NCBI RefSeq assembly: GCF_036588685.1 | Contig: NC_086382.1 | Span: 50,143,235-50,197,377, forward strand | Direction: 5' to 3' | Source of the DNA: Mytilus trossulus | Lineage: Eukaryota | Length of the DNA stretch: 54,143 bases | Shown: positions 1 through 54,143 of the stretch, in pieces | How the letters are laid out: the number at the start of each line of letters is the position of its first letter | Numbering within the stretch: the first letter of the stretch is position 1 | The notes under the pieces: model-generated | Seen by the model: the letters and a program-made list of their open reading frames with translations, nothing else | Database searches by the model: none | What the model was told of the DNA's origin: nothing | Made by a program: the position numbers and the translations under genes

Positions 1-1000
1 AAGTTAGGTCTTAATGGATTTATATAGAATCAAATGTGAATTATTAACAAGCATACTACATATTAGTCTGACTCTGAGGGCTTCCTGTGTTGTAATTGTG
101 AAACTATTTCATATAGCAATGACCTTCAACCATAATACAAATTAGTCTGACTAGAAGGGCTTTCTGTGTTGTTATTTTGAAACTATTGAATATAGCAATG
201 ACCATCAACCACAATACAAATTAGTCTGACTAGAAGGGCTTTCTGTGTTGTAATTTTGAAACGATTTCATATAGCAATGACCATCAAGCATAATATATAT
301 TAGTCTGACTAGGAGGGCTCTCTGTGTTGTAATTTTGAAACTATTTCATATAGCAATGACCATCAAGCATAATACATATTAGTCTGACTAGCAGAGCTTT
401 CTGTGTTGTAATTTGATACTATTTAATATAGCAATGACCATCAAGCATTATACATATAAGTCTGACCCGGAGGGCTCCCTCTGTTGTAATTGTGAATCTA
501 TTTCTTATAGCAATGACCATCAAGCATAATACATATTAGTCCGACTAGAAGGGCTTTCTGTGTTGTAATTTTGAAACTATTTCATATAGCAATGACCATC
601 AAGCATAATACAAATTAGTCTGACTAGCGGGGCTTTCTGTGTTGTAATTTTGAAACTATTTCATATAGCAATGGCCATCAAGCATAATACATATAAGTCT
701 GACTAGGAGGGCTTTCTGTGTTGTAATTTTGAAACTATTTCACATAGCATTGACCATCAAGCATAATACATATAAGTCTGACTAGGAGGGCTTTCTGTGT
801 TGTAATTTTGAAACTATTTCATATAGCAATGACCATCAAGCATAAAACATATAAGTCTGACTAGGAGGGCTTTCTGTGTTGTAATTTTGAAGCTATTTCA
901 TATAGCAATGATCATCAAGCATAATACATATAAGTCTGACTAGGAGGGCTCTCTGTTTTGTAATTTTGATACTATTAATATAGCAATGACCGTATGATTG
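1..1000. repeat. 79-bp satellite array, about 12.5 tandem copies; the window starts inside the array
   Basis: The motif attagtctgactag(g/a)agggctttctgtgttgtaattttgaaactatttcatatagcaatgaccatcaagcataatacat recurs at positions 61, 141, 219, 298, 378, 535, 615, 694, 773, 852 and 931. There are no spacers, so it is not CRISPR. Confidence 0.9.
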
Positions 1001-1169
1001 ACTTGTAAATTTAATTGTATGCCTTATTCTGACTCAAACTTGAGAGTATAATTGTGAAACGTCGAAGGCATACAATCTATTCTGTTTAAATTTGTATGAC
1101 TGGTTTGGTATCTAAATATCGATCAAACAATTCAAAATTTTAATGTGGTTAGTAAATGTTTCATCCTTC

Positions 1170-1700
1170 CGGAGCACCTGAGATCACCCCTATTTTTTGG
1201 TGGGGTTCGTGTTGTTTATTCCTTAGTTTTCTATGTTGTGTCATATGTACTATTGTTTTTATGTTTGTCTTTTTTCATTTTTAGCCATGGCGTTGTCAGT
1301 TTGTTTTAGATTTTAGAGTTTGACTGTCATTTTGGTATCTTTCGTCCCTCTTTGTGTTCTGTTAAAATGTTCCTTTTAAAATTGTTATACGATGATGACT
1401 GATGTACCCATATTTTGACTATTTTATTAATTGTGACTGTTTATTTAACGCATCATGTAAATATAACGGAATTTGATGAGACTGTCATTAAAGTGAGAGG
1501 GTTGGCGCTATAGAACCAGGTTTAATCCACATTTTTCTACATATGAAAATACCTGTACCAAGTCAGGAATATGACAGTTCTTGTCCATTCGTTTTTGATG
1601 CGTTTTGTTATTTGATTTTGCCATGTGATTATGGACTTTCCGAATTGATTTTCCTTTGAGTTCAGTATTTTTGTGATTTTACTTTTTCCATATATAAACG
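1170..1700 (+). mobile_element. SINE-like non-autonomous element, family 1, with the core motif accaggtt(t/c)aa(t/c)cc ... cctgtaccaagtcaggaa
   Basis: Positions 1490-1600 (gtcattaaagtgagagggttggcgctatagaaccaggtttaatcc...cctgtaccaagtcaggaatatgac) closely match 5680-5790 and the reverse complement of 21400-21490. Confidence 0.5.
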
Positions 1701-2439
1701 ATACTTTTTTTTTATTTTTTGGATATTATTATTGGACAACCATTCACTTGTGAAATATTAAAAAATGAATGATATCCAAAATTTAAACACTAACATGTCA
1801 AGAGAGGCAACTCAATTCTTTTTTTTTTTATAAAGATTGTATAAGTTATAAACAGAAAAGATCAACTTAATCTCAGACACCAATAGCGGCGGATATGAAC
1901 AAAAAGAAATCCGTGTTCCACTATGTTCACAGGGTCTGGATAAGGCAGGGTTGATAAAATACTAAGATAATAGTTTAGAAATTTTTGGCTGGGTAAAAAT
2001 CACCCCCTTCGTATCTTGAAGTGTTGTGAAAAATGCAGACTATTTACAAATATAACTCACAACTTGTGTTGACAGAGGGGACAAACAGTACTTCAAGGTC
2101 GTTGTCTAGGTGTGGTGGTTTCAAATCGAAGATAATATTTTTGTGAAGAGTAAAATTACAAAGATTCTTCTATTCAGTAATTGTGAGCATCAAAGAATCT
2201 CACAGTGATGAAGTATTCACTAAAAAACTTATATTGCCTTGAATACTCTATAGCTTTATCTATAAGTTATAAGCATAACTTCATTTATAAGAAAACTTTA
2301 GGTTACATGCCAAGAGAATAATACAAAAAACTTTAAATAATCTATTTAGAAAAGACAAATTGTTCTGCATTCCTGATCTGATATTACAAAGTTGTGATAC
2401 AAATTACTGGGTTAGTATATAAAAAAAATAAAATCATAA

Positions 2440-2615
2440 AAAATACTGAACTCCGAGGAAAATTCAAAGCGGAAAGTCCCTAATCAAATGGCAAAATCAC
2501 AAGGTCAAATACATCAAACGAATGGACAACTACTGTCAGATTCCTAACTTGGTTCAGGCATTTTCTTAGGTAGAAACTGTGGGATTAAATCCTGTTTTAT
2601 AGCTTGCTAAATGTC
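2440..2615 (-). mobile_element. SINE-like element, family 2 (second copy at 11130-11300)
   Basis: attcaaagcggaaagtccctaatcaaatggcaaaatcacaaggtcaaatacatcaaacgaatggacaactactgtcagattcctaacttggttcaggcattttc...gggattaaatcctg is shared with 11150-11290. It contains the gacttggtacag core in inverse orientation relative to family 1. Confidence 0.5.
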
Positions 2616-4764
2616 TCACTTAACGCACGTAGACTTTGGGCTTTTTGTTTCGTTAGCCATTCACATTGACAAATTTCATAAAACAATCATAATTCATTGA
2701 TACATTTCTAGGCTATCACATGAACAATCTGTGAATTCTTAACAAGCCTAAGGACGTGTATTGATTGGTTTAAATGAGATATTAAGATTTAAATATCTAA
2801 CTAACGTTAACGTCATTCAAAGTTTCAATTGATGATACTTATGATTATTAATCATTCATAATTCCATGCCATTACTAAACAAGATTTGTGAATACTATTA
2901 TTAAATAGAATACTACATTGTAACCCCTTAAGGATATACTTTGAATAAATAAACACATGATTACGGTGACATTATTGATCAAGATAGCAGGATGATTGGT
3001 TGATGATAAAAGAGTGTTTTTCATACGATCGGGGTTTGTGAACGACAATCTGATTTTAAAAAACGTAATACTAAAAATTAATTTAGGACTGAAAGGATAT
3101 ATACATAATTTGTATGTTATATGAATTTAAAGGGGCACTATCTGTCAAATTCAGGGTCACCGATTTGACTCAAATTTTCATATTTGATTTATAACAATGT
3201 AAAACATTTATCCAAACCATCAAAACTCTAAAACAAACAGTTTACAGAGCATGCGGTAGATAAAATATAGGTTCGTTTCGTGTATATTTTAGTCTATACT
3301 CCATCTAATTAAATATCGAGTTGGCCTCAGATGACCATATAAGCGATGTAAACATTAATAAAGATATGAATAGATTAAACGAACACGTACAATTGGATTT
3401 TTATAGGTCTGTTTGATTTTACTTTATAGATTAAAAATAGATGTTTTTCATTGTTTTTAACCTATAAGAATGATTTTATGTGCATCAAATTAGTAATCAA
3501 ATGATTTACCGTAGTTTCACTGTCATTGTTGACATTCTTCTTCTTAATATAACAAGAACACGTACAATGCATACGTTGCTAATCTCTAGCTAGGTGTTAA
3601 ATTGAAGTTCACATGACTACGGATTTATAGAGGTCGACCCATTCACTTGCAAGTGAATAAGTAATTATCAATGTTTCTTACCGTAATTTGACGAAATTGA
3701 ACCTTTTTGGCTGCAAAATGAAAATTGTTATTTCACTATTTTACTCTCATTATTGATTGAACAGAAAAAAATCAAACTTTACATTTTTGATATATCTCGT
3801 AGCTAGTGTCCCTTTAAGGCGCAATTACAACATAAGTTAGCCGCATACCAAAACCAATAACAACAACAATCTGATTTTTTTTTGCTTCTCTTGTTTTTTT
3901 TTAAAGGAGTAGGGATTTAGGAACTGAATAAAGAATATTTTGACCTAAAAGATATTTTGCCCTAAAAAAAAAAAGACGGGATGACTGAATAATTTGCATC
4001 TTATATATAGGTTAACATTGGGTTTTTTTCATCGTAAACCTGTGCAACTTTCTTATTTACTAAATATTTCGTTTAGTATAAGTTCTTTTTCAAAATCTGT
4101 CGTGTACAACTGACCTTTGAGGAAAATACGAATGTGTCATTATTTGAATTTTGGTGTCCTGCTTAGTGCCACGTAAGTTCTACTATTTGCAATAGACAAT
4201 GTGTGTGATGTCGAAATGTCAGTGGTATTAATAAATAACAAAAAGTGTGAATAAGTCCACTACAAACCGATCAACTACATAACAATAGATCTAATTTTTT
4301 TATACAGCTGGCATTCTTCTAATATACAATGTAGTTGATAATATCGTTTTATAAGTGACAAAAGGCAAAAGTCAAAATCGTACGTTTAACATGTTATAAC
4401 TTAAGTAATAAAAAAAGAGTAAATAAACTCGTCATATATACCACGATTAAAATTTGTATTAATTCCAGACGCGTTTCGTCTACAGCAGACTCAATAAAAA
4501 AATTGAAAGGGCCGCATAAAATACGAAGTTTCAATGTATTGAGGACCAACAATTCGTTAAAGATTTTCCCAAATACAGTGAAGGTTCTATTCTTGAGGTA
4601 GAAAAGCCTTAATATTAAATACTCAAAGTTTTGAAAACAAATAATTTATAATAATGACCATTTCAATGATAATTCATGTCAACACTTAAGTGCTGACTCC
4701 CGGGCTGGTGATACCATCGGAGACTAAAAACTCCACCGATTTTATGATAATTACGGAGAATGTC

Positions 4765-6640
4765 ATCATTTGTCACTACCAAACATTGATATATCAACAT
4801 AAATGCTATCGTAATGTAGTATACAAATTTATGTTATCTTATTTTGCATTTGAAATTATCTTCGCACAAGACTGCATATTATAGATTTTGTTCATATAAA
4901 CTACTGTGAGTTCGGTAGAATATTAAAAATTTAGTTTAACTGATAAAAACTATTCCTCCATTTCTATCTAAACTATAGATGGATTTTGAAAACGACCCAT
5001 AAGTTATCTATTTGAAACAAAATATGGAAAGAAGATTTCAATACATATTATGTTTCTCCTCTTATATTCCCTTATAATTAAAAGAAAAATCATCGAAAGA
5101 AAAATCAATATGATTTTAGAACTTGATGCTACAGAAATTTAACATTAAAGATCAGAAGTTTTGTTCTTCTGCTCCTACATAATTTAGGCTATGTTATCAT
5201 GCAAAAAATTAAATGTCAAAAGAAAAATATTAAATTTACATTGACAGCAGAGCTGGGAAGATCTCTAAAACAAGATACCACTGTATAGTCCCTGTGAAAC
5301 TTTGTTACATATTTACAGATTGTTCTTTCCTCTATTATTAATAAAAGCCATTATAGTTTCATTTCATCAGGGATTCAGATTCAAAGTAATTAACTTTTCA
5401 AAACAATAGTTTATATTAATAGGGAATTAATAAATGAATCCAAAGAGCAAAAAAGAAATATGTCGGTCACCGTGCTTGTTTCGAGACATGAGCCATTGAA
5501 ATTTTGGCGGGAAAATATTCACTCTTGACTTTTCATTGCTTTATCATTGACAAATTGACGTTCTCAAAAACTTTTAAAAAGTAATTAAAATTTTACTTTT
5601 ACAGATAGCTTATCTTTTTATTTGTATTGTAGTCCTGTAATTTTTTGTTTTCATTTCAATGTTATATATAACTGTGCCATTAAAGTGCGAGGTTTGGCAT
5701 GCCTGAAAACCAGGTTCAACCCACCACTTTTATTCCCCTTTAAAAGTGTCCTGTACCAAGTCAGGAAGATGGCCATTGTTATAATATTGTTCGTTTCTGT
5801 TTTCTCTTATTTTTGAGATAAGACGTGGCACGGTACTTGTCCATCCCATATTCATGTATTTGGTTTTGATGTTATATTTGTTATTCTCGTGGTGTATTGT
5901 CTGTTGCTTGGTCCGTTTCTGTGTGCTGTTGCGTTTCGGTGTTGTGTCGTTGTTCTCCTCTTATATTTAATGCATTTCCCTCAGTTTTGGTTTGTTGCCC
6001 CGATTTTGTTTTTTGTCCATGGATTTATGAGTTTTGAACAGCGGTATACTACTGTTGCCTTTATTTATCATTATACATGTAAAAGATTTTCATAAAGAAA
6101 AACGGGGGTCACTGGGCAATTTTTTTCAACACATTTAAATTAATCAAACCAGAGGAATCCGAAATTTCTGACGAAAAATCCAAAACATGACAAGCCACCT
6201 TCCTTAAGACAATATCTCTGTGAATAAGAACGTTCAATATTCAAAAGCATTAGACAGGTAAAGAATACCTTCTTATAAGTTGTTTACGGAATTCATTAAC
6301 ACGAGAAGTAGACGCAAATAAGAATTTGGCGACGCCAATATATTTTGAGAAAAATTATTAAAATAAAGCCATCTTCTGTCATAAAGATATTATGAAATAT
6401 ATGTAAGCAACATACACAAAAAATGTATGAACATTTTCCATTTTGTCATTAAAAAAAAATCACAGAAATATCAAAGAATATAACCACTTGAGTTTGAAAT
6501 GAAGTAAATAAAATGAAAAATGTAAATACTCTTTATTTTCAATATCATTTTGCAGTGAATGAATCTGAATATAAAATACACAAAACAGTTCTGAAGTTTA
6601 TTTTAAATGATGTAATCTTTGTATGCTCTACAATTTTGAC
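4765..6640 (+). repeat. Segmental duplication copy 1 (paralogous to 8527-9945), carrying a 450-bp SINE insertion
   Basis: Near-identical sequence runs from tcatcatttgtcactaccaaacattgatatatcaacataaatgctatcg through ttttaaatgatgtaatctttgtat. The ORF-track proteins 4690..4884 and 8425..8664 are near-identical artefacts of this duplication. Confidence 0.85.
5615..6064 (+). mobile_element. SINE-like family-1 insertion with a 5-bp target-site duplication, TTATC at 5610-5614 and 6065-6069
   Basis: The filled site reads agcTTATC[450 bp]TTATCattatacatg. The empty paralogous site at 9368-9385 reads agcttatcattatacatg. The insert contains gccattaaagtgcgaggtttggcatgcctgaaaaccaggttcaaccc...cctgtaccaagtcaggaagatggcc. 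Confidence 0.85.
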
Positions 6641-7242
6641 GTGTGGTGAACGACTCTTGCAAAAAGAACCTCAGGATGAAGAGTTTTGAACATTCATCTT
6701 CACTTACAATAACTATAAATCTTTCCTTTTCAAGACAGTGGCCAAAAAATATGAATATCTTCTGTACTTTTGTTTAACCTATATCTTTGATATTATATAT
6801 ACAACATACTCACTGGAACACTACAGGATTCAATTTAACTTAGGCTCTTATCATTCATAATTTGAAGTAGGATTTCAGTGGGTTTTTTCAGGAGAACTTT
6901 CTTTGACTTCAATAAATACTAACTGACAAATAGGAACAGGTAATGCGTTTTGATACTCAATAATGTATTTCTCCCCTCAACCTTTTATGTTTAAATACGA
7001 AATATGCAAACAAATCCTCCTCATAACTGTAGTGAAATGACATTGATAATTAGATCGTAGCAATTTTATTTCCAATGTCAAAGATAGATTTCCCATTGGC
7101 AGAAACAATCATAAATCATTCATTTGTTTATACCTAATATTTAAATTCATTAATTATTCATAATTAAAATAATACAGGTACGTTAGTGATAATCTGCAAG
7201 AAGTCTTGCAAAGATGATACGATTTTTTCGTAGAAATGTGTA

Positions 7243-7572
7243 ATGATGTCACAAGGTGCAAACATGTTCATAGTTAAATATGTTTTATTATTTTTAAATG
7301 TTTGCAGTCCGGGTCAAACTGCGTCCAGCATTTTTCACATTCACCCAGATCGGCTTGATTCTAAGCTGCAAGGATACATTTATCTAAAATTTGAGAAAAT
7401 ACCACCGAGGTTGTGCTTTAACAAATGTATTCGGAGGCCAAATTGTCACTCGTATAACTATAATAAAGCTTTGTTGACATGTGAACTTAATAACAAGCCA
7501 AAATCTGTATCAACTGAGGATTTTTATTTTCAGAATGGATATGTATATGTTGAAATTGACCAGTACAGAGGG
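7243..7572 (+). CDS. Mucin-like gene exon 1: start codon, signal peptide and PAN/apple domain. Ends in phase 0 at donor GGG|GTATGT.
   Basis: ATG at 7243 (alternative ATG at 7264). Hydrophobic MFIVKYVLLFLNVCSPG followed by the PAN-like Cys pattern RLCFNKCIRRPNCHSYNYNKALLTCEL...YFQNGYVYVEIDQY. Canonical donor at 7573. Confidence 0.7.
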
Positions 7573-8344
7573 GTATGTAAAAATTTCATATTATAAAGAA
7601 AGGAATTTTTCTTTTAAAATATGTTTTCGAATTATTGTATTATTCTGAAAGAAAGTTTAGTTTTGAGCATTGCCCGTGATTCGTTAAGACAGGAATATAG
7701 TTAGAGTCATTATCTGTTCTAAAATCAAGCATGGATATTGTTTTAAATGCACACGAGACGTTAGATTAAAATAAAACCATTGCATATGTTTTGTATACTA
7801 GCATATGGTCAAGTTTTATAAAACAAGTGAACATAGACCTTCTTTTGAAGGAATTCTTTATCCTACCACATTCTTCAGTAATATACTGCGATCTATTGTC
7901 TTCCCATACTATAATTCGCCTTAAGCTTTTCCGTATGCAGTTAACATATATCGCAACGAGTCCATCTTTTAATAACAATAGTAAGTCGGAAACCCGTGGC
8001 GAAAAAAGGGATATCGTAAATAAATGTAGAGGTTAGCTCATGTACATTGATTTTAAAAGAAAAATAAGAAAAAACTAAATAGTTGATCAACTGTTATTAT
8101 AACAAATTTTAAGTAACTAAGTAACACATATTATATACAACAGGCGCTTTTTGACATAGACTGCTTTTTCTCGTATGCTTTCGGTGTAGAGTTTTTATGT
8201 TAAATTTTCTTAGTTATTTCACATATTTAATGCATTGTTGCTTTCGTTTTTCCAATTTTACCATAAAAGTAGTTTAAGTGTTGATATGATCATTGTAATG
8301 GTCCTTATTTTGAAATAACTGTTTACAATACTTTGAATTTTTAA

Positions 8345-10118
8345 TTAATTATGCTTTTCTATCTCTTGAATAGATTACTTTAACTGAGTTTGGCAACTAA
8401 CCTTTGAGGAAATCTTGATCCTCAATGATCGTCAACTTCGTACTTTATTTGGCCTTTTACACCTTTTATGATTCGAGCGTTACTGTTGTAGATGAAATGA
8501 GCGTCTGCGCAAATAAAAAGGAAAAGTTCATCATTTGTCACTACCAAACATTGATATATCAACATAAATGCTATCGTAATGTAGTATACAAACTTATGTT
8601 ATCGCATTTTGCATTTGAAATTATCTTCGCACAAGACTGCATATTAAAAATTTTGTTCATATAAACTACTATGAGTTCGGTAGAATATCAAAAATTTTGT
8701 TTAACTGATAAAAATTATTCCTCCATTTCTATCTAAACTAAAGATGGATTTTGAAAACGACCCATAAGTTATTTATTTGAAACAAAATATGGAAAGACGA
8801 TTTCAATACATATTATGTTTCTCCTTTTATATTCCCTAATAATTAAAAGAAAAATCATCGAAAGAAAAATCAATATGATTTTAGAACTTGATGCTACAGA
8901 AATTTAACATTAAAGATCAGAATTTTTGTTCTTCTAGTCCTACATAATTTAGGCTATGTTATCATGCGAAAAATTAAATGTGAAAAGAAAATATTAACAT
9001 TACATTGAAAGCAGAGCTGGAAAGATCTCTAAAACAAGATACCGCTGTATAGTCCCTGTGAAACATTGTTACATATTTACAGATTGTTTTCAAGTTCTTT
9101 CCTCTATTATTAATAAAAGCCATTATAGTTTCATTTCATCAGGGATTCAGATTCAAAGTAATTAACTTTTCAAAACACTAGTTTATATTGATAGGAAATT
9201 AATAAAGGTATCCAAAGAGCAAAAAATATGTCGGTCACCGTGCTTGTTTTCGAGATATGAGCCATTGAAATTTTGGCGGGAAAATATTCACTCTTGAATT
9301 TTCATTGCTTTATTATTGACAAATGGAAGTTCTCAAAAACTTTTAAAAAGTAATTAAAATTTTACTTTTATAGATAGCTTATCATTATACATGTAAAAGA
9401 TTTTCATAAAGAAAAATGGGGGTCACCGGGCAAATTTTTTCAACACATTTAAATTGATCAAACCAGCGGAATCCGAAAATCTGACGAAAAATCCAAAACA
9501 TGACAAGCCACCTTCCTTAAGACAATATATCTGTGAATAAGAACGTTCATTATTCAAAAGCATTAGACAGGTAAAGAATACCTTCTTATAAGTTGTTTAT
9601 GGAATTCATTAACACGAGAAGTAGACGCAAATAAGAATTTGGCGACACCAATATATTTTGAGAAAATTAATAAGATAAAGCCATCTTCTGTCATAAAGAT
9701 ATTATGAAATACATGTAAGCAACATACACAAAAAATGTATGAACATTTTCCATTTTGTCTTTACAAAAATCACAGAAATATCAATGAATATACCCATCTG
9801 AGTTTGAAAAGAAGTAAATAAAATGAAAAATGTAAATTTTCTTTATTTTCAATATCATTTTGCAGTAAATGAATCTGAATATAAAATACACAAAAAAGTT
9901 CTGAAGTATATTTTAAATGATGCAATCTTTGTATAATTATGCTTTTCTATCTCTTGAATAGATTACTTTAACTGAGTTTGGCAACAAACCTTTGAGGAAA
10001 TCTTGATCCTCAATGATCTTCAACTTCGTACTTTATTTGGCCTTTTACACCTTTTATAATTCGAGCGTTACTGTTGTAGATGAAACGAGCGTCTGCGCAA
10101 ATAAAAAATGTCAATCTA
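8345..10118 (+). repeat. Segmental duplication copy 2, with a body at 8527-9945 flanked by 175-bp direct repeats (8345-8520 and 9942-10118)
   Basis: The flanks share attatgcttttctatctcttgaatagattactttaactgagtttggcaac...gcgtctgcgcaaataaaaa. The body is collinear with 4765-6640 but lacks the SINE insert. It lies inside intron 1 of the mucin-like gene. Confidence 0.8.
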
Positions 10119-10342
10119 CGTTACTGTATCTATGATGAATTTGTGTATATCAGTGTCATTGTAAGATCTTGCAGATGAGCAAGAACACATTGAAATGTGA
10201 ATTTATTATCTATCCATTTGGTTTTTTTTCAATATCAAATATTGGCCTTGTTTGTTCATTGGGAAGACTATTCAAGACACCAGCGCAGTAGAATTGGTAT
10301 TATATATACTTTTATCTCATGATTCCGTCTCAATATTTTCAG

Positions 10343-10454
10343 GACCCGCTACTGGATCCATGCCATAGAAAGCCCTGCCAGTCAGCAGAGATTTGTGAAA
10401 TAAAACCGGATGGAAATACATTTTGTGTAAAAGATAACAAGTACACAATTAAAG
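10343..10454 (+). CDS. Mucin-like gene exon 2: EGF-like domain, phase 0 at start to phase 1 at end
   Basis: Acceptor ttttcAG at 10341-10342. Translation is DPLLDPCHRKPCQSAEICEIKPDGNTFCVKDNKYTIK, with EGF-like Cys spacing. Donor AAAG|GTAAAT at 10455. Confidence 0.7.
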
Positions 10455-11129
10455 GTAAATGTATCGTTGATTATCGAAAATATCTGAAATATTTGTAAAA
10501 TTTCTGTCTTGTGTATAATTAAAAAGATATTTTGCTGTAATGAAAATTAGAAAGGGAAGGGAATTGTTAAGTGGAATAATTCTTTCCTTGATTTATGCAT
10601 TCTTAACAAAAGAGTTAGTGTAATTCACTTTTTTAAGAAACAATGACTATAAAGGTAAAAATGTTTTGAATTAAAAACAAAACAATTTTCAGATTAATTA
10701 AGCATCTAATGCTGGAACTACTAGTAATTTTGATATTAATTGATAAAGTTTTATCATTGTCATTTAATGATTATTAATTTTGACATAGTATTGTCTAACC
10801 TATAAATAAAATGTCATGGGAAAAACAGATGCGAACCAATTTGAAAATAAAAATCAACGGCATGATTTATTCAAAAACAACAAATAAAGCACAATTAATA
10901 TTCGATAAAAACAAAAATTTAATTCATTTTCCAAATCAAACAAAGAATTCAAACAAATTTCATAACTTTATCCATGACATATGCATAAAATATAATTTTG
11001 GTCAATCTGAATTCCGAAAAGACATGTTGCCTGTGTCTTGGAAGCAAAACTATAAAATTCCCAAAACGTTGTGAATGCCTTTGACACTTCTTGAAAACAG
11101 TATCATACAACATAAAACGTGATATAACA

Positions 11130-11300
11130 AAAAATAACGAACTTCAATGAAATTCAATTCGCAAGTCCCTTATCAAATGGCAAAATTCAAAGCGTAAACA
11201 TTTCAAACGAACGATGAAAAACAGCAGTCATACTCATGACTTGGTACAGACATTTTCTGATGTAGAAAAATGGTGAATTAAACCTGGGATTATAGCTAGC
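11130..11300 (-). mobile_element. SINE-like element, family 2 copy, in mucin intron 2
   Basis: Collinear with 2440-2615: attcaattcgcaagtcccttatcaaatggcaaaattcaaagcgtaaacatttcaaacgaacgatg...catgacttggtacagacattttc...aaacctgggattatagc. Confidence 0.5.
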
Positions 11301-11825
11301 TGATCCTTTTTTGTACGACAGTCGCAAAAAAATCTTTATATTCACAACAGTATGTCAACAAAAGCAGTCATTATTGTGTTAAAATCTTAATGTTAAAAGA
11401 GAAATGAAATGACATATATAGACAAAGCACATAAGCAAAAATGGAAGACAAGAATACAAAAATTGGTCATGGCACAATAAAAGAATGGCAGGATATATGA
11501 ATACCGAGGCACGCCAAAAAAATATCACGGAAATGGACTAAACAGTAAATGCTAAAAATATTTATATACAAGTAAAAGAGCACGTTGCAAAACATTGAAA
11601 TTGAACGTTTTACATTCGAGTACGATCCAGATTTGGATGAATATCTTAAGTAACTTAAGATAGTATCAGCCTATCAAAATAATTTATAAACCCTCATCTC
11701 TTACAGGAGGTTTACTCAGATAGAATACGTGCCTCTTGACTGCAGGCCGTTTATAAAAGGTTTTACTAATAGCATCAACAAGTCATAAAAGTGTCATACA
11801 ATGAAGTATATTTTCTCTTTTTTAG

Positions 11826-14800
11826 AATCAACTACCACTGCAAGTGCGGTTAAAACATCAACAACAACAACTGTTGTCAATAACACTAACAAAGTTGGTA
11901 CTTCTACCGAAACGCTGTTGATAAACACCAAAGGAACAGCTGTCTTTGAGACTCGTGGATCAACATCTGACGAAGCAACTCACACATCATCATCAACCTT
12001 ACAAAAAACAACCACTCAAGCTTCGAACTCTCCGATTTCTAATGATAACCAGTCGAAAACAGTAGCACGCACAGCAAATTCTGGGAGTACACCGCCATTC
12101 ATTTCTGACACTCAGACTTTTGGTACGAGAACAAATGATACGACTGTGACAGACGCAATAACTGATGAAGATACTGTTACAGCCGTAGAAACAAACAAAC
12201 TTACATCTTTATCTTCTAATACTGTCACTACCACTAAGAATGTTGGTACCACTGCAGACACACCGTTGACAAACAAAGAACGGACATTTACTGTCTCTAA
12301 GATTAATAAATCATCATCTGACGAAACCACTCACACAGCTACAGCAAACTTGCTAGAGACAGCCGCAGATCAATTTTCGGTCTCTCAGATTACTAATAAC
12401 AAATCGACAGAAACGACGGAAACCATGGCTAGACCAGAAACGCCAACAAAAACGTCTACATCCATATCTGACACTCAGGCGATCGGCTTTACAACAGATG
12501 ATACTACGGCGACAGAAACAAAAACTAGTGAAACTACTGTCACAGACGCAAAATCTATCGAACTCACCTATTCATCGAATATTGTTGGCCCTACAAATAC
12601 CACTATTGGTACTACCGCAGAAAAACGGTTGATAGATACGGATGGTACAACTACTGTTCCCGAGACTCATGGATCACCATCTGACAACACGGCTCAAACA
12701 TCAGCAACATTATTAATGGAGACAACCGCTGATCAAGCTTTGAGTTCTCAGATTACTTATGATGAACCGAGGGAAATATCGAACATAATAACTAACTCAA
12801 CAACGCCAACAAAAACACAAGCAACCATTTCTGAGAGTCAAACAATTGACTTTACAACAGATGATAGCAATTTGACAGACGCAATACCCCATGAAGATGC
12901 TGTCACAGCTGCAGAAACCATCAAAAGTACTTCTATATCTAATACTGTTGTCACTACCACGAACACTGTTGACACTTCCGTTACAAAGCCGTTGAATAAT
13001 ACCAAAGGTACAACTGTCTTTGAGACTCATGGGTCGAAATCTGACGAAACAACTCGCACATCAACATCAACCTTGATAAAGACAACCGCTCAGCAAACTT
13101 CGAACTCTCCACCTACTTATACAAAACTGGGGGTGACGACAGAAACTATGGTTGGCTCAAAAGCCCAAACGAAAACACCGGCATTTATTTCTAACACTAA
13201 GACGATTGGCTCAAGAAAAGTTGATACAACAATAAGTGAAGTTTCTGTAACAGCTGCAAAAACAATCAAACATTTCTCTATAACAAATACTATTGGTACT
13301 ACGGAAGAAACCCCATTGATAAACACCGAAGGTATGACTACAGTCTCTGAGACTCGTGATCCAGGATCCGATGCAATAACTCACACAGCAGTAACAACAT
13401 TGCTTGAGACAACCACCGAACAAGCCCTTGTCTCTCCGACTACCAATAATAAACCGATGGAAATGACAGACACTACAGCTAGCACAGCAATGCCAACTAA
13501 AACTATCTCTGAGACTCAAGGACCAACATTTGACAAAAGCACTCACACAGCAGCAATAACCTTACAAAAAAACACTCAAGCTTCGAACGCTCCGATTACT
13601 AATGAAAACCAGACGAAAACAATAACAAGCACAGCAAATCCTGGGAGTATTCCGCCATTTATTTCTGACACTCAGACTATTGGTACTAGAACAAACGATA
13701 CCACTGTGACAGACGCAATAACTGATGAAAATACTGTCACAACTGCCAAACTTATGCCTATCATTATTGGCACTTCTACTAAGACTATTGGTACTACGGC
13801 AGAAAATCAGTTCATAAACACAAACAATACATCTATTGTCTCTCAGAATCATGGAAGACCAACTGACGAAACCACTCACACAGCAGCAACAAACTTACTA
13901 GAGACAACCACTGATCAATCGTCGGTCTCTTCCTTTACGAATTACAAACGGACAAAAACAACAAATCCTATAGCTAGACCAGATACGCTAATAAACACGT
14001 CTGCGTTCATATCTAACACTCAAATGATCGGCTTTACAACAGATGATAATACGGCTACAGCCACAACAATAAGTGAAGCTACTGACACAGACGCATATGC
14101 CATACAACGTACCTCGATGTTTAATACTGCTGGCATAACTACTAAGACTGTTGGTAGTATCCCTGATAAACATTTGACAAACACAGAAGGTGCAGCTACG
14201 ATTTTTGAGACTAATGAACCAACATCTGATGAAACAACTTACACCGCAGCCAAATCACTTGTAACAATAACCGTTGATCGAGCTTCGGACTCTCCGAACC
14301 CTAATGAAAATCCAATGGAAACGACGGAAACCATAGGTAGCTCGACAACGCAAACAAAAACGTCTAAATCCATGTATGACACTCAGACGAACGACTTTAA
14401 AACAGATGATACCATGATGACAAACACTTCAATTAGTGACGCTCCTGACACAAACGCAAACACAATCCATCTTACTTCGATGTCTAATACCACAATGACC
14501 AATGGCACTACCACCGATAAACATTTGATTAGCACAAAAGATACAAATACTGTTTTTGAGACTTATGAACCAAAATCTGACGAAACATTTTTCACAGCAG
14601 CAACAACCCTGGTAACGATAACCGCTGATCAATCTTCGGTCCCTCCGATTGCTAATGATAAACCGACGAAAACGACAGAAACCATAGCTAGCTCGGAAAC
14701 GCCAACACAAACGTCTCAATCCATTTATGACACGCAGACAATCGGTTTTACAACAGATGATAATACAGTGACAGACACAACAACTAGTGAAGCTACTGTA

Positions 14801-17800
14801 ACAGCTGCAAAAACCATCGAGGCTACCTTAATATCTAATACTGCTGGTATAACCACAAGGACCATTGGTACTATCACCGATAAGCATTTGACAAACACAG
14901 AAGGTACAACTACTGTTTCTGAGACTCGCGGATTAACATCTGACGAAACAACTTATACAGCACCAACCACCCTGCTACAGACCACCGCTGCTCCAGCTTC
15001 GGTCACTTCGATTGTTAATGATAAAATGACGGAAAAGATGAAAACCATAGCTAACTCAGAAACGCCAACAAAAACGTCTACATCCATATCTGACACTCAA
15101 ACGATCGGCTTTACAACAGATGATATAACGATGACAAACACAACAACTATTGAAGCTACTGACACAGCTGCAAAAAACATCCAACTAACCTCGATGTCTA
15201 GTTCTGTTGGCATAACCACTAAACTTGTTGGTAATATCCCCGATAAACATTTAACAAACACAGAAGGTACAACTACTGTTTCTCAGCCTCAAGAACCACC
15301 ATCTGACAAAACCACACACACAGCAGCAACAACTCTGCTAAAGACCACCGCTGATCAAACTGCAGACCCTTCGATTACTAATGATAAACCGACGGAAACG
15401 ACGTACTCCATAGATTACTCACAAACGCCAACAAAAACGTCGACGTCCATATTTGACTCTCAAACGATCGGCATTACAACAGTTGATACTATGATAACAG
15501 ACAAAACAATTATTGAAGCTACTGACACAGGCTCAAACATAATCCAACTCACGTCGATGTATAATACTGCTGACATAACTTCTAGTATCATTGGTACAAC
15601 CACCGATCAACATTTGACCAACACAGAAGGTACAACTATTGTTTCTGAGACTCATGAACCACCATCTGACGAAACAACACACACAGCAGCCACAATTTTG
15701 CTAGAAACATCTGCTGGTCAATCTTCGGTCACTCCCATTACTAATTATAAACCGACGGAAACGATGGAAGCCACAGTTAGCTATGAAACGCCAATAATAA
15801 GGTTTACATCCATGTTTGACACTCAGACAATCGGTTTTACAACAGATGATAATACGGTAACAGACACAACAACTAGTGAAGCTACTGTAACAGCTGCAAA
15901 AACCATCGAGGCTACCTTAATATCTAATACTGCTGGTATAACCACAAGGACCATTGGTACTATCACCGATAAGCATTTGACAAACACAGAAGGTACAACT
16001 ACTGTTTCTGAGACTCGCGGATTAACATCTGACGAAACAACTTATACAGCACCAACCACACTGCTACAGACCACCGCTGATCCAGCTTCGGTCACTTCGA
16101 TTGTTAATGATAAAATGACGGAAAAGATGAAAACCATAGCTAACTCAGAAACGCCAGCAAAAACGTCTACATCCATATCTGACACTCAATCGATCGGCTT
16201 TACAACAGATGATATAACGATAACAAACACAACAACTATTGAAGCTACTGACACAGCTGCAAAAAACATCCAACTAACCTCGATGTCTAATACTGTTGGC
16301 ATAACTACTAAACGTGTTGGTAATATCCCCGATAAACATTTAACAAACACAGAAGGTACAACTACTGTTTTTCAGTCTCACGGACCAACATCTGACGAAA
16401 CCACACACACAGCAGCAACAACCCTGATAAAGACCAACGCTAATCAAAGCGCAGACCCTTCGATTACTAATGATAAACAAACGGAAACGACGGACTCCAT
16501 AAATAGATCAGAAACGCCAACAAAAAAGTCTACACCCATATCTAACACTCAGACGGTCGGCTTTATAACAGATGATCCTACGATGACAGACACAGCTAGT
16601 GAAGCTACTGTAACAGCTGCAAAAACCAATGAACTTACCTCGATATCTAATACTGCTAGCATAACAACTAGGACCATTGGCGCTACCACCGATAAACATT
16701 TGACAAGCACGAAAGGTACAGCTATTGTTTCTGAGACTTATAAACCAACATCTGACGAAACAACTTACACGGCAGCAACAACCCTGCTAAAGACAACCGC
16801 TGATTCAGCTTTGGTCACTTCGATTACGAATGATAAATTGACGGAAACGACGGACTCTATAGATAGATCAGAAACGTCAACAAAAAAGTCTACACCCATA
16901 TCTGACTTTCAGACGATCGTCTTTACAACAGATGATCCTACGATGTCAGACAAAACTAGTGAAGCTACTGTAACAGCTGCAAAAACCATCGAACTTACCT
17001 CGATATCTAATACTGCTGGCATAACAACTAGGACCATTGGCGCTACCACCGATAAACATTTGACAAGCACGAAAGGTACAACTATTGTTTCTGAGACTTA
17101 TAAACCAACATCTGACGAAACAACTTACACGGCAGCAACAACCCTGCTAAAGACAACCGCTGATTCAGCTTTGATCACTTCGATTACGAATGATAAATTG
17201 ACGGAAACGACGGACCCCATAGATAGATCAGAAACGCCAACAAAAAAGTCTACACCCATATCTAACACTCAGACGATTGGCTTTACAACAGATGATCCTA
17301 CGATGACAGACACAGCTAGTGAAGCTACTGTAACAGCTGCAAAAACCAATGAACTTACCTCGATATCTAATACTGCTATAATAACAACTAGGACCATTGG
17401 CGCTACCACCGATAAACATTTGACAAGCACGAAAGGTACAGCTATTGTTTCTGAGACTTATAAACCAACATCTGACGAAACAACTTACACGGCAGCAACA
17501 ACCCTGCTAAAGACAACCGCTGATTCAGCTTTGGTCACTTCGATTACGAATGATAAATTGACGGAAACGATTGACTCCATAGAAACGTCAACAAAAAAGT
17601 CTACACCCATATCTGACATTCAGACGATCGTCTTTACAACAGATGATCCTACGATGTCAGACACAACTAGTGAAGCTACTGTAACAGCTGCAAAAACCAT
17701 CGAACTTACCTCGATGTCTTATACTGTTGACATTACCACTAATACTGTTGATACTACAGAAGGAGAATCATTGATAAACACAGAAGGTACAACTTTTGTC

Positions 17801-19015
17801 GTTGAGACTCATGAACTAAAATCTGAGAAAACATCATTCACAACAGAAACATCATTTGTAGATACAACCGTTGATCACGCTGCGGACTCTTTGATCATGA
17901 ATAATAAACTTACGTCAACATCCGCAAGTAGTGTCGAACTTTCTTATAGAACTACTAATAAGAATATTGACAAATCCGCTGACATTTCATCTACAAACAC
18001 CGAAGGAACAACTATTTTCTCTGAGACTCATGAACCACCATTTGACAAAACAGCTAACACATCCCTTACAACCTTGGTAGAGACAACTGCTGGTCAAGCT
18101 TTAGTCTCTCCGATCACAATTAATAAACAGATGGAAACGACAGACACAAAAGCTAGCGCGGCAACGCCAACAAAAACGCTGGCATCCATTTCTGAAACAA
18201 ATGGATTTACAACAGATTATACGACTGTGACAGACGCAACCATTAATGAAGCTACTGTCATATCCGCAAAAAAACTTACCTCTGTGTATAATACTCCTGG
18301 AACTACCACTAATAATATCGATGACAAAACCGTTAATATTCAATTGACTAACAACGAAGGTACAACTGTCTCAAAGACTCATAGAGCGACAGCTGACGAA
18401 TCAACTCACAAAGCAACGACAACCTTGCTAGAGACCACAGCTGTTCAAACTTCGAACGCTCCGTTCAATCATGATAAACCGACGGAACTGACGGACACTG
18501 TAGCTGGCTCAGAAACCCTTATGATAACATCGGCATCAATTTCTGACTTTCATACGATTGGCACTAGAACATATGATACGACTGTGACAAAACAACCAAC
18601 GGATGAAGTTCCTTTCACAGCCTCAGAAAACATTAAACTAACCTCTACTTCTGCTCATATTGGCACTATCATTAACACTGTTGGTACTACCGCAGAAAAT
18701 TCGCTGACAAGCACCGAAGGAACAACAACTATATATGAGACTCATGGACCAACAATTGACAAAACAACTATTACAGCGGCTTATCAACCTTCGATCATTC
18801 CGATCACTGATAATGGACAAACGGAAACGACAGACACAATAGATAGCTCAGCAACGCCATCGAAAACAACAGCATCCATTTCTGAAACTCAGACGGTTGG
18901 TCTAACAACAGATGATGCTACTGTAACAGACGCAACAACTAGTGAAGCTACTATCACCGTCGCAAAAACCATCGAACTTACCTCCAAATTAAATTATACT
19001 AGCACTTCCACTTAA
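11826..19015 (+). CDS. Mucin-like gene exon 3: about 2395 aa of Thr/Ser-rich (PTS) tandem-repeat domain, with stop TAA at 19013-19015
   Basis: Acceptor ttctcttttttAG at 11824-11825. G(10454)+AA(11826-27) gives GAA=E, which is exactly in frame with the long ORF (..ESTTTASAV). The 120-aa repeat consensus is ..TPTKTSTSISDTQTIGFTTDD.T.TDT.SEATVTAAKTIELTS.SNTAGITTRTIG.TTDKHLTNTEGTTTVSETH.P.SDETTHTAATTLL.TTADQ.S...ITNDK.TETT. Confidence 0.75.
16480..17650 (+). repeat. Higher-order repeat inside the mucin CDS: 720-bp periodicity (two alternating 360-bp subunit types), at least 3 near-identical copies
   Basis: Identical reverse-strand ORF artefacts 16508..16699 and 17228..17419 lie exactly 720 bp apart. 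Subunit types alternate: NTQT(V/I)GF..MTDTAS..KTNELTS..GTAIV versus D(F/I)QTIVF..MSD(K/T)TS..KTIELTS..GTTIV. Confidence 0.85.
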
Positions 19016-19265
19016 ACTATTGGTATTTCCTCCGAACAATCTTTGATAAACACCGAAGATACAACAGTCTTTGAGACTCATCGACCAACTTCTGACGAAA
19101 CAACTCACACAGCAGCAACAACCTTGTAAGAGACAACCGCGGATGAAGCTTTGATCTTTGCGATTACTTATAATGAACCAAGGGAAACGACAGACACGGT
19201 TTCGGGCTCAAAAACGCCTACAAAAACATCGGCATACATTTCTTAAAGTCAGCAAATTGGCACTA
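19016..19265 (+). pseudogene. Decayed continuation of the mucin repeat array after the stop codon, with 3 in-frame stops
   Basis: In the same frame the translation is TIGISSEQSLINTEDTTVFETHRPTSDETTHTAATTL*ETTADEALIFAITYNEPRETTDTVSGSKTPTKTSAYIS*SQQIGTTAEYIDN*. It is clearly repeat-unit-like but interrupted. Confidence 0.6.
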
Positions 19266-19595
19266 CAGCAGAATATATCGATAATTGATACTACATGTAA
19301 ATGGTCTTGTAGGCTACAGCTGAGGAAGATTATTTCATAGATATATATTGATATTATTGATAATTACCTGAAATACATTTGTTGCCCAGATATTTTGTAC
19401 TCCGGCTGAGGAAATGACTGCAACGTGTCGTGCTACATCGTGTGTAACGTTCGAAGTTACATTTCCTTGTATCTTTGGAATTATAGATTTGATAAAGATT
19501 TTTAAAGCAACCATTACTTTGCCATATGATTGGACTCTTACAGTTGTGAACGAGACTGTTAAATCAAGTCACAAATTCAATAAAAACCATTGAAG

Positions 19596-19870
19596 ATAGA
19601 TATAGGAAGATGTGGTGTGAGTGCCAATGAGACAACTCTCCATCCAAATAACAATTTAAAAATTAAACCATTATAGGTTAAAGTACGGCCTTCAACACGG
19701 AGCCTTGGCTCACACCGAACAACAAGCTATAAAGGGCCCCAAAATTACTAGTGTAAAACCATTCAAACGGGAAAACCAACGGTCTAATCTATATAAACAA
19801 AACGAGAAACGAGAAACACGTATATATTACATAAACAAACGACAACTACTGTACATCAGATTCCTGACTA
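19596..19870 (+). mobile_element. SINE-like element, family 3, with the head motif gatgtggtatga..caatgagacaactctccatccaa...ccattataggt.aaggtacggccttcaacacggagccttg...gctataaagggcc
   Basis: The same family recurs at 26600-26640 (fragment), 27030-27090, 35735-35800, 47680-47790 (partial) and 49105-49270 on the + strand, and at 28640-28800 and 33460-33600 on the - strand, each with a poly-T run on the + strand. Confidence 0.55.
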
Positions 19871-20408
19871 AAAGTACATCTCAAACGTCAAGTTGTATTA
19901 CAGCAATGGATATGACTGTGACAGATATACCAGCATGTGAAAACTACTGTGACAATAAAAATACACACAAAAAACTTATTTTATTTTTCATACCATTTCG
20001 GATAACACAATACCACAACCTTATCATTTAGAACCTATGAATGCTGCCAGATATCAAAGATATATTTGCACTCACAAGTCGAAAATAAACTTACAAAACC
20101 GTGGTCAAAACGTTAAATGATGAAAATACAAATACCAGTAGAAAGAACCCACGGAAAATGTTAAATTACGCAACACGAATCCCACCAATTACCGGAGATG
20201 CTCTCATAAGCTTCGGAAAAGTATGCAGGTCCTGATCTACACGAAAGTACAAAGCCGGTAATAAATCTACGTCGGTTGGTTGTAGTTGAGGAAAACATAC
20301 AAAACTGTCTTAAAGGGTAATGAATCAATAGCTGGGAGGGGGGTGACACAAACATACACCTCATATCATATATAATAAATCGTAGAAAATGATCATCACA
20401 AATTGTAG

Positions 20409-20545
20409 AAGGGGGGTAGGACCTTTTTCGGGACTCTTGGATCGGGTGTTTTTAAGCTCGGGATTTCGGAATTGACCCTCTCGGGATCCGGGAATTCTTT
20501 TTTCGAATTTCGGGACCTCGGGATTTCGGAATCAGGACCCCTCCT
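20409..20545. mobile_element. GC-rich palindromic MITE-like element. TIRs are GGGGGGTAGGACCTTTTTCGGG and CGGAATCAGGACCCCTCCTACCC, with internal cgggatttcgg repeats.
   Basis: A CpG-rich island in AT-rich surroundings, with termini that are imperfect reverse complements. A second, longer copy lies at 25066-25300 (gggtaggaggagtactgattccgaaatcc ... aaaaaaggtcctgccccctc). Confidence 0.5.
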
Positions 20546-20589
20546 ACCCTCCCTCATTGTAACATCCTCAAGTTACATCGATCGATGTT

Positions 20590-21500
20590 ATCTCTTTATC
20601 TCAGACAACTGACACTAAAAAGAATGAATATTACCGAAAGAACGGTTGTTTGAAGGCCACATTAAGTATTTTTCAATATAGCAAGTACTTTGACAGTGTT
20701 GTTAGGGACTAAATGAAACCGTCCCAATGATTAATGGATTAACATCTGAAGAATAAAGGCAACAGTAGTATACCGCTGTTCAAAACTCATAAATCCATTG
20801 ACAAAAAACAAAATCGGGGTAACAAACTAAAACTGTGGGAAACGCATTAAATATAAGAGAGAACAACGACACAACACTAAAATGTAACACACACAGACAC
20901 TGACCAAGCATCAGACAAAATCCTAAAAAGAGTGAATATTACCGAAAGAATAGTTGTTTGAAGGCCACATTAAGTATTTTTCAATATAACAAGTACTATG
21001 AGCGTGTTGTTAGAGACTAAACGAAACCGTCCCAATGATTAATGGTTTAACATCTGAAGAATAAAGGCAACAGTAGTATACCGCTGTTCAAAACGCATAA
21101 ATCCATAGACAAAAAAAATCGGGGTAACAAAATAAAACTGAGGAAAACGCATTAAATATAAGAGAGAACAACGACACAACATTAAAATGTAACACACATA
21201 GAAACGGACTAAGCATTAGACAAAAACCTATGAGAATAACAAATATAATATGAAAACCAAATACATGAATCTTGGATAGATAAGTACCTTGACACGTCTT
21301 ATATTAATGTGAATTCACAGTCAAAAATAAGAGAAAACAAACGACACAACGGAAACACAACGTTAAAATGTAACACACACAGAAACGAACTATAATATAA
21401 CAATAGCCATATTCCTGACTTGGTACAGGACATTTTTAAAGGAAAAACGGGTGGGTTGAGCCTGGTTTTGTGGCATGCCAAACCTCCCTCTTATATGGCC
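20590..21500 (-). mobile_element. Family-1 SINE-like element on the - strand with an internal tandem duplication of about 310 bp (2.3 copies, 20610-21240)
   Basis: 21300-21490 is the reverse complement of 5680-5800. The segment ataaaggcaacagtagtataccgctgttcaaaactcataaatccattgacaaaaaacaaaatcggggtaacaaa is the reverse complement of 5990-6068. The unit gaatattaccgaaagaa.ggttgtttgaaggccacattaagtatttttcaatata repeats at 20620 and 20930. Confidence 0.6.
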
Positions 21501-22122
21501 ATGTGAAATGACTCAAAACATACACAACTAATTTTCTTGTGACACCGAACATTCTATACTGCAGAAACAACTGTGGAGGCTCTAACAACCGCACCTTTGT
21601 CTTTCGAATGGAAGATGAAGACTGCTGCAACATCTCCAATGAAAATAAATTGTTTCACAGTCGACACAACATCATTGATAACCATCGCGGGTATGACCGC
21701 CGATGACTGCTGGACTTAGACAAATATAATCAACTGTCACAACCAGAACATCTTTGTAATTGATAAGCATCAAAGTATCAAGTTCTTCGTTTAAAATGTT
21801 TATATAGATATCATTAAAAAATCCACCAAAAAATGTTCGTAGTTTAACGAAGACGAAAATGGCTAGTACTATGATATATGCAGTAATTTGAGTATAACAG
21901 TCTGCTCATAATATTTTGTATTATGTGAGAAGACGATATAATAATAATTTTAACCTGGGACAGTGGTGTAACAGTACAACATAAGAACGAACTATAAAAA
22001 TCAGTTGAAAAAGGCTAAACTCATCAGATGGATATACAAATACAAATACTACATGCACAGAGTGGATGTGGTGGCCCGGGTACTTGTATATCCCAACAAC
22101 AAAAAGACACTAAGTACTAAGA

Positions 22123-22195
22123 GGGCCGTGGTGTAGTGGTTAGTGCATCGGACTACTTACACAAAGGATACTGGTTCGATTCCCGTTTGGGATGA
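22123..22195 (+). other. tRNA-like sequence, probably a tRNA-derived SINE head or tRNA pseudogene, followed by a possible SINE body to about 22400
   Basis: GGGCCGTGGTGTAGTGGTTAGTGCATCGG resembles an acceptor stem plus D-arm. ACTGGTTCGATTCCCGT resembles a T-arm. I found no complementary 3-prime acceptor strand, no CCA end, and a non-pairing anticodon stem. Confidence 0.3.
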
Positions 22196-22639
22196 AAATT
22201 TCAGTAACTCAATCTTCGTCTCTCCCTTAACACCATTTGCGAGTATGGTCTAGAGGAAACGATGATAGTCCGTCGGAAGGGGACGATAAATGGCTGACTC
22301 GTGTTAAGAGAGAGCCATATCTCTTGCACGTTAAAGACACCCTTGTAGATTTCGAAAAAGAGTAGGCTAATGCCGCTACAAGGCAGCACTCGCACCCGCA
22401 AAGTGGAAAGGGATTAATATAAGTTGCAAATGTATATATACAATCGTATCATCAAGTGAAACAACTAAATGAACTTAAAGTCTTTCTAAAAAACTTTATA
22501 AACTGCTGATGAACAATGCACATGAAAATCGGAAAATATGCAATAAAAGAAATTAAATACTTTCTCTTATATATTCAAACAATTGTCAACAAATTATTTG
22601 TGACTTTTTTTCCTATCCAATTTGTGTCTTTATGTCCTA

Positions 22640-22740
22640 TATATATATATGGGTTGGACTTTTTGTCCTGTGAATACATTCATCATAGATACCAGGACTA
22701 AACTTAGTATATGAGACAATATCTGAAAAAGTCGATTTTT
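22640..22740. mobile_element. Short MITE with gactttttg/c termini. A related, longer copy at 24295-24480 carries an inserted unrelated repeat.
   Basis: gggttggactttttgtcctgtga...tatgagacaatatctgaaaaagtcga. The 24295-24480 copy shares both ends in rearranged orientation. It also contains the ..cagacgcgcgtttcgtctaca..aaggccaaataaagtacgaagtt repeat, which is also present at 4460-4570 (+) and at 8400-8520 and 9990-10110 (-). Confidence 0.4.
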
Positions 22741-25700
22741 TGGCAATAAGAAAAAAAAAAAATATCTTTAGACCCGGTATTTTAATAGCACAAATCGAAG
22801 AACACACATTGGGGATCTTGGAACTGTTGTCTGTAATTCAAACAATTGATTAACAAGGAAGCAATGGCTATTTTAAAAATGATACAAAAAAAAATCCAGT
22901 TCTTTCCTGTTACCAAAATGAACCAATTTTAAAAAGTTTCTAATGGGAATAAGAAATAAGTTTAAGACACTATTTGTGGTTTACTAGTATATCCTGCAAT
23001 AGTTTATCAAATGCCAATTATTGATTTTAGCATTTGCAATACAAAAGGTTTAGAAATATACTTAAATATAGTCAAATATTTCGGTAACATGAAAGAATCT
23101 TGAGTAACAGGACAACGGTAACAGGACTGAGTTGGTAACAGAAAGGATTTTTCTACTTTATTTTAAAGGTTAAGAAAAATACATCATTTTAGATTGGTCA
23201 CAATTGAAAGATAACAGCAAACAATGTCATTTATCCTTGAAACTGTATTTGCAAGATGAAAAATCTGCCTAGGTAATGAAAAATTCTAAAATAAATTCCT
23301 TGCTGTTACTATCTACTATACTAGAATTGCACAATGTTCTCTGCTGTTATCAAAGTGGAAAACCCTATTTTTTCATTCAATATACTGTATATTATTTTAA
23401 AATTTATTGGATAAGGTGGTGATAACTTAAATTAAATGAAATGGTTGGGATATAGTAGATAAACTTTTCGATTCTTTAGTGAAATTGTCTTTAGCATCCT
23501 TCCTGTTACTGATGATGGTTATGCTGTTACTTTTTATCAGGTAACATGACAGAACGTAACAGAAAGGAATTACGCGATAGTTTTTGTCCTTTTTGTCCCA
23601 TTAAATGTAAGTGGATATCCTGTGACATATAACATTTAAAAAGATGATATAAAAACACACTTAATGTTGTAGTGCACACTTAAAATTATTCTCAGAAAGT
23701 GTAAGAAAAGGCTATAACAGGATAGAACACCATAAAGTATTTTTCTATAAATTCGTACCTTGGATGGGCTTGAATTTTTAAACCTGGCCGCCTTTCTATC
23801 TATTTCTTTGTACCAATGCATTCAGGAAATGATGCTCTTCAAAATACATAATGGGAAAATAACTCTTGGTCTTGTAAACGTTCCCACAGGTAAAACAAAA
23901 CCAAGTGGTAACAGGAGGGAAATCACCCCTGGGGACAATTTCTTTTCTCTTAAAATTTGCAAAATTTTATTACATGCTCTAGTTATAATATAAAAGGACA
24001 AATTAGGGGCAAGTTTATTATATAATATATCATATATGTGAGAATCGGACGCCTGTTGAATTAATTTGGATATTACTAGTATTTGATGATGATTTAGTTT
24101 TCAAAAAAACACAGGGGACAACATGATTTTAGGGGGGGTTGAACATTTAAATTACAATATTGTATTGGAAGAAATACAAGAATGAGTGTTTAATTGGCAG
24201 GGGTTGCGGTGCATTATATAATTTAGTTTATACTGAAACTTAAAATTTTCAAAAAAGATGGTTGAATAAAAAAATAATAGCTGGTGAAGTGGGGGACACG
24301 GAAAGTAGACTTTTTCAGATATTGTCTCATATACGCCAGACGCGCGTTTCGTCTACAAAAGACTCATCAGTGACGCTCGAATCCAAAAAATCATTAAAAA
24401 GGCCAAATAAAGTACGAAGTTAAAGAGCATTGAGAACAAAAATGAATTTCTGTACTATGGGCTGGACTTTTTGTCCTGTGACATTTTGTCCTTGACCGTA
24501 GAAAATAAATTGAATTTCCCGCTAAAATCAACTATATATCATTGTTATTTTTAGAGCAGGAAGTCATCGGTAAACCTAAACAGTAAGAAAATTTCCCGAT
24601 CACTGTCAAATATTTTGCAAGAAACGCAGTTATTGTCTTCATCATTACAGAAACAGCAAAATATGCGGCATTAATAAAAAAGAAACGAGAAATGGGTAAG
24701 GGTTATTTTTTTTACTTTGCACTGGTGAACAAATGACCAAAACCGCAAACTTAGGGAATTTCCAAATATTTTTCAGTATTATCAGAATGAGATATTAGGG
24801 AAGGACATGACAAATATTGGGTAAACACACTCACCTGGATAGCAATAAAGGATTGTGTAATGGTGTAATAAATCAACGTATATCATTTGTTACATGAAAA
24901 TCAGGATCATGTCCACAGGTACTTGTTTCTATCCATGGGAAGACCCACTATCAACGTAACTATATTTACGAGATTTAGGGGTTTGTTGGTGGTGCCCAGC
25001 CCCCTTATTATGTTGAAAAATTTGGTTGATGATAAAATGAATCTCAGAAGCAAAGAGAAGCCCCCCACTTTACAGCAGAAAGTGAGGGTGGGTAGGAGGA
25101 GTACTGATTCCGAAATCCTGGCCTTAAAAATATGAAATCCTGAGTCATTAATTTAGAAATAAGATAAAATCATGACATCCCATAATTCCAAAAAGGAAAT
25201 CCCTGATGCCCAAAGGGTCAATCCCGAAATCCTGAGCTTTAAAAGAGGGTCTTTAAAAACACCCTTTCCCGACGTCCCAAAAAAGGTCCTGCCCCCTCGT
25301 AAGTGGGACGTCTTTATGAAAACTTCTAGTTCAGCCACTTTCTTGTACCAGAAAGTTTATAATTACTTATGAGTCGTCTAAGACATGTTATCTTTACAAA
25401 ATTGTGTTTTCTCCATCTACCTTGAAACTTGAGAATCTGGGTTACATTTAAGGCACTCTACATTACACCAACTGAGCTAAAGAAGTACTTCTCTAGCTCA
25501 ACCTTGTGATCAAGGAGAGGGGGGTTCTAGGGGTTGGAACCCCTTTTAAAAATGTCTGGATCTTCAACTTTTTACAGCTAACTAAGTTATCTACTACAAT
25601 TTATATATTCTAGGGAAATATCACAAGATCATGTAGTTAGGCCACACTAATAATTATTTTGGTTTGCCCAAACCCTTCATATAGGTAAGTAGGCATGGTA

Positions 25701-26089
25701 GAGGGTGGTAATTGGGGTACTTACCTACTTGACGAATATCGGTAAATATCTTGCCAAATGACGTTATTTAACGGTAATTTTTGGTGCATGACAATAAAAT
25801 GTAACTTTCTTTTAGACTAAAAAAAACATGATTTTTCCAAAAATGACAGTATTAGTAATGATTATTTTTTCAGACCTCTTACAAATCAAGATAAGTTTAT
25901 TTTGACAAATCACTGAAAATTTTATCCAATTTGAAGTGAATGGAAGCCAAAAATGTCTGTTTGGCATCTGACAGTAGTTTTTTTTTATTTTTTTGTAATG
26001 GCAATGAAAAATTGAAGTCTATGTTTTTTAGTCATCACTCTACATGTATATTGATTTAAGTCATATAGAGTCAGCTAGTGATGGGAGTG

Positions 26090-26380
26090 GATTCTGTTGG
26101 AAAATTTCAATTAAACATAGGTCAGGGAAAATTTCAATTGAAAAAATGCCAGGGAAAACTTTCAATTGTCAGAACAAATGCCAGGGAAAATTTTAATTAA
26201 ACATCATGAACATATGCCAGGGAATATTTCAATTGAAAAAATGCCAGGGAAATTTTCAGTGGAAAAAATGCCAGGGAAAATTTCAATTAAACATATGCCA
26301 GGTAAAATTTTCAATTGAAAAAATGTCAGGGAAAATTTCAATTGAAAAAAAATGCCAGGGAAATATTTAGTTGTGATTTA
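26090..26380. repeat. Minisatellite with a 30-37 bp unit (atgccagggaaaatttcaattgaaaaa), about 9 copies
   Basis: Direct tandem copies with variable linkers, visible at 26100, 26150, 26185, 26215, 26250, 26270, 26300, 26325 and 26350. Confidence 0.8.
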
Positions 26381-27221
26381 TGGTGTCTAATTTTTGATAC
26401 CTTTGAAGCATGACATTTATTACCTGCTGCCATCCCCACCTCAAAGACCAACACACCCTCCCTTGACACCTCCACTATTCCTTACTTATTTAGTCCTTGC
26501 TATGCTCTATCAGAAAATATAAACAAACCTTTCGTATGATCCAACATCTTTTTAAACCTTTTCACATACTCTTATTTTTTTCAATTAAAATAACATGATG
26601 TGGTATGATTGGCAATGAGTTTAATATCCTTTTCCGATAAATCCAATGACCAATTAAGTGAGGTGGATTTAAGAAGGCCTGTTGACCATTGCTTGACCTT
26701 TAACAATTATTATCCTCCTGTGTCCATCCAAAACCAGGATACTTTTATGAGGCTATTTATTTGGTATCTCTATCATGAATCTATTATAATTAGTGTTTAT
26801 AATTTTAGTCATGCTCTATTTTTCAGATAAAAAGATGTCAATATTTAGTGATTGTCAGATAGTCCTGGACTTGACTACCAGTGTCAACTTTAAGAAAAAG
26901 ACAGAAATCAGGAAAATTATCACTAATAATGGAGGAGTTATATCCTATATTGTCACTAAAAAGGTAAACATCATAGAGCCTGCCATTTTACAAATTCCAG
27001 TTTTTAGAATTTTATAATATAACAAGGTGTGGTGGATTATTGCCAATGAGACAACTGAAATTCAACAAAGGTCAAAACTTCAATAATCAAGATTTTAAAA
27101 AGCAATTTTATCATTTAACAATTGTTCTTGCAAAGTTCCGGACAGTTGAATTTAAGTGTTACCAAGAGAATTGAAAAGGAAGTTTAATATGACAAACCAT
27201 ACTACTTATATAGTAACCATT

Positions 27222-27940
27222 TTTCGTAAATCCTAGTAATCTTTTACAAAAATCTTCTCCTCTGAAACTAGGTTGCCAAATTTAACCAAACTTGGCCACA
27301 ATCATCATTGGGGTATCTTGTTTAAAATTTGTGTCCGGTGACTTGATCAACTATTCAAGATGGCCGCCATGGCTAAAAATAGAACATAGGGGTAAAATGC
27401 AGTTTTTGGCTTATAACTGAAAAACCAAAACATCAAGAGCAAATCTGAAATGGGTAAAAAAAATTATCAGGTCAAGATCTATCTGCCCTGAAAATTTCAG
27501 ATGAATCGAAACAAACCGTTGTTGGGTTGCTGCCCCTGAATTGGTAATTTTAAAGAAATTTTGCTGTTTTTGGTTATTATCTTGAATAAAATTATAGATA
27601 GAGATAAACAGTAAACAGCACTTAAGATTTACAAATAAGTCAACATGACCGATATGGTCAGTTGACCCCTTTAGAGTTACTGCCCTTTAAAGTCAATTTT
27701 CAACATTTTTCATAAATTTTTGTAGATTTTTCGAAAATATTTTCCACTGTAATTACTGGGCCAAGTTCATTATATATAGAGCTAATTGTAGCAACAAGAA
27801 TTTTCAGTAAAGTAAGATCTACAAACACATCACCATCATCAAAACACAATTTTGTTATGAATTTATCTGTGTCCATTGTTTAATATGCACATAGACCAAA
27901 GTGAGTGACACAGGCTCTTGAGAGCCTCTAGTTTTAAGGT
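27222..27940 (+). mobile_element. Truncated single-unit copy of the composite element seen at 40430-43460: one 480-bp satellite unit plus tail, lacking the terminal repeats
   Basis: Collinear with 42060-43300: taatcttttacaaaaatcttctcctctgaaact...ccaagatggccgcc..ggctaaaaatagaacataggggtaaaatgcagtttttggcttataac...cacaggctcttgagagcctctagtttt. Confidence 0.7.
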
Positions 27941-29039
27941 CTTATAGCCACTTTAACAAGTTAAATTTGATTGTTTTATTATTTGTTTTAAATGACCTAC
28001 AATATGACAGCAGAGGAAATAACTCTTGCTAAGGTTGGTGCATCTGATGACCATTGATTCAATTAAAAATATCTGTTGCAAACAGGTGATTTTACTTCTT
28101 TAAAATAAGTGCTTAGTGGGTAATATAAATGAAAAATGAGCCTTACTTCAGATGACTGGATTTTCAAGGTTCAAAGAGCATTTTTATTTATTTCTCAAAT
28201 TTCATAGCTTTGATTAAGAACAGTAAATTCAGAAATGATTGCATTCAATATATAATGTATTATTGCAATATTTTAAGAATGGACAAAAATACTAGTTTAG
28301 TTATTGTTGTGATTCCAGGAAAATATTCGGTTCATTCTGGCTATTCCTACATTTTGAATTTTATAGGTAAAATAGTAAAATTTTATGTAGGAGTCCCCAG
28401 AATTTTTGTGTAAACAATGGGATTATGTAGGATTATCTTGTAACAACACTAAACTAATGATATTTTATGAATCAAGGTAAATGCAGGTTATTCTTGTAGA
28501 AAATAAAGAAAAAGAATAATTTATATCAAAATTCAGTGGTTGTCGTTTGTTTATGTATAAAATACTTGTTTTTCGTTCATTTTTTTTTCTATATATAAGG
28601 CCGTTAGTTTTCTTGTTTGAATTGTTTTTCATTGTCATATCGGGTCCCTTTTATAGCTAACTATGCGGTATGGGCTGTGCTCATTGTTGAACGCCATACG
28701 GTGACCTATAGTTGTTAATGTCTGTGTCATTTTGGTCACTTGTGGACAGTTTTCTCATTGGCAATCATACCACATCTCCTTTTTTTTTTTTATATATATT
28801 TGAGGCTGAAGTTGAAAGTGTGGGTAGCTATTAATTTTCTTTTTAAATACGTTTTTTTCCAGACTTTCCAGACTTTCCAGACTAAATTAAATTAATAAAT
28901 AAATATTTTATTGCTTTTACTACTTTTTCTTTCATTTCATTTTTATTTTTCCAATGCTTTTACTCCCTTTTCTTTCAATTAAATATATTTTATTTTAGAA
29001 ATTCCATGGTATTAAAATACTTAAAAATATTACTTTATG

Positions 29040-29850
29040 CATGTTTTCAAACAAAAAAGTCGCATTTTTTGGGCGTATGACATTTGCGCCGATTTTGAAA
29101 ATTTTCATTCTTTCATTTGCGCCGATTTCATTTTTTCATTTGCGCCGATTTTATATTTTTTCCTAATTGGATTTACAGGTAAGTTACAGGTAAGTTCATA
29201 CTTTAACATTGGCCGAGCACAGAGTATAAAGACAAATCAAGTGACATTGCAATTGGTAAATGGCTATCCCAATGTTTCGGGTTACCATTCCGTTGGCTTT
29301 CCCTAAATGAAATCGATGACTGCTTCACGTTTGACATTGTCTGACGCTCCGCTCCTTCTGATGGCAAATTTTATACATTCGTAGACAACGTACAAGTACA
29401 CATTCCATAACGGTCAACCAATTCGTGATGGTGTCCATAAAATTAACGGAGGAATGATTTCAACTTCACCATGTGGAACTCTTGGTTTAATAGTTCCCTT
29501 GTGAGAAAATGCGAACTCTAGAAATACCCCACCAGTACAGTACGTATGCCAGACAAAGAAAAGATGACCTTCTTTATCGACAATTACGCCAAATATAGAA
29601 GAGACGAAATCATAAGAAAGGAATATATGTGTTGCCTACTATACATACTCGGCAAAAACCGAGATTTATGATTTGAATGTATTCCGTTTTTATGGATTTG
29701 AATGCTGTACATATATTTTTTAATTCGTCATTTTAGTATAAACAAAGTGCTTTTATCTCAGGTTTTTATTTCTTGATTTAAAAGACAAAATTGGCGCAAA
29801 TGAAATGCAGATCGGCGCAAATGCAAAATGCCGCATTTTTTACATATAAA
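29040..29850. mobile_element. Candidate TIR element of about 0.8 kb with subterminal repeats: catttgcgccgatt x3 at the left end and aatcggcgcaaatg / ggcgcaaatg in inverted orientation at the right end
   Basis: Left end: aaaaaagtcgcattttttgggcgtatgacatttgcgccgattttg..catttgcgccgatttc..catttgcgccgatttt. Right end: ttggcgcaaatgaaatgcagatcggcgcaaatgcaaaatgccgcatttttt. The two ends are reverse complements. Confidence 0.45.
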
Positions 29851-30651
29851 TAATGATTTTTATCTAATTTCCGCAGGTAAATGTGCCTTTGACCAAATTA
29901 GACACTAACGACTAAAACAACATATTTTGCAATAAAAACATGTATTGTTCTTCCACTAATCCCCCATGTAGGAATAGCCAGAATAGTAAAATACAAAATG
30001 TAGGAATAGCCAAATATTCATACTGAGGAATGTATCTGATATTAGAATGCAAGTTCTAATTATTTTGATACTACCCCAGTTATTATTCCCATTAATAAAA
30101 AACTAACAAGAATTTTTGAATTCACTGTAAATATGACTATTTATATCTAATTCTTCCTCAATTTATCCCTTTCTGCACCCATTGTATAAAAAAATTTAAT
30201 CAGCATGTGGTTTGTTTGATCTAAGTACTTCATTGGTTAAAATCCGATTATGACGTCGAATTTTCTTGCTTTCCTCTAAAATTCCTATTTTGACGGCATG
30301 AAAAAAGGCGACCATGCCTCAGGCGGCCATCATCATGACGTCACATAGAAAGAACACTTTATTTTGCAGATCATTCGAAAAGAAGGAATAAGTGTGCCCG
30401 CATATAATGTTAGAAAATCATTAGAGAAACAGATTCCACCACCAAATCTCGTGTAATACAATATTTATCCACTCATGACAGTTAAATTTAAAATATTTAA
30501 AACACTCTGGCAAGCCTCACGTTTTAAATTTGAAAATTTAACTTTCTCTAGTTGATTAATATTATATTACACTCGATGCAGCGGTAGAATCTATATGTTT
30601 TCCCAAATCCAACTAATAATTTCACTTGACTATTTACAAATTTATTTACAG

Positions 30652-31169
30652 AGTACACATGTTGTTTGTAATGACCCAGAAAAGGGAGATATCAGTAACA
30701 AATGTAAAATGGCCACAAAGTATGGATTACCAGTAGTGTCACTTGATTATATCCATGATTGTGTAGACCAGGGGAGACTACTCAGTTGTCTAGTTTATTA
30801 TATGTTTCTGGTTTATTTTCAGAGTACACATGTTGTATGTAATGATCCAGAAAAAGCAGATATCAGTTCAAATGTAAAATGGCCACAAAGTATGGAATAC
30901 CAGTAGTGCCGCTTGATTATATCCATGATTGTGTAGACCAGGGGAGATTACTCTGTTGTCTAGTTTGTTATATGTTTCTGGTTTATTTACAGTGTACACA
31001 TGTTGTTTGTAATGATCCAGAAAAGGCAGATATCAGTTACATGTACAAATGTAAAATGGCCACAAAGTATGGATTACCAGTAGTGTCACTTGATTATATC
31101 CATGATTGTGTAGACCAGGGGAGATTACTCTGTTGTCTAGTTTGTTATATGTTTCTTGTTTATTTACAG
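30652..31169 (+). repeat. Three extra tandem copies (units of about 171, 170 and 177 bp) of the 3-prime end of an intron plus the 5-prime 130 nt of the PARP4 BRCT exon. Each copy carries an acceptor but no donor.
   Basis: The units begin at 30652, 30823 and 30993. Each starts with ..tttatttacAG (a/t)GTACACATGTTGT.TGTAATGA.CCAGAAAAGG.AGATATCAG...ATGGCCACAAAGTATGGA.TACCAGT.GTG.CACTTGATTATATCCATGA.TGTGTAGACCAGGGGAGA.TACTC and then switches back to pyrimidine-rich intron-like sequence. Confidence 0.85.
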
Positions 31170-31368
31170 AGTACACATGTTGTATGTAATGACCCAGAAA
31201 AGGCTGATATCAGTTACAAATGTAAAATGGCCACAAAGTATGGATTACCAGTGGTGTCACTTGATTATATCCATGACTGTGTAGACCAGGGGAGATTACT
31301 CAATACAGATAATTACATCCTGGTTGGAAAAACAAAGTCACAAGAATTCAGCTCAGGAAAGATAACAG
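31170..31368 (+). CDS. PARP4: PARP4-like exon: BRCT domain C-terminal half (fourth and only complete copy). Ends phase 1 at donor ACAG|GTAAAAG.
   Basis: Translation is STHVVCNDPEKADISYKCKMATKYGLPVVSLDYIHDCVDQGRLLNTDNYILVGKTKSQEFSSGKIT. I aligned this to my recollection of human PARP4 as ..THIILDNADVLSQYQLNSIQKNHVHIANPDFIWKSIREKRLLDVKNYDP, which is not a database check. Acceptor AG at 31168-31169, donor GT at 31369-31370. Confidence 0.65.
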
Positions 31369-32478
31369 GTAAAAGAAAATGAAAAAAATAAACAAACTAA
31401 TTTTATAAACGGAAAAGGGGTATCAATCTCAATTTTAGCCTACTGTTTGTTTGAAGTTTTGAAACTTTTTTAAAATTAGAAATATTTTTTTCAATATTCT
31501 TAAGATTTCCAAAGTACAAATCTCTGAATACAATATGTATCACATTGGTTTTAAAAGGTAATGCTTGCGCAACTGATTCAATTTCTGATTTCTTCCCTTG
31601 TATGACTCTCTTTAGACCCTTCTGAAATTGTCAAAATCTATTTAAAAATTCAACCAATTTAGCATTGACTGGTGCCTGTAGGTTCAGATATCAAGATGCA
31701 AGAGTAAATTTGTAGATAACAAAATGTTATGACCTTAAACATGTTAAAAGGTATGTAATGCCTATTTATAATTTTAAATGGCTTGCAGACTTCTAATATT
31801 GTTCAGCAGGTCTGAACGTACTTACGGAAAATTAATATTTTATATTAATATATTATGCTTAATAGACAACTTTTGTGTTCGATGCATTTCCATCAAAAAC
31901 TCTTGTTTTTGTGAACGTCATTTGTGCGTCACTTTCATTCCTATGTTGAGTGAGTGGTTGGAAGACCACAATTCTATATTGTACGAATTATTTGGTAAAT
32001 TGAATTCTCAAAATTGACCATCAGCATTGCTGTCATTAGGGAATTGTCATTAAGTACTTACAGAACAGCCATTACTTCTAGTTTATCCGGCACAATAACG
32101 ATCACTAAGATGCTTGATGAATGTAAATAGTGCAGGGATACAGGCGACCCCCTCTATCTGGTAAATGACGTCATAAAGGCGTGTATAATTGACGAGTTTT
32201 TTCAGGTGACAGATGAACTCAAAAGTGGTCTATTATGTTATGTCCATTTATTGTAGAAGCGAAGTGTATTATTACACAACAAGGGTATCATCTGGGTCCT
32301 CATAATGGACACATTCTCCATTTATATCAATATTTATTTGTCTTAACAATACAACATTTACTTGGCTTACAGATGAGGTAAAAAGTAGCAGACATGTGAT
32401 GAATTGTTAAATATTAGAATATTTAGACATGATGAATATAAACAATGATAAAGATGAATGATTTGTTTTTATTTGCAG

Positions 32479-32621
32479 CCTCGAAATATCAGAGCAAAGA
32501 ACCCAAGAAGAAGAAATTTAAAATTGACCCTAAGAATGTTAAAGTTTGGAAGACAGAAGATAAAAATGCCCCAGAGTACAATGAAAAAGACTATGAAGTG
32601 GCCAAGTATGCCATATTTCAG
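32479..32621 (+). CDS. PARP4: PARP4-like exon, phase 1 in to phase 0 out. The donor is the non-canonical CAG|GCAAGG (GC-AG class).
   Basis: G(31368)+CC gives Ala. The translation ASKYQSKEPKKKKFKIDPKNVKVWKTEDKNAPEYNEKDYEVAKYAIFQ continues the frame exactly. KDYEVAKY matches the PARP4 motif I recall as DFEVAKY. Acceptor tttatttgcAG at 32477-32478. Confidence 0.55.
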
Positions 32622-33184
32622 GCAAGGAATAATTCTGGGTTTTTTTTCATTTTTTAGAAATTATAGAAATAAACAATTTTGAATTAGATTTAAAAAAATA
32701 AAAAAAGATAAGAGATGAAAGCAATTTAAATGATATTTTGCTTTTCATCTCTTTGTCTGTGCTGAGCTGGTAGTCAGATAGTATTTTAAATACTAGTTCT
32801 TAAGTCAGTAATTTGCACTGGAGCATTTTGTGTTTCCTGTTGTCCACATTTTTTTGTGATAACTTGAAGTTGATTTTACATTGAGTGTTTAAAAATTGGA
32901 TTCCCATCTATATGGAATACTTAGGAAAATTAGACACCCCGATGGATCTTAACTATTATTCTGCACAAATAAAAAGTATATATAAACTTGTAAGTGAGGA
33001 AAGTAAACTTAAAATACATATCAAGTCCTTTTCCATATTTCTGTGATTGATTTCATCAAAACCGATAATTATATATTAATTTTTTGGTTAATACATTTAA
33101 AAAAAATTTAATTGTATATTTGTGTCTGTTACAAAAGATTTTGGAACAAACCAATTTTTAAAGAAGTCTATTTTATTTATTTCA

Positions 33185-33415
33185 AAAGACCTACTGTGGA
33201 TTCATTTATTTTCGTGGGTATCAATTTTCGTGGAATGCTGAAAACTTGCATATTCGTGGATATTAGATTTCGTGGTTTTGCCAATCTCTGTATACAACGC
33301 CTATTGAAAATATGATATTCGTTGAACATTTGAATTCCTGGTTCACCCGTTCCCATGAAATCCACGAAAATTGATATCCAACGAATATTAATGAATCCAC
33401 AGTATATGTGCTGTG
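33185..33415. mobile_element. MITE of about 230 bp with 45-bp TIRs (ACTGTGGATTCATT...ATCAATTTTCGTGGA) and TA flanks. A related copy lies at 33880-34095.
   Basis: The left end actgtggattcatttattttcgtgggtatcaattttcgtgga is the reverse complement of the right end tccacgaaaattgatatccaacgaatattaatgaatccacagta. The second copy has the same termini. Both lie in a PARP4 intron. Confidence 0.6.
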
Positions 33416-34199
33416 TGTGTTTATTACTAAGCATACAATATATTTGCTTGTGAGAGAATTGCTCACTATTTGGTATGGGCTTTGCTCATTTTTGAAGGCT
33501 GTACGGTGATCTATAGTTGTAAATTTCTGTGTCATTTGGTCTCTTGTGGAGAGTTGTCTCATTGACAATCATATCACATCTTGTTTTTTTTATATATATA
33601 CAATATTCCTTATTAGTAAAACTTTAAATGATAGCTTACATGTTACTTATATTGTAGTTATATATTTCAGAAATATGACAAGTTAAAAGAGACGACACTG
33701 TTTTATAATTTGGAGATACATGTAGCTGATCCTGTAGATTTAAACAGATCAGACTGTTATAGATTTAGAGTATTTTCACACCATGGTTCTACAGCTGAGA
33801 TTGAGGTAGATCAGATTATCAGATTGTAATTGTTTGATTTCCAAATTTTAAGAGGATTCATAAGTTAATAAACAAGTACTGTGGATTCATTATTATTCTT
33901 TGAATACCAATTTTAATGGATTCTGGGGTACAGGTGAACCACAAAATATAAGTTTGAAGAATAGAAAATTATCTATTGACTAAATGTGTGAAGAATTTGG
34001 CAAAAAACATGAAATTAAATATCCACAAACATATTTCCTTAAGCCACGAAAATTGGTGGTACCCATGAAAATGAATGAATCAATAGTAGCTGTCAAATTA
34101 ATATAATTGATTAGTTTATAAGTTGCGCTGTGCAATATTTTTATACAACCGCAAAAGTTGGAAAAAAATTTGGTCACATATTGGTATGACATTTGTGTC

Positions 34200-35140
34200 C
34201 TCATCTTCGTCCGAAGACATTTGGTTTTCGCACTATAACTTTAGTATAAATTTATAGAATTCTATGAAATTTAAACACAAGGTTTATGACCATATAAGGA
34301 AGGTTGGGATTGATTTGGGGAGTTTTGGTCCAAACAGTTTGGGAATTAGGGGCAAAAAAGGGCCCAAATAAGCATTTTTCTTGGTTTTCACACAATAACT
34401 TTGTAATATAAGATTTATGACTACAAAAGAAAGGTTGGGAATGATTTTGTGAGTTTTGGTCCAAACAGTTTAGGAATTAGGGACCAAAAAAAGTCCCAAA
34501 GAAGCATTTTTCTTGTTTTTTGCACAATAACTTTACTATAAGTACAGAAATCTATGAAATTTTAACACCAGGTTTATGATCACAAAAGGAAGGTTGGGGT
34601 TGATTTTGGGAGTTTTTGTCCCAACAGTTTAAATTAGGGTCTAAAAGGGTCCAAAATTAAACTTTGTTTAATTCATCAAAAAATTAATTATTGGGGTTCT
34701 TTGATATGCCAAATCTAACCGTTTATTCAGATTCTTAATTTTTGGTCCGGTTTTCAAATTGGTCTACATTAAGGTCCAAAGGGTCCAAAATTAAATTTAG
34801 TTTGATTTTAACAATTATTGAATTCTTGGGGTTCTTTGATATACTGAATCTAAACATGTACTTAGATTTTTGATAATGGGCCCAGTTTTCAAGTTGGTCT
34901 AAATCAGGGTCCAAATTTAAACTTGTTTGATTTCAACAAAAATTGAATATATTGCGTTCTTCAATATGCTGAATTTAACCATGTATTTAGATTTTTTATA
35001 TTTGGGCCTGGTTATCAAATTGGTCCACATTGAGGTCTAAAGGGTATAAAATTGAACATTATTTGTTTTCATCAAAAAAATAATTCTTGGGGTTCTATGA
35101 TATTCTAAATCTAACCATGTATTTAGATTTTGGACCATAA
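34200..35140. repeat. Two adjacent intronic tandem arrays: about 3 units of 150-160 bp (34200-34640), then about 4 units of 125 bp (34640-35140)
   Basis: Array A repeats ..aggttgggattgattttgggagttttggtccaaacagtttgggaattagggg.caaaaaagggcccaaa.aagcatttttcttggtttt. Array B repeats ggtccaaa.ttaaa.ttgtttgattt..caaaaa.t.aat.cttggggttctttgatat.ctgaatctaaccatgtatttagatttt. Confidence 0.75.
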
Positions 35141-35555
35141 TAGGTAAATGTCCAATTTAAAATTTTAAGTTTTTAATTTTAAGTTTTAAGATCACATTCA
35201 TTCTGTGTCAGAAACCTATTTTGTGTCAACTATTTAATCACAATCCAAATTCAGAGCTGTGTCAAGCTCAATTGTTGTGTCCATACTTGCCCAAACTGTT
35301 CAGGGTTCGACCTCTTTGCTTGTAAAAATCAGCGCCCTGCGGAGCATTTGGTTGTTCATGAAATCACCATTGTTCATATGTCTCTGATTGATACAAACAT
35401 TGATTATATATTTTGTTAACCTGTATGTATTATTGAGATCTAATATCTGAACATTTACAGTTAATTCTAAAATGAAAAAAATAACACTAGTCTGAAGTGT
35501 GGAAAAAACTCCATATAAGGACCAGTCTGTAATACGATTTGATATTATTTTTCAG

Positions 35556-35708
35556 AGAGGTGTTACAGAATGTCGGTATGTAGCCACATCAGATGATGCC
35601 CTACATGTGTATACCTATTTACATACTGAACAAACTCGACCTCCATACAACATGGATATTATATACCAACCCTTGTCAAGAAAAATAGGTTCTACAAACT
35701 TTCAAAAG
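35556..35708 (+). CDS. PARP4: PARP4-like exon, phase 0 in and out
   Basis: Acceptor ttatttttcAG at 35554-35555. Translation RGVTECRYVATSDDALHVYTYLHTEQTRPPYNMDIIYQPLSRKIGSTNFQK. Donor AAAAG|GTAGGT at 35709. Similarity to PARP4 here is weak, so assignment rests on splice-site quality and phase continuity. Confidence 0.45.
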
Positions 35709-36309
35709 GTAGGTCGTATAAAAATTTGATAAAATATATAGAAATAAGAAGATGTGGTATGATAGTCCAGTCAAACTAAGATTTAACCTCAAACTAATTG
35801 CAACAAAAAATGTTTTAGTTCTAATCTATAGTAGTATGCCCCATAAAATCTAACTTCAGGAAAACTCAAAATCAGCATTTTTAATTTCCAATGGAAATTA
35901 ACATTGGAAGGGGAGATAACTCTTGCAAAAATGAGTCTTTTTTTTGGTCAGTTTTTGGTTGTTTTTCTTGAAATTTATGTAAAGTATGATACTTTGATGG
36001 GGTTATAAGTTTGTATTTGACTATATTATATAATCTCCTGCTCATGAAATGTACAAAATTGAAGTGTTATGGGTAGTTTTATTTTTTGTCGAGTCTTAGA
36101 CTTTAGTCGAAAAAGCGGGACTAAGCGATCCTACATTTCATCGTCGGCTTAGGCGGCGTCCACAAATATTCACTTTGTGGTTAAAGTTTTTGAAATTTTA
36201 ATAACTTTCTTAAACTACACTGGATTTCTACCAAACTTAGACAGAAGCTTGTTTATGATTATAAGATGGTATCCAGTAGTAAATTTTGTAAAAATAAAAT
36301 TCCATTTTT

Positions 36310-37140
36310 TTCGTATTTTACTTAAGGTCAAGGAACAGTAAATGGGCTATGTCGCAGATATTGCTAAAAAATTGCATACAACCTTGGCTCGTTGAACTAC
36401 AACTGAAAGTCGAAAAAATTATACATTTATCTCTTTTATTTTCTGAAAAATTGCAGATTGATTTCTCTTAATATGGGTGAACATTTGTATAGGAAGCACA
36501 TAAAATCGACGAAAAACCTTCTAAAATTTGTCTTTAAATCGCCAAATCTATAATTCTACTCCATAGATTTTTCTTAAAAAACTATATATTGTTGACACAT
36601 AAATTTCTGTTTTAATGATATAAAATAATCATAGGGTCACCGACTTCGTTTTTTGTCTAATAATCATTTTGCTACCTTATTGGTAGTGAAAAACGTCAAA
36701 AATCAACGTTTTACGGCCTGCAACGCGATAACGTTACGATTATTTCGACGTTTTGTTGGATTTTTTCACAAAGAACGCATCTTTGAATGATGTATACCGT
36801 AAAAACGAAGTCGGTGACCCTATCTTTATTTTGCATCATTATAACGGAAATTTATGTATCAACAACATATAGTTTTTTAAGAAAAATCTATGGAGTAGAA
36901 TTAGAGATTTGGCGATTTTAAGACAAATTTTAGAAGAGTTTTCGCCGATTTTATGTGCTTTCTATACAAATGTTCACCCATTTTGTAAGAATTCAATCAG
37001 TAATATTTCAAATGATAATTGAGATAAATGCATTTTTATTTCGATTTTCAGTTGAAGTTCATCGAGCCAGAGCTGTATGCCAAATTTTACTGAAATCTAT
37101 GACATAGCCCATTTACTGTAACTTGACCTTAAATGGACTT
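36310..37140. repeat. Near-perfect long palindrome: two arms of about 330 bp in inverted orientation around a 160-bp spacer
   Basis: 36310-36650 (gtcaaggaacagtaaatgggctatgtcgcagatattgc...aatcatagggtcaccgacttcgtttttt) is the reverse complement of 36810-37140 (aaaacgaagtcggtgaccctat...gacatagcccatttactgtaacttgacc). The spacer carries its own small inverted repeats (acgtcaaaaatcaacgttttacgg / ccgtaaaaacgaagtc). Confidence 0.85.
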
Positions 37141-37900
37141 AGTTTTTTCTGCGGGGAAACATAACATCCACTCTGTGGTTAAAGTTTTTAGAATTTTAAT
37201 AACTTTTTTAAACTATTCTGGGTTTGTACCAAACTTGGACAGAAGCTTGTTTATGATCATAAGATAGTATCGAGAAGTAAATTTTGTAAAAATGAAATTC
37301 CATTTTTTCCATATTTTACTTATAAATGGACTTAGTTTTTTCTTCGGGGAAACATAACATTCACTCTGTGGTTAAAGTTTTTAGAATTTTAACAACTTTT
37401 TTAAACTATCCTGGGTTTGTACCAAACTTGGACAGAAGCTTTTTTATGATCATAAGATAGTATTCAGAAGTAAATTTTGTTTAAAAAAAAAAAAAAAAAT
37501 CTCGTATTTTACCTTTAAATGGACTTAGTTTTTTCTGCGGGGAAACATAACATTCACTCTGTGGTTAAAGTTTTTAGAATTTTAATAACTTTTTTAAACT
37601 ATTCTGGGTTTGTACCAAACTTGGATAGAAGCTTATTTTTGAGCATGAGGTAGTATCTAGTAAATTTTGTAAAAAGATAACTCCATTTTTTCTGTTTGTT
37701 AATTTTTAAATGGACTTAGATTTTCTTCCAGTGAACATTACATACAGTCCGCAGTTGAATTTTCGAAACATTTATTAGATTCATTAACTATCCTAGATTT
37801 TTACCAAACTTGGACAGAAGCTTCTTACAATCATCAGATAGTATCAAGAGGAATATTTTTATTGATTTTTTTCCTCAGTTTTGTTGAGCCTGTGATTTAC
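37130..37900 (+). repeat. 190-bp tandem array, about 4 units. One further unit sits upstream of the palindrome at 36150-36330.
   Basis: The unit is aaatggacttagttttttctgcggggaaacataacattcactctgtggttaaagtttttagaattttaataacttttttaaactattctgggtttgtaccaaacttggacagaagcttgtttatgatcataagatagtat..agaagtaaattttgtaaaaa. The motif ggttaaagttttt is shared with the MITE at 51018-51300. Confidence 0.8.
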
Positions 37901-38988
37901 AGTAAAAGTAGGCGAGACACTGGTTCCGCGGAACCCTTACAAATTTTTTTCATGCATTTTTCATTAAAGAAATTTCAAATTTAAAGCTTTGTCAGCATTT
38001 TGAAAAAATAATGTGAAAATTTGGTATTGTTTATATCTGTATATGATATTTTTTTAACAACATAATTATCTAAAGAAAGTTTAAACCACAAAAAGAGGAA
38101 TACATGCTCAATTTTTTTTTAATTAAATTTGAGATTCTTAACCTTGACATGTTGAAAAATTCAATAAATGGTCAACTAATGAATTACGAAATCTAGATTA
38201 TAGCTTGATAAATTATATGAAAACACCTTTAGAGTTGTTTGTTATACTCTAAAGACTGCTAAAAAATCTAGAATCAATACATTCTGATGAATAGAAGCGG
38301 TAAAGTTATAATTTTGTATCAATTTTTATTGACATTTCTGCCTTTTTTGCAAGTTATCTCCCTTTTCAATGCAAATTTCCATAGGAAAATTTAAATGGTG
38401 ATTTTTTTAGTCTTCCTCAAGTTAGATTTTATGGGACTTTTTTCTGTGTATATTTGGGGTTTTAATGCTTAAGATTAAAACTTAAAAATCTTCTGTTGCA
38501 ATTACTTTCAGGTTAGGGTCAAATTTATACTAGATTGATTGCTAATGACATTGAAGTTAACAACTATAGCCTATAGGTCACTGTTAAGGTTTTCTTGAAT
38601 GAGCAAAACCCATACTGTATAGTCAAGGCCTTGAAATTACCATTGTAAAGCAATTGTAACAAGAAACCTATGGCCTGATTTATGTACAAAACAATGCACA
38701 AAAAACTGATATGCAGCAGTAAACAACAACCACTGATTACTTGGGACCAGCACTTACAGAATGTGGTGGGGTTAAACTATAGTTTGCTGGTGTCAATACA
38801 AATTTATATAATCATTAGAAGTTACAACCTATGCTTAAACTTAATTGATTTAGCATGTCAATTACCCCTGCTACTATGAGCCTGAATATTGAGAACCAGA
38901 CTAAATATTTTCTGCAATTGGGTGAATTTATTGCTTAGTTTGCCTATTCTTAAAAGCAAATTTAAGTGAGGTAAAAAATGTTTTTCAG

Positions 38989-39126
38989 ATGGTAGAAATT
39001 TATGGTATGGACAGTCGTCCCTTGTCACCATCAACTGTAGAGTTAATTGAACATATTTGGAAAGAGGCTACAGGTGAAATAGAACAGGTGATAAGTGTAC
39101 CATTACAGAGCATCAAGTTAGAACAG
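38989..39126 (+). CDS. PARP4: PARP4-like exon: PARP regulatory/helical domain part, phase 0
   Basis: Acceptor tgtttttcAG at 38987-38988. Translation MVEIYGMDSRPLSPSTVELIEHIWKEATGEIEQVISVPLQSIKLEQ aligns to my recollected human ..LSQEVSDLVEMIWAEALGHLEHMLLKPVNRISLNDV. Donor CAG|GTATGC at 39127. Confidence 0.65.
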
Positions 39127-39843
39127 GTATGCACACTTTTTTTTTATTAAAAAAATATAATTAGAATACAAACTGGAATAATTTACATAACTTTTACCTT
39201 TGAAAACCAATTATATACAATGTTATACAATAAGTATTTGTCACCAACGATCTTTACAATCTTTACTAAATATTTCTAACAATAACAAACAGTATTTTGA
39301 ACAACACAGCTATTTTATATTTTATAATTATATTTGTTTATATCTATTTATGAATTGTTATCAGTTGTCTTTGTTTTTTTCCTGAAGTGAACATTTAGTT
39401 TGGTTGAAATTAATGGCAACGTTCCAGACAAAAATGAAATGAGAAAGCATCATAATAAAATTATAACCAAAGTTGTTAGTTCAAACCCTGCTTGTCAATA
39501 CTGTAAATTCAGAAATTATTGTGTGCATTTATTATTGCAATTTGGTCACTTTAGACTTCCATGCGATTTTAATCTTTATGATTTTGGGAAAAAATCCTGT
39601 TTAATTCATATAAAATATTTTTAAAATGTGAGTTTAAATTATTGCGGTTACAACAATTAAATAAGCATTTTTCTCAACATTAAAAACCTCGAAATAGTTT
39701 CTGAATGTACTGTAGTTAAGGGTCTTTAAGTGGCATTTATCACAAGCATACCAGAAAATGAGTTGTACAGTATTTGAATGTAATGCAAATGTTGATCTGA
39801 TAAAAATATGTAATACAATATTTTCTTTTGACATATATTATAG

Positions 39844-40011
39844 ATAGAGAAAGCAGAAGCTATTCTGTTGATGATAAAGGATTGTAAGGATGACTCAAGA
39901 GTAGTAAAATTGTTTGAAGAATTTTATGAAGCATTACCACACAAAAACAAAAATCAACCTGTCAGTTCACAGAGGAGATCATGGCTATCAAAGAAACAAG
40001 ATATATGTCAG
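39844..40011 (+). CDS. PARP4: PARP4-like exon: helical domain, phase 0
   Basis: Acceptor tatattatAG at 39842-39843. Translation IEKAEAILLMIKDCKDDSRVVKLFEEFYEALPHKNKNQPVSSQRRSWLSKKQDICQ aligns to my recollected human SKAEGILLLVKAALKNGETAEQLQKMMTEFYRLIPHKG...LLAKKADLCQ. Donor CAG|GTAATA at 40012. Confidence 0.7.
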
Positions 40012-40429
40012 GTAATATGCTTGATCCATTTCAATTACCAGAAATACTCTTTTAACTGACTTCTGACTTCTGACTTCTGATGCAACTTTTAATGGGTAAA
40101 GTGCATCCCTGAATATTTGAACAGATGAAGTAATTGTGATTGCTTGACATTTTTTCAAACACCGGTCTTTATTTTCATGAACATAATCAAAACCTGCCTA
40201 TAGAAATATATTAAATTTTATCATTTAAAAACAGTTATCAAAGCAGTCACATATAATTTATCACCATTAGAATATTCATCCCTTAGCTCAACGCACTGAC
40301 ATAAACTTTATGTCAAGCAAACCTATTATTGACTTCAAATTATGTCACATAAAACCAAACACTTCCACAGAAAAGAGTCTTGTAAGTTAATATTCATACC
40401 AAAAATCTTTCTTCACTCATTTTCCATTA

Positions 40430-43400
40430 CAATTAGTGACCTTCATTATACCCCACACAACGGGTTGCGGAGGATATAATGTTTTTGACCCGTCCATCCT
40501 GAAGTCCGTCTGTCAGTCCGTCAGTCAGTCCTGTTTCTTGTCATCGCAATTCCTCTCAAACCACACAACAGAATTTCACGAAACCTTTTCAGATCATAAG
40601 GACATACTATGTAGTTGTGCATATCAACCGAAAATTGCGATTCAATTTTTTTTCTAGGAGTTACACTCTTTTGAACTTATTTACTTTAATGTACTGCTGC
40701 AACAGTTTGTCATCGCAACTCCTCTCAAACCACACAACAGAATTTCACGAAACCTTTTCAGATCATAAGGACATACTATGTAGTTGTGCATATGGACGGG
40801 AAATTGCGATTTAATTTTTTCTAGGAGTTATGCCCCTTTGAACTTATTTACTTTAATGTACTACTGCAACAGTTTGTCATCACAACTCCTCTCAAACCAC
40901 ACAACAGAATTTCACGAAACCTTTTCAGATAATAAGGACATACTATGCAGTTGTGCATATCAACGGGAAATTGCGATTCAATTTTTAGCTCACTTGGCCC
41001 TTCGTTCGGGCCAAGTGAGCTTTTCCCATCACTTTGCGTCTGGCGTCCGTCGTCGTCCGTCGTCTGTCGTCCGTCGTCTGTCGTCCGTCGTCGTTGTTAA
41101 CTTTTACAAAAATCTTCTACTCTGAAACTACTGGGCCAAATCAAACCAAACTTGGCCACAATCATCATTGGGGTATCTAGTTTAAAAAATGTGTGGCGTG
41201 ACCCGGTCAACCAACCAAGATGGCCGCCACGGCTAAAAATAGAACATAGGGGTAAAATGCAGTTTTTGGCTTATAACTCAAAAACCAAAGCATTTAGAGC
41301 AAATCTGACATGGGGTAAAAATGTTTATCAGGTCAAGATCTATCTGCCCTGGAATTTTCAGATCAATCGGCCAATCGGTTGTTGGGTTGCTGCCCCTGAA
41401 TTGGTAATTTTGAAGAAATTTTGCTGTTTTTGGTTATTATCTTGAATATGATTATAGTTAGAGATAAACTGTAAACAGCAATAATGTTCAGCAAAGTAAG
41501 ATCTACAAATAAGTCAACATGGCCAAAATGGTCAGTTGACCCGTTTAGGAGTTATTGCCCTTTATAGTCAATTTTTAACCATTTTTAGTTAATTAAAGTA
41601 ATCTTTTACAAAAATCTTCTCCTCTGAAACTGCTTGGCCAAATTAATCCAAACTTGGCCACAATCATCTTTGGGGTATCTAGTTTAAAAATGTGTGGCGT
41701 GACCTGGTCAACCAACCAAGATGGCCGCCACGGCTAAAAATAGAACAAAGGGGTAAAATGCAGTTTTTGGCTTATAACTCAAAAACCAAAGCATTTTGAG
41801 GAAATCTGACATGAGATAAAAATGTTTATCAGGTCAAGATCTATCTGCCTGAAAATTTTCAGATGAATCGGTCAATCGGTTGTTGGGTTGCTGCCCCTGA
41901 ATTGGTAATTTTGAGGAAATTTTGCTGTTTTTGGTTATTATCTTGAATATTATTATAGATAGAGATAAACTGTAAACAGCAATAATGTTCAGCAAAGTAA
42001 GATCTACAAATAAGTCAACATGACCAAAATGGTCAGTTGACCCGTTTAGGAGTTATTGCCCTTTATAGTCAATTTTTAACCATTTTTCGTAAATTAAAGT
42101 AATCTTTTACAAAAATCTTCTCCTCTGAAACTACTTGGCCAAATTAATCCAAACTTGGCCACAATCATCTTTGGGGTATCTAGTTTAAAAAATGTGTGGC
42201 GTGACCTGGTCAACCAACCAAGATGGCCGCCACCGCTAAAAATAGAACATAGGGGTAAAATGCAGTTTTTGGCTTATAACTCAAAAACCAAAGCATTTTG
42301 AGGAAATCTGACATGGGATAAAAATGTTTATCAGGTCAAGAACTATCTGCCCTGAAATTTTCAGATGAATCGGTCAATCGGTCAATCGGTTGTTGCCCCT
42401 GAATTGGTAATTTTGAGGAAATTTTGCTGTTTTTGGTTATTATCTTGAATATTATTATAGATAGAGATAAATTGTAAACAGCAATAATGTTCAGCAAAGT
42501 AAGATCTACAAATAAGTCAACATGATCAAAATGGTCAGTTGACCCCTTTAGGAGTTATTGCCCTTTATAGTCAATCTTTAACCATTTTTCATAAATCTAA
42601 GTAATCTTTTACAAAATCTCCACTGAAACTACTAGGCCACAATCATCTTTGGGGTATCTAGTTTGAAAAATGTGTCCGATGACCTGGCCATTCAACCAAG
42701 ATGGCCGCCACGGCTAAAAATAGAACATAGGGGTAAAATGCAGTTTTTTGCTTATAACTATGAAACCAAAGCATCTAGAGCAAATCTGACAAGAAGTTAA
42801 ATTGTTAATCAAGTCAATATCTATCTGCCCTGAATTTTTCAGATGAATTGGACAACTGGTTGTTGGGTTGCTGCCCTCCAATTGATAATTTTTAAAGAAA
42901 TTTTGCCGTTTTTGGTTATCTTGAATACTATTATAGATAGCGATAAACTGTAAACAGCAATAATGTTCAGCAAAGTAAGATCTACAAATAAGTCAACATG
43001 ACCTAAATGGTCAATTGACCCCTTAAGGAGTTATTGCCCTTTATAGTCAATTTTTAACAATTTTCATTAATTTGGTAAATTTATGTAAATTTTTACCAAA
43101 TATAGTTCTCTGTTACTAATGGGCAAAGTTCATGATAGATATAATTGTAAGAAGCAAAATCGTTCAGTAAAGTAAGAACTTCAAACACATCACCATCACC
43201 AAAATACAATTTTTTCATGAATCCATTTGTGTCCTTTGTTTAATATGCACATAGACCAAGGTGAGCGACACAGGCTCTTTAGAGCCTCTAGTTTTTCTAG
43301 GAGTTACGCCCCTTTGAACTTATTTACTTTAATGTACTACTGCAACATTTTGTCATCTTAACTCCTCTCAAACCACACAACAGAATTTCACGAATCCTTT

Positions 43401-43460
43401 TCAGATAATAAGGACATACTATGCAGATGTGCATATTGACAGGAAATTATGATGCAATTT
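40430..43460 (+). mobile_element. Composite non-autonomous element of about 3 kb in a PARP4 intron. It comprises terminal direct repeats of about 170 bp (3 copies at 40540-41000, 1 copy at 43300-43460), a 14-bp-stem hairpin (40987-41021), a (TCCGTCG)n GC-rich tract (41035-41095), an internal 4 x 480 bp satellite (41100-43060) and a 240-bp tail.
   Basis: Terminal unit: ..tcctctcaaaccacacaacagaatttcacgaaaccttttcagatcataaggacatactatgtagttgtgcatat.aacgggaaattgcgattcaattttt. Hairpin: agctcacttggccc ttcgttc gggccaagtgagct. 480-bp unit: taatcttttacaaaaatcttctcctctgaaactacttggccaaat...ccaagatggccgccacggctaaaaatagaac...ccctttatagtcaatttttaacc. The ORF-track proteins in this interval (40436.., 40617.., 40784.., 41152..) are repeat artefacts. 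Confidence 0.7.
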
Positions 43461-43718
43461 TTTTTTCTTACACATATTTTATTTCTCCAATGACAATGTG
43501 GGGACGTGGTGTATGTGAGTGTGCTCACTAAGGTTCTATAACTGTTCATGTATATAGTGATGACAGGACAAAATTAGATCGTAACACATTTTTAAGTCTA
43601 AAAGTAAGGAAGTGCTCTATTTCAAAATTAGAGTGTTTCTTTCTTATCATTTCCCTGACTTAAAATATTTGTGTATGTTTTTGACATGATGTATGTATTT
43701 TAATATTATGTATTTCAG

Positions 43719-43870
43719 ATGATTAAAGATATGGTGGCTGTGAGTGAGTCTACAAACTGGTCGACTAGAAGTAGTACAGAGGCCAAGTATAAAGCATTAC
43801 GATGTAGACTGGATGGTTTAGAGATTACAGATACAGAATATAAACAGATCAAGGAGCACATTATACAGTC
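43719..43870 (+). CDS. PARP4: PARP4-like exon: helical domain end, phase 0 in to phase 2 out, with the weak donor ACA|GTTTGT
   Basis: Acceptor tgtatttcAG at 43717-43718. Translation MIKDMVAVSESTNWSTRSSTEAKYKALRCRLDGLEITDTEYKQIKEHIIQSLK aligns to my recollected human IRDMVNVCETNLSKPNPPSLAKYRALRCKIEHVEQNTEEFLRVRKEVLQ. Only this donor position gives an open frame into the next exon. Confidence 0.55.
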
Positions 43871-44489
43871 TCTAAAACAGTTTGTATTTTCAATACAATA
43901 CATATACATTATTTTGTTGTTGTTGATGATTCATTAACATTTAATGTATTTGTATATATCAATGGTAAACCATGAAATTTGGGTGCAACAAATACTTAGT
44001 TTTGACATTGTCATATTTATAATTAAGAACATATCTAGAATCAAGAATCTTATTAATTAGGTCTTACTGAAATCATCATGATTGGGTCAAAACAATTCAA
44101 TTTTTCCAAGGTTGTTTATAATTTTAGATAACAGCTGATTACAGGAGATTAATAGGTAATAACAGATAAGATAAATGTTTATACCAATGTCTGGATTGTC
44201 ACACTGAAAAGGATTCAATGTCACCTATAGATTCTTGGGTTATTGTGTTTTTGGATGCTGATATTTAATCCAAATCTTAAAAAGATAACATATTGAAATC
44301 ATTGGATTTAATACTTGTAGTATAAACAAATTTTCTGCTTCCAGTAAATTCTCAATGGATTGTTTTTTGTTTTCTTATTTTTTAGGCGGTAGTATATAGC
44401 TATTAAGTTTATTGCTGGTGAATTCAGGATTTACAACCGTAAGTAAAATATGATGAAGATTTTGATTTCCTTCCCCTTTTTTATTTCAG

Positions 44490-44630
44490 AGGAAGCCCTG
44501 AGATCAACATTAGTAATGTTTTCTGTGTTCATCGACAAGTAGAAGAAGACAATTTTAGGAAAGACTTGAGACCTCAGAAATTGTTGTTTCATGCATCAAA
44601 AGTACAGAACTTTGTAGGAATATTATCAAG
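44490..44630 (+). CDS. PARP4: PARP4-like exon: start of PARP catalytic domain containing the His of the H-Y-E triad, phase 2 in and out
   Basis: CA+A gives Gln. Translation GSPEINISNVFCVHRQVEEDNFRKDLRPQKLLFHASKVQNFVGILS aligns to my recollected human ..SKSPVDVLQIFRVGRVNETTEFLSKLGNVRPLLHGSPVQNIVGILC. Acceptor ttttatttcAG at 44488-44489, donor AAG|GTAAAAAG at 44631. Confidence 0.7.
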
Positions 44631-45221
44631 GTAAAAAGTTTTAATTTAATTAGAAATGGCCAAACAAATAGGACCATAGTAGAATCTGAATGTATTGTTG
44701 AAGAGTTCGTGTCTTTCATTATCTGAATATTATAATTCATTAGTTTCTAGGTGATTTTTATGAACCATATCACCAAATCTTTGGAAAACTTTTACACAAT
44801 ATGATGGATGACTAAATATAAACCAGGTTCATTTGCAGATTTATCCATTCAAGGGTTATACTTTGTTTCCTATGAATCTTTACAACTTCAGTTGTAGACA
44901 TCCTGTTTCAGGGCCAAAATTCTTTAGAAAATATAACAGAGAATTGAAAGGCAATGTTTTAAAGATCAACCACACAGAATATTTTGGGAGAAAAAAATGC
45001 AACTGTATAACTATTGTGAAAACTGATTTGAACCCCATCTCTGTGTTATTATATGCAGTGCCTTTCAACAACCAATCTTTTTTTTCGGATATAGCCAATC
45101 CTCTTTTTTTTTTTAATGGATAAATAAAATTAAATCAGAAATAATATTTGTAGATTATACATATATGAAAAAAAAACCATGATATGACAAAATGGACGTA
45201 AGTGCTTACCACAATTGGACG

Positions 45222-45392
45222 TTTCAGAATCTAAAGCATCATGGGTAATTTCATTGTGCGTACCCCAAAAGGAAAATAAGTTCATTTCATTGGTTGAATT
45301 TCCATTGTTTATGACATTTTCAACCAATCAGAACGTTTTGGTGTACACTTTTGAAAATATTACCCAGGATGCATTAGATTCTGAAACAGCAA
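45222..45392. mobile_element. MITE of about 170 bp with 16-bp TIRs GTTTCAGAATCTAAAG / CATTAGATTCTGAAAC. A second copy at 49788-49962 directly abuts the donor of the VIT exon.
   Basis: Copy 1: gtttcagaatctaaagcatcatgggtaatttcattgtgcgtacccc...tacccaggatgcattagattctgaaac. Copy 2: ctgtttcagaatctaaaggactatgggtaactcaattgtttgtaccc...tacccagaatgcattagattcttaaacag. Confidence 0.7.
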
Positions 45393-45426
45393 ATATCTTT
45401 CAATAAGTATAAATCTTTCTTTTTAG

Positions 45427-45525
45427 GGGTTTACTTTTGCCTAAAATAATTGTTGATGATTTTGGCGGAACAAGAACAGATGCAGGAATGCTGGGAAATG
45501 GTGTCTACTTTGCCAGCTCTGCGAG
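45427..45525 (+). CDS. PARP4: PARP4-like exon: catalytic domain containing the Tyr of the triad, phase 2 in and out
   Basis: AG+G gives Arg. Translation RGLLLPKIIVDDFGGTRTDAGMLGNGVYFASSA aligns to my recollected human RGLLLPKVVEDRGVQRTDVGNLGSGIYFSDSLS. Acceptor ctttttAG at 45425-45426, donor GAG|GTATGT at 45526. Confidence 0.75.
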
Positions 45526-45933
45526 GTATGTAGAGGTCGCAAGAACTCAAATAAAATTCTGCAAAACAGAATGGACTTTCTTTACAAGAATTTGATCTTT
45601 GTCATATAGTGTTGACTTCAGTGGTCAAGTTTTTTTTTAATGTAAGATATTTGCATGACAATGTGATTTTATTTTAATTTCAATTATTTAAATGAGTATA
45701 ACGTGTAACTGAAAAATTTTCATTTATCTTGGGATAAGATTCAAGGTTATATGAAGTGCCATACCTGTCAACCTCTGAAAATGAAAAGTCAGGTCATGAC
45801 CTGCATTGAGAAAAAAAATCTCAGGTCATAACGCGTACGACATTTTGCGGGCTCAATTGAAGAACAAAAATATGTTTACATATAATTTATATAGTCAATA
45901 TGTATATAAAACAGTTAGAACATGTATACAAGT

Positions 45934-46437
45934 TTATTTCAGACTATTGTTATATTCCATAGTAGCAGACTTGGCATTCTTTAAAAGAACTGCACTTGGT
46001 TTCAGTTCATAGCAATGCAAATGTGTATTCATTTTACAAGAAAGAAGAGCACACAGTGTATCCTTATTAAGATCAGCCCTAAACTCTGTAGCTATTTTCT
46101 TTACTAAAGAAAATGCCCTCTCACTGTCTGCATTGCTGTTTGGCAAAACCAGTAATGTTTTAGCAAGTTTTGACAAAACAAAAAATCTTGGCTTGTTAAG
46201 AAAAATGTCATGCAACTTGGACATTTCTCCCCAAAATGTACCAATGTCAGTTTCAGGGGAAGTGCAAAGTGGAAGTTCATCTAATGGGGTCAACTGATAG
46301 TCACTGAACTCATCTTGTAGCTTGTTGAAAATATCGTTACGTAGCTCAGGTAAACAAGTCCTACATTTTGACTTTTGATTACATTGAAAAAGACCGATAA
46401 AACCGAAGGTCGTATTACTTCTAAATACCGGAAACAA
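45934..46437 (-). mobile_element. hAT-superfamily transposase remnant (C-terminal hATC dimerisation region), internally deleted. The adjacent subterminal ACGGGTG repeats at 46440-46560 are discussed under findings.
   Basis: The 167-aa ORF ..LPELRNDIFNKLQDEFSDYQL..FWGEMSK..LAKTLLVLPNSNADSERAFSLVKKIATEFRADLNKDTLCALLSCKMN carries the diagnostic hATC signature (..NADSERAFS..R..L....L..LL). The N-terminal DDE part is absent. Confidence 0.65.
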
Positions 46438-46724
46438 TTCCGGTCAGAAATCCGGGTGAAACGGGTAATGTTAGAAATTCCCGGGACCCGCCGGGTTAAG
46501 AAAAACTCCCGGGTGAGAGGTGAAAATAACGGGTGTCACCCGCAAAAAACGGGTGATTTGACAGGTATGAAGTGCTGGTAATTCAAATTTGCATAATTCC
46601 GGACATTTTAGTACGTCAGCTCTTTATATTTTGTGTACTAAAATGTTAACAAGATATACAATTGAAAAAAGTACTAAAACAATGTAAGATTCAAAACATA
46701 ATATGATTTATTTTTATCTGACAG

Positions 46725-46908
46725 TACTAGTATACAATACTCAGACCAAAGTAAATGTAAGGGAACCAGAATGATGCTAGTCAGTAATGTTGCCCTTGGC
46801 AACTGTAAAGATTTCACTGAATACCACAAAGATCTACAGGGGCCTCCAGAGGGGTATGAAAGCTGTCATGGTGTAGCGTCATCAGAAGATCAACCTTCAG
46901 AATTCAAG
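46725..46908 (+). CDS. PARP4: PARP4-like exon: catalytic domain, phase 2 in to phase 0 out
   Basis: AG+T gives Ser. Translation STSIQYSDQSKCKGTRMMLVSNVALGNCKDFTEYHKDLQGPPEGYESCHGVASSEDQPSEFK aligns to my recollected human STSIKYSHPGETDGTRLLLICDVALGKCMDLHEKDFSLTEAPPGYDSVHGVSQTASVTTDFE. Acceptor tctgacAG at 46723-46724, donor AAG|GTACAC at 46909. Confidence 0.75.
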
Positions 46909-47871
46909 GTACACAGATAAATAATAGAGGCCTCCAAATGGTTTTAATATAACCAGTACATTCTTTTTTTCACTAAGAAATAAAATAATGCAGAATATTC
47001 TTGATATATGGGGTCCACCTTGTAATACTTTTACCAGATAAGCAAGTTATCAATATGTATTAGTTTTTTATGTATTTTGAATGGTATAACAGAATAATTA
47101 GGGGTAATACTTGTGACATGAGCTCACTGTGGTAGGTCAGAGTACACAGTTATTTAGTTGTGCATTTCTTTTAGACAATAAATGGAAATAAAAAAATCCC
47201 ACCTGCGCTTTCTCAATAAAATTTTACAGTGTGTTGTACTACTTTTAAGACAAATTCTATCAAAATTATAGAAACTTCATCAGCTCTAACTCAAACTATG
47301 GACAATTTCATGTATAGGGGGTCTTGAAATCTTTTGACTGCTTCGGAAATGCTAAATTTTGACCTTTTTCAACTGGAGCAAATCACTACTTTACATTATA
47401 ATTCATGAATCAAATTTTTTTACAGTGTAATTCTGTCCCCGTTCTTGCTACTTGAGGCATAAAACATAAAGAAATAAATTGGAAAGGGGGATAAAAAAAA
47501 TTGACAAGTAACACACTGTCCACACTAAGGACTATATTTGTGGACAACGAAAATCAAGGGAGGATAACTGTGTACTCGGACCAGTACATAGATTGACAAT
47601 TCTTAATAGACAAAACAAAGGATATGGGGTATCCATCCATGACACAAAATCAGTAAATGCACAGCAAAAAATAAAAAGGCAAACAGTCCATTTATTGTTG
47701 TTTTTTCTTCTCAAATTCACAGTTAGGCCTTCAACATGGAGCAAAGAAACTCCCTTCCTAATGCAAGTCCAAGACAACCCCCAGCACTGGTCATAGTTAA
47801 GTATTGTTTACATACCACAATATAATGTACGATTTAATGATATTTTACGTTTTTTATTTTAATTTCTACAG

Positions 47872-48019
47872 GATGATGAATATGTAATTTACAATACAAA
47901 CCAGCAAATCGTAGAGTACTTAGTGGAGTTTTCTATGGAAGGGGATATCAAACAATCGTTTAACATAGAATCAATGTCCACCATGGAAGAAGATGTAGAT
48001 TTAGATGTTAACCAGCAAA
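47872..48019 (+). CDS. PARP4: PARP4-like exon: end of catalytic domain containing the catalytic Glu (DDEYVIY), phase 0 in to phase 1 out
   Basis: Translation DDEYVIYNTNQQIVEYLVEFSMEGDIKQSFNIESMSTMEEDVDLDVNQQ aligns to my recollected human DDEFVVYKTNQVKMKYIIKFSMPGDQIK. Acceptor ttctacAG at 47870-47871, donor AAA|GTAAAAT at 48020. Confidence 0.7.
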
Positions 48020-48487
48020 GTAAAATTATTATTTAATATCCCTTTTGCAGTAAGCACTAAACATCTTAAAGGAAAAGGAAAATATTTAATTAGTGTGAAT
48101 TTCATAATTAAGTGCTTATATACCTCTAAATTTAAATATAATATTTAAAAAAAAAAAATTGACAGAATAAAATATTCACTGAATAGACTAAAACTGATGG
48201 CCGTATTAATTATAGTCATTTCCATCCCATTACTTACTTACTCTTATGGCAATTGTGACTTTAAAATTTTTTCTAAAGATTAAACATAATTGATTTACTT
48301 TAGAAAATCATTTCAGCCTCAAGTAGAAAATATCAGAAAGATTTTAACTTAACTGTTGACAAAATAATTTTGCAACTGGACATGTAGCAAACAACAATCA
48401 AACTAATTTAGGAAAGTTTTAAACTTAATTGTATATTTCTTTAGTGCAGATTGCAATAACTGTTTTAAATATCCTTTTATATTTCAG

Positions 48488-48621
48488 TTGACTTAAAAGA
48501 TGTTTCTGGAATAAAGAATCCGATGGACAAAGTAGAACCAGGATTGGTATCTACCTCAGGAGAATCATGTGTTTTGAAATCAGTCCATATCAGAGCTCAG
48601 CTAATGGACTTGGCCTCAAAG
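48488..48621 (+). CDS. PARP4: PARP4-like exon: linker and start of VIT domain, phase 1 in to phase 0 out
   Basis: A+TT gives Ile. Translation IDLKDVSGIKNPMDKVEPGLVSTSGESCVLKSVHIRAQLMDLASK aligns to my recollected human ..LVPLEDVHIKGRIIDTVAQ. Acceptor tatttcAG at 48486-48487, donor AAG|GTATGA at 48622. Confidence 0.65.
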
Positions 48622-49546
48622 GTATGATTAACATGTAAATAAGCTTAAGTCCATATCAGAGCTCAGCTTATGGAATTGGCCTCAAAGGTATTAATTATAC
48701 CATAAGCACCTTACTTAGAAAAATATTTGAAATCTATTCACATTGCTGGACATAATAAACTACAGTATGCTGTTTGACAATTTTCTTGAAGGAATGACCT
48801 TTATTCTGGCTTCAAAAGTTTATAAGAGTTGGACCCCTTTAATAATGTATTCTGATTGTTCTCTTCCCTGTGAATGCCTATTTCCTTATTTTACTGTGAC
48901 ATATCAATAACTGTTTCAATTTTAAGAGTCCAGTAGACAAAATCAATAATTTGTAGTAAAATCTGAATAAGTTTAACTTTTATGAAATGGACAGGACTTT
49001 AGTAGCAGAAATTTTATTTCAATTTATCAAACAAAATACAAATGGAATGATATCACAGAAGGGTATTTGTATAATGGTAAATAAAAAAAAATAAAATAAG
49101 TAGATATAGGGAGATGTGGTATGAGTTCCAATAAGTCAACTCTCCATCCAAGTCACAATTTACAAAAACAAACCATTATAGGTCAAGGTACGGTCTTCAA
49201 CATGGAGCCTTGAACAATGAGTCCACTGAAAACAGCAAGCTATAAAGGGCCAAAACAATTACTTTATCACACAATCAACCATTAATTTTCCAAATTTCAA
49301 TGCTTGCAAAAACTGATTGAAGGAAACTTATGCCATTGTGAAATAAAGAAAAGACAGGTTAAGAAATTGAATTGGAACAATGTTGTTGGGTTTTTTTGTA
49401 GTTTAGAAAATTTTCAAGAACAGTTTGGTTTTACACAGTCATCCTCCCAACACAAGGTTCTGTTCAGACCAGTTTTGTTGTAATTATACTTTGAAAGCCA
49501 ATTATGTCTTGGAAAGATCTTTCTCTAATGGTACTTTATATTTTAG

Positions 49547-49771
49547 GTTGTAGTGCTACAAGAGTACCACAACACTAGTACCTCTACTCTCGAAGCTAAG
49601 TATGTGTTCCCATTAGATGATATGGCTGCTGTTTGTGGATTTGAAGCTTTTATTAACGGTAAACATATCGTGGGAGAAGTAAAGGAGAAGGAGACCGCTC
49701 ACAAGGAATACAAGAAGGCAATAAGTGAAGGACATGGAGCCTATCTCATGGATCAGGATGAAGAAACTCCG
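49547..49771 (+). CDS. PARP4: PARP4-like exon: VIT domain core, phase 0
   Basis: Translation VVVLQEYHNTSTSTLEAKYVFPLDDMAAVCGFEAFINGKHIVGEVKEKETAHKEYKKAISEGHGAYLMDQDEETP, versus my recollected human ..EAKYIFPLDDKAAVCGFEAFINGKHIVGEIKEKEEAQQEYLEAVTQGHGAYLMSQDAP. Acceptor tattttAG at 49545-49546, donor CCG|GTACAT at 49772. Confidence 0.85.
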
Positions 49772-50370
49772 GTACATTTTATAATCGGCTGTTTCAGAAT
49801 CTAAAGGACTATGGGTAACTCAATTGTTTGTACCCAAAATCGAAAATAACACCATGTCATTGGTCTAATTCCTATTGTTTCGAACAGTTTATAACAATCA
49901 TGACACTTTGGTGTACACTTATGAAAATATTACCCAGAATGCATTAGATTCTTAAACAGCCAATTATATACTTGATGTTTTAGTTTTATTCTACTCATTA
50001 TTTTGTTGTTGTCTTGTTTCTATTTTCCCACATCTCCTGTTAGTAATACTTCAGGAATAATGTTTTAACAGTATATATTTGTACCTTTTTAATGTGTATG
50101 GTTAAATTAATGAGTCAACTGTGAGTTAAATTATTATATAAAACATTCGGTGTCATCAAATTCAAATATATTAAAGGATCTTTTTGAACACACAGGTCAT
50201 GTAAACATTTACAACACAGTGCACAGATCAATTTGTTAGCCAACTTTACATATATAAATTGACATCAAATTTCTAAATATAGTGAAGATTTATAAGATGC
50301 CGTTATAATTTGTATGCTATGTGTCTTTTATGAAGAAAATTTACTTATAAATCTTTCTTGTTTCTGGCAG

Positions 50371-50526
50371 GATGTATTTACTGTCAGTGTCGGTAATTTG
50401 CCACCAGGGTGTGTGGCCCTTATCAAGATAACTTATGTATCAGAATTACAAGTAGAAGGAGAATTGATTAACTTCACAATTCCTGGATCTGTGGCTCCTT
50501 GGAAACAGGAAGCCAGTAATACTGAG
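50371..50526 (+). CDS. PARP4: PARP4-like exon: VIT domain continuation, phase 0
   Basis: Translation DVFTVSVGNLPPGCVALIKITYVSELQVEGELINFTIPGSVAPWKQEASNTE, versus my recollected human DVFTVSVGNLPPKAKVLIKITYITELSILG..ATVAPWQQDKALNE. Acceptor tttctggcAG at 50369-50370, donor GAG|GTAAGG at 50527. Confidence 0.85.
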
Positions 50527-50801
50527 GTAAGGGAGATAACAAGAGCAGAGGGTGAAATAATAAATACTTTCATATTCCTATTGAATCAGGAAGATAGAAA
50601 TATTTTTATTGGGATATCTTTTCGGAAGATGATGATATTAAATACAAACATTTATAAAAAAAATGAAATATAAGTTTGTCATAGAAGAAAAGTTCATTTG
50701 AATCTACAGATTTCATTTTAGAATTAGAATTTTATATTGGACAGAGAGCTGAGTTATAGTTTTATTGAAACACGTATGTTGTCATTGTACATGTATTACA
50801 G

Positions 50802-50891
50802 GGTGATGACAGCTGTACCATCAAAGTGTCAATACAGATGCCATTTGATATCAGAACAGTAACATGTCCAACTCATAAAATTATGAAAAAG
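50802..50891 (+). CDS. PARP4: PARP4-like exon, phase 0
   Basis: Acceptor gtattacAG at 50800-50801. Translation GDDSCTIKVSIQMPFDIRTVTCPTHKIMKK, versus my recollected human SFSLTMSIEMPYVIEFIFSDTHELKQK. Donor AAG|GTAAGT at 50892. Confidence 0.7.
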
Positions 50892-51017
50892 GTAAGTAAC
50901 TCTCTTTATGTTGCTTGAGGAATTTTTCTGTGCATGGTTTTATTTTTCAGCTATGAAAATCTTTCAAATTTTGACAAATTGAGTGTTTTGAAATGTCTGA
51001 TATTTTCAAGCTCCTTT

Positions 51018-51300
51018 TTATGCCCCACCTACGATAGTAGAGGGGCATTATGTTTTCTGGTCTGTGCCTCCGTTCATCTGTCTGTGTGTCCGTTCGTCCA
51101 TGCGTCCGTTCGCTTCAGGTTAAAGTTTTTGGTCAAGGTAGTTTTTGATGAAGTTAAAGTTACATCAACTTGAAACTTAGTACACATGTTCCCTATGATA
51201 TGATTTTTCTAGTTTTAATTCCAAATTAAAGTTTTGACCCCAATTTTCACGGTCCACTGAACATAGAAAATGATAGTGCAAGTGGGGCATCCATGTACTA
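51018..51300. mobile_element. MITE of about 280 bp with termini TATGCCCCAC / GTGGGGCATC and a TCCGTTCG-rich tract, related to the repeat families at 36150-37900 and 41035-41095
   Basis: ttatgccccacctacgatagtagaggggcatta...gtgcctccgttcatctgtctgtgtgtccgttcgtccatgcgtccgttcgcttcaggttaaagttttt...gtgcaagtggggcatcc. It lies in a PARP4 intron. The ORF-track protein 50934..51173 is an artefact of this element. Confidence 0.5.
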
Positions 51301-51654
51301 TGGACACATTCTTGTTAGCTTGATGGATTAGAAAACCATAAGTATCATAAGACTTACATATAGCATTCTTCAAATGTTATATAGACCTTATCTTTTTTTA
51401 TCAGCAGATTTGCTTTTTTTATTGTGTTTTTGTTAACTTCATCATTTTTAATACATATTTGAAGACTGCCAAATTTGACTCGTTTGATATTCAAAAGAAT
51501 ATTAAGATAATAGCAACAGCAGTTCAAAGATCAGTTCTATTTTGAAAAAATACAAAATATGAATTGAATGGAATAACAAGATAGCTTTATATTGATTAAT
51601 TTTCTGTAAGTATATATAGAAATGAAGTAAAGTTTGTGGGTATTTTTGTTTCAG

Positions 51655-51792
51655 AGTACAGCTACAAGATGTACAGTTTCAATGACAGAAGGACAGACTA
51701 TTTCCGATGGATTTCAATTGCTGATAGGACTGGCTGAGATACATGTACCAAGGATGTGGGTCGAGGTAGATAATGAAGGCAAACAAACTGAG
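51655..51792 (+). CDS. PARP4: PARP4-like exon, phase 0
   Basis: Acceptor tttgtttcAG at 51653-51654. Translation STATRCTVSMTEGQTISDGFQLLIGLAEIHVPRMWVEVDNEGKQTE, versus my recollected human TDCKAVISTMEGSSLDSSGFSLHIGLSAAYLPRMWVEKHPEKESE. Donor GAG|GTACAT at 51793. Confidence 0.8.
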
Positions 51793-52074
51793 GTACATTA
51801 TCAAAAGATGGGGAAATAGCTAGTTAAGTATGTGCAAAACAATTTCTTCATTTTTCAAAGTCAATTCATGGCCAAATATTAATTATAAATTATATTATCC
51901 ATATAAAAAGGTTCGAATATGTAATCCAAAAAGTATGACCTTTTTAACTTCTTATGTGAACTCTCAGAACTAAATTTTGTAACCTTTCAACACTTACATA
52001 GGGGGTAAAAAAAGGAACCATGAAAGTTATGAACTCTTGGTGGTAAAAAAATTCCATCTTTTACATATTTTTAG

Positions 52075-52261
52075 GCAGCCATGTTGACATTTTATCCAGA
52101 ATTTGAAGCGGCAGAAGACAACGAAACAGAAATAATACTTGTCCTTGACCTTTCAAATTCAATGAAGGGGAAAGCTTTGTTAGAAGCCAAGAAAATTTTG
52201 CTGCTAACACTGAATCATCTGTCAGCACATACTCTGTTTAACATTGTATTATTTGGCACAT
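52075..52261 (+). CDS. PARP4: PARP4-like exon: start of vWA domain with the MIDAS-like DxSxS motif, phase 0 in to phase 1 out
   Basis: Translation AAMLTFYPEFEAAEDNETEIILVLDLSNSMKGKALLEAKKILLLTLNHLSAHTLFNIVLFGT, versus my recollected human ACMLVFQPDLDVDLPDLASESEVIICLDCSSSMEGVTFLQAKQIALHALSLVGEKQKVNIIQFGT. Acceptor ttttAG at 52073-52074, donor ACAT|GTAAGT at 52262. Confidence 0.85.
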
Positions 52262-52611
52262 GTAAGTACTGGTACTTGAATAGGTGTCTTAAAATGTTGC
52301 GGTCCTGAATGATCCTAAATTATATTTCATGCTTGGTGTTTTACTTTTACAAATTATGACTTGTCAAAGGTAGCAAGAGGTCAATGTCAAAGGTAGAAAG
52401 AGGTCAATTTCAAAAGAAGTGGGAGGTCAATGTCACAGCTTTACAAATATATCTATAACAATGCATCATCTTTTAATATGAATATATCATCGGTAGCTGT
52501 TCATTTGTAATACTGTACAGTATATGTAATAGTTTACAGTATATGTATATGTAACAAAAAATGCCCATTTTAAAAGTTTCTCTTGTAATTATAAATTGTC
52601 AATTTAAACAG

Positions 52612-52685
52612 GTTACAGAGAATTATTTCCTACAGGCCAGAAAAAGTCCAAGTCAACTCTGAAAATTGCTGAGCAATTTGTTAAG
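52612..52685 (+). CDS. PARP4: PARP4-like exon: vWA, phase 1 in to phase 0 out
   Basis: T+GT gives Cys. Translation CYRELFPTGQKKSKSTLKIAEQFVK, versus my recollected human GYKELFSYPKHITSNTMAAEFIM. Acceptor taaacAG at 52610-52611, donor AAG|GTATGT at 52686. Confidence 0.7.
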
Positions 52686-53019
52686 GTATGTTAAAATCTC
52701 AAACTCAGTTCAATATGCATTATATCAAGGGCACTAAAATTTGACGTGCAGCCTCTTATGTAAAACAGATCTACATTCAAAGAGGTAGCATAGAGTTAAA
52801 CTTGGTTTCTGAACTTTTTTTGGGTAGGAAGCTAGGAAAATTTAAAAAAAGGATAAAATGTGATGAACATGTCTCATATACTTCCTGTGTTTAATGTTTA
52901 TTTCTAATTTTCTTTTCATTTAATGTTTAATCGTCCTGATTATGCATGAAATATTTGCCACTCGTTGTTAAGCAACCTACAATCAATCAATCAAATAATG
53001 TAAATACAGTGCAACCTGA

Positions 53020-53345
53020 CTAATCCTAAACCTGAGTATTCCAATATCCGGCATTAACTGACACTGACATCATGGTCCAAATAAATTCCTAGCCTTGCAG
53101 AAAAAAAATGAGTATTCCAACATCCTGCATTAACTGACACTGACATCATGGTCCCAATAAATTCCTATCCTTGCAGAAAAAAACCGTGTATTCCAACATC
53201 CTGCATTAACTGACACTGACATCATGGTCCCGATAAATTCCTATCCTTGCAGAAAAAAACTGAGTATTCCAACATCCTGCATTAACTGACACTGACATCA
53301 TGGTCCCAATAAATTCCTATCCTTGCAGAAAAAAAACTGAGTATT
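53020..53345. repeat. Intronic minisatellite with a 75-bp unit, about 4.5 copies
   Basis: (a)aaaaaa.tgagtattccaacatcctgcattaactgacactgacatcatggtcccaataaattcctatccttgcag repeats head to tail. Each unit ends in a pyrimidine tract followed by CAG. Confidence 0.85.
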
Positions 53346-53618
53346 CTGACACCCTGCTCAATCCAACATTTTTTTTCTGGTCCCCCAGTGTGTCGGATAA
53401 CACAGGTTACACCGTATATTGAAAAAGTTTTCATATTCAGTGAGTAGCATTTATGAATACTTACAATCTGTTGTTTACAGTAAATCTTGATGAGACTCCT
53501 CTGTATAACATTAATATAAGTATCTTTACAGATTAAAATGATATAAGCATATGCATTACTCATCCTTTTCTACACAACTTGACTTGTTTCCTTCCAATTC
53601 TGTCTTTTTTGTTTTTAG

Positions 53619-53806
53619 GATATCCAAGCCAACATGGGTAGCACAGAGGTATATCGTCCCCTCCACAGTTTCTTCCTTCTTAAGCCAGAGAACTCATTAA
53701 GAAATGTCTTTATATTATCTGACGGCCATATTAACAATGAGGAGACGACTCTTAAAGCTGTTCGTGACAACTGTCAACACACAAGGATCTTTACATTCGG
53801 TGTCAG
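53619..53806 (+). CDS. PARP4: PARP4-like exon: vWA continuation, phase 0 in to phase 2 out. The gene continues beyond the window end.
   Basis: Translation DIQANMGSTEVYRPLHSFFLLKPENSLRNVFILSDGHINNEETTLKAVRDNCQHTRIFTFGV, versus my recollected human ..WKTLRYLSLLYPARGSRNILLVSDGHLQDESLTLQLVKRSRPHTRLFACGIG. Acceptor gtttttAG at 53617-53618, donor CAG|GTAACT at 53807. Confidence 0.8.
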
Positions 53807-54143
53807 GTAACTGTAGAGAAAACTTTTATATTAAAAGATAATTTAGTGTTTTGTTTGTCATGTTTGCACCACTGCTTTATTTTAGGCAGATTGGCACTTA
53901 AATTTAGATCTACTACAGTAATGAAAAGTTGCTTGCTGAAATGTAAAAAGATTGCCATTTGTCCCTTTCTAATAGATCCTGCGGAAATTTCTCATAGACA
54001 AGGAAGGTTAAAATTTTATGTTCCTTACGGTAACAAGAATATATTAAAAGCTATGTATATTTCTTTTTAATTTGAATATTTTCAACATGTACCGTATGTA
54101 TTTTTGAAAAAAGAAAAAAAAGTCTATTGTCATAAATACTAAT

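Follow-up and report, generated by a model that had tools for sequence, protein, structure and literature searches.

The analysed window, a stretch of 54,143 nucleotides of Mytilus trossulus DNA, contains one three-exon gene that probably encodes a secreted, non-gel-forming, lineage-restricted mucin-like glycoprotein. The three exons lie on the plus strand at 7243–7572, 10343–10454 and 11826–19015, and they join in frame at GT/AG sites with phases 0 (exon 1/2) and 1 (exon 2/3). The spliced coding sequence of 7,632 nt encodes 2,543 aa and has one terminal TAA at 19013–19015. Exon 1 (110 codons, ending in phase 0, donor GGG/GTATGT) encodes a putative signal peptide and the PAN/apple domain, and is followed by intron 1 (7573–10342, GT...AG). 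Exon 2 is preceded by ...TATTTTCAG and runs from phase 0 to phase 1 over 112 nt (37 codons plus 1 nt). It encodes a four-cysteine module, DPCHRKPCQSAEICEIKPDGNTFC, followed by NKYTIK, and its donor is GTAAAT. After intron 2 (10455–11825), exon 3 begins behind ...TTTTTTAG, where G+AA forms a Glu codon in register with the long ORF. The 2,395 aa that it encodes up to the TAA are acidic, rich in Thr and Ser and free of Cys. The initial annotation had proposed this gene model, and its coordinates, phases and junctional Glu all held on checking, with consensus splice sites.

The model was also backed by M. galloprovincialis proteins in which head and repeats are annotated together. VDH98076.1 (UniProt A0A8B6BYW0, "Apple domain-containing protein", 1,682 aa) is the syntenic ortholog, and VDI39534.1 is a paralogue. 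They connect the corresponding three exons at two loci, and in VDI39534.1 the exons are joined at precisely the ...NKYTIK/E junction that had been predicted. The exon 1/2 junction YRG/D was found again in predicted proteins of Mytilus paralogues. The M. edulis ortholog locus is on OY782965.1, and a PARP4-like gene lies downstream of the locus in M. trossulus, M. edulis and M. galloprovincialis. Both orthologs (VDH98076.1 and the OY782965.1 locus) share the signal peptide, PAN domain, four-Cys module and repeat architecture, with heads 88–91% identical and a DNA identity of ~87% over the first 1.7 kb of exon 3. They differ in an exon 2 donor 15 nt upstream, which retains phase 1 and leaves out the NKYTI insert, in a unit of 123 aa (369 nt), in ~3 additional units at the array start and in an ORF that stops at an A7 frameshift after ~1,400–1,550 aa.

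Exon 1 shared 91% amino-acid identity with M. edulis (locus L002), and over 97 shared nt exon 2 had 96% identity with both M. edulis and M. galloprovincialis. The alignable parts of intron 1 were 80–83% identical to the orthologs, versus 90–96% in the flanking exons, and intron 2 was 77–80% identical in the comparison with the M. galloprovincialis ortholog (L005) and the paralog L004. A conserved block directly upstream of exon 1 (6993–7242, plus strand) was 87% identical to this ortholog and 91% to the paralog, and the adjoining 350 bp further upstream were 73% and 86% identical, respectively. The block contains a TATTTAAAT motif ~95 nt ahead of the start codon, as well as a short, M. trossulus-specific uORF from an ATG at 7214. 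Judged from its conservation, it likely represents a putative core promoter and 5′ UTR.

The head starts with a putative signal peptide (7243–7314, plus strand; MMSQGANMFIVKYVLLFLNVCSPG/QT), whose cleavage site was guessed by the −3/−1 rule. The sole hydrophobic segment of the full product is N-terminal, with the Kyte–Doolittle maximum at residues 5–24, which suggests that the product is secreted. The Met kept across species is M8, at 7264. The PAN/apple core (7411–7548, plus strand; aa 57–102) passed the Pfam cut-off, as the initial claim of a PAN domain had implied: PAN_1 (PF00024) scored 26.5 bits against a gathering cut-off of 21.4 (E = 5.9e-6), and the orthologs and paralogs passed as well with 23.2–27 bits. 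The region also weakly matched the apple-domain protein 2yil, "microneme antigen L2" (E = 0.001–0.002), and the stretch around the PAN cysteines aligned with both of its apple domains. A PAN domain has four core cysteines and a full apple domain six. The four cysteines here (58, 62, 68 and 80) are invariant in the family, and the product lacks the outer pair that a full apple domain would have. A predicted structure of the head had a pLDDT of 36.

The second part of the head contains Cys 117, 122, 128 and 138, bringing the mature head to eight cysteines, an even count. It had been called EGF-like from its cysteine spacing. An EGF-like module has six cysteines paired C1–C3, C2–C4 and C5–C6 and matches an EGF-type profile, whereas this module has four and gave no Pfam EGF or FOLN match at E ≤ 10 in the gene or four paralogs; the name is not supported. 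Its only PDB match was a SPARC follistatin-type hairpin (E = 3.7) with the four cysteines aligned, which may serve as a lead and not as a test.

The tandem array extends from 11918 to 19039 (plus strand) and consists of about 20 units of 117–121 aa, as delineated by TRF, a repeat search, tblastn of the unit consensus and unit alignment. The period is 363 nt (TRF). Up to 21 unit copies were found in a single frame, each spacing being a multiple of 3 (repeat search families D1–D19; tblastn). The most regular part spans 13778–17851, and the youngest units, at 16340–17770, are 93–96% alike; older units have diverged to 45–60% identity in the unit alignment. The array contains 28% T and 10% S, 3.7% P and zero Cys and Trp, with a pI of 4.5. 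The Cys-free, Thr/Ser-rich array of ~121-aa repeats described in the initial annotation was confirmed by TRF, repeat search, tblastn and composition, and the quoted motif DKHLTNTEGTTTVSET... and peptides ATVTAAK and HLTNTEGTTTVSETR were found in the product. The repeat had not been recognised as any described family; in agreement, when 1.84 billion proteins were searched with a profile of the unit, only four clusters matched, all from Mytilus. No Pfam family or solved-structure (PDB) similarity was found for the repeat part. Hydrophobic positions recur regularly in the units, short strands are predicted, and AlphaFold2 with a 14-row alignment gave no confident fold for the unit (pLDDT 37, pTM 0.14). 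Arrays of 6.7–7.3 kb are present in independent M. edulis and M. galloprovincialis assemblies.

The array continues for ~100 codons beyond the stop codon. This post-stop "fossil" unit (19016–19345, plus strand) follows the ORF frame and carries three further stop codons. In the 7.5 kb from the array to the next gene, no ORF with recognisable domain content was found, and just scattered blocks aligned to the orthologous loci. Because a C-terminal domain is absent, the protein ends at the first in-array stop.

Substitution patterns differed between the two parts of the protein. The head had a dN/dS of 0.14 versus M. edulis (exon 1, 0.12; exon 2, 0.24), a ratio indicating that it evolves under purifying selection. 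The orthologous repeat segment had a dN/dS of 0.89, which indicates that the repeats evolve almost freely, yet their frame stays open. Exon 3 is free of stops in frame 0, against 138 and 268 in the remaining frames. Zero stops occur in the 2,395 codons before the TAA versus three in ~110 after it (Fisher P = 8e-5), the unit beyond the stop showing rapid decay, and no nonsense differences were seen in the array where ~5.6 were expected from the missense count (P = 0.0035). We propose that the repeats are constrained in composition, length and open frame, and not in exact sequence.

It is improbable that the gene is instead decaying or silent, whether as a pseudogene or as a satellite expanding from coding sequence, and that recent duplication of units, not selection, accounts for the open frame in M. 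trossulus. The repeat dN/dS is also what decaying sequence is expected to show, but the head ratio is low, and the splice sites, phase and upstream block are conserved. Recent duplication would fit the similarity of the youngest units, but the older, diverged units are likewise free of stops and frameshifts, and the frame is kept by 20 of 20 unit spacings. The position of the stop codon, inside the array and ahead of further units, could be read as decay; the three additional stops are, however, confined to the lone post-stop unit, and the deficit of nonsense differences argues for a maintained frame before it. The ortholog arrays of M. edulis and M. galloprovincialis are broken by +1, A6-to-A7 frameshifts into three or more ORFs, but truncation inside a C-terminal array would leave a functional head with a shorter brush.

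The large ORF is already in RefSeq as XP_063404517.1, "mucin-3A-like" [Mytilus trossulus], a protein of 2,404 aa. The initial annotation had missed this entry. It corresponds exactly to the ORF at 11801–19015 and is identical to the exon 3 product except for its first eight residues; starting at an ATG within intron 2, it has no signal peptide, PAN domain or four-Cys module. Its name is a composition-driven label and does not signal orthology to vertebrate MUC3A. Taken at face value, the entry describes a stand-alone single-exon gene starting at ATG 11801, the PAN and four-Cys exons forming a separate small gene or none. The NCBI models of M. edulis are headless fragments too (XP_071133558.1 and a 146-aa "salivary glue protein Sgs-3-like"), and since the pipeline annotated the ORF and fragments headless, support for the exon joining may be weak or absent. 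We nevertheless consider the single-exon reading very unlikely. ATG 11801 lies inside the polypyrimidine tract of an acceptor whose tract and AG are conserved, and M. edulis has GTG at this position. A protein begun there would start with MKYIFSFLE, whose hydrophobic core is too short for a signal peptide, and for want of one a headless Thr-rich protein would presumably never reach the Golgi O-glycosylation machinery. Exons 1 and 2 leave a phase 1 end that requires another exon, and the first conserved acceptor in the matching phase downstream belongs to exon 3. The three exons are, moreover, joined in the M. galloprovincialis models at both loci.

The putatively secreted mucin-like product was compared with known mucin classes. 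Against the mucin thresholds of PMC2515642 (S+T >25%, at least four tandem repeats, repeats over more than one-third of the length), it has an S+T content of 38%, about 20 units and an array forming 94% of its length. A proline threshold of at least 5%, used in some mucin screens cited in PMC2515642, lies above the proline content of the array. That scheme demotes proteins to "mucin-related" only for proline-free repeats; unlike in that case, proline does occur in the array repeats. Gel-forming mucins (MUC2/MUC5 type) have N-terminal VWD-C8-TIL, a C-terminal cystine knot and CysD domains. The architecture had initially been considered typical of gel-forming or adhesive glycoproteins, and the first of these terms is not supported: Pfam revealed no VWD, C8, TIL, cystine knot or CysD domain, and cysteines occur only in the head, with an even count when mature. 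Transmembrane mucins (MUC1/MUC3/MUC4 type) have SEA or NIDO/AMOP/VWD domains and a C-terminal transmembrane helix. The product does not fit this class, to which the RefSeq name "mucin-3A-like" would point: its hydrophobic segment is N-terminal only, and Pfam found no SEA or similar domain.

Mussel foot proteins are basic and have short repeats rich in Tyr/DOPA, Lys and Gly, and Asp-rich shell-matrix proteins have Asp contents far above the 6.5% found here. It is highly improbable that the product is a secreted non-mucin, such as a byssus or shell structural or adhesive protein (e.g., a calcium-binding acidic matrix glycoprotein), for which its acidity (D+E ~12%) and the fragment name "Sgs-3-like" could speak, since Tyr (1.3%), Gly (3.3%), Lys (about 5.1%) and charge are unlike those of the basic, DOPA-rich foot proteins and Asp is well under Asp-rich shell-matrix levels. 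The same holds for a 121-aa unit forming a folded beta-rich domain, which its hydrophobic positions and predicted strands might suggest: no fold, Pfam family or solved structure matched it, and a folded domain would not tolerate such near-neutral conservation.

For the mucin-like glycoprotein, we propose the following mechanism. The signal peptide would direct the product to the secretory pathway. The conserved head, with its four-Cys PAN/apple domain and four-Cys hairpin, would be disulfide-bonded with no unpaired cysteine left, and it probably binds a glycan or protein partner. The ~2,400-aa C-terminal array (roughly 20 × 121 aa), acidic, Cys-free and predicted to be intrinsically disordered, would acquire dense O-glycosylation in the Golgi and take the form of an extended, hydrated "bottle-brush". 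The likely tissue setting and role of this brush would be as a lubricating, barrier or particle-coating part of mucus or an epithelial surface coat, to which the head would tether or target it.

Two known systems are comparable in part. MUC7 of mammals and Muc10 of rodents are orphan secreted mucins that arose through exonic gain of PTS repeats, termed "mucinization" (PMC9417175). Like the predicted M. trossulus product, they are small secreted proteins in which an exon carries a large Thr/Ser-rich repeat of variable copy number and poor conservation; they lack VWD and cystine-knot polymerisation domains, are each confined to one lineage and have repeat-less relatives. There is no homology, however; the M. 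trossulus unit is far longer (121 aa), acidic and proline-poor, and its precursor family is PAN-headed and not proline-rich. Caenorhabditis elegans LET-653, an apical extracellular matrix component, consists of PAN domains, a mucin-like linker and a ZP domain (PMC4970718). LET-653 is secreted, as the M. trossulus product probably is, and in both an N-terminal PAN/apple part precedes a mucin-like region rich in Ser and Thr. In LET-653, two PAN domains and a short linker lead to a ZP polymerisation domain at the C-terminus, whereas the M. trossulus product has one PAN domain and a giant array; Pfam found no ZP domain in it, and it ends within the array.

Mytilus PAN-head paralogs include a 213-aa M. 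coruscus protein (P0001), an M. edulis protein with a fibrinogen C-terminal domain (PF00147; P0013) and an M. galloprovincialis protein with a C-type lectin domain (PF00059; P0022). They share the signal peptide, the PAN and four-Cys head (50–57% identity) and the exon 1/2 junction. They differ in the third part, which is a globular recognition-type domain of ~70–110 aa, the repeat array being absent; at the M. coruscus locus (L001), the repeat unit had no tblastn match. A speculative origin, which we rate as rather unlikely, is that a mucin emerged from a Mytilus-specific PAN-head, lectin-tailed family once a Thr-rich exon expanding de novo had displaced the lectin domain, an invertebrate "mucinization" in which the first in-array stop, by nonsense or A6/A7 slippage, sets the length. 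The usual tails of the family in such a scheme are fibrinogen-related, C-type lectin or discoidin-like. The stop would be set by a nonsense substitution in M. trossulus and by slippage in A6/A7 runs in M. edulis and M. galloprovincialis. The change may have been a gain of repeats or a swap of a C-terminal exon. If this origin is true, brush length would vary heritably, and possibly selectably, among species and individuals.

The gene encodes an ordinary lineage-specific mucin-like protein that is publicly annotated already with its head cut off, and it does not overturn current understanding. The three-exon model corrects the RefSeq models of M. trossulus and M. edulis, which miss the signal peptide and PAN head; under the labels "mucin-3A/22-like" and "Sgs-3-like", a probably secreted protein is mislabelled as a headless fragment. 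Gene-level knowledge of the non-gel-forming glycoproteins of bivalve mucus is very scant, and this mucus is relevant to particle sorting, interactions with pathogens and settling larvae, and pollutant binding. A head of presumably defined fold on a giant brush makes the protein a tractable candidate, since expression of the head would permit a ligand screen. Together with its lectin-tailed paralogs, the locus is a possible invertebrate example of mucin birth by repeat gain.

The gene lies on the forward strand of the window in three exons at 7243-7572, 10343-10454 and 11826-19015. These coordinates agree exactly with the initial annotation, and its phases and junctions check out on the sequence. 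The window DNA is eukaryotic in character, with about 31% G+C, split genes and many interspersed and tandem repeats. Exon 1 (110 codons) is directly followed by GTATGT, exon 2 (112 nt) is preceded by TATTTTCAG and followed by GTAAAT, and exon 3 begins after TTTTTTAG. The leftover G of exon 2 combines with AA of exon 3 and restores the frame of a 2,404-codon ORF (11801-19015). The spliced CDS has 7,632 nt, encodes 2,543 amino acids and contains a single TAA, the terminal one at 19013-19015. Across exon 3, the coding frame has 0 stops and the other two frames have 138 and 268. All 21 repeat-unit copies detected by tblastn share one frame, and the start-to-start unit spacings (363, 360, 351, 327, 495, 570, 699 and 822 nt, among others) are each a multiple of three. 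The open frame of exon 3 is no chance effect. The head of the protein, encoded by exons 1 and 2, contains the peptides LQGYIYLK and SVSTEDFYFQNGYVYVEIDQYR; GDPLLDPCHR spans the exon 1/2 junction, and ESTTTASAVK begins at the codon that exons 2 and 3 share.

A 9-codon upstream ORF, ATGATACGATTTTTTCGTAGAAATGTGTAA, at 7214-7243 (+) ends on the gene's first ATG. Both M. galloprovincialis copies read ACG in place of its own ATG, which makes this upstream ORF particular to the sequence of M. trossulus. Scanning for AATAAA as a poly(A) signal was uninformative (162 sites vs 156 expected in such AT-rich DNA).

The RefSeq product of this ORF, XP_063404517.1, begins MKYIFSFLE and has no signal peptide. 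Such a headless product would keep the Thr-rich protein in the cytosol, where no mucin is possible. Its start ATG (11801) is GTG in M. edulis and sits within a polypyrimidine tract. The three-exon model is very probably correct, judging from comparison of the Mytilus loci. In M. galloprovincialis, the three exons are joined by the existing annotation at the syntenic locus as well as at a paralogous one, and the paralogous product, VDI39534.1, carries exactly the FCVKDNKYTIK/E junction initially proposed. The exon 1/2 junction YRG/D also occurs in predicted proteins of several Mytilus paralogs, and the exon 3 acceptor is conserved. The joins proposed initially are supported by annotation at two loci, a conserved acceptor and shared junctions.

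The exon 2 donor has moved. In M. edulis and M. galloprovincialis it is GATA/GTAAGT, 15 nt upstream of the M. trossulus donor; M. trossulus has GATAACAAGT there, without GT, and uses AAAG/GTAAAT. The downstream GT is lost in the other two species, where an in-frame TAA precedes it. Exon 2 is consequently 97 nt in M. edulis and M. galloprovincialis vs 112 nt in M. trossulus and ends in phase 1 in both cases, as expected of a spliced and translated exon. Identity to other Mytilus loci is 90-92% for exon 1, 96% for exon 2 and 77-83% for the introns. For the 250 bp 5' of the ATG it is 87-91%, even against the paralog. Comparison of exons 1 and 2 between M. trossulus and M. edulis gave a dN/dS of 0.14 (17 synonymous and 11 non-synonymous differences), and exon 2 is present once at the M. 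edulis locus.

A profile of the repeat, based on 14 of the window's units, was searched against 1.84 billion representative proteins. Four clusters were returned, all from Mytilus. One is the window ORF itself (XP_063404517.1, "mucin-3A-like [Mytilus trossulus]", 2,404 aa). The others contain M. galloprovincialis and M. edulis predictions (VDH98076.1/VDH98077.1, VDI39534.1, XP_071133558.1, CAG2205454.1 and the 146-aa P0003), whose names vary between hypothetical, unnamed, "mucin-22-like" and "salivary glue protein Sgs-3-like"; in UniProt, two such repeat proteins bear the title "Apple domain-containing protein". The gene is already public as uncharacterised predictions. Literature searches on the accessions and on Mytilus PAN/apple mucin-like proteins found no publication on it, and none of the listed papers on Mytilus mucus proteomes dealt with it. 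The repeat had no match in Pfam, and its profile returned only noise against solved structures (E>=0.08). As far as this library extends, the repeat appears confined to Mytilus; initially it was not recognised as one of a described family.

The M. edulis locus and the M. galloprovincialis locus of VDH98076.1 share synteny with the window: each of the three has, 3' on the same strand, a PARP4-like (vault PARP) gene with BRCT, PARP, VIT and VWA domains. VDI39534.1 lies elsewhere, adjoining SCAN-domain and TRPM2-like genes, and is a paralog. In the upstream and intron DNA (window 6643-11825), the paralog locus is at least as similar to M. trossulus as the ortholog (85-91% vs 73-87%), whereas the start of exon 3 reverses the pattern (ortholog 87% vs paralog 68%). 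Gene conversion may have taken place between the ortholog and paralog loci, or their history may be more complex.

The PARP4-like gene occupies 26790-54143 (+), with a BRCT first exon at 26790-27014, VIT exons at 49547-49801 and 50296-50670 and a VWA exon at 52075-52305. Within it, at 30641-31301 (+), a 177-nt tandem unit (3.8 copies, 91% identity) comprises the second half of a BRCT domain and a short spacer, in frame (59 codons). The repeat is open over three copies (ORF 30846-31379, two Pfam BRCT matches) and could be an exon-plus-mini-intron duplication or a genuine internal half-BRCT repeat. A hAT-family transposase remnant, with the C-terminal dimerisation domain PF05699 (E=3e-9), lies in an intron of this gene at 45937-46443 (-). 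Non-coding tandem arrays at 48-991 (79 nt x 12), 53028-53357 (76 nt x 4.3), 34221-35131 (about 131-135 nt), 37129-37846 (193 nt x 3.8) and 40538-40986 (167 nt x 2.7) are probably satellite- or SINE-like elements. For the one at about 34.2-34.7 kb, the M. edulis locus contains a counterpart (20015-20441 of L002).

The exon 3 array consists of about 20 units of 117-121 aa. Outer units are 45-60% and inner units 60-94% identical to a central unit. Units in the block 16340-17770 are 93-96% identical, indicating that the array is still growing via unit duplication. The array contains 28% T, 10% S, about 12% D+E and 1.3% Y; C and W are absent. Composition and unit alignment thus agree with the cysteine-free, Thr/Ser-rich repeats of about 120 aa described initially. 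The pI is 4.5, the polypeptide mass is 253 kDa, and there are 23 N-x-S/T sequons. AlphaFold 2 with a 14-unit alignment gave a pLDDT of 37 and a pTM of 0.14, and the unit is predicted to have no fold. The 1.6-kb segment that has a one-to-one alignment to M. edulis (amino-acid identity 76%) gave a dN/dS of 0.89; constraint on the array sequence itself is slight. Weak sequence constraint is usual in mucin PTS domains. No nonsense differences from M. edulis were seen, vs about 5.6 expected from 137.5 missense differences if stops were tolerated (P=0.0035). In the one unit beyond the TAA, about 110 codons contain three further stops, vs 0 in the 2,395 codons before the TAA (Fisher P=8e-5). These results indicated that the reading frame of the array is protected. 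The TAA occupies the Arg/Lys position of an ITTRTIG motif, indicating that the protein end arose as a nonsense substitution inside the array.

In M. edulis, the motif ATAG(A)nCAAC has changed from A6 to A7 at two sites, which breaks the array into three ORFs (1,428, 600 and 146 codons). Deleting one A at each site gave 2,304 open codons. The A-run states vary by unit and assembly: 7,6,6,6,6,7 in the M. edulis locus L002, 6,7 in the ortholog locus L003 and 6,7,7,6,7 in the M. galloprovincialis locus L005. The A7 runs, each a +1 frameshift, are at 7794 and 9640 (L002), 6901 (L003) and 17985, 18355 and 19095 (L005). They may be real length-truncating alleles or homopolymer assembly errors. The arrays themselves measure 6.7-7.3 kb in three species and several assemblies, indicating that the M. 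trossulus array is not an assembly artefact.

The head begins with a plausible signal peptide (MMSQGANMFIVKYVLLFLNVCSPG/QT), judged heuristically. The sole hydrophobic stretch of the whole product is at residues about 8-21, and the Met conserved across species is M8. Pfam PAN_1 matched aa 57-102 with 26.5 bits (cut-off 21.4), as anticipated; orthologs and paralogs pass too. The nearest solved sequence to this region is 2yil, a two-apple-domain chain named "microneme antigen L2", a weak match (E about 0.001-0.002). The exon 2 module, called EGF-like initially, has four cysteines (C-x4-C-x5-C-x9-C) rather than the six of an EGF domain. Pfam EGF/FOLN models did not match it in this gene or in four paralogs, and "EGF-like" is at best a loose description. 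Its sole PDB match was the N-terminal hairpin of the SPARC follistatin-like domain (four Cys aligned, E=3.7). With eight Cys, the mature head has an even count, and no free thiol for disulfide-linked multimers is evident from the sequence. AlphaFold 2, given the spliced 167-aa N-terminus with no alignment, reached a pLDDT of 36 and was uninformative on its fold.

A head profile collected 14 proteins, and every organism-assigned one is from Mytilus. Family members are 50-57% identical to the head and have its exon junction, but end in various globular domains of a recognition type: fibrinogen C-terminal (PF00147) in P0013 of M. edulis, C-type lectin (PF00059) in P0022 of M. galloprovincialis, and discoidin-like by eye, with no Pfam match, in P0001 of M. 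coruscus and in P0019. The family thus pairs one shared secreted head with differing third parts. Here and in the M. galloprovincialis paralog, the third part is the giant Thr-rich array; tblastn found no trace of the repeat unit in the M. coruscus paralog locus. No C-terminal domain follows the array, and the paralogs' C-terminal domain has no counterpart here. The 7.5 kb before the PARP4-like gene (19-26.5 kb) contain no ORF with recognisable domain content, 13-26% of them align to orthologous loci as scattered blocks, and tblastn of the M. coruscus discoidin-like tail found no match in the window. The next gene called 3' of the M. coruscus paralog, encoded on the opposite strand, is of the MACPF and ApeC (apextrin-like) type (26263-34861 (-) of locus L001), an immune-type neighbourhood for the family.

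Published mucin criteria are S+T >25%, at least four repeats and repeats over more than one-third of the length (PMC2515642). The product falls within them for S+T, repeat number and coverage; the proline content of the array (3.7%) is below the 5% threshold cited there. Composition argues against a DOPA-type byssal adhesive, and so against the "adhesive" of the initial annotation, and against an Asp-rich shell-matrix protein. A membrane mucin is ruled out by the lack of a TM segment and SEA domain. A gel-forming mucin, also suggested initially, is ruled out because VWD, C8, TIL and CK domains are absent and the array has no Cys. LET-653 is a PAN-mucin-ZP protein (PMC4970718); this product has no ZP domain and hence is not of that type. 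The initial interpretation was thus largely right, apart from its EGF-like, gel-forming and adhesive wording. What is shown comprises the structure of the gene, its PAN domain and composition, the predicted disorder, how selection acts on it and its taxonomic restriction. The product is a lineage-specific, presumably secreted mucin-like protein.

Once secreted, the array would be densely O-glycosylated and form an extended, negatively charged, hydrated brush. The head may bind a glycan or protein partner, through which the brush would be localised or cross-linked non-covalently, either within mucus or at an epithelial surface. A gain-of-repeat route to new mucins has been described in mammals (PMC9417175). 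The combination of the shared head with an array resembles that route. New here are the corrected M. trossulus gene model with its phase-preserving donor shift, the stop codon inside the array and the link to a lectin-tailed PAN-head family.

Follow-up and report, generated by a model that had tools for sequence, protein, structure and literature searches.

The question raised by this locus is whether the short open stretches scattered along a piece of mussel DNA belong to one functional gene for PARP4, the vault PARP. The window, by which is meant the whole stretch analysed here, comprises 54,143 nucleotides from Mytilus trossulus, and with a probability of about 95% it would hold the 5′ two-thirds of such a gene, functional and intron-rich, from a Mytilus mussel. 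When open stretches bounded by AG and GT are spliced, 20 coding exons on the plus strand (26835-53806) give a stop-free, phase-consistent product of 996 residues, and a tblastn search using the two annotated proteins nearest to this product finds the same exons again. The exons, with the main evidence for each, are the following:

26835-26963, plus strand: exon 1, residues 1-43, N-terminal half of BRCT; ATG at 26835, donor AAG/GTAAAC; tblastn with protein P0001, 97.7%
31170-31368, plus strand: exon 2, residues 44-109, C-terminal half of BRCT; phase 0 in, 1 out; tblastn, model, M. galloprovincialis locus L001
32479-32621, plus strand: exon 3, residues 110-157, linker, then the first part of the WGR-like domain; GC donor; model, L001
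33671-33805, plus strand: exon 4, residues 158-202, WGR-like; tblastn, model, profile alignment
35556-35708, plus strand: exon 5, residues 203-253, C-terminal part of the WGR-like domain; tblastn, model, profile alignment
38989-39126, plus strand: exon 6, residues 254-299, helical domain; tblastn, model
39844-40011, plus strand: exon 7, residues 300-355, helical domain; tblastn, model; the most diverged exon (81% amino acid identity to P0001)
43719-43879, plus strand: exon 8, residues 356-408, last part of the helical domain and first part of ART; tblastn, model, L001
44490-44630, plus strand: exon 9, residues 409-455, ART; H443 in LLFHAS
45427-45525, plus strand: exon 10, residues 456-488, ART; Y483 in GNGVYFA
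46725-46908, plus strand: exon 11, residues 489-550, ART; tblastn
47872-48019, plus strand: exon 12, residues 551-599; catalytic E553 in DDEYVIY, then linker
48488-48621, plus strand: exon 13, residues 600-644, VIT start; tblastn, model, Pfam
49547-49771, plus strand: exon 14, residues 645-719, VIT core, with the motif 49595-49693 inside; model, Pfam
50371-50526, plus strand: exon 15, residues 720-771, VIT end; tblastn, model
50802-50891, plus strand: exon 16, residues 772-801, between VIT and vWA; tblastn, model
51655-51792, plus strand: exon 17, residues 802-847, between VIT and vWA; tblastn, model
52075-52261, plus strand: exon 18, residues 848-909, vWA start, MIDAS motif D-L-S-N-S; model, Pfam
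52612-52685, plus strand: exon 19, residues 910-934, vWA, a short exon of 74 nt; tblastn, splice sites, model
53619-53806, plus strand: exon 20, residues 935-996, vWA; donor CAG/GTAACT; tblastn, model

The gene leaves the window within the vWA domain, at about the equivalent of residue 1000 of human PARP4, and some 330 more residues follow in P0001. An earlier sequence-only reading had placed the gene at 30595-54143, as eighteen canonical exons and one with a GC donor in a single phase-consistent frame. This by-eye reconstruction is accurate: 19 of the 20 coding exons lie in that interval (18 with GT donors, one with GC), and both the stop-free spliced model and tblastn with the annotated proteins agree with the frame. 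At its starting point, 30595, stands an ATG that opens a spurious ORF within a decoy copy of exon 2, and coding exon 1 lies upstream of it.

The domains identify the product. Matches above the Pfam cutoffs were obtained for VIT (E=8.7e-37, residues 629-741), the PARP catalytic domain (E=7.4e-30, residues 394-571 of 996+), VWA_3 (E=1.3e-18, residues 866-995, cut by the window end) and, with exon 1 included, BRCT over residues 2-92 (E=3.5e-11, 43.6 bits, cutoff 21.3; BRCT_2, 44.9 bits, cutoff 27.3). From the originally proposed interval alone, the BRCT match stays below the Pfam cutoff. Among the Pfam families by which the earlier claim was to be checked, PARP_reg is the one that falls short, its 23.8 bits lying under the cutoff of 26.8, as it also does in the vertebrate PARP4s scanned. 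The helical domain ahead of ART is nevertheless present, since the crystal construct of the PARP4 helical and catalytic domains (8sx1_A) aligns over its residues 12-329 with E=7.7e-72. VIT followed by vWA lies C-terminal to ART. The architecture proposed earlier (BRCT, helical domain, catalytic domain with H-Y-E, VIT and vWA) was thus correct but incomplete: besides the first half of BRCT in exon 1, it missed a WGR-like domain that follows BRCT and precedes the helical domain (residues ~128-235), and which hhalign aligns colinearly through the WGR of PARP2/3-like proteins. In this mussel domain S-H-H-G-S replaces the WGR motif, and Pfam WGR finds no match in the product. Human PARP4 also carries a WGR-like domain at this place in which W-G-R is not conserved (PMC10711553).

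The same order of BRCT, WGR-like, helical, ART, VIT and vWA domains is found in human PARP4 (PDB 11jf, 9bw6, 9bw7, 8sx1; PMC10711553, PMC12280208), with which the mussel product shares the H-Y-E triad and an overall identity of ~37-40%. The VIT core is far closer (~90%): in the 33-residue motif encoded at 49595-49693 on the plus strand, 30 of the 33 residues are as in the human protein, which bears out the near identity noticed from the sequence. In an alignment of 33 orthologues, the 21-22 that extend over H443, Y483, E553 and the MIDAS DxSxS all conserve these positions. The residue after the catalytic histidine is Ala (H-A-S) in the mussel and Gly in human PARP4; H-A-S instead of H-G-S was considered as an unusual trait and rejected, being the common state among aligned PARP4 orthologues. 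In a search of 5.8 billion proteins, the top matches carry the name PARP4 or PARP4-like in every case where a family name is supplied by the source. The same search lists PF26156 and PF26166 for vertebrate PARP4s only.

VIT and vWA are also present in ITIH proteins, and the ART domain resembles those of other PARPs; the exons might accordingly encode a non-PARP protein of the ITIH/VWA5A type, or a PARP1/2/3-type enzyme misjoined to neighbouring VIT/vWA exons. ITIH1 does match in the PDB (1.7e-10), on the VIT segment only, as do PARP2 (about 1e-23) and PARP1 (1e-16). The best PDB match is human PARP4, in one colinear alignment from BRCT through vWA (residues 46-919, E=1.6e-154); the ART and VIT exons are joined by phase without a break, and annotations from dozens of animals show this architecture within a single gene. 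The outcome that was to refute the earlier claim, a best match to a family such as ITIH or VWA5A with no PARP catalytic match, did not occur. Either of these origins is extremely improbable, and the PARP4 orthology proposed from the sequence agrees with Pfam, the PDB, the large protein search and the conserved triad alike.

Two groups of related proteins are known in Mytilus. The window product belongs with the first, its identity over all 996 residues being 96.1% to VDH98080.1 (M. galloprovincialis) and 96.2% to CAG2207108.1 (M. edulis), annotated as 'poly [ADP-ribose] polymerase' or 'PARP2_3_4'. The second (M. trossulus XP_063404518.1, M. galloprovincialis XP_076077943.1 and M. edulis CAG2256489.1) has the same architecture, is colinear over the 996 residues and shows 84-85% identity to the window product. 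It is probably a paralogue of the first, because it forms a separate cluster alongside it in both M. galloprovincialis and M. edulis. At the nucleotide level the comparison covers one orthologous locus, L001 of M. galloprovincialis, which has a counterpart of exon 1 at 10001-10129 and shares with the window an upstream mucin-like neighbour gene. Length, phase and order agree there for each of the 20 exons, with 91-98% nucleotide identity, a correspondence that cannot be chance. Against this orthologue dN/dS is 0.10 (no domain above 0.20), and dS is 0.18, a value that points to a different species or a deep haplotype. The two loci differ in three extra partial copies of exon 2 in the window, in its GC instead of GT at the exon-3 donor, and in their repeat insertions; introns 1, 4, 5, 7 and 10 are larger in the window, whereas M. 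galloprovincialis has the larger introns 2, 8, 11, 14 and 16.

Several splice sites deserve attention. The GC donor called earlier at 32622 is found there, as the first intron base after exon 3 (CAG/GCAAGG), with the acceptor tttcag/AAA at 33671; the orthologous donor in L001 is GTAAGG. Read from the sequence, this intron has GC at +1/+2 in a donor whose consensus is strong in all other respects, and its acceptor is AG; GC-AG introns with such a consensus are functional. The weak donor proposed at 43871 did not hold, since that position has neither GT nor GC and the GTs that fit the phase lie at 43868 and 43880. The donor at 43880 (ACA/GTTTGT), itself weak, is backed by both Mytilus protein lineages and by L001. 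Exon 11 could begin at either of two in-frame acceptors, 46725 or 46731, which lie 6 nt apart; the second would drop two residues. For the GC donor, the weak donor of exon 8, the acceptors 46725/46731 and the four acceptors of exon 2, we infer use from homology only.

The last of these belong to exon 2 itself and to a repeated part of it within intron 1:

30641-31158, plus strand: three partial tandem copies of exon 2, from Tandem Repeats Finder (TRF) and from sequence and frames

TRF reports an array at 30641-31301 with a period of 177, 3.8 copies and 91% matches. In each unit (period about 171-177 nt), ~11 nt come from the acceptor and ~134 nt from the beginning of the exon, and ~32 nt are filler. 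The acceptor-like sites at 30652 and 30823 read into a stop, while the copy at 30993 is in frame and as strong as the real exon-2 acceptor. Exon 2 is single-copy in L001, and the triplicated fragment with its acceptor copies is a lineage-specific feature of intron 1. It is conceivable, if rather unlikely, that these fragments are not inert and yield an isoform with an altered BRCT domain or tune expression down by unproductive splicing, maybe as a step in the divergence of the Mytilus PARP4 lineages. If so, use of 30993 would insert 59 residues duplicating part of the BRCT fold, and use of 30652 or 30823 would give transcripts with premature stops.

The same traits could be taken as marks of decay. 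Three decoy acceptors stand upstream of exon 2, two of them leading to premature stops, the exon-3 donor appears mutated from the GT of M. galloprovincialis, and two PARP4-like lineages ~85% identical suggest possible redundancy, so that the window might hold a non-functional copy belonging to one of the two. This is very unlikely: the 996 codons contain no stop or frameshift, every catalytic and MIDAS residue is intact, and GC-AG introns of this kind work. The reading as a pseudogene was rejected on the intact frames and the low dN/dS across all domains, and a functional PARP4 gene is preferred.

Its introns also hold repeats and the remnant of a transposase:

35840-38435, strand not assigned: repeat block in intron 5, flanked by ~92-nt inverted repeats
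40538-43465, strand not assigned: composite repeat in intron 7, made of 2.7 copies of a 167-nt unit, then about 4 copies of a ~500-nt unit, then a further 167-nt unit
45934-46437, minus strand: remnant of a hAT transposase in intron 10, C-terminal dimerisation region (ORF; Pfam Dimer_Tnp_hAT, E=2.9e-9, 37 bits, cutoff 21.4)

Within the intron-5 block, an 811-nt palindrome occupies 36322-37132 and 3.8 copies of a 193-nt unit form an array at 37129-37846. The ~500-nt unit of intron 7 recurs in intron 1 at 27214-27935. Young transposable elements had been claimed for nearly every intron; repeats do occur in 11 of the 19 introns and the hAT remnant in a twelfth, but the copies are only 80-95% identical. 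That remnant is the sole protein-coding trace of a transposable element detected by Pfam on ORFs in the window, where five other intronic or intergenic ORFs gave no Pfam match. A scan of the whole window with Rfam gathering cutoffs and ARAGORN returned nothing, neither tRNA-derived SINE heads nor intronic ncRNA genes. The intron arrays, with units of 76, 135, 167, 193 and ~500 nt in 2-4 copies that recur elsewhere in the window and in L001, resemble the tandem-repeat non-autonomous elements of bivalves, such as Helentron-associated satDNA-like arrays (PMC7492417) and tandem-repeat MITEs (PMC3879986); neither element termini nor a family assignment came out for the arrays in the window. The introns would carry non-autonomous repeats with internal tandem arrays, typical of bivalve genomes.

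From work on the human enzyme, the product would be a mono-ADP-ribosyltransferase whose BRCT domain would bind nucleic acid (vault RNA in humans) and whose VIT-vWA part would mediate protein contacts. It would reside in vault particles through a C-terminal region past the window end. That the presence of PARP4 implies vault biology, as the sequence-only reading held, is a reasonable inference; neither the MVP nor the TEP1 gene lies in the window. MVP is an abundant gill protein of M. edulis by mass spectrometry (PMC5302490), and the distribution of PARP4 tracks that of vaults (PMC2964712, PMC4245714). In the human protein the MVP-binding MINT region occupies residues 1562-1724 (PMC12280208), equivalent to a part beyond the window end. 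MINT was not matched by phmmer in the full-length mussel relatives, whose similarity to human PARP4 stops at ~residue 1216, and the C-terminal tails of the two lineages have no detectable MINT; in the M. edulis models they hold 14-3-3/actin or EF-hand/Snf7 fragments. That invertebrate PARP4-like proteins carry C-terminal fragments of 14-3-3, actin and ubiquitin was considered as a new observation and set aside, such fragments having been described in 2014 (PMC4245714).

PARP4 orthologues with such an architecture are known throughout animals except insects and nematodes (PMC2964712, PMC4245714), and the mussel gene is already known from the deposited M. galloprovincialis and M. edulis sequences. 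As a conserved gene that the annotations of related mussels already include, it is ordinary and of little importance beyond annotation. Its practical value would lie in a checked exon map, with the true first coding exon, the decoy copies of exon 2, the short vWA exon, the GC donor and the tandem acceptor, which could guide the annotation of the assembly.

The window is AT-rich (33% GC) and contains a PARP4 gene that is ordinary and conserved, and for which annotation already exists. A first model was assembled from stop-free stretches of the + strand, joined through AG acceptors and GT or GC donors that agree in phase, and it reads open throughout without any stop. When the two closest database proteins were used in tblastn searches, the same exons were recovered together with two additional ones:

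26835-26963, + strand: coding exon 1 (aa 1-43), found by tblastn, upstream of the interval 30595-54143 that the sequence-only reading had assigned to PARP4
52612-52685, + strand: short 74-nt vWA exon, found by tblastn, with splice sites read in the sequence

The final model comprises 20 coding exons (26835-53806; 2990 nt, 996 codons, zero stops), with all introns bounded by AG. The gene is truncated in the window, because the intron that follows the exon 20 donor (CAG/GTAACT) runs past its end, with an expected ~330 or more codons beyond it. For the interval 30595-54143, the sequence-only reading had described 18 exons with GT donors and one with a GC donor, a count of 19 that is matched exactly; its reconstruction of the gene was accurate, and the start it gave, 30595, coincides with the ATG that opens a spurious ORF.

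The domains of the predicted protein, as detected with Pfam, are the following:

aa 2-92: BRCT (E=3.5e-11) and BRCT_2 (E=1.4e-11)
aa 289-373: PARP_reg (23.8 bits, slightly below the 26.8 cutoff)
aa 394-571: PARP catalytic domain (E=7.4e-30)
aa 629-741: VIT (E=8.7e-37)
aa 866-995: VWA_3, cut off by the window end (E=1.3e-18)

Among all PDB sequences, searched with the first 866-aa model (lacking exons 1, 19, and 20), the top match is full-length human PARP4, in a single colinear alignment over human residues 46-919 (E=1.6e-154). It is followed by crystal constructs of the PARP4 helical and ADP-ribosyltransferase domains (7.7e-72), PARP2 (about 1e-23), and PARP1 (about 1e-16). A VIT/vWA protein of the ITIH or VWA5A type without a PARP catalytic match would be the alternative to PARP4; since human PARP4 ranks first in the PDB and ITIH1 matches the VIT segment only (1.7e-10), the identification as PARP4 stands. 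In a large protein collection, every best match for which the source names a family is called PARP4 or PARP4-like. At the head stand Mytilus galloprovincialis VDH98080.1, at 96% identity, and M. trossulus XP_063404518.1, at 84%, with oysters next at about 56%. The 33-residue VIT motif said to be nearly identical to the human one lies at 49595-49693 on the + strand and shares 30 of its 33 residues with human PARP4. Between the BRCT and helical domains, exons 3-5 encode a block of about 110 residues, left unnamed by the sequence-only reading, which in profile-profile comparison is colinear with the Pfam WGR domain of PARP2/3-like proteins and has S-H-H-G-S at the position of their WGR motif. The same BRCT-WGR-CAT organization, likewise with W-G-R residues that are not conserved, has been described in human PARP4 (PMC10711553).

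Across 22 aligned orthologues, which range from molluscs to mammals, the catalytic residues H443 (in LLFHAS), Y483 (in GNGVYFA), and E553 (in DDEYVIY) are conserved, as is the D-x-S-x-S MIDAS motif of the vWA domain. The Ala after the catalytic His was considered as a peculiarity and rejected, this being the usual state among PARP4 orthologues. The orthologous M. galloprovincialis locus (L001, the gene encoding VDH98080.1 in UYJE01000975.1) has all 20 exons, identical in order, length, and phase, at 91-98% nucleotide identity, and the window protein is equally near those of M. galloprovincialis and M. edulis (96% identity each). Relative to L001, dS is 0.18, dN 0.0185, and dN/dS 0.10 (Nei-Gojobori, 994 aligned codons), with domain values of 0.20 at most; the gene is under purifying selection and is not a pseudogene. 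That dS and the equal 96% identities together indicate that the window comes from a Mytilus genome other than the two deposited ones. The fastest-evolving coding part is exon 7 (39844-40011, helical domain), which shares 81% of its amino acids with M. galloprovincialis and 53% with the lineage-2 protein. Codons 281-360 show 13 non-synonymous versus 7 synonymous differences, and despite exon 7 the helical domain as a whole has a dN/dS of 0.20.

Three splice sites deserve comment. The exon 8 donor proposed at 43871 has neither GT nor GC. Phase-compatible GTs lie at 43868 and 43880, and the latter is supported as the predicted donor because the residues SLKQ are kept in both Mytilus protein lineages and L001 carries the same GTTTGT. 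The GC donor reported at 32622 is indeed present (CAG/GCAAGG); because M. galloprovincialis has GT at the orthologous position, it is a lineage- or allele-specific T-to-C change, with its use as a donor predicted. Finally, exon 11 has two in-frame acceptors 6 nt apart, at 46725 and 46731 (CAG/TACTAG/TAT, 46718-46731). The former yields S-T-S, the residues also present in human, M. trossulus, and M. edulis, while in M. galloprovincialis (L001 21969-21982), owing to a 1-nt insertion (TACCTAG), the downstream acceptor alone is in frame, which explains the two-residue difference between the annotated proteins.

The sole unusual local feature is a partial triplication of exon 2 with decoy acceptors. 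At the end of intron 1 lies a 177-nt tandem repeat (3.8 copies, 91% alike), which contains:

30641-31158: incomplete copies of exon 2, three in tandem, each with its own acceptor copy

Each extra unit comprises three pieces, namely the final ~11 nt of the acceptor, ~134 nt from the start of exon 2, and a filler of ~32 nt, and only the last copy (31170) reaches the rest of the exon and the donor. In M. galloprovincialis exon 2 is single-copy and the three partial copies are missing. Its upstream flank corresponds to that of the first window copy and its downstream portion to the last copy, so the array arose within the window's lineage, by internal tandem duplication. Identities of 92-96%, both among the copies and with the M. 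galloprovincialis exon, show that the duplication is not recent. If exon 1 were joined in phase 0 to the decoy acceptor at 30652 or 30823, the reading frame would meet a premature stop; joined to that at 30993, it would stay open and gain 59 residues.

The introns had been described as riddled with young transposable elements in nearly every case. With a library limited to the window and L001, matches to other non-orthologous positions cover no less than 9.3 kb of the 24.0 kb of intron (39%) and fall in 11 of the 19 introns. A twelfth, intron 10, carries a DNA-transposon remnant:

45934-46437, - strand: 167-aa ORF, remnant of a hAT transposase C-terminal dimerisation domain (Pfam E=2.9e-9)

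A description as riddled with repeats holds, and 'young' and 'nearly every' are too strong; the copies are 80-95% identical. The PARP4 introns contain no intact ORF for a transposase or a reverse transcriptase. Several blocks are short tandem arrays inside dispersed units (unit sizes 76, 135, 167, 193, and ~500 nt), an organization known from bivalve elements of the Helentron and MITE types (PMC7492417, PMC3879986). Because intron sizes differ from L001 in both directions (4206 vs 966, 3707 vs 798, and 763 vs 3056 nt), insertions and deletions must have continued since the two lineages split.

Upstream of PARP4, both the window and L001 have a threonine/serine-rich tandem-repeat gene, which indicates conserved synteny:

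11801-19015, + strand: uninterrupted 2404-aa Thr/Ser-rich ORF

This ORF looks mucin-like, has no Pfam match, and is built of ~121-aa (363-nt) tandem units (11.3 copies, 79% alike). It accounts for a strongly skewed 40% GC block, and shares ~80% nucleotide identity with its M. galloprovincialis counterpart. Other arrays are a 79-nt satellite at the window start (48-991; 12 copies, 90% alike) and a 27-nt array (26099-26368; 9 copies) ~470 nt ahead of the start codon of PARP4.

Two PARP4-like lineages, ~85% identical, are found in Mytilus. They are probably paralogues, because both occur in M. galloprovincialis and M. edulis, and the window gene belongs to that of VDH98080.1 (P0001). The PARP4 duplications listed in PMC4245714 are those of frog, sea urchin, and Trichoplax alone. 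Past the conserved ~1200-aa core, invertebrate PARP4-like proteins carry tails made of housekeeping-protein fragments (lineage-1 P0084, aa 1330-1555; P0014, P0017, P0019, and P0008; lineage-2 P0091). Mussel, hemichordate, and brittle star tails have the C-terminal half of 14-3-3 and then the first ~50-60 residues of actin, the amphioxus tail a 14-3-3 fragment and no other, the snail tail ubiquitin, and that of Mytilus lineage 2 fragments of EF-hand and Snf7. Earlier work had described such added 14-3-3, actin, and ubiquitin domains (PMC4245714).

Regarding vaults, the MVP-binding MINT domain of human PARP4 spans residues 1562-1724 (PMC12280208). The window stops at the equivalent of about residue 1000, and the alignment of full-length mussel relatives with human PARP4 goes no further than about residue 1216. 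For the protein encoded here, residence in vaults is a plausible prediction. Clade 5 PARPs with this architecture are found in vault-bearing animals (PMC2964712, PMC4245714), and MVP is an abundant gill protein of M. edulis by mass spectrometry (PMC5302490); the general link between PARP4 and vaults is supported by this literature.

Follow-up and report, generated by a model that had tools for sequence, protein, structure and literature searches.

A fourfold tandem duplication of a splice acceptor and the 5′ part of a BRCT exon in a PARP4 orthologue of Mytilus trossulus

Results

The array lies between BRCT-coding exons of a PARP4 orthologue

The window, by which we mean the whole 54,143-nt stretch of Mytilus trossulus DNA under study (contig NC_086382.1), carries on its plus strand a multi-exon gene with BRCT, PARP, VIT and vWA domains, whose predicted products identify it as an orthologue of PARP4, the vault PARP (Table 1). 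Pfam searches on the exons returned, in genomic order, BRCT (3.5e-13), PARP (8.5e-29), VIT (5.7e-38) and VWA_3 (6e-10), and since BRCT-PARP-VIT-vWA is the architecture of PARP4, we named the gene accordingly. In protein searches with the concatenated exons, the best named homologues were PARP4 proteins from a coral and from vertebrates, while PARP1-3-like WGR proteins scored far lower; the top matches, with E-values down to 3.7e-141, also include mollusc proteins that are unnamed or otherwise named (Candidula, Solemya, and a Mytilus 'PARP2_3_4'). Residues 1-92 are matched by two structures of the human PARP4 BRCT domain, 9dfo and 9dev.

The BRCT domain is encoded by two exons. Exon 2 alone gives a weak BRCT match, and the Pfam E-value quoted above is obtained when it is joined with exon 1, which we located via the ORFs of related contigs and tblastn. 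The exon joins were modelled on the Solemya velum PARP4 protein (P0089), in which SYIVTKK/CTHVV...GKVV/ASKYQ corresponds to exon 1, a single exon 2 and exon 3 (slashes mark exon boundaries here and below), and on a related contig, L003, where exons 1 and 2 are contiguous. Joined in this way, exon 1, the last unit of the array described below and exon 3 form an open frame. At least 14 later PARP4 exons are open and conserved, and the gene accordingly appears intact; in the PARP exons the catalytic H, Y and E motifs can be read (LLFHAS, GVYFA, DEYVIY), and the gene continues past the end of the window.

Table 1. Positions of the array, its units and the PARP4 exons in the window (position 1 is the first letter of the window).
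Feature	Position	Strand	Remarks
Coding exon 1, BRCT N-terminal half, MSIFSDCQIVLDLTTSVNFKKKTEIRKIITNNGGVISYIVTKK	26835..26963	+	donor AAG/GTAAAC at 26964, phase 0, 6.8 bits; tblastn
Intron 1, predicted assuming the last acceptor	26964..31169	+	4.2 kb; final 529 nt are the three decoy units
Tandem array, whole	30641..31301	+	TRF; repeat search; MAFFT; blastn
Unit 1, exon-like part	30652..30783	+	acceptor AG 30650-30651; A12G and Y16N
Junction 1-2	30784..30822	+	filler 30784-30811, then 11-nt intron-derived TTTATTTTCAG 30812-30822; acceptor AG 30821-30822
Unit 2, exon-like part	30823..30953	+	1-bp deletion between 30868 and 30869; TAG 30904-30906; L26I, S30P
Junction 2-3	30954..30992	+	filler and TTTATTTACAG; acceptor AG 30991-30992
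Unit 3, exon-like part	30993..31130	+	S1C; 6-bp in-frame insertion (YM, within 31038-31046); open, in frame with unit 4
Junction 3-4, acceptor context of the real exon	31131..31169	+	filler and TTTATTTACAG; acceptor AG 31168-31169
Unit 4, complete second coding exon, BRCT C-terminal half, STHVVCNDPEKADISYKCKMATKYGLPVVSLDYIHDCVDQGRLLNTDNYILVGKTKSQEFSSGKIT	31170..31368	+	199 nt; donor CAG/GTAAAA at 31369, phase 1
Coding exon 3, ASKYQSKEPKKKKFKIDPKNVKVWKTEDKNAPEYNEKDYEVAKYAIFQ	32479..32621	+	tblastn with P0089; keeps the frame open after exon 2
Later PARP4 exons: regulatory helical region, PARP catalytic, VIT, start of vWA	38986..53804	+	tblastn with PARP4 proteins; Pfam; HSP boundaries approximate, without splice-site refinement
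PARP4 HSPs 1-5	38986-39129, 39844-40017, 43716-43871, 44491-44631, 45416-45523	+	tblastn
PARP4 HSPs 6-10	46717-46908, 47866-47967, 48484-48624, 49547-49765, 50371-50535	+	tblastn
PARP4 HSPs 11-14	50817-50912, 51652-51765, 52075-52260, 53622-53804	+	tblastn

Four head-to-tail units carry the acceptor and the start of exon 2

Across the end of intron 1 and the start of exon 2, TRF reports one tandem array with a period of 177 bp, 3.8 copies, 91% matches, 2% indels and a score of 1128. Together with a repeat search, MAFFT and blastn, it resolves into four head-to-tail copies of a layout comprising 11 nt of the intron 3′ end, ~132 nt of the exon 5′ part and a 28-nt filler. The duplicated piece, of 170-177 bp, thus takes in the end of the intron and the first two-thirds of the PARP4 BRCT exon. 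Successive exon-like parts start 171, 170 and 177 bp apart and contain, for units 1 to 4, 132, 131, 138 and 132 nt of exon-derived DNA; each is preceded by ...TTTATTT(A/T)CAG, i.e. an acceptor of the TTTATTTACAG type. Their translations follow the consensus (S/C)THVVCNDPEK.DIS..KCKMATKYG.PVV.LDYIHDCVDQGRLL, and exact matches to the motif GTACACATGTTGT number four in the 54-kb window (30653, 30824, 30994 and 31171).

When unit 4 was compared with the whole 54-kb window by blastn, its sister units were the sole good matches (92.7%, 92.9% and 95.1% identity, E 1e-62 to 1e-73); no unit copies were found beyond the array, the remaining matches all having E >= 0.4. The four-unit repeat is real and stands far above chance level. 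The original prediction had read here a fourfold tandem duplication of a splice acceptor with the 5′ part of the BRCT exon, of which only the last unit reaches the complete exon and its donor, and both statements hold: unit 4 alone runs on (NTDNYILVGKTKSQEFSSGKIT) through the full 199-nt exon to the donor at 31369. We rejected a minus-strand gene or a mobile element, as the minus strand has short chance ORFs only and the unit recurs nowhere else in the window.

Reading frames and predicted products of the four acceptors

In three-frame translation, one frame covers unit 1 and extends 46 nt into unit 2; a second takes in the remainder of unit 2 and all of units 3 and 4. For any entry at unit 1 or unit 2, the 1-bp deletion in unit 2 leads to the TAG at 30904-30906. 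Unit 3, owing to its 6-bp YM insertion, measures 177 bp or 59 codons, and units 3 and 4 translate without interruption. We joined coding exon 1 in silico to each of the four acceptors. The acceptor of unit 1 would define an exon of 717 nt with a stop at codon 128, and that of unit 2 an exon of 546 nt with a stop at codon 71; from unit 3, the exon would be 376 nt long and the product open with 59 additional residues, and from unit 4 the 199-nt exon would give the normal product.

These translations and joins agree with what had been claimed for the frames: a stop met from units 1 and 2, a common frame for units 3 and 4, and either a premature stop or a 59-aa in-frame insertion if a decoy (any of the three upstream units) were used. 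The 1-bp frameshift also exists, but it lies inside unit 2 and not, as had been thought, between units 2 and 3.

Acceptors look alike in all units, and donors do not

All four acceptors end in CAG. Between -20 and -4, pyrimidines occupy 10-13 of the 17 positions, and around -23 stands a TnAy core; unit 4 has TTAT as its core, at -23, and 13/17 pyrimidines. By these features all four look competent, so that the winning acceptor is not fixed by the sequence alone. Unit 1 is the only one in the ancestral intron context, which displays CTAAT at -36, TTGAC at -23 and TTTAC at -16. In units 2-4, the real exon among them, the filler forms the upstream context, and just the last 11 nt before unit 4 are ancestral intron. 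Since the ancestral branch-site region is 520 nt away, before decoy 1, the working acceptor would have had to acquire a new branch site. Note that under a rule of the first acceptor after the branch point, unit 1 could be preferred, harmfully. The arrangement differs from NAGNAG or other closely spaced acceptors, a reading we rejected, in that neighbouring sites are separated by 170-177 nt and none shares its pyrimidine tract or TnAy core with another.

Downstream of the acceptors, the remaining 66 nt of the exon and the donor adjoin the last copy alone; a productive mRNA would therefore need the acceptor at 31168-31169, and we infer that this is most likely the productive one. Exon definition would lead to the same choice, the strong donor at 31369 pairing with the nearest acceptor, 199 nt away, and the exons of 376, 546 and 717 nt being disfavoured. 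Occasional use of unit 1 or unit 2 would then yield premature-stop transcripts, which are expected NMD targets, and use of unit 3 would yield a 59-aa insertion duplicating half of the BRCT fold.

Every GT in the units was scored with a generic 5′ splice-site matrix. The real donors reach 6.8 and 6.9 bits, and the best decoy GT (AAA/GTATGG) no more than 4.5 bits; this GT occurs in the real exon too and is out of frame in every decoy. The scan of all units found no donor in the upstream ones comparable to the real ones. As the decoys are without a strong in-frame donor, their use as cassette exons or in new introns is unsupported by the sequence, and the scan likewise speaks against mutually exclusive exons. 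Recursive splicing was rejected as well: the join to exon 1, AAG/AGTACA, restores no donor.

The possibility that the array is a source of isoforms, raised in the original prediction, has to be judged against these sites. Isoforms could arise through the unit 3 acceptor, with its 59-aa insertion, or through decoys acting as mini-exons with new introns. The unit 3 acceptor module is intact and opens into a single frame with unit 4, the Solemya orthologue tolerates the S1C change seen in unit 3, and in potato RdRp a boundary duplication did create an exon and an intron (PMC4974935). However, the decoys offer no donor approaching the real ones in strength, and their best GT is out of frame; the insertion would double BRCT beta3-alpha3 and add the hydrophobic translated filler CCLVCYMFLVYLQ; and units 1 and 2 are unable to contribute owing to the stop, unit 1 having in addition lost two invariant residues. 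Unit 3 also has T as the first exon base after its acceptor, which by the general splice-site consensus is the weaker choice. We found no positive support for this reading and regard it as unlikely. It would similarly surprise us if the array as a whole were active, with three acceptors in competition, NMD of unit 1 and unit 2 transcripts partly setting PARP4 output and unit 3 yielding an isoform with a partly duplicated BRCT.

Relatives have a single copy of exon 2

We then compared copy numbers between relatives, a check that the original prediction had proposed. We retrieved contigs bearing an exon 2 orthologue (L001, L002 with 10 kb on either side, L003, L004, L005-7, L008, L009 and L010), and exon 2 is present once in L001, L002, L003, L005-7, L008, L009 and L010 as well as in the Solemya protein. 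Where both exons are present (L008, L002), the intron before exon 2 is 366-509 bp long. Every relative examined has one copy, and all are distant: 27-37 of 66 third codon positions differ, and the alignment of their flanking introns is no better than that of shuffles. In protein searches the closest match on exon 2 has 88% identity; a metagenome scan gave one relative, at 57%, and a look-up in the protein collection gave no exact match to the 167-aa read-through ORF. From this comparison of sequences, the single copy is the ancestral state and the array is derived, lineage-specific with respect to distant relatives. Because the relatives are distant, they show the single copy to be ancestral only, and the duplication is not datable from them.

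Changes in unit 4 and in the decoys

Three changes are private to unit 4, all of them synonymous and at third positions. The decoys have five private nonsynonymous changes (Table 1) and three synonymous ones, together with the frameshifting deletion and the 6-bp insertion. A12 and Y16, both altered in unit 1, do not vary among nine orthologues; as the column of Y16N contains gaps, this change was taken from the alignment by eye, not by script. Unit 3 is the least damaged decoy and is still open, and its S-to-C change is also found in Solemya. The contrast between unit 4 and the decoys is not significant (one-sided Fisher p ~0.07-0.17, depending on what is counted), the numbers being small. It runs the way expected if unit 4 is under purifying selection and the decoys decay neutrally, and is suggestive only.

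Constraint also bears on whether the upstream acceptors could form a regulatory decoy array, lowering PARP4 output via premature stops and NMD. Three complete 3′ splice-site modules are available, one of them in the ancestral branch-site context, and the stops of units 1 and 2 lie >50 nt upstream of the next junction. Against this, the decoys display no conservation beyond neutral expectation, the array was not found in any other species examined, and the window is full of similar, evidently neutral tandem arrays; we consider such a role quite unlikely. Still less probable is a crippled gene in which the upstream acceptors capture splicing and this PARP4 copy is becoming a pseudogene: unit 1 does come first in transcription and still has the branch and pyrimidine context of the ancestral intron, but all the other exons seen are open and conserved, with their catalytic motifs readable, and the private changes of unit 4 are all synonymous despite 3-7% divergence among the units. 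The reading that we favour is that of a last unit in productive use behind upstream copies that decay in the intron.

A shared filler points to one founding event

Any two exon-like parts are 4-9 substitutions per 132 nt apart, and there are unit-specific indels, namely the 1-bp deletion of unit 2 and the 6-bp insertion of unit 3. The block that is securely homologous consists of 11 nt of intron (TTTATTTACAG) and ~133 nt of exon. Between blocks stands the 28-nt junction filler, (A/T)GTTGTCTAGTTT(A/G)TTATATGTTTCT(G/T)G, whose three copies are 92-97% identical to each other and differ at 1-4 positions. No copies of the filler were found elsewhere in the window by blastn, and its resemblance to the exon continuation (in the window and in orthologues) or to the intron upstream of unit 1 was no better than that of shuffles (best p 0.035, in 1/12 comparisons).

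One filler common to all three junctions argues for one founding event, followed by re-amplification and decay. At two synonymous sites 9 nt apart, the four units display all four allele combinations, a mosaic consistent with copies having exchanged or converted sequence, or with recurrent mutation. The original prediction had suggested replication slippage or unequal crossing-over caught in progress, or else an artefact of assembly collapse. Duplication followed by unequal crossing-over is supported by the shared filler junction and the diverged copies; that it is in progress is not, given copies 3-7% apart with indels and a single 28-nt filler in common.

An assembly artefact, in which a single exon was falsely expanded or the copy number mis-assembled, is very unlikely. 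Tandem repeats of ~170 bp are a classic trouble spot, yet false duplications are normally near-identical copies, often beside gaps, whereas the copies here are clearly distinguishable by substitutions, indels and filler differences, and the N count in the window is 0. The substitutions and indels, with no N, thus speak both against an artefact and against a very recent event; even so, the number of copies may be inexact or polymorphic.

Discussion

We think it likely that the locus records a lineage-specific tandem duplication over a 3′ splice site, in which the upstream copies are now intronic and decaying and the last acceptor is the productive one. As to the mutational mechanism, we infer that, in the founding event, exon sequence ending at about nt 133 (...GGGAGATTACTC) was linked through the 28-nt filler to the 11 nt that end the intron (TTTATTTACAG). 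Such a junction is consistent with non-homologous or template-switch repair with filler. The resulting 170-bp unit would then have been re-amplified to four, with unequal exchange (sister-chromatid or homologous) as the most likely route and gene conversion to some extent, and the three upstream copies would have been absorbed into the intron, with 3′ splice-site modules that look complete and no usable 5′ splice site.

The type of event is already known, as duplication across an intron-exon boundary or as an intronic minisatellite that includes a splice site, and the array is no new kind of system. Its closest likeness is to potato RdRp (Ma, Lan & Niu, 2016; PMC4974935), a locus with two copies, in which the mRNA retains the upstream piece of exon and a new intron starts from a cryptic GTAAG donor, as RNA-seq confirmed. 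In both cases, the 3′ end of an intron and the 5′ part of an exon were copied in direct tandem, with the acceptor, the pyrimidine tract and a putative branch site; the copies can be told apart by substitutions, and the event is lineage-specific with respect to outgroups. Unlike potato RdRp, the present array has four copies, one of them frameshifted, its units contain 11 nt of true intron plus a 28-nt filler, and its decoys are without a usable in-frame donor.

In the Rogers/Hellsten model, duplication of an AGGT-containing exon segment leads to intron gain (Hellsten et al, 2011; PMC3265369). The array is similar in being an intragenic segmental duplication absorbed by splicing with the coding sequence preserved; in the model, however, the segment is purely exonic and the intron brand-new, whereas here an existing intron would have been lengthened by 529 nt at its 3′ end, without the need for another one. 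Unannotated exon duplicates are common in introns (Ivanov & Pervouchine, 2022; PMC9013439), and tandem or mutually exclusive exons share with the array the head-to-tail exon copies with acceptors in one gene. Mutually exclusive exons are whole, have both splice sites, are equal in length and phase and can substitute for each other (PMC9013439). The upstream copies of the array, by contrast, end at nt 131-138 of 199, are donorless and, in unit 2, frameshifted, and cannot substitute.

Comparison may also be made with human alleles. Pathogenic duplications over a 3′ splice site are known in human genes, e.g. the 18-bp duplication at HEXB intron 13/exon 14. They share with the array the choice between an upstream and a downstream AG, the upstream one leading to an in-frame insertion, but they measure tens of bp, comprise two copies and are recent alleles, whereas the units here are of 170 bp, fourfold and diverged.

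The array, very probably real, offers a clean natural case of a gene tolerating a duplicated splice acceptor. The copy joined to the rest of the exon would stay functional, and the others would decay in the intron, which grows at its 3′ end. The most curious feature is that the ancestral upstream context now belongs to decoy 1 and no longer to the working acceptor. With four near-identical acceptors, the locus would, once studied at the RNA level, be a small natural experiment on 3′ splice-site choice and, if the array were active, it would provide a natural dosage series of one to four 3′ splice sites in identical context. For annotation it serves as a warning, as predictors based on exon homology may mis-place the exon or report frameshifts in PARP4.

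As a repeat, the array resembles a minisatellite or VNTR in its ~170-bp unit, its few copies, its 91% matches and its mosaic substitutions, and there are similar arrays in the window. It differs from an ordinary minisatellite in containing a functional acceptor and coding sequence, so that its copy number may affect splicing. The 54-kb window contains eight further tandem arrays, with units of 14-363 bp and several of them within introns of PARP4; the genome evidently tends towards duplications of this sort. Some 50 nt upstream of the array there is also a palindromic, MITE-like element of 160 bp.

Possible exchange between units of the BRCT-exon array

Each of the four head-to-tail units carrying the 5′ part of the second BRCT-coding exon (exon 2) of the vault PARP gene PARP4 contains two synonymous sites 9 nt apart, in codons 5 and 8 (Table), and all four possible combinations at these sites (T-C, A-T, T-T and A-C) are present across the four units. 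From the sequence, this pattern suggests that the units have undergone gene conversion or unequal exchange with one another, or that mutation was recurrent. Some 50 nt 5′ of the array sits a palindromic, MITE-like element whose 71-nt arms (73% complementary) flank a loop of 20 nt; folded as single-stranded DNA, the element reaches -25.7 kcal/mol versus -10.4 in shuffles (z -5.5). We speculate that this element possibly helped the founding duplication through fork stalling or template switching.

Many further tandem arrays occur in the window, most of them within PARP4 introns, with unit sizes of 79, 27, 131-135, 193, 167 and 76 bp in 2-12 copies. The BRCT-exon array looks like one case of a tendency to form tandem arrays across the genome.

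Features in the window, with positions and strand
Feature	Position	Strand	Remark
117-aa ORF	7243-7596	+	PAN/Apple domain match (PF00024, E 4e-6)
2404-aa ORF	11801-19015	+	Single ORF; Thr/Ser extremely abundant
Palindromic, MITE-like element	30431-30592		~50 nt upstream of array
Codon 5/codon 8 synonymous sites	30666/30675, 30837/30846, 31007/31016, 31184/31193		One pair per unit
167-aa ORF	45934-46437	-	hAT-family C-terminal dimerisation domain match (E 2.9e-9)
Further tandem arrays	48-991, 26099-26368, 34279-35131, 37129-37846, 40538-40986, 53028-53357		

Exon 2 in contigs of distant relatives

In L003, a contig of a distant relative, the two BRCT exons are contiguous (118-465), the intron between them being absent while the next intron is still present. 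Three other such contigs (L005-7) do carry this upstream intron and share 87% identity with L003 over exon 2 and the downstream intron (L005 1-950), so that L003 either lost the intron recently or is a partly spliced transcript that entered a metagenome assembly. L003 starts with a 132-nt fold-back palindrome that probably reflects an assembly artefact. In another contig, L004, the middle of exon 2 (from KYGLPVV) is fused within positions 1-105 to a segment of the upstream intron in inverted orientation; this segment aligns with the opposite strand of L005 at 408-294 (83% identity). Either the assembly is chimeric here, or the relative from which L004 derives carries a real local inversion.

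PARP4 exon boundaries and neighboring features

The third PARP4 coding exon apparently ends at ...ATATTTCAG/GCAAGG (32619-32627), and its donor thus appears to be GC, not GT, as judged from the alignment of the annotated Solemya velum PARP4 protein and the acceptor of the next exon at about 33670. Directly before the start codon at 26835 lies an acceptor-like sequence, ...ctctatttttcag/ATAAAAAG (26820-26834), and an untranslated exon probably lies upstream of the first coding exon.

Upstream of PARP4, the 2404-aa ORF looks like a mucin-like giant exon: within it, a 363-bp (121-aa) unit is repeated in tandem 11.3 times (13778-17851), and the region of this ORF has a GC content of 40% with a strongly negative GC skew. 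A Pfam search with its first 400 aa gave no match. The same gene, of a secreted mucin-like type, may include the ORF with the PAN/Apple match as an exon. The 167-aa ORF, located in a PARP4 intron between catalytic-domain exons, is, judging from its hAT match, a transposase remnant.

Follow-up and report, generated by a model that had tools for sequence, protein, structure and literature searches.

A TTAA-bounded long inverted repeat nested in a HINE-like element within an intron of a PARP4-like gene of Mytilus trossulus

The DNA considered in this study, which I will call the window, is a stretch of 54,143 nt from Mytilus trossulus (RefSeq assembly GCF_036588685.1, contig NC_086382.1, positions 50,143,235 to 50,197,377 of the forward strand). 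On its + strand there are a BRCT exon (30.9-31.4 kb), fragments of PARP catalytic exons (44.6-48.0 kb), VIT (49.55 kb) and VWA (52.1 kb). Since BRCT lies upstream and PARP, VIT and VWA downstream on the + strand, the region between is flanked by coding exons, and the locus is intronic in a PARP4-like gene (BRCT-PARP-VIT-VWA), as an earlier reading made from the sequence alone had also concluded. The intron contains an array of 193-bp units, interrupted by a large inverted repeat. The features discussed here are shown in Table 1, with positions counted from the first letter of the window.

Table 1. Features in and around the 193-bp array of the PARP4-like intron.
Feature	Position	Strand	Remarks
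Outer inverted repeat, left arm	35787-35931	+	preceded by TTAA (35783-35786); terminus CCTCAAAC
HINE-like (Helentron-type) non-autonomous host element	36083-37948	+	head, 193-bp central repeats, tail
HINE head	36083-36145	+	T-string TTTTT, short palindromic segments, (CGN)n microsatellite-like stretch; six 5' ends aligned
Array unit 0, upstream of palindrome	36146-36325	+	74-80% identical to units 1-3; ends in left TTAA
Left TTAA, copy of target-site duplication	36322-36325		ACTT(T/A)TAAATGG at paralogous junctions, where there is one TTAA or TATAA
Left arm (terminal inverted repeat)	36326-36660	+	terminus 5'-GGTCAAGGAACAG; gap-free alignment with right arm
19-nt core GGGTCACCGACTTCGTTTT, inner end of left arm	36634-36652	+	exact match to MITE family, >118 copies
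Centre/loop	36661-36793		non-palindromic, small local hairpins
Right arm (terminal inverted repeat)	36794-37128	-	gap-free alignment with left arm
19-nt core GGGTCACCGACTTCGTTTT, inner end of right arm	36802-36820	-	same string as left-arm core
Right TTAA, copy of target-site duplication	37129-37132		first four bases of unit 1
Array units 1-4	37129-37860	+	193-nt period; unit 4 diverged
HINE tail	37861-37948	+	3' palindrome GGTTCCGCGGAACC (37922-37935), then CTTACAAA, T-string; five 3' ends aligned
Outer inverted repeat, right arm	38344-38512	-	~83% identical to left arm, one ~30-nt indel; followed by TTAG (38513-38516)

The part of the array downstream of the inverted repeat is reported by TRF (37129-37846) as 3.8 copies of a 193-nt period with 81% matches. 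The units are mutually 74-90% identical, with the last about 62% identical to the others, and TTAA sites occur in the array at 18 per ~1 kb. The sequence-only reading had noted direct units of about 190 bp on both sides of the palindrome, one upstream and four downstream, and this description holds. It was also correct in placing the palindrome within a tandem array, but incomplete, in that the array is not a free-standing satellite and forms instead the repeated middle part of a HINE-like element, which is dispersed and has fixed ends.

Six or seven independent copies of this host element, with 79-96% identity to the one in the window, are present in ENA contigs (L123-L129). Their similarity starts at window position 36083 (36079 in L128) and stops at 37948/37949, and the flanks beyond are unrelated. 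In the 5' ends of six copies and the 3' ends of five, the boundaries are TTTTT...TTTTT, with no target-site duplication in the unrelated flanks. The head contains a (CGN)n stretch in every copy and palindromic segments with the consensus GTCGAGCCTTCGAC / TCGACTTTAGTCGA. At the other end, the palindrome GG(G)TTCCGCGGAACC(C) is followed by CTTACAAA and then by a T-string in all five cases, and the tails of L126 and L127 match that in the window at 94-96% identity. The number of units varies, from about 5 in the window to ~2-3 in L124, ~2 in L129 and at least 2 in L123. As found, the host element measures 1,866 bp, or about 1,060 bp once the nested insert is subtracted.

The anatomy of the host element is as in Helentron-type HINEs, and its ends agree in at least seven copies. 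Described HINEs occupy T-rich or TT sites, with T-strings at both boundaries and no target-site duplication; they have a stem-loop, formed by a short palindrome, at 8-35 bp from the 3' terminus, a pair of subterminal inverted repeats of 12-15 bp at distances of 2-4 nt (5' end) and 38-60 nt (3' end), and tandem central repeats of fixed orientation and copy-variable number, preceded by a microsatellite-like stretch (PMC4067079, PMC7492417). The host element is like those HINEs that carry repeats resembling satellite DNA (DINE-1 of Drosophila, the HINEs of mites and Culex, and Cg_HINE of the oyster) in its T-strings without target-site duplication, in a short perfect palindrome situated 8-13 nt before the 3' end, in a palindromic or inverted-repeat segment near the 5' end, in its microsatellite-like stretch, and in tandem repeats that keep one orientation and differ in number between copies. 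No convincing inverted pair of 12-15-bp subterminal repeats was found in it, and no autonomous Helentron was identified. The palindromic GTCGAGCCTTCGAC is separated from the 5' end by 5 nt; the 3' sequence that matches it best, GTTGAGCCTGTGAT, ~57 nt inside the 3' terminus, is in direct orientation (the inverted match is 9/12). The 5'-terminal ~24 nt are likewise repeated ~57 nt from the 3' end directly and not inverted. The element provides an example of how short satellite-like arrays can be the cargo of Helentron-type elements beyond the species in which this was first described.

The inverted repeat within the array is a single large one, with arms placed at 36322-36668 and 36786-37132 by a repeat search of the window and seen in a blastn self-comparison as a reverse-strand match spanning 36322-37132. 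TTAA is itself palindromic, so the flanking TTAAs also lengthen the inverted repeat; without them each arm is 335 nt, and the arms make up 670 of the 803 bp of the structure (811 bp with both TTAAs). The arms align with no indels and 282 matches in 335 positions (84.2%), the longest perfect run being 37 nt. Transitions account for 22 of the 53 mismatches and transversions for 31. The outer 170 nt of the arms are less well matched than the inner 165 nt (79% as compared to 89% identity; Fisher p = 0.017). The 133 nt between the arms contain no TTAA. The sequence-only reading had described an 830-bp near-perfect palindrome, with arms more than 95% identical about a 160-bp spacer containing small hairpins. 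The large inverted repeat and the local hairpins are indeed there, but the whole and the spacer are both shorter than was stated, and the arms are far from the identity claimed.

That 53 substitutions should have accumulated with no indel is odd for neutral decay. An assembly artefact in the form of a foldback chimera was also considered and is dismissed, because the arms differ at those 53 positions.

The potential of the structure to form a hairpin, as had been anticipated, is very strong. Folded as single-stranded DNA it reaches -270.7 kcal/mol, as compared to -71.8 +/- 4.3 for shuffled sequences (z = -47), and folded as RNA -427.9 kcal/mol, as compared to -152 (also z = -47). The accompanying argument for fragility is weakened, since the arms are 84% identical and not nearly perfect. 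Extrusion of a cruciform at the level of DNA is unlikely in view of the 16% mismatch between the arms, and the locus is a poor candidate for cruciform-driven instability. Any other consequence of the hairpin is putative: if the intron is transcribed, the imperfect duplex of ~335 bp could serve as a substrate for Dicer or ADAR.

Both arms begin directly after a TTAA, and the local sequence reads TATTTTAC-TTAA-(803 bp)-TTAA-ATGGACTTAG. Once the insert and a single TTAA are removed in silico, the sequence reads ...TATTTTACTTAAATGGACTTAG, which restores the junction of two 193-bp units. The restored site agrees with intact unit junctions of the same array (ACTTATAAATGG, ACCTTTAAATGG) and with the junctions in five further copies of the host (L123, L124, L127 and L129 among them), where the insert is absent and the sequence runs through the junction uninterrupted; the empty sites compared are paralogous, not orthologous, and the call of a TTAA duplication requires a 2-nt difference in a T-run. 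The phase of the array is kept across the insert, in that the start-to-start distance of 998 nt less 807 leaves 191, near to 193. An empty allele would be expected to read ...TATTTTAC(TT)TTAAATGGACTTAG.... The termini of the insert are TTAA-GGTCAAGG...CCTTGACC-TTAA, i.e., 5'-GG...CC-3'.

The insert is non-coding. Its longest stop-free segment is 57 aa, it has no match in Pfam, no tRNA was found, and Rfam gave no match at E <= 1 across 35500-38700. The stop-free translations of arm and centre, concatenated and compared to 5.8 billion predicted proteins, gave zero matches even at E <= 10, and exact-sequence look-ups of an arm ORF, a unit ORF and the 2404-aa ORF returned no record. Neither the flanking units nor the rest of the 54-kb window contains anything similar to the arms.

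I consider it probable that the palindrome represents a single non-autonomous DNA transposon of the cut-and-paste type, a foldback-like MITE, inserted at TTAA between two 193-bp units, with a transposase presumably of the Kolobok type. In common with MITEs, it has terminal inverted repeats, a target site that can be restored and no coding capacity. An element with long terminal inverted repeats (335 nt per side, a 133-nt loop, 803 bp in all) would have integrated at the TTAA joining two units, with duplication of the target and with a Kolobok-type transposase perhaps supplied in trans; the arms would then have diverged to their present identity of 84%. Because of that divergence the insertion is judged to be old and the element probably now immobile. 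The arrangement is one of nested transposons, of an ordinary type, and not a fragile palindrome made in place: the TTAA-type element with long terminal inverted repeats lies within the satellite-like array of the HINE, which lies within the intron. For annotation, what could be taken for a fragile palindrome in a DNA-repair-related gene reads as a decayed stack of transposons, and the stack illustrates how TTAA-specific elements can exploit the TTAA sites that such arrays offer.

The same insertion may instead derive from a transposon of the piggyBac family or from another that uses TTAA. The typical termini of piggyBac elements are 5'-CC(C/Y)...(R/G)GG-3', and the insert, while having the TTAA, departs from this terminal consensus, its 5'-GG...CC-3' being the opposite of 5'-CC...GG-3'. 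Kolobok elements, on the other hand, are defined by a TTAA target and a purine-purine (RR) terminal sequence (PMC6004289), and the insert shows both the TTAA duplication and RR termini. Judged from these bases, the insert appears to fit Kolobok better than piggyBac, a choice of superfamily that hangs on two terminal bases because no autonomous partner or transposase has been identified. The sole transposase fragment in the window is that of a hAT element. In support of piggyBac, it is the classic superfamily duplicating TTAA (PMC5199201), and the outer inverted repeat has piggyBac-like ends, CCT...AGG beside TTAA/TTAG, and elements of that kind may therefore be present in the genome; the HINE is possibly contained in an older TTAA-flanked inverted-repeat element. 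Weighing the termini against these points, I regard an origin outside Kolobok as unlikely.

Among described elements, the Kolobok T2-MITEs of Xenopus (e.g., Xmix) are like the insert in their TTAA duplication, in the purine-purine that follows the TTAA and in being non-coding. They end in AGGRR (PMC6004289), as compared to GG in the insert, from which the AGGRR motif is absent, and typical T2-MITEs have short terminal inverted repeats, as compared to 335 nt. T2-MITEs have also been tied to tandem arrays (Xmix, Xstir), but here the array belongs to the host element and not to the TTAA element. The arms of Drosophila FB elements are composed of tandem sub-repeats, and target duplications are 9 bp for FB and 7 bp for Galileo. 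The arms of the insert, in contrast, have no internal sub-repeats (no 6-8-mer occurs at least three times within an arm) and the duplication is TTAA, 4 bp, but the insert is like FB and Galileo (P superfamily, PMC4168063) in its two long inverted arms, its short loop and the long hairpin that it could form.

The structure might also have arisen from two independent insertions, head to head, of one dispersed repeat. A centre that is not palindromic and arms only 84% identical accord with this. However, the arms are exactly equal in length with zero indels, a single pair of TTAAs surrounds the entire structure, there is no duplication, of TTAA or otherwise, at the inner boundaries of the arms or in the centre, and a solo arm is absent from the window and the related contigs. 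Two opposite insertions with unrelated boundaries, which the sequence-only reading had named as the scenario that would contradict it, are not what is seen, and I find independent insertion improbable.

That reading had left the choice between a foldback transposon and a template switch. The former is favored by the symmetrical ends, the TTAA duplication and the empty site. The latter would have the palindrome formed in place as a local inverted duplication, by stalling of a replication fork and switching of strands, with no mobility at any time. In its favor, the region is rich in repeats and prone to slippage, and the palindrome was not met with a second time in the 54-kb window, by the protein-level search, by the exact look-ups or among ~18 kb of contigs belonging to the same species or a sister species, for which reason its mobility as a family is unproven. 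A template switch copies adjacent sequence, however, and the arms are unlike the flanking units or anything else within 54 kb. It is also at odds with a clean addition of 803 bp at which TTAA (4 bp) is duplicated and the empty site can be restored, and with a 19-mer in the arms common to a family of TTAA-flanked MITEs (considered below), and I give it very little credence. Highly doubtful too is a functional locus for an intronic hairpin RNA (a putative endo-siRNA or miRNA-like precursor or ADAR-edited dsRNA), which would be compatible with a transposon origin and could draw on the stability of the RNA fold, the perfect register of the arms and the better conservation of their inner halves, but which has no Rfam match and for which the heterogeneity between the parts of the arms is weak (p = 0.017).

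To return to the inserted transposon, the string GGGTCACCGACTTCGTTTT that each arm carries at its inner end is identical to one in a 658-bp MITE family found in >118 copies in metagenome contigs (JGI contigs Ga0126336/38/42/43 and others) and bounded by TTAA-GGACGTTCGCGC...GCGCGAACGTCC-TTAA, a type of end that it shares with the insert. The family is like the insert in its TTAA flanks, its GG termini and the presence of GGGTCACCGACTTCGTTTT reading inward from the left end. It differs in its host, in its short terminal inverted repeats (~13-16 nt) and in the distance of the core from the end, 105 nt as compared to 308 nt in the insert. The metagenome loci were chosen by the exact 19-mer, and conservation of the 19-mer among them is for that reason unusable as evidence.

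Alignments by nhmmer hinted at homology between arm and MITE extending ~100 nt upstream of the 19-mer, but with the 19-mer excluded the similarity is not significant (p ~0.15 vs shuffles). Homology between the 193-bp unit and the MITE was rejected as well, the local alignment score being no better than those of shuffles. No autonomous (long) version appeared among 120 metagenome loci, the lengths of which cluster at 600-700 bp. One metagenome copy of the MITE gave no Rfam match at E <= 1, there were 0 matches to the 19-mer in viral contigs, and literature searches with the 19-mer motif and with strings from the HINE head, tail and unit yielded chance primer matches or nothing.

It is conceivable, and I offer it tentatively, that GGGTCACCGACTTCGTTTT, with the shorter GGGTCACCG of other TTAA-ended elements in the window, represents a cis-element deeply conserved in a single TTAA/GG-ended transposon lineage common to this aquatic invertebrate and the unrelated host of the MITEs, whether by old vertical descent or by horizontal transfer, with the palindrome an undescribed derivative of foldback type. 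The 19-nt core may be a subterminal binding site for a THAP-type transposase, and, being common to both, it provides a handle for seeking the autonomous partner of a poorly characterised lineage. Within the window, GGGTCACCG occurs 4 times, as compared to 0.05 expected, and one of these occurrences lies 24 nt inside a second MITE with the ends TTAA-AGGGGCAC...-TTAA, at 3127-3817.

The large palindrome of the window is an 803-bp inverted repeat (36326-37128) with TTAA on either side (36322-36325 and 37129-37132). An inverted-repeat search gave one large pair, 36322-36668 against 36786-37132 (347 nt, 84% complementary, 117 nt between), and in a blastn self-comparison the interval 36322-37132 matched its own reverse complement. 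When the arms were re-aligned with the flanking TTAAs left out, 282 of 335 positions were identical (84.2%, gap-free) and the longest unbroken match was 37 nt. The inverted repeat that a sequence-only reading had called near-perfect, with arms more than 95% identical, is real, but the degree of identity was overstated. The mismatches comprise 53 substitutions (22 transitions and 31 transversions) and zero indels, and the inner half of the arms is better conserved than the outer half (89% versus 79%, Fisher p = 0.017). That many differences between the arms excludes an assembly artefact. Such a number of substitutions without an indel, with transversions outnumbering transitions, is atypical of neutral decay.

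One long hairpin is predicted for the 819-nt interval in single-stranded form (DNA, -270.7 kcal/mol versus -71.8 +/- 4.3 for dinucleotide shuffles, z = -47; RNA fold of the palindrome interval, -427.9 versus -152). With about one mismatch per six bases, extrusion of a cruciform would be unlikely, and the fragility argument made for the palindrome is weakened.

Features of the locus and of its gene context
Feature	Position	Strand	Description
Left arm	36326-36660		335 nt exactly
Right arm	36794-37128		335 nt exactly
Centre	36661-36793		133 nt; non-palindromic; small local stems on folding
Host element, 5' end			TTTTT string
Host element, head			short palindromic segments GTCGAGCCTTCGAC, TCGACTTTAGTCGA; (CGN)n microsatellite-like stretch
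Host element, middle			193-bp units, single orientation, number variable (window ~5, other copies ~2-3)
Host element, tail			perfect palindrome GG(G)TTCCGCGGAACC(C)
Host element, 3' end			CTTACAAA, then TTTTT string
BRCT exon	30.9-31.4 kb	+	
PARP catalytic fragments	44.6-48.0 kb	+	hand-joined, Pfam PARP E = 9e-19
VIT	49.55 kb	+	
VWA	52.1 kb	+	
Outer inverted repeat	35787-35931 / 38344-38512		~145-170 nt, ~83% identical, one ~30-nt indel

The palindrome lies within a dispersed repeat, the host element (36083-37948). The tandem array reported around it is indeed there: TRF reports 3.8 copies of a 193-nt repeat at 37129-37846 (81% matches), and one more unit (unit 0) precedes the palindrome at ~36146-36325. 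Units 1-3 are mutually 84-90% identical and 74-80% identical to unit 0, with unit 4 at ~62%. The boundaries of the insert read ...CGTATTTTAC-TTAA-GGTCAAGGAACAG...[803 bp]...CTGTAACTTGACC-TTAA-ATGGACTTAG..., and the start-to-start distance from unit 0 to unit 1 is 998 nt, which shrinks to 191 nt, the length of one unit, once the insert and a single TTAA are taken out. The empty site reconstructed in this way, ...TATTTTACTTAAATGGACTTAG..., matches three intact junctions of the array itself (...ACTTATAAATGG..., ...ACCTTTAAATGG... and ...ATTTTTAAATGG...) as well as junctions in copies of the host element on other ENA contigs (ACTTTTAAATGG in L123 and L127; ACTTATAAATGG in L124, L127 and L129), and the insert is absent from all of those compared copies. 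If the TTAAs are counted as part of the element, with no duplication, six conserved junction bases are missing, whereas if a duplication is assumed the sole remaining mismatch to the junctions is a 2-nt difference in a T-run. Judged by these junctions, the palindrome inserted as a discrete unit and duplicated a TTAA. It has no coding capacity (longest stop-free stretch 57 aa, no Pfam or Rfam match). With the insert removed, the host element is 1,060 bp long and contains 18 TTAA sites.

The palindrome is quite probably a non-autonomous, long-TIR, TTAA-duplicating DNA transposon: such an element, mobilised in trans, would have integrated at one TTAA within HINE central repeats, duplicating it, and would have decayed after insertion. 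The termini of the insert read 5'-GG...CC-3', the reverse of the CC...GG that typically ends piggyBac elements. Duplicated TTAA targets are a hallmark of piggyBac (PMC5199201) and also of Kolobok, which is described as combining them with purine-purine (RR) termini (PMC6004289), as found here. On the strength of the duplication and the GG...CC ends I call the insert Kolobok-like, with moderate confidence; an origin from piggyBac, to which the duplication would equally point, is unlikely given the reversed ends. Compared with other TTAA elements the 335-nt arms are long, which is mildly unusual. That two elements inserted head to head is quite improbable, given a single pair of target duplications and arms of identical length; the inner ends of the arms and the centre show neither TTAA nor any other duplication, which argues for one element, not two abutting. 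Local template switching, an origin suggested earlier, is very unlikely, because the insertion is clean and the arms are not native to the locus, blastn self-comparison finding no similarity to the flanking units or elsewhere in the window. To a functional role as hairpin RNA, compatible with the other readings and drawing its support from the energy of the fold and the lack of indels, I give very little weight.

A 19-mer, GGGTCACCGACTTCGTTTT, is found at the inner end of both arms (36634-36652, +; 36802-36820, -). It was scanned by exact match over metagenome contigs, at least 120 of which matched, and 118 of the 120 among the matches listed represent one repeat family (L003-L122; most copies 600-700 bp) with a consensus of 658 bp, TTAA-GGACGTTCGCGC...GCGCGAACGTCC-TTAA. 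Among the matches listed this is the only high-copy family that has the 19-mer, and its consensus boundaries show TTAA and GG ends, the end type of the insert. Similarity between insert and family beyond the 19-mer is not significant, and the invariance of the 19-mer across the fetched loci is a consequence of their having been selected by it. An exact 19-nt string common to the insert and a MITE family of an unrelated metagenome host is mildly unusual. The family, from contigs Ga0126336/38/42/43, Ga0099803-16 and others, has a high copy number and at least three subfamilies, with GGGGGTCACCGACTTCGTTTT near position 100 and a second GGGGTCACCGAATGTCC near ~490 in identical orientation. In the window, GGGTCACCG occurs four times versus 0.05 expected, an excess that lends independent support to the link between insert and family. 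An extra copy, GGGTCACCGA, lies 24 nt inside the left end of a second TTAA-flanked MITE (3127-3817, 691 bp), whose ends, TTAA-AGGGGCAC...GTGTCCCT-TTAA, also given as TTAA-AGGGGCACTATCT...AGCTAGTGTCCCT-TTAA, are T2/Kolobok-type termini.

The host element was sought elsewhere by means of a 44-aa ORF in each array unit, surely spurious as a gene. Its relatives (six from an exhaustive HMMER search and three more from a word-indexed search) have translations that in part match the window on the left (36095-36165) or right (37880-37950) of the array. Contigs L123-L129 were fetched and compared with the window. In every copy similarity starts at 36083 (36079 in one) and ends at 37948/37949, with 79-96% identity; the flanks beyond are unrelated, and the compared copies have no target duplication at their ends. 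Other window repeats also occur on these contigs at 85-93% identity, so their source is the species of the window or a sister species; one of the contigs bears the label 'aquatic metagenome'. HINEs are known by T-strings, TT insertion and a palindrome 8-35 bp from the 3' terminus, with a microsatellite and central tandem repeats as optional parts (PMC4067079; oyster Cg_HINEs, PMC7492417). The host element has the same T-strings, 3' palindrome, microsatellite-like stretch and central tandem repeats, but a clean 12-15-bp inverted subTIR pair was not found, and I name it HINE-like on both counts. Its 5'-terminal ~24 nt are repeated ~57 nt from the 3' end in direct orientation. Each layer belongs to a known kind: the insert is a MITE or foldback-like element of TTAA type, the host a HINE with a satellite-like array. 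Transposon nesting is commonplace. In L126:1-504, a unit of the 34.2-35.1 kb array (reverse strand) adjoins the last HINE unit and tail (96% to 37704-37949), which suggests recombinant or truncated HINE copies.

The domains flanking the locus stand in the order found in PARP4, so the locus is intronic, in agreement with its earlier assignment to a PARP4 intron. The outer inverted repeat brackets the whole HINE, has CCT...AGG ends and is flanked by TTAA and TTAG (extent 35783-35931, 38344-38516); no other copies of it were found. Possibly it is an element of TTAA type that is older still, a piggyBac-like MITE into which the HINE inserted.

Elsewhere in the PARP4-like gene, a 171-bp (exactly 57-codon) tandem repeat (30641-31301, ~3.9 copies, 92-95% identity) holds the 3' half of the BRCT exon. 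ORFs 30595-30906 and 30879-31382 (+) run through its copies, repeating ...KMATKYGLPVVSLDYIHDCVDQGRLL... Either a recent amplification of exon(+intron) in frame or an array of pseudo-exons could account for this repeat. Between the PARP catalytic exons lies what is left of a hAT transposase, a 167-aa ORF (45934-46437, -) that matches the hAT-family C-terminal dimerisation domain in Pfam (E = 3e-9). An uninterrupted 2404-aa Thr/Ser-rich ORF (11801-19015, +; 40% GC, strong GC/AT skew), with repeats of ~360 nt (~120 aa) at 65-79% identity and no Pfam match, resembles a gene of the mucin type, and upstream of it is an ORF with a PAN domain (7243-7596). A tandem array of ~500-bp period (41101-43295, 87-91% between copies) has a solo copy 14 kb upstream (27214-27935) and a 91% copy at L124:1-212, an unrelated contig of a related species, which makes it one more dispersed repeat that forms arrays. 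Other arrays in the window are those at 48-991 (79 bp), 34221-35134 (~130 bp), 40538-40986 (169 bp) and 53028-53357 (76 bp). A segmental duplication (4755-6624 / 8520-9934, 93-95% identity) is interrupted in its first copy, at 5627-6064, by a ~440-bp repeat found also at 20752-21499. At 9379-9395 the ends of its alignment share 17 nt, possibly a long target duplication, and both copies have AAAGAAAAA(T/C)GGGGGTCAC(C/T)G right after the junction.

Follow-up and report, generated by a model that had tools for sequence, protein, structure and literature searches.

A probable nested pair of non-autonomous Helentron-type transposons in an intron of Mytilus trossulus

Non-autonomous Helentrons (HINEs) are known from bivalves as well as from Drosophila (PMC7492417; PMC4067079). 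In the Cg_HINE and DINE-1 elements the left flank consists of a 5' subterminal inverted repeat (subTIR), a complementary inverted repeat (IR) 1–12 bp away and a GTCY/GTCC/GTCK microsatellite, followed by a tandem-repeat array and a right flank carrying a 3' subTIR and a palindrome (PMC7492417; PMC4067079). These elements are found at T-rich or TT targets without a target-site duplication (TSD), with a variable number of 2–5 T at their ends (PMC7492417; PMC4067079). C. gigas also possesses the double-array elements Cg_HINE_10_13 and Cg_HINE_11_12 (PMC7492417). Non-coding elements built of a flank, a microsatellite, 1–6 central repeats of about 160 bp and a second flank have been described in further bivalves, namely pearl (C. 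virginica, Anadara), MgE (Mytilus galloprovincialis) and DTC84 (Donax trunculus); pearl was originally assigned to the MITE or foldback type, and all three have since been moved to the non-autonomous Helentrons (PMC7492417). Autonomous Helentron partners are known for DINE-1 and HINE-Mo, and an autonomous Helentron sharing the subTIRs and the last 60 bp serves as the criterion for a HINE family (PMC4067079).

We analyzed a window of 54,143 nt from Mytilus trossulus (NC_086382.1, positions 50,143,235 to 50,197,377), to which all coordinates refer. The region 40430–43460 very probably represents a nested pair of HINEs, in which an inner element lies within the 167-bp array of an outer one in the same orientation (Table 1). 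The ends of the mobile unit are 40987 and 43291, not 40430 and 43460. BLAST E-values between 1e-37 and 0 show that the features at this locus are not due to chance.

Table 1. Features of the inner and outer element and of the solo copy, in window coordinates
Feature	Start	End	Strand	Basis
Solo copy of the inner family: one monomer and right flank, 5' part absent	27214	27931	+	
Outer left flank: 5' subTIR TATACCCCACACAA, 4-nt loop, complementary IR TTGCGGAGGATATA	40447	40478	+	Alignment with L009
Outer conserved spacer ATGTTTTTGACCCGTC, then (GTCC/GTCT/GTCA)n microsatellite	40479	40537	+	
Outer 167-bp tandem array, left part: 2.7 units, stopping within the T-run of a unit	40538	40986	+	
Complete inner HINE-type element: 2305 bp, not counting the ambiguous T's at 40982–40986 and 43292–43296	40987	43291	+	
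Inner 5' subTIR AGCTCACTTGGCCC (40987–41000), 7-nt loop, complementary IR GGGCCAAGTGAGCT (41008–41021)	40987	41021	+	
Inner conserved spacer TTTCYCATCACTTNGCG, then (CGTC/CGTCYGT)n microsatellite (41037–41094)	41022	41094	+	
Central tandem array of the inner element: four monomers (502, 501, 502 and 466 bp)	41101	43071	+	
Inner right flank (tail): 3' subTIR GACCAAGGTGAGCG (43254–43267), palindrome GGCTCTTTAGAGCC (43273–43286), terminal TCTAG (43287–43291)	43072	43291	+	
Outer 167-bp array, right part: one unit, resuming in phase at the T-run	43292	43465	+	
Outer right flank shared with L014, ending in TGTGGGGAC (43497–43505)	43466	43505	+	
Candidate extension of the outer right flank: palindrome GTGAG-TGTG-CTCAC (43515–43528), TAAGG, TT	43506	43533	+	Inference

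The ends of the inner element are shared by eight independent copies in metagenome contigs (L001–L008) and by the solo copy in the window. L002, L003, L005 and L006 all start at T(4–8)|AGCTCACCTGGCC, with upstream flanks that are related neither to each other nor to the window. L001, L004, L007, L008 and the solo copy all end with ...GACCAAGGTGAGCGACACAGGCTC-NNNN-GAGCCTCTAG|T(2–5), again followed by unrelated downstream flanks. The family is bordered by T-runs of 4–8 T at the 5' end and 2–5 T at the 3' end. The solo copy is 79–84% identical to an array monomer plus tail, ends with ...GGCTCTTGAGAGCCTCTAG followed by TTTT and shows neither the hairpin nor the microsatellite. The inner element has been dispersed to many loci, in line with the original prediction, which had regarded the unit as mobile or dispersed on account of this copy at 27.2 kb. 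Four patterns scanned in viral contigs gave 0 matches, and a literature search with accession numbers and terminal sequence strings returned nothing relevant.

The 5' hairpin of the inner element has a perfect 14-bp stem with a folding energy of –17.1 kcal/mol as ssDNA (z = –9.2 compared to shuffled sequences). Among five copies 3 of the 14 pairs are changed on both sides while 90% of the cells are paired, and loop length ranges from 4 to 7 nt. When the 3' hairpin partner was slid by 1–3 columns as a control, pairing dropped to 20–54%. The hairpin is conserved by compensatory changes. The adjoining microsatellite differs in length from copy to copy; it corresponds to the GC-rich tract which, like the hairpin, had been recognized in the original prediction. 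The 5' subTIR AGCTCAC(C/T)TGGCC matches the reverse complement CGCTCACCTTGGTC of the 3' subTIR over 10–11 nt with one indel, and both repeats are kept in every copy having the respective end. The 3' palindrome GGCTC-NNNN-GAGCC is located 5 nt before the end in all six copies of the 3' end, with substitutions in the loop only. Its stability is modest (5–6-bp stem, –6 kcal/mol, z = –2.1). Open reading frames are short throughout the element, database matches were other copies of the repeat, and no Pfam domain was detected.

The inner element thus combines subTIRs, a 5' complementary IR, a 3' palindrome, a T-rich target and internal repeats with a lack of coding capacity, and its assignment to the HINE type is supported by this match to the definition of Cg_HINE and DINE-1. 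The earlier suggestion of a Helentron-type element of the bivalve kind holds for the inner element, but not for the 3-kb block as a single element. In Cg_HINE (Helitron-N2_CGi and others) the order of modules is the same, the array always has one orientation, the target is T-rich or TT without TSD, and arrays comprise 2–5 monomers as in the inner element (PMC7492417). The oyster monomers are only 140–180 bp long (PMC7492417) compared to about 500 bp here, and the host species, C. gigas, is a different one. DINE-1 and HINE-Mo also agree with the inner element in their subTIRs of the 13-bp class, an IR 3–22 bp from the 5' subTIR, a 3' stem-loop, a microsatellite and/or central repeats, a TT target and T-strings of variable length on both boundaries (PMC4067079). 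They are however arthropod families without sequence similarity to the inner element. In the latter the palindrome reaches to within 5 nt (plus T's) of the end, and the distance of the 3' subTIR from the end is 24 nt as opposed to 38–60 bp in the mite.

The features of the 3' end also bear on the question of whether the inner element belongs, as a non-autonomous member, to the canonical Helitrons instead of being a Helentron derivative, which we consider unlikely. Canonical Helitrons were defined by a 5' TC, a 3' CTRR with a hairpin 10–12 nt upstream, insertion between A and T and the lack of inverted repeats. The inner element shows the 3' hairpin and TCTAG, conforming to the CTRR signature and followed by T in six of six 3' ends; a TSD is not evident, and homologous oyster elements are listed as Helitron-N in Repbase (PMC7492417 supplement). 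As a whole it nevertheless deviates from the canonical definition. The 5' end reads T(n)AGCTCAC and not TC, an A precedes the T-run in no more than 3 of 5 copies, and the subTIRs, the 5' complementary IR and the T-runs at both ends are hallmarks of Helentrons and HINEs (PMC4067079) which canonical Helitrons do not possess (PMC4067079).

The central array of the inner HINE comprises monomers starting at 41101, 41603, 42104 and 42606. Identity is 94–96% among monomers 1–3 and 82% between these and the fourth. TRF missed this repeat due to its period limit of 500. The four satellite copies and the tail had been predicted correctly, as had the solo copy of satellite plus tail, but the repeat unit measures about 500 bp and not 480 bp. 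The tail contains a diverged partial monomer (tail against monomer, z = 15). For this reason growth of the array from the element's own sequence would fit at least as well as the capture of a satellite that had been proposed before. In its 5' box the monomer is significantly similar to the Cg170 (CL1) HINE monomer of C. gigas (z = 8.9). We also considered the monomer as a higher-order trimer of subunits of about 167 bp and rejected this idea, as its thirds show no significant internal similarity (z –0.4 to 0.7).

The 167-bp units on both sides of the inner element had originally been described as terminal repeats, occurring three times at the left and once at the right in direct orientation. 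While the right copy and the orientation are correct, the left side contains 2.7 copies. The right copy (43292–43462) is 93% identical to 40816–40986, and excision of 40987–43291 rejoins the flanking copies as one in-phase unit. The 60 nt to the left of 40987 joined with the 60 nt to the right of 43291 are colinear with intact 167-bp units and differ only by 2–4 extra T. Across the insert the 167-bp core motifs are spaced 2476 bp apart; without the 2305 bp of the insert the distance is 171 bp, which keeps the array in phase. The supposed terminal repeats are therefore a single tandem array split by the insertion of the inner element.

A single 3-kb composite element delimited by direct repeats of about 170 bp at its termini, either LARD/TRIM-like or a composite Helentron, is very improbable in the light of these junctions. 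It would account for 167-bp units in direct orientation on either side of an internal part, and C. gigas does have HINEs with two arrays (PMC7492417). Those elements, however, have a single pair of flanks enclosing both arrays in tandem, whereas here one element is nested in the array of another. The two sides are complementary pieces of one unit split in phase and not equal LTRs, and their copy numbers are unequal (left 2.7, right 1). None of the 11 termini of the inner element found elsewhere (5 left, 6 right) adjoins a 167-bp unit, which is present in 0 of the eight metagenome copies and is also missing from the solo copy, and 167-bp arrays in turn occur alone and uninterrupted in L010 and L014. 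The copies thus have boundaries that do not coincide with 40430 and 43460, an outcome that the original prediction had named beforehand as speaking against these termini. We found no purine-rich tract before the right copy, and the unit lacks TG...CA ends. An LTR-type element would be defined by two equal direct LTRs, a PBS with polypurine tract and a 4–6 bp TSD; the repeats flanking the insert are halves of one interrupted array, and neither a tRNA-like sequence nor an Rfam match was obtained. With no LTRs of equal length and with copies elsewhere free of the supposed LTRs, the LARD- or LTR-like classification has to be abandoned.

We examined the target site of the nested HINE by comparing filled and empty sites. 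At this locus intact 167-bp units served as the empty site; the five junction bases on either side are all T and belong to a T-run. A second comparison was possible for L001, the flanks of which rejoin colinearly on a paralogous repeat at 1163–1352 of the window; insertion took place in the T-run before AGCCATGG, and nothing else was duplicated. At both sites the element is inserted in a T-run without duplication of any non-T base. As every observed insertion lies inside a T-run, a TSD of 2–5 T cannot be told from T's borne by the element. The target-site check that had been suggested in advance thus gave T-run insertion without a non-T duplication, but a TSD of 4–6 bp is not distinguishable from T-run variation or element-borne T. 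In L004 a different HINE is nested in the T-run of a 500-bp monomer (intact TTTTT becoming TTTT|insert|TT).

A cut-and-paste MITE or foldback element, moved by a DDE transposase via its inverted repeats, is highly implausible. Inverted repeats of 11–14 nt near both ends and the lack of coding capacity would be expected of such an element. The ends are however asymmetric, the 5' repeat being terminal and the 3' repeat lying 24 nt inside the conserved terminus ACACAGGCTCTTTAGAGCCTCTAG, which is non-palindromic to the 5' end. No duplication of TA, TTA or longer was seen at the two filled-versus-empty sites, and the literature has re-assigned this architecture from MITE to Helentron (PMC7492417; PMC4067079).

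A SINE-like or LINE-dependent retroposon can practically be dismissed: read on the minus strand the element ends in microsatellite, stem-loop and an A-run, with A(4–8) after the stem-loop, and on the plus strand the loss of the 5' part and retention of the 3' end in the solo copy look like 5' truncation, but a tRNA-, 5S- or 7SL-like head is missing (no match in Rfam at E <= 1 or in ARAGORN), the truncated copy would lack its 3' end on the minus strand, the wrong way round for reverse transcription, a poly(A) or LINE-type tail is missing on the plus strand, no TSDs of variable length were seen, and the apparent truncation of L004 is a nested insertion.

In the nested HINE pair the 2305-bp element was inserted into a 167-bp unit of the older outer element, within the oligo-T run of this unit. 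We propose that it encodes nothing and would have been mobilized by a Helentron Rep/helicase(-endonuclease) acting in trans; an ORF for Rep/helicase is not present in the window. By analogy to Helentrons and DINE-1 this protein would recognize the terminal inverted repeats and stem-loops, and integration would occur between two T's via a reaction of the rolling-circle type. The tandem repeats would be internal cargo and would be scattered through the genome in this way.

The outer element, the older of the pair, starts at about 40445 and ends at 43505 or perhaps at 43533. Its modules are a degenerate hairpin, a (GTCN)n microsatellite, some 3.7 units of the 167-bp repeat and a short right flank. 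Similarity to another copy, L009, starts at about 40445 (ATTATACCCC), with 78% identity over the left flank. The left-flank hairpin folds weakly in the window (z = –0.75), while its homologue in L009 folds well (–9.4 kcal/mol, z = –3.8). This hairpin is followed by GTTTTTGACCCGTC, (GTCN)n and the 167-bp array, which is the order found in HINEs. TRF determined a period of 167 with 92% matches for the left part of the array. On the right, TGTGGGGAC (9 nt) is complementary to the outer 5' subTIR at 8 of 9 positions, and similarity to L014, the sole other copy of this flank, ends directly after it. The sequence 43506–43533 including the candidate palindrome is absent from L014 and finds its analogue in the right flank of the L004 insert, suggesting an uncertain continuation of the outer right flank. 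The call of the outer element as a HINE is weaker than that of the inner one, since its right flank rests on one other copy, the inverted repeat has only 9 nt and a palindrome is not confirmed. It fits the size class described for pearl, MgE and DTC84.

Scanning metagenome contigs with the 167-bp core yielded seven loci, of which only L014 is a real copy and the other six are isolated matches of 21–25 nt. The right-flank pattern detected no further copies in genome contigs or viral contigs, and the left-flank pattern gave two matches in genome contigs, both by chance in bacterial MAGs and without further similarity. The 167-bp unit showed no significant similarity to the 500-bp monomer (z = 1.3) or to Cg170 of C. 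gigas (z = –0.5). A CTCCTCTSAAACY motif is shared between these repeats, which can only be taken as a hint since it was derived from the same sequences.

The nested structure occupies part of a PARP4-like gene's intron and shares the strand of this gene; a function for the host is not evident. HINEs of this Helentron-derived kind are common in bivalve genomes. At least four HINE-type elements are present within the window, the mark of a HINE-rich genome of the bivalve type. For annotation this means that 40987–43291 is the mobile unit and not the 3-kb block, and that the 167-bp "terminal repeats" are to be masked separately. The locus is a textbook case of how Helentron-derived elements scatter satellite-like arrays across euchromatin, introns included, and it also shows HINEs piling into the T-runs of one another. 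Whether the pair may represent an early step towards a new composite double-array HINE is quite doubtful. If this were the case, outer ends that are still recognized would render the whole 3.1-kb unit (array A, complete element B, array A) mobilizable, and decay of the inner flanks would lead to a double-array HINE like Cg_HINE_10_13 and Cg_HINE_11_12 of C. gigas. Every monomer contains a T-run, and insertion there would then offer a general way of mixing and recombining HINE satellites. In two respects, neither of which alters the established picture, the locus goes slightly beyond the descriptions from oyster: a 500-bp monomer with a Cg170-like box, and a clean "empty site" within the locus itself.

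We examined the region 40000–44000 by reading the sequence, with Tandem Repeats Finder (TRF) and by aligning it to the window with BLAST, and found every feature that the original prediction had listed for a 3-kb composite element. Two of its details shifted: the 167-bp repeats on the left are present in 2.7 instead of three copies, and the satellite has a unit of about 500 bp and not 480 bp. TRF missed this monomer because its period limit is 500. Identity among monomers 1–3 is 94–96%, and between these and the fourth 82%. The hairpin at the left end of the inner element folds as single-stranded DNA with a predicted energy of -17.1 kcal/mol (z = -9.2 versus shuffles).

Features of the nested elements, and domains of the surrounding gene
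Feature	Position	Details
Outer left flank	upstream of 167-bp array	TATACCCCACACAA-CGGG-TTGCGGAGGATATA, then ATGTTTTTGACCCGTC, then (GTCN)n
167-bp unit, left block	40538-40986	2.7 copies
Hairpin	40987-41021	perfect 14-bp stem
(CGTC/CGTCYGT)n tract	41037-41094	
Large monomers (n=4)	starts 41101, 41603, 42104, 42606	502, 501, 502, 466 bp
Tail	directly after the four large monomers	220 bp
167-bp unit, right block	43292-43462	1 copy, 93% identical to 40816-40986
Solo monomer + tail	27214-27931	
PARP4-like gene, BRCT (Pfam)		
PARP4-like gene, PARP_reg (Pfam)		weak
PARP4-like gene, PARP catalytic (Pfam)		E = 3e-23
PARP4-like gene, VIT (Pfam)		E = 1e-29

Within the 167-bp unit is an oligo-T run (gattcaaTTTTTTTTctaggagtta), in which the left block ends (...caattttt) and the right block picks up (tttttctaggag...). 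When 60 nt from each flank of 40987–43291 are joined, they align colinearly with the two intact units, the sole difference being 2–4 extra T. Core motifs of the unit lie at 40556, 40725, 40892 and 43368; subtraction of the 2305-bp insert from the last spacing of 2476 bp gives 171 bp, and the array thus keeps its phase across the insert. Since the flanks rejoin colinearly and in phase, the flanking repeats are, as judged from these alignments, an older tandem array interrupted by the insertion. This excludes them as LTR-like termini, and with them the suggested LARD-like element. The 167-bp array also occurs alone in two contigs, with 3.2 unbroken units in L010 and 2 units plus right flank in L014.

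A 97-aa ORF from the monomer served as search handle and yielded 34 metagenome "proteins"; the contigs of eight of these were taken as L001–L008. The monomer is found in 8/8 contigs and the 167-bp unit is absent from all eight. The left end is present in four contigs, where similarity to the window begins at the identical base, with unrelated sequence upstream, and the layout is T(4-8)|AGCTCACCTGGCC-loop-GGCCAAGTGAGCT-TTTCTCATCACTTGGCG-(CGTC)n. At the right end, present in four contigs and the solo copy, similarity halts at ...GACCAAGGTGAGCGACACA-GGCTC-NNNN-GAGCC-TCTAG|T(2-5). By this boundary test, named in advance, copies elsewhere end at 40987/43291 and not at the proposed termini 40430/43460. 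With the 167-bp array split in phase and lacking from these copies, the composite model has to be abandoned. The L001 copy allowed a second comparison of filled and empty sites: both its flanks rejoin colinearly on a paralogous repeat at 1163–1352 of the window, the insertion again lies within a T-run (...CATTTTT^AGCCATGG), and nothing else is duplicated. This empty site and 29407–29505 belong to a further dispersed repeat (...CACCTGAGATCACCCC...GGGTTCGTGTTG...TTTTTAGCCATGGCGTTG...), the target of the L001 copy.

The 5’ stem of the family is, according to the aligned copies, kept by compensatory changes, G-C to A-T or T-A at two positions and C-G to T-A at a third. In the alignment 90% of cells are paired, dropping to 20–54% after a shift of the 3’ partner by 1–3 columns. 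Variation of the 3’ palindrome is confined to loop bases. Pairing is perfect in the window copy (14/14), and in L002, L003, L005 and L006 alike stem position 8 is mismatched (C·A or C·T). There the 5’ arm reads CC, matching GG of the 3’ subterminal inverted repeat (subTIR), which suggests that pairing with the 3’ subTIR, in addition to pairing with the neighbouring inverted repeat, constrains this arm. The copy at L001:2330-2457 retains the microsatellite, two monomers and a complete 3’ end but none of the 5’ hairpin, and a conserved TTTTCTCATCAC directly follows the target T-run; the palindrome may have been deleted, or initiation may have occurred downstream of it.

In C. gigas, the left flank of Cg_HINE comprises a 5’ subTIR, a complementary inverted repeat of 7–12 bp at a distance of 1–12 bp and a microsatellite that is often GTCY, GTCC or GTCK; a short tandem-repeat array, always in a single orientation, follows, then a 3’ subTIR and a palindrome, and insertion occurs at T-rich/TT sites without TSD (PMC7492417). 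DINE-1, mite and Culex Helentrons carry 2–5 T at both boundaries, which vary between copies and belong to the element (PMC4067079). All these features are found in the inner element, which by its anatomy is a HINE (non-autonomous Helentron). Over its first ~100 bp, chiefly in the box AGTAATCTTTTACAAAAATCTTCTCCTCTGAAACTA, the 500-bp monomer is significantly similar to a HINE monomer of C. gigas, Cg170 (cluster CL1), from the supplement of PMC7492417 (local score 27; shuffles 12.7 ± 1.6; z = 8.9). A diverged partial monomer lies within the tail (z = 15); the array therefore continues into the right flank and is not a foreign block. The 3’ hairpin-CTAG-T matches the Helitron signature; a canonical Helitron is rejected at the 5’ end, which has no TC and carries inverted repeats. 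Rfam and tRNA scans gave no matches. The predicted Helentron-type class holds for the inner part only. The region represents one or two further members of a well-described kind of element, real but ordinary.

A discrete unit of 2305 bp, with conserved, asymmetric ends bearing inverted repeats and stem-loops, was inserted into a T-run, and its family is dispersed to many loci. L004 presents a second case of a HINE nested in the T-run of a HINE monomer. By analogy with described Helentrons, the inner element would have been moved in trans by a Rep/helicase(-endonuclease) and integrated between two T’s by a rolling-circle-type reaction.

The left flank of the outer element has the same order of modules as the inner one. 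Contig L009 has a homologous flank, similar from ATTATACCCC onward, whose hairpin is less degraded than the one in the window (-9.4 kcal/mol, z = -3.8). On the right, similarity to L014 continues for 40 bp after the last unit, as far as TGTGGGGAC (43497–43505), 8/9 complementary to the outer 5’ subTIR. A small palindrome at 43515–43528 followed by TAAGG|TT, not common to L014, may be the true right end. Pattern scans of genome contigs and of viral contigs recovered no further copies of these flanks. The outer element is probably also a HINE, its right end only tentatively placed.

The window is eukaryotic and AT-rich (~31% GC), with exons of a PARP4-like gene on the + strand according to Pfam matches. 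Its base composition, the architecture of its repeats and the Cg170-like box point to a bivalve, probably a mussel. The nested pair lies, in the orientation of the gene, in the intron between two exons encoding the PARP_reg-like stretch. At 30641–31301 a 177-bp x 3.8 tandem duplication (KCKMATKYGLPVVSLDYIHDCVDQGRLL, repeated) includes BRCT-coding sequence, and therefore an exon and its surroundings were tandemly amplified. A single 2404-aa ORF occupies 11801–19015. It is Thr/Ser-rich, contains tandem repeats of 363 bp (121 aa), has a strong skew (C>G, A>T) and resembles a giant exon of mucin type upstream of the gene. A 167-aa ORF within an intron of the gene (45934–46437, - strand) is, by its hAT C-terminal dimerisation domain (Pfam PF05699, E = 3e-9), a hAT transposase remnant or domesticated copy.

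Two short-unit arrays, 48–991 (79 bp x 12) and 53028–53357 (76 bp x 4.3), have no obvious hairpin or microsatellite in their inspected flanks. A third HINE-like element occupies 34165–35346, with a left flank TTTTTATACAACCGCAAAAG...TTTGGTCACATA, a degenerate microsatellite, 131–135-bp tandem repeats at 34279–35131 and a right flank whose last bases are ...TCAGCGCCCTGCGGAGCATTTGG|TT. A 717-bp element in L004, nested in reverse orientation in a T-run of a 500-bp monomer, is homologous to it (69–78% identity). Between 36075 and 37935 we found a 193-bp x 3.8 array (37129–37846) and one earlier unit at ~36160. Its right flank TAGGCGAGACAC-TGGTTCCGCGGAACC-CTTACAAA-T7 closely parallels AGGTGAGCGACACA-GGCTCTTTAGAGCC-TCTAG-T5 of the inner element, and the array therefore probably belongs to a related HINE family. 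An 811-bp foldback breaks the array; its arms (36322–36668 and 36786–37132) are 84% complementary.
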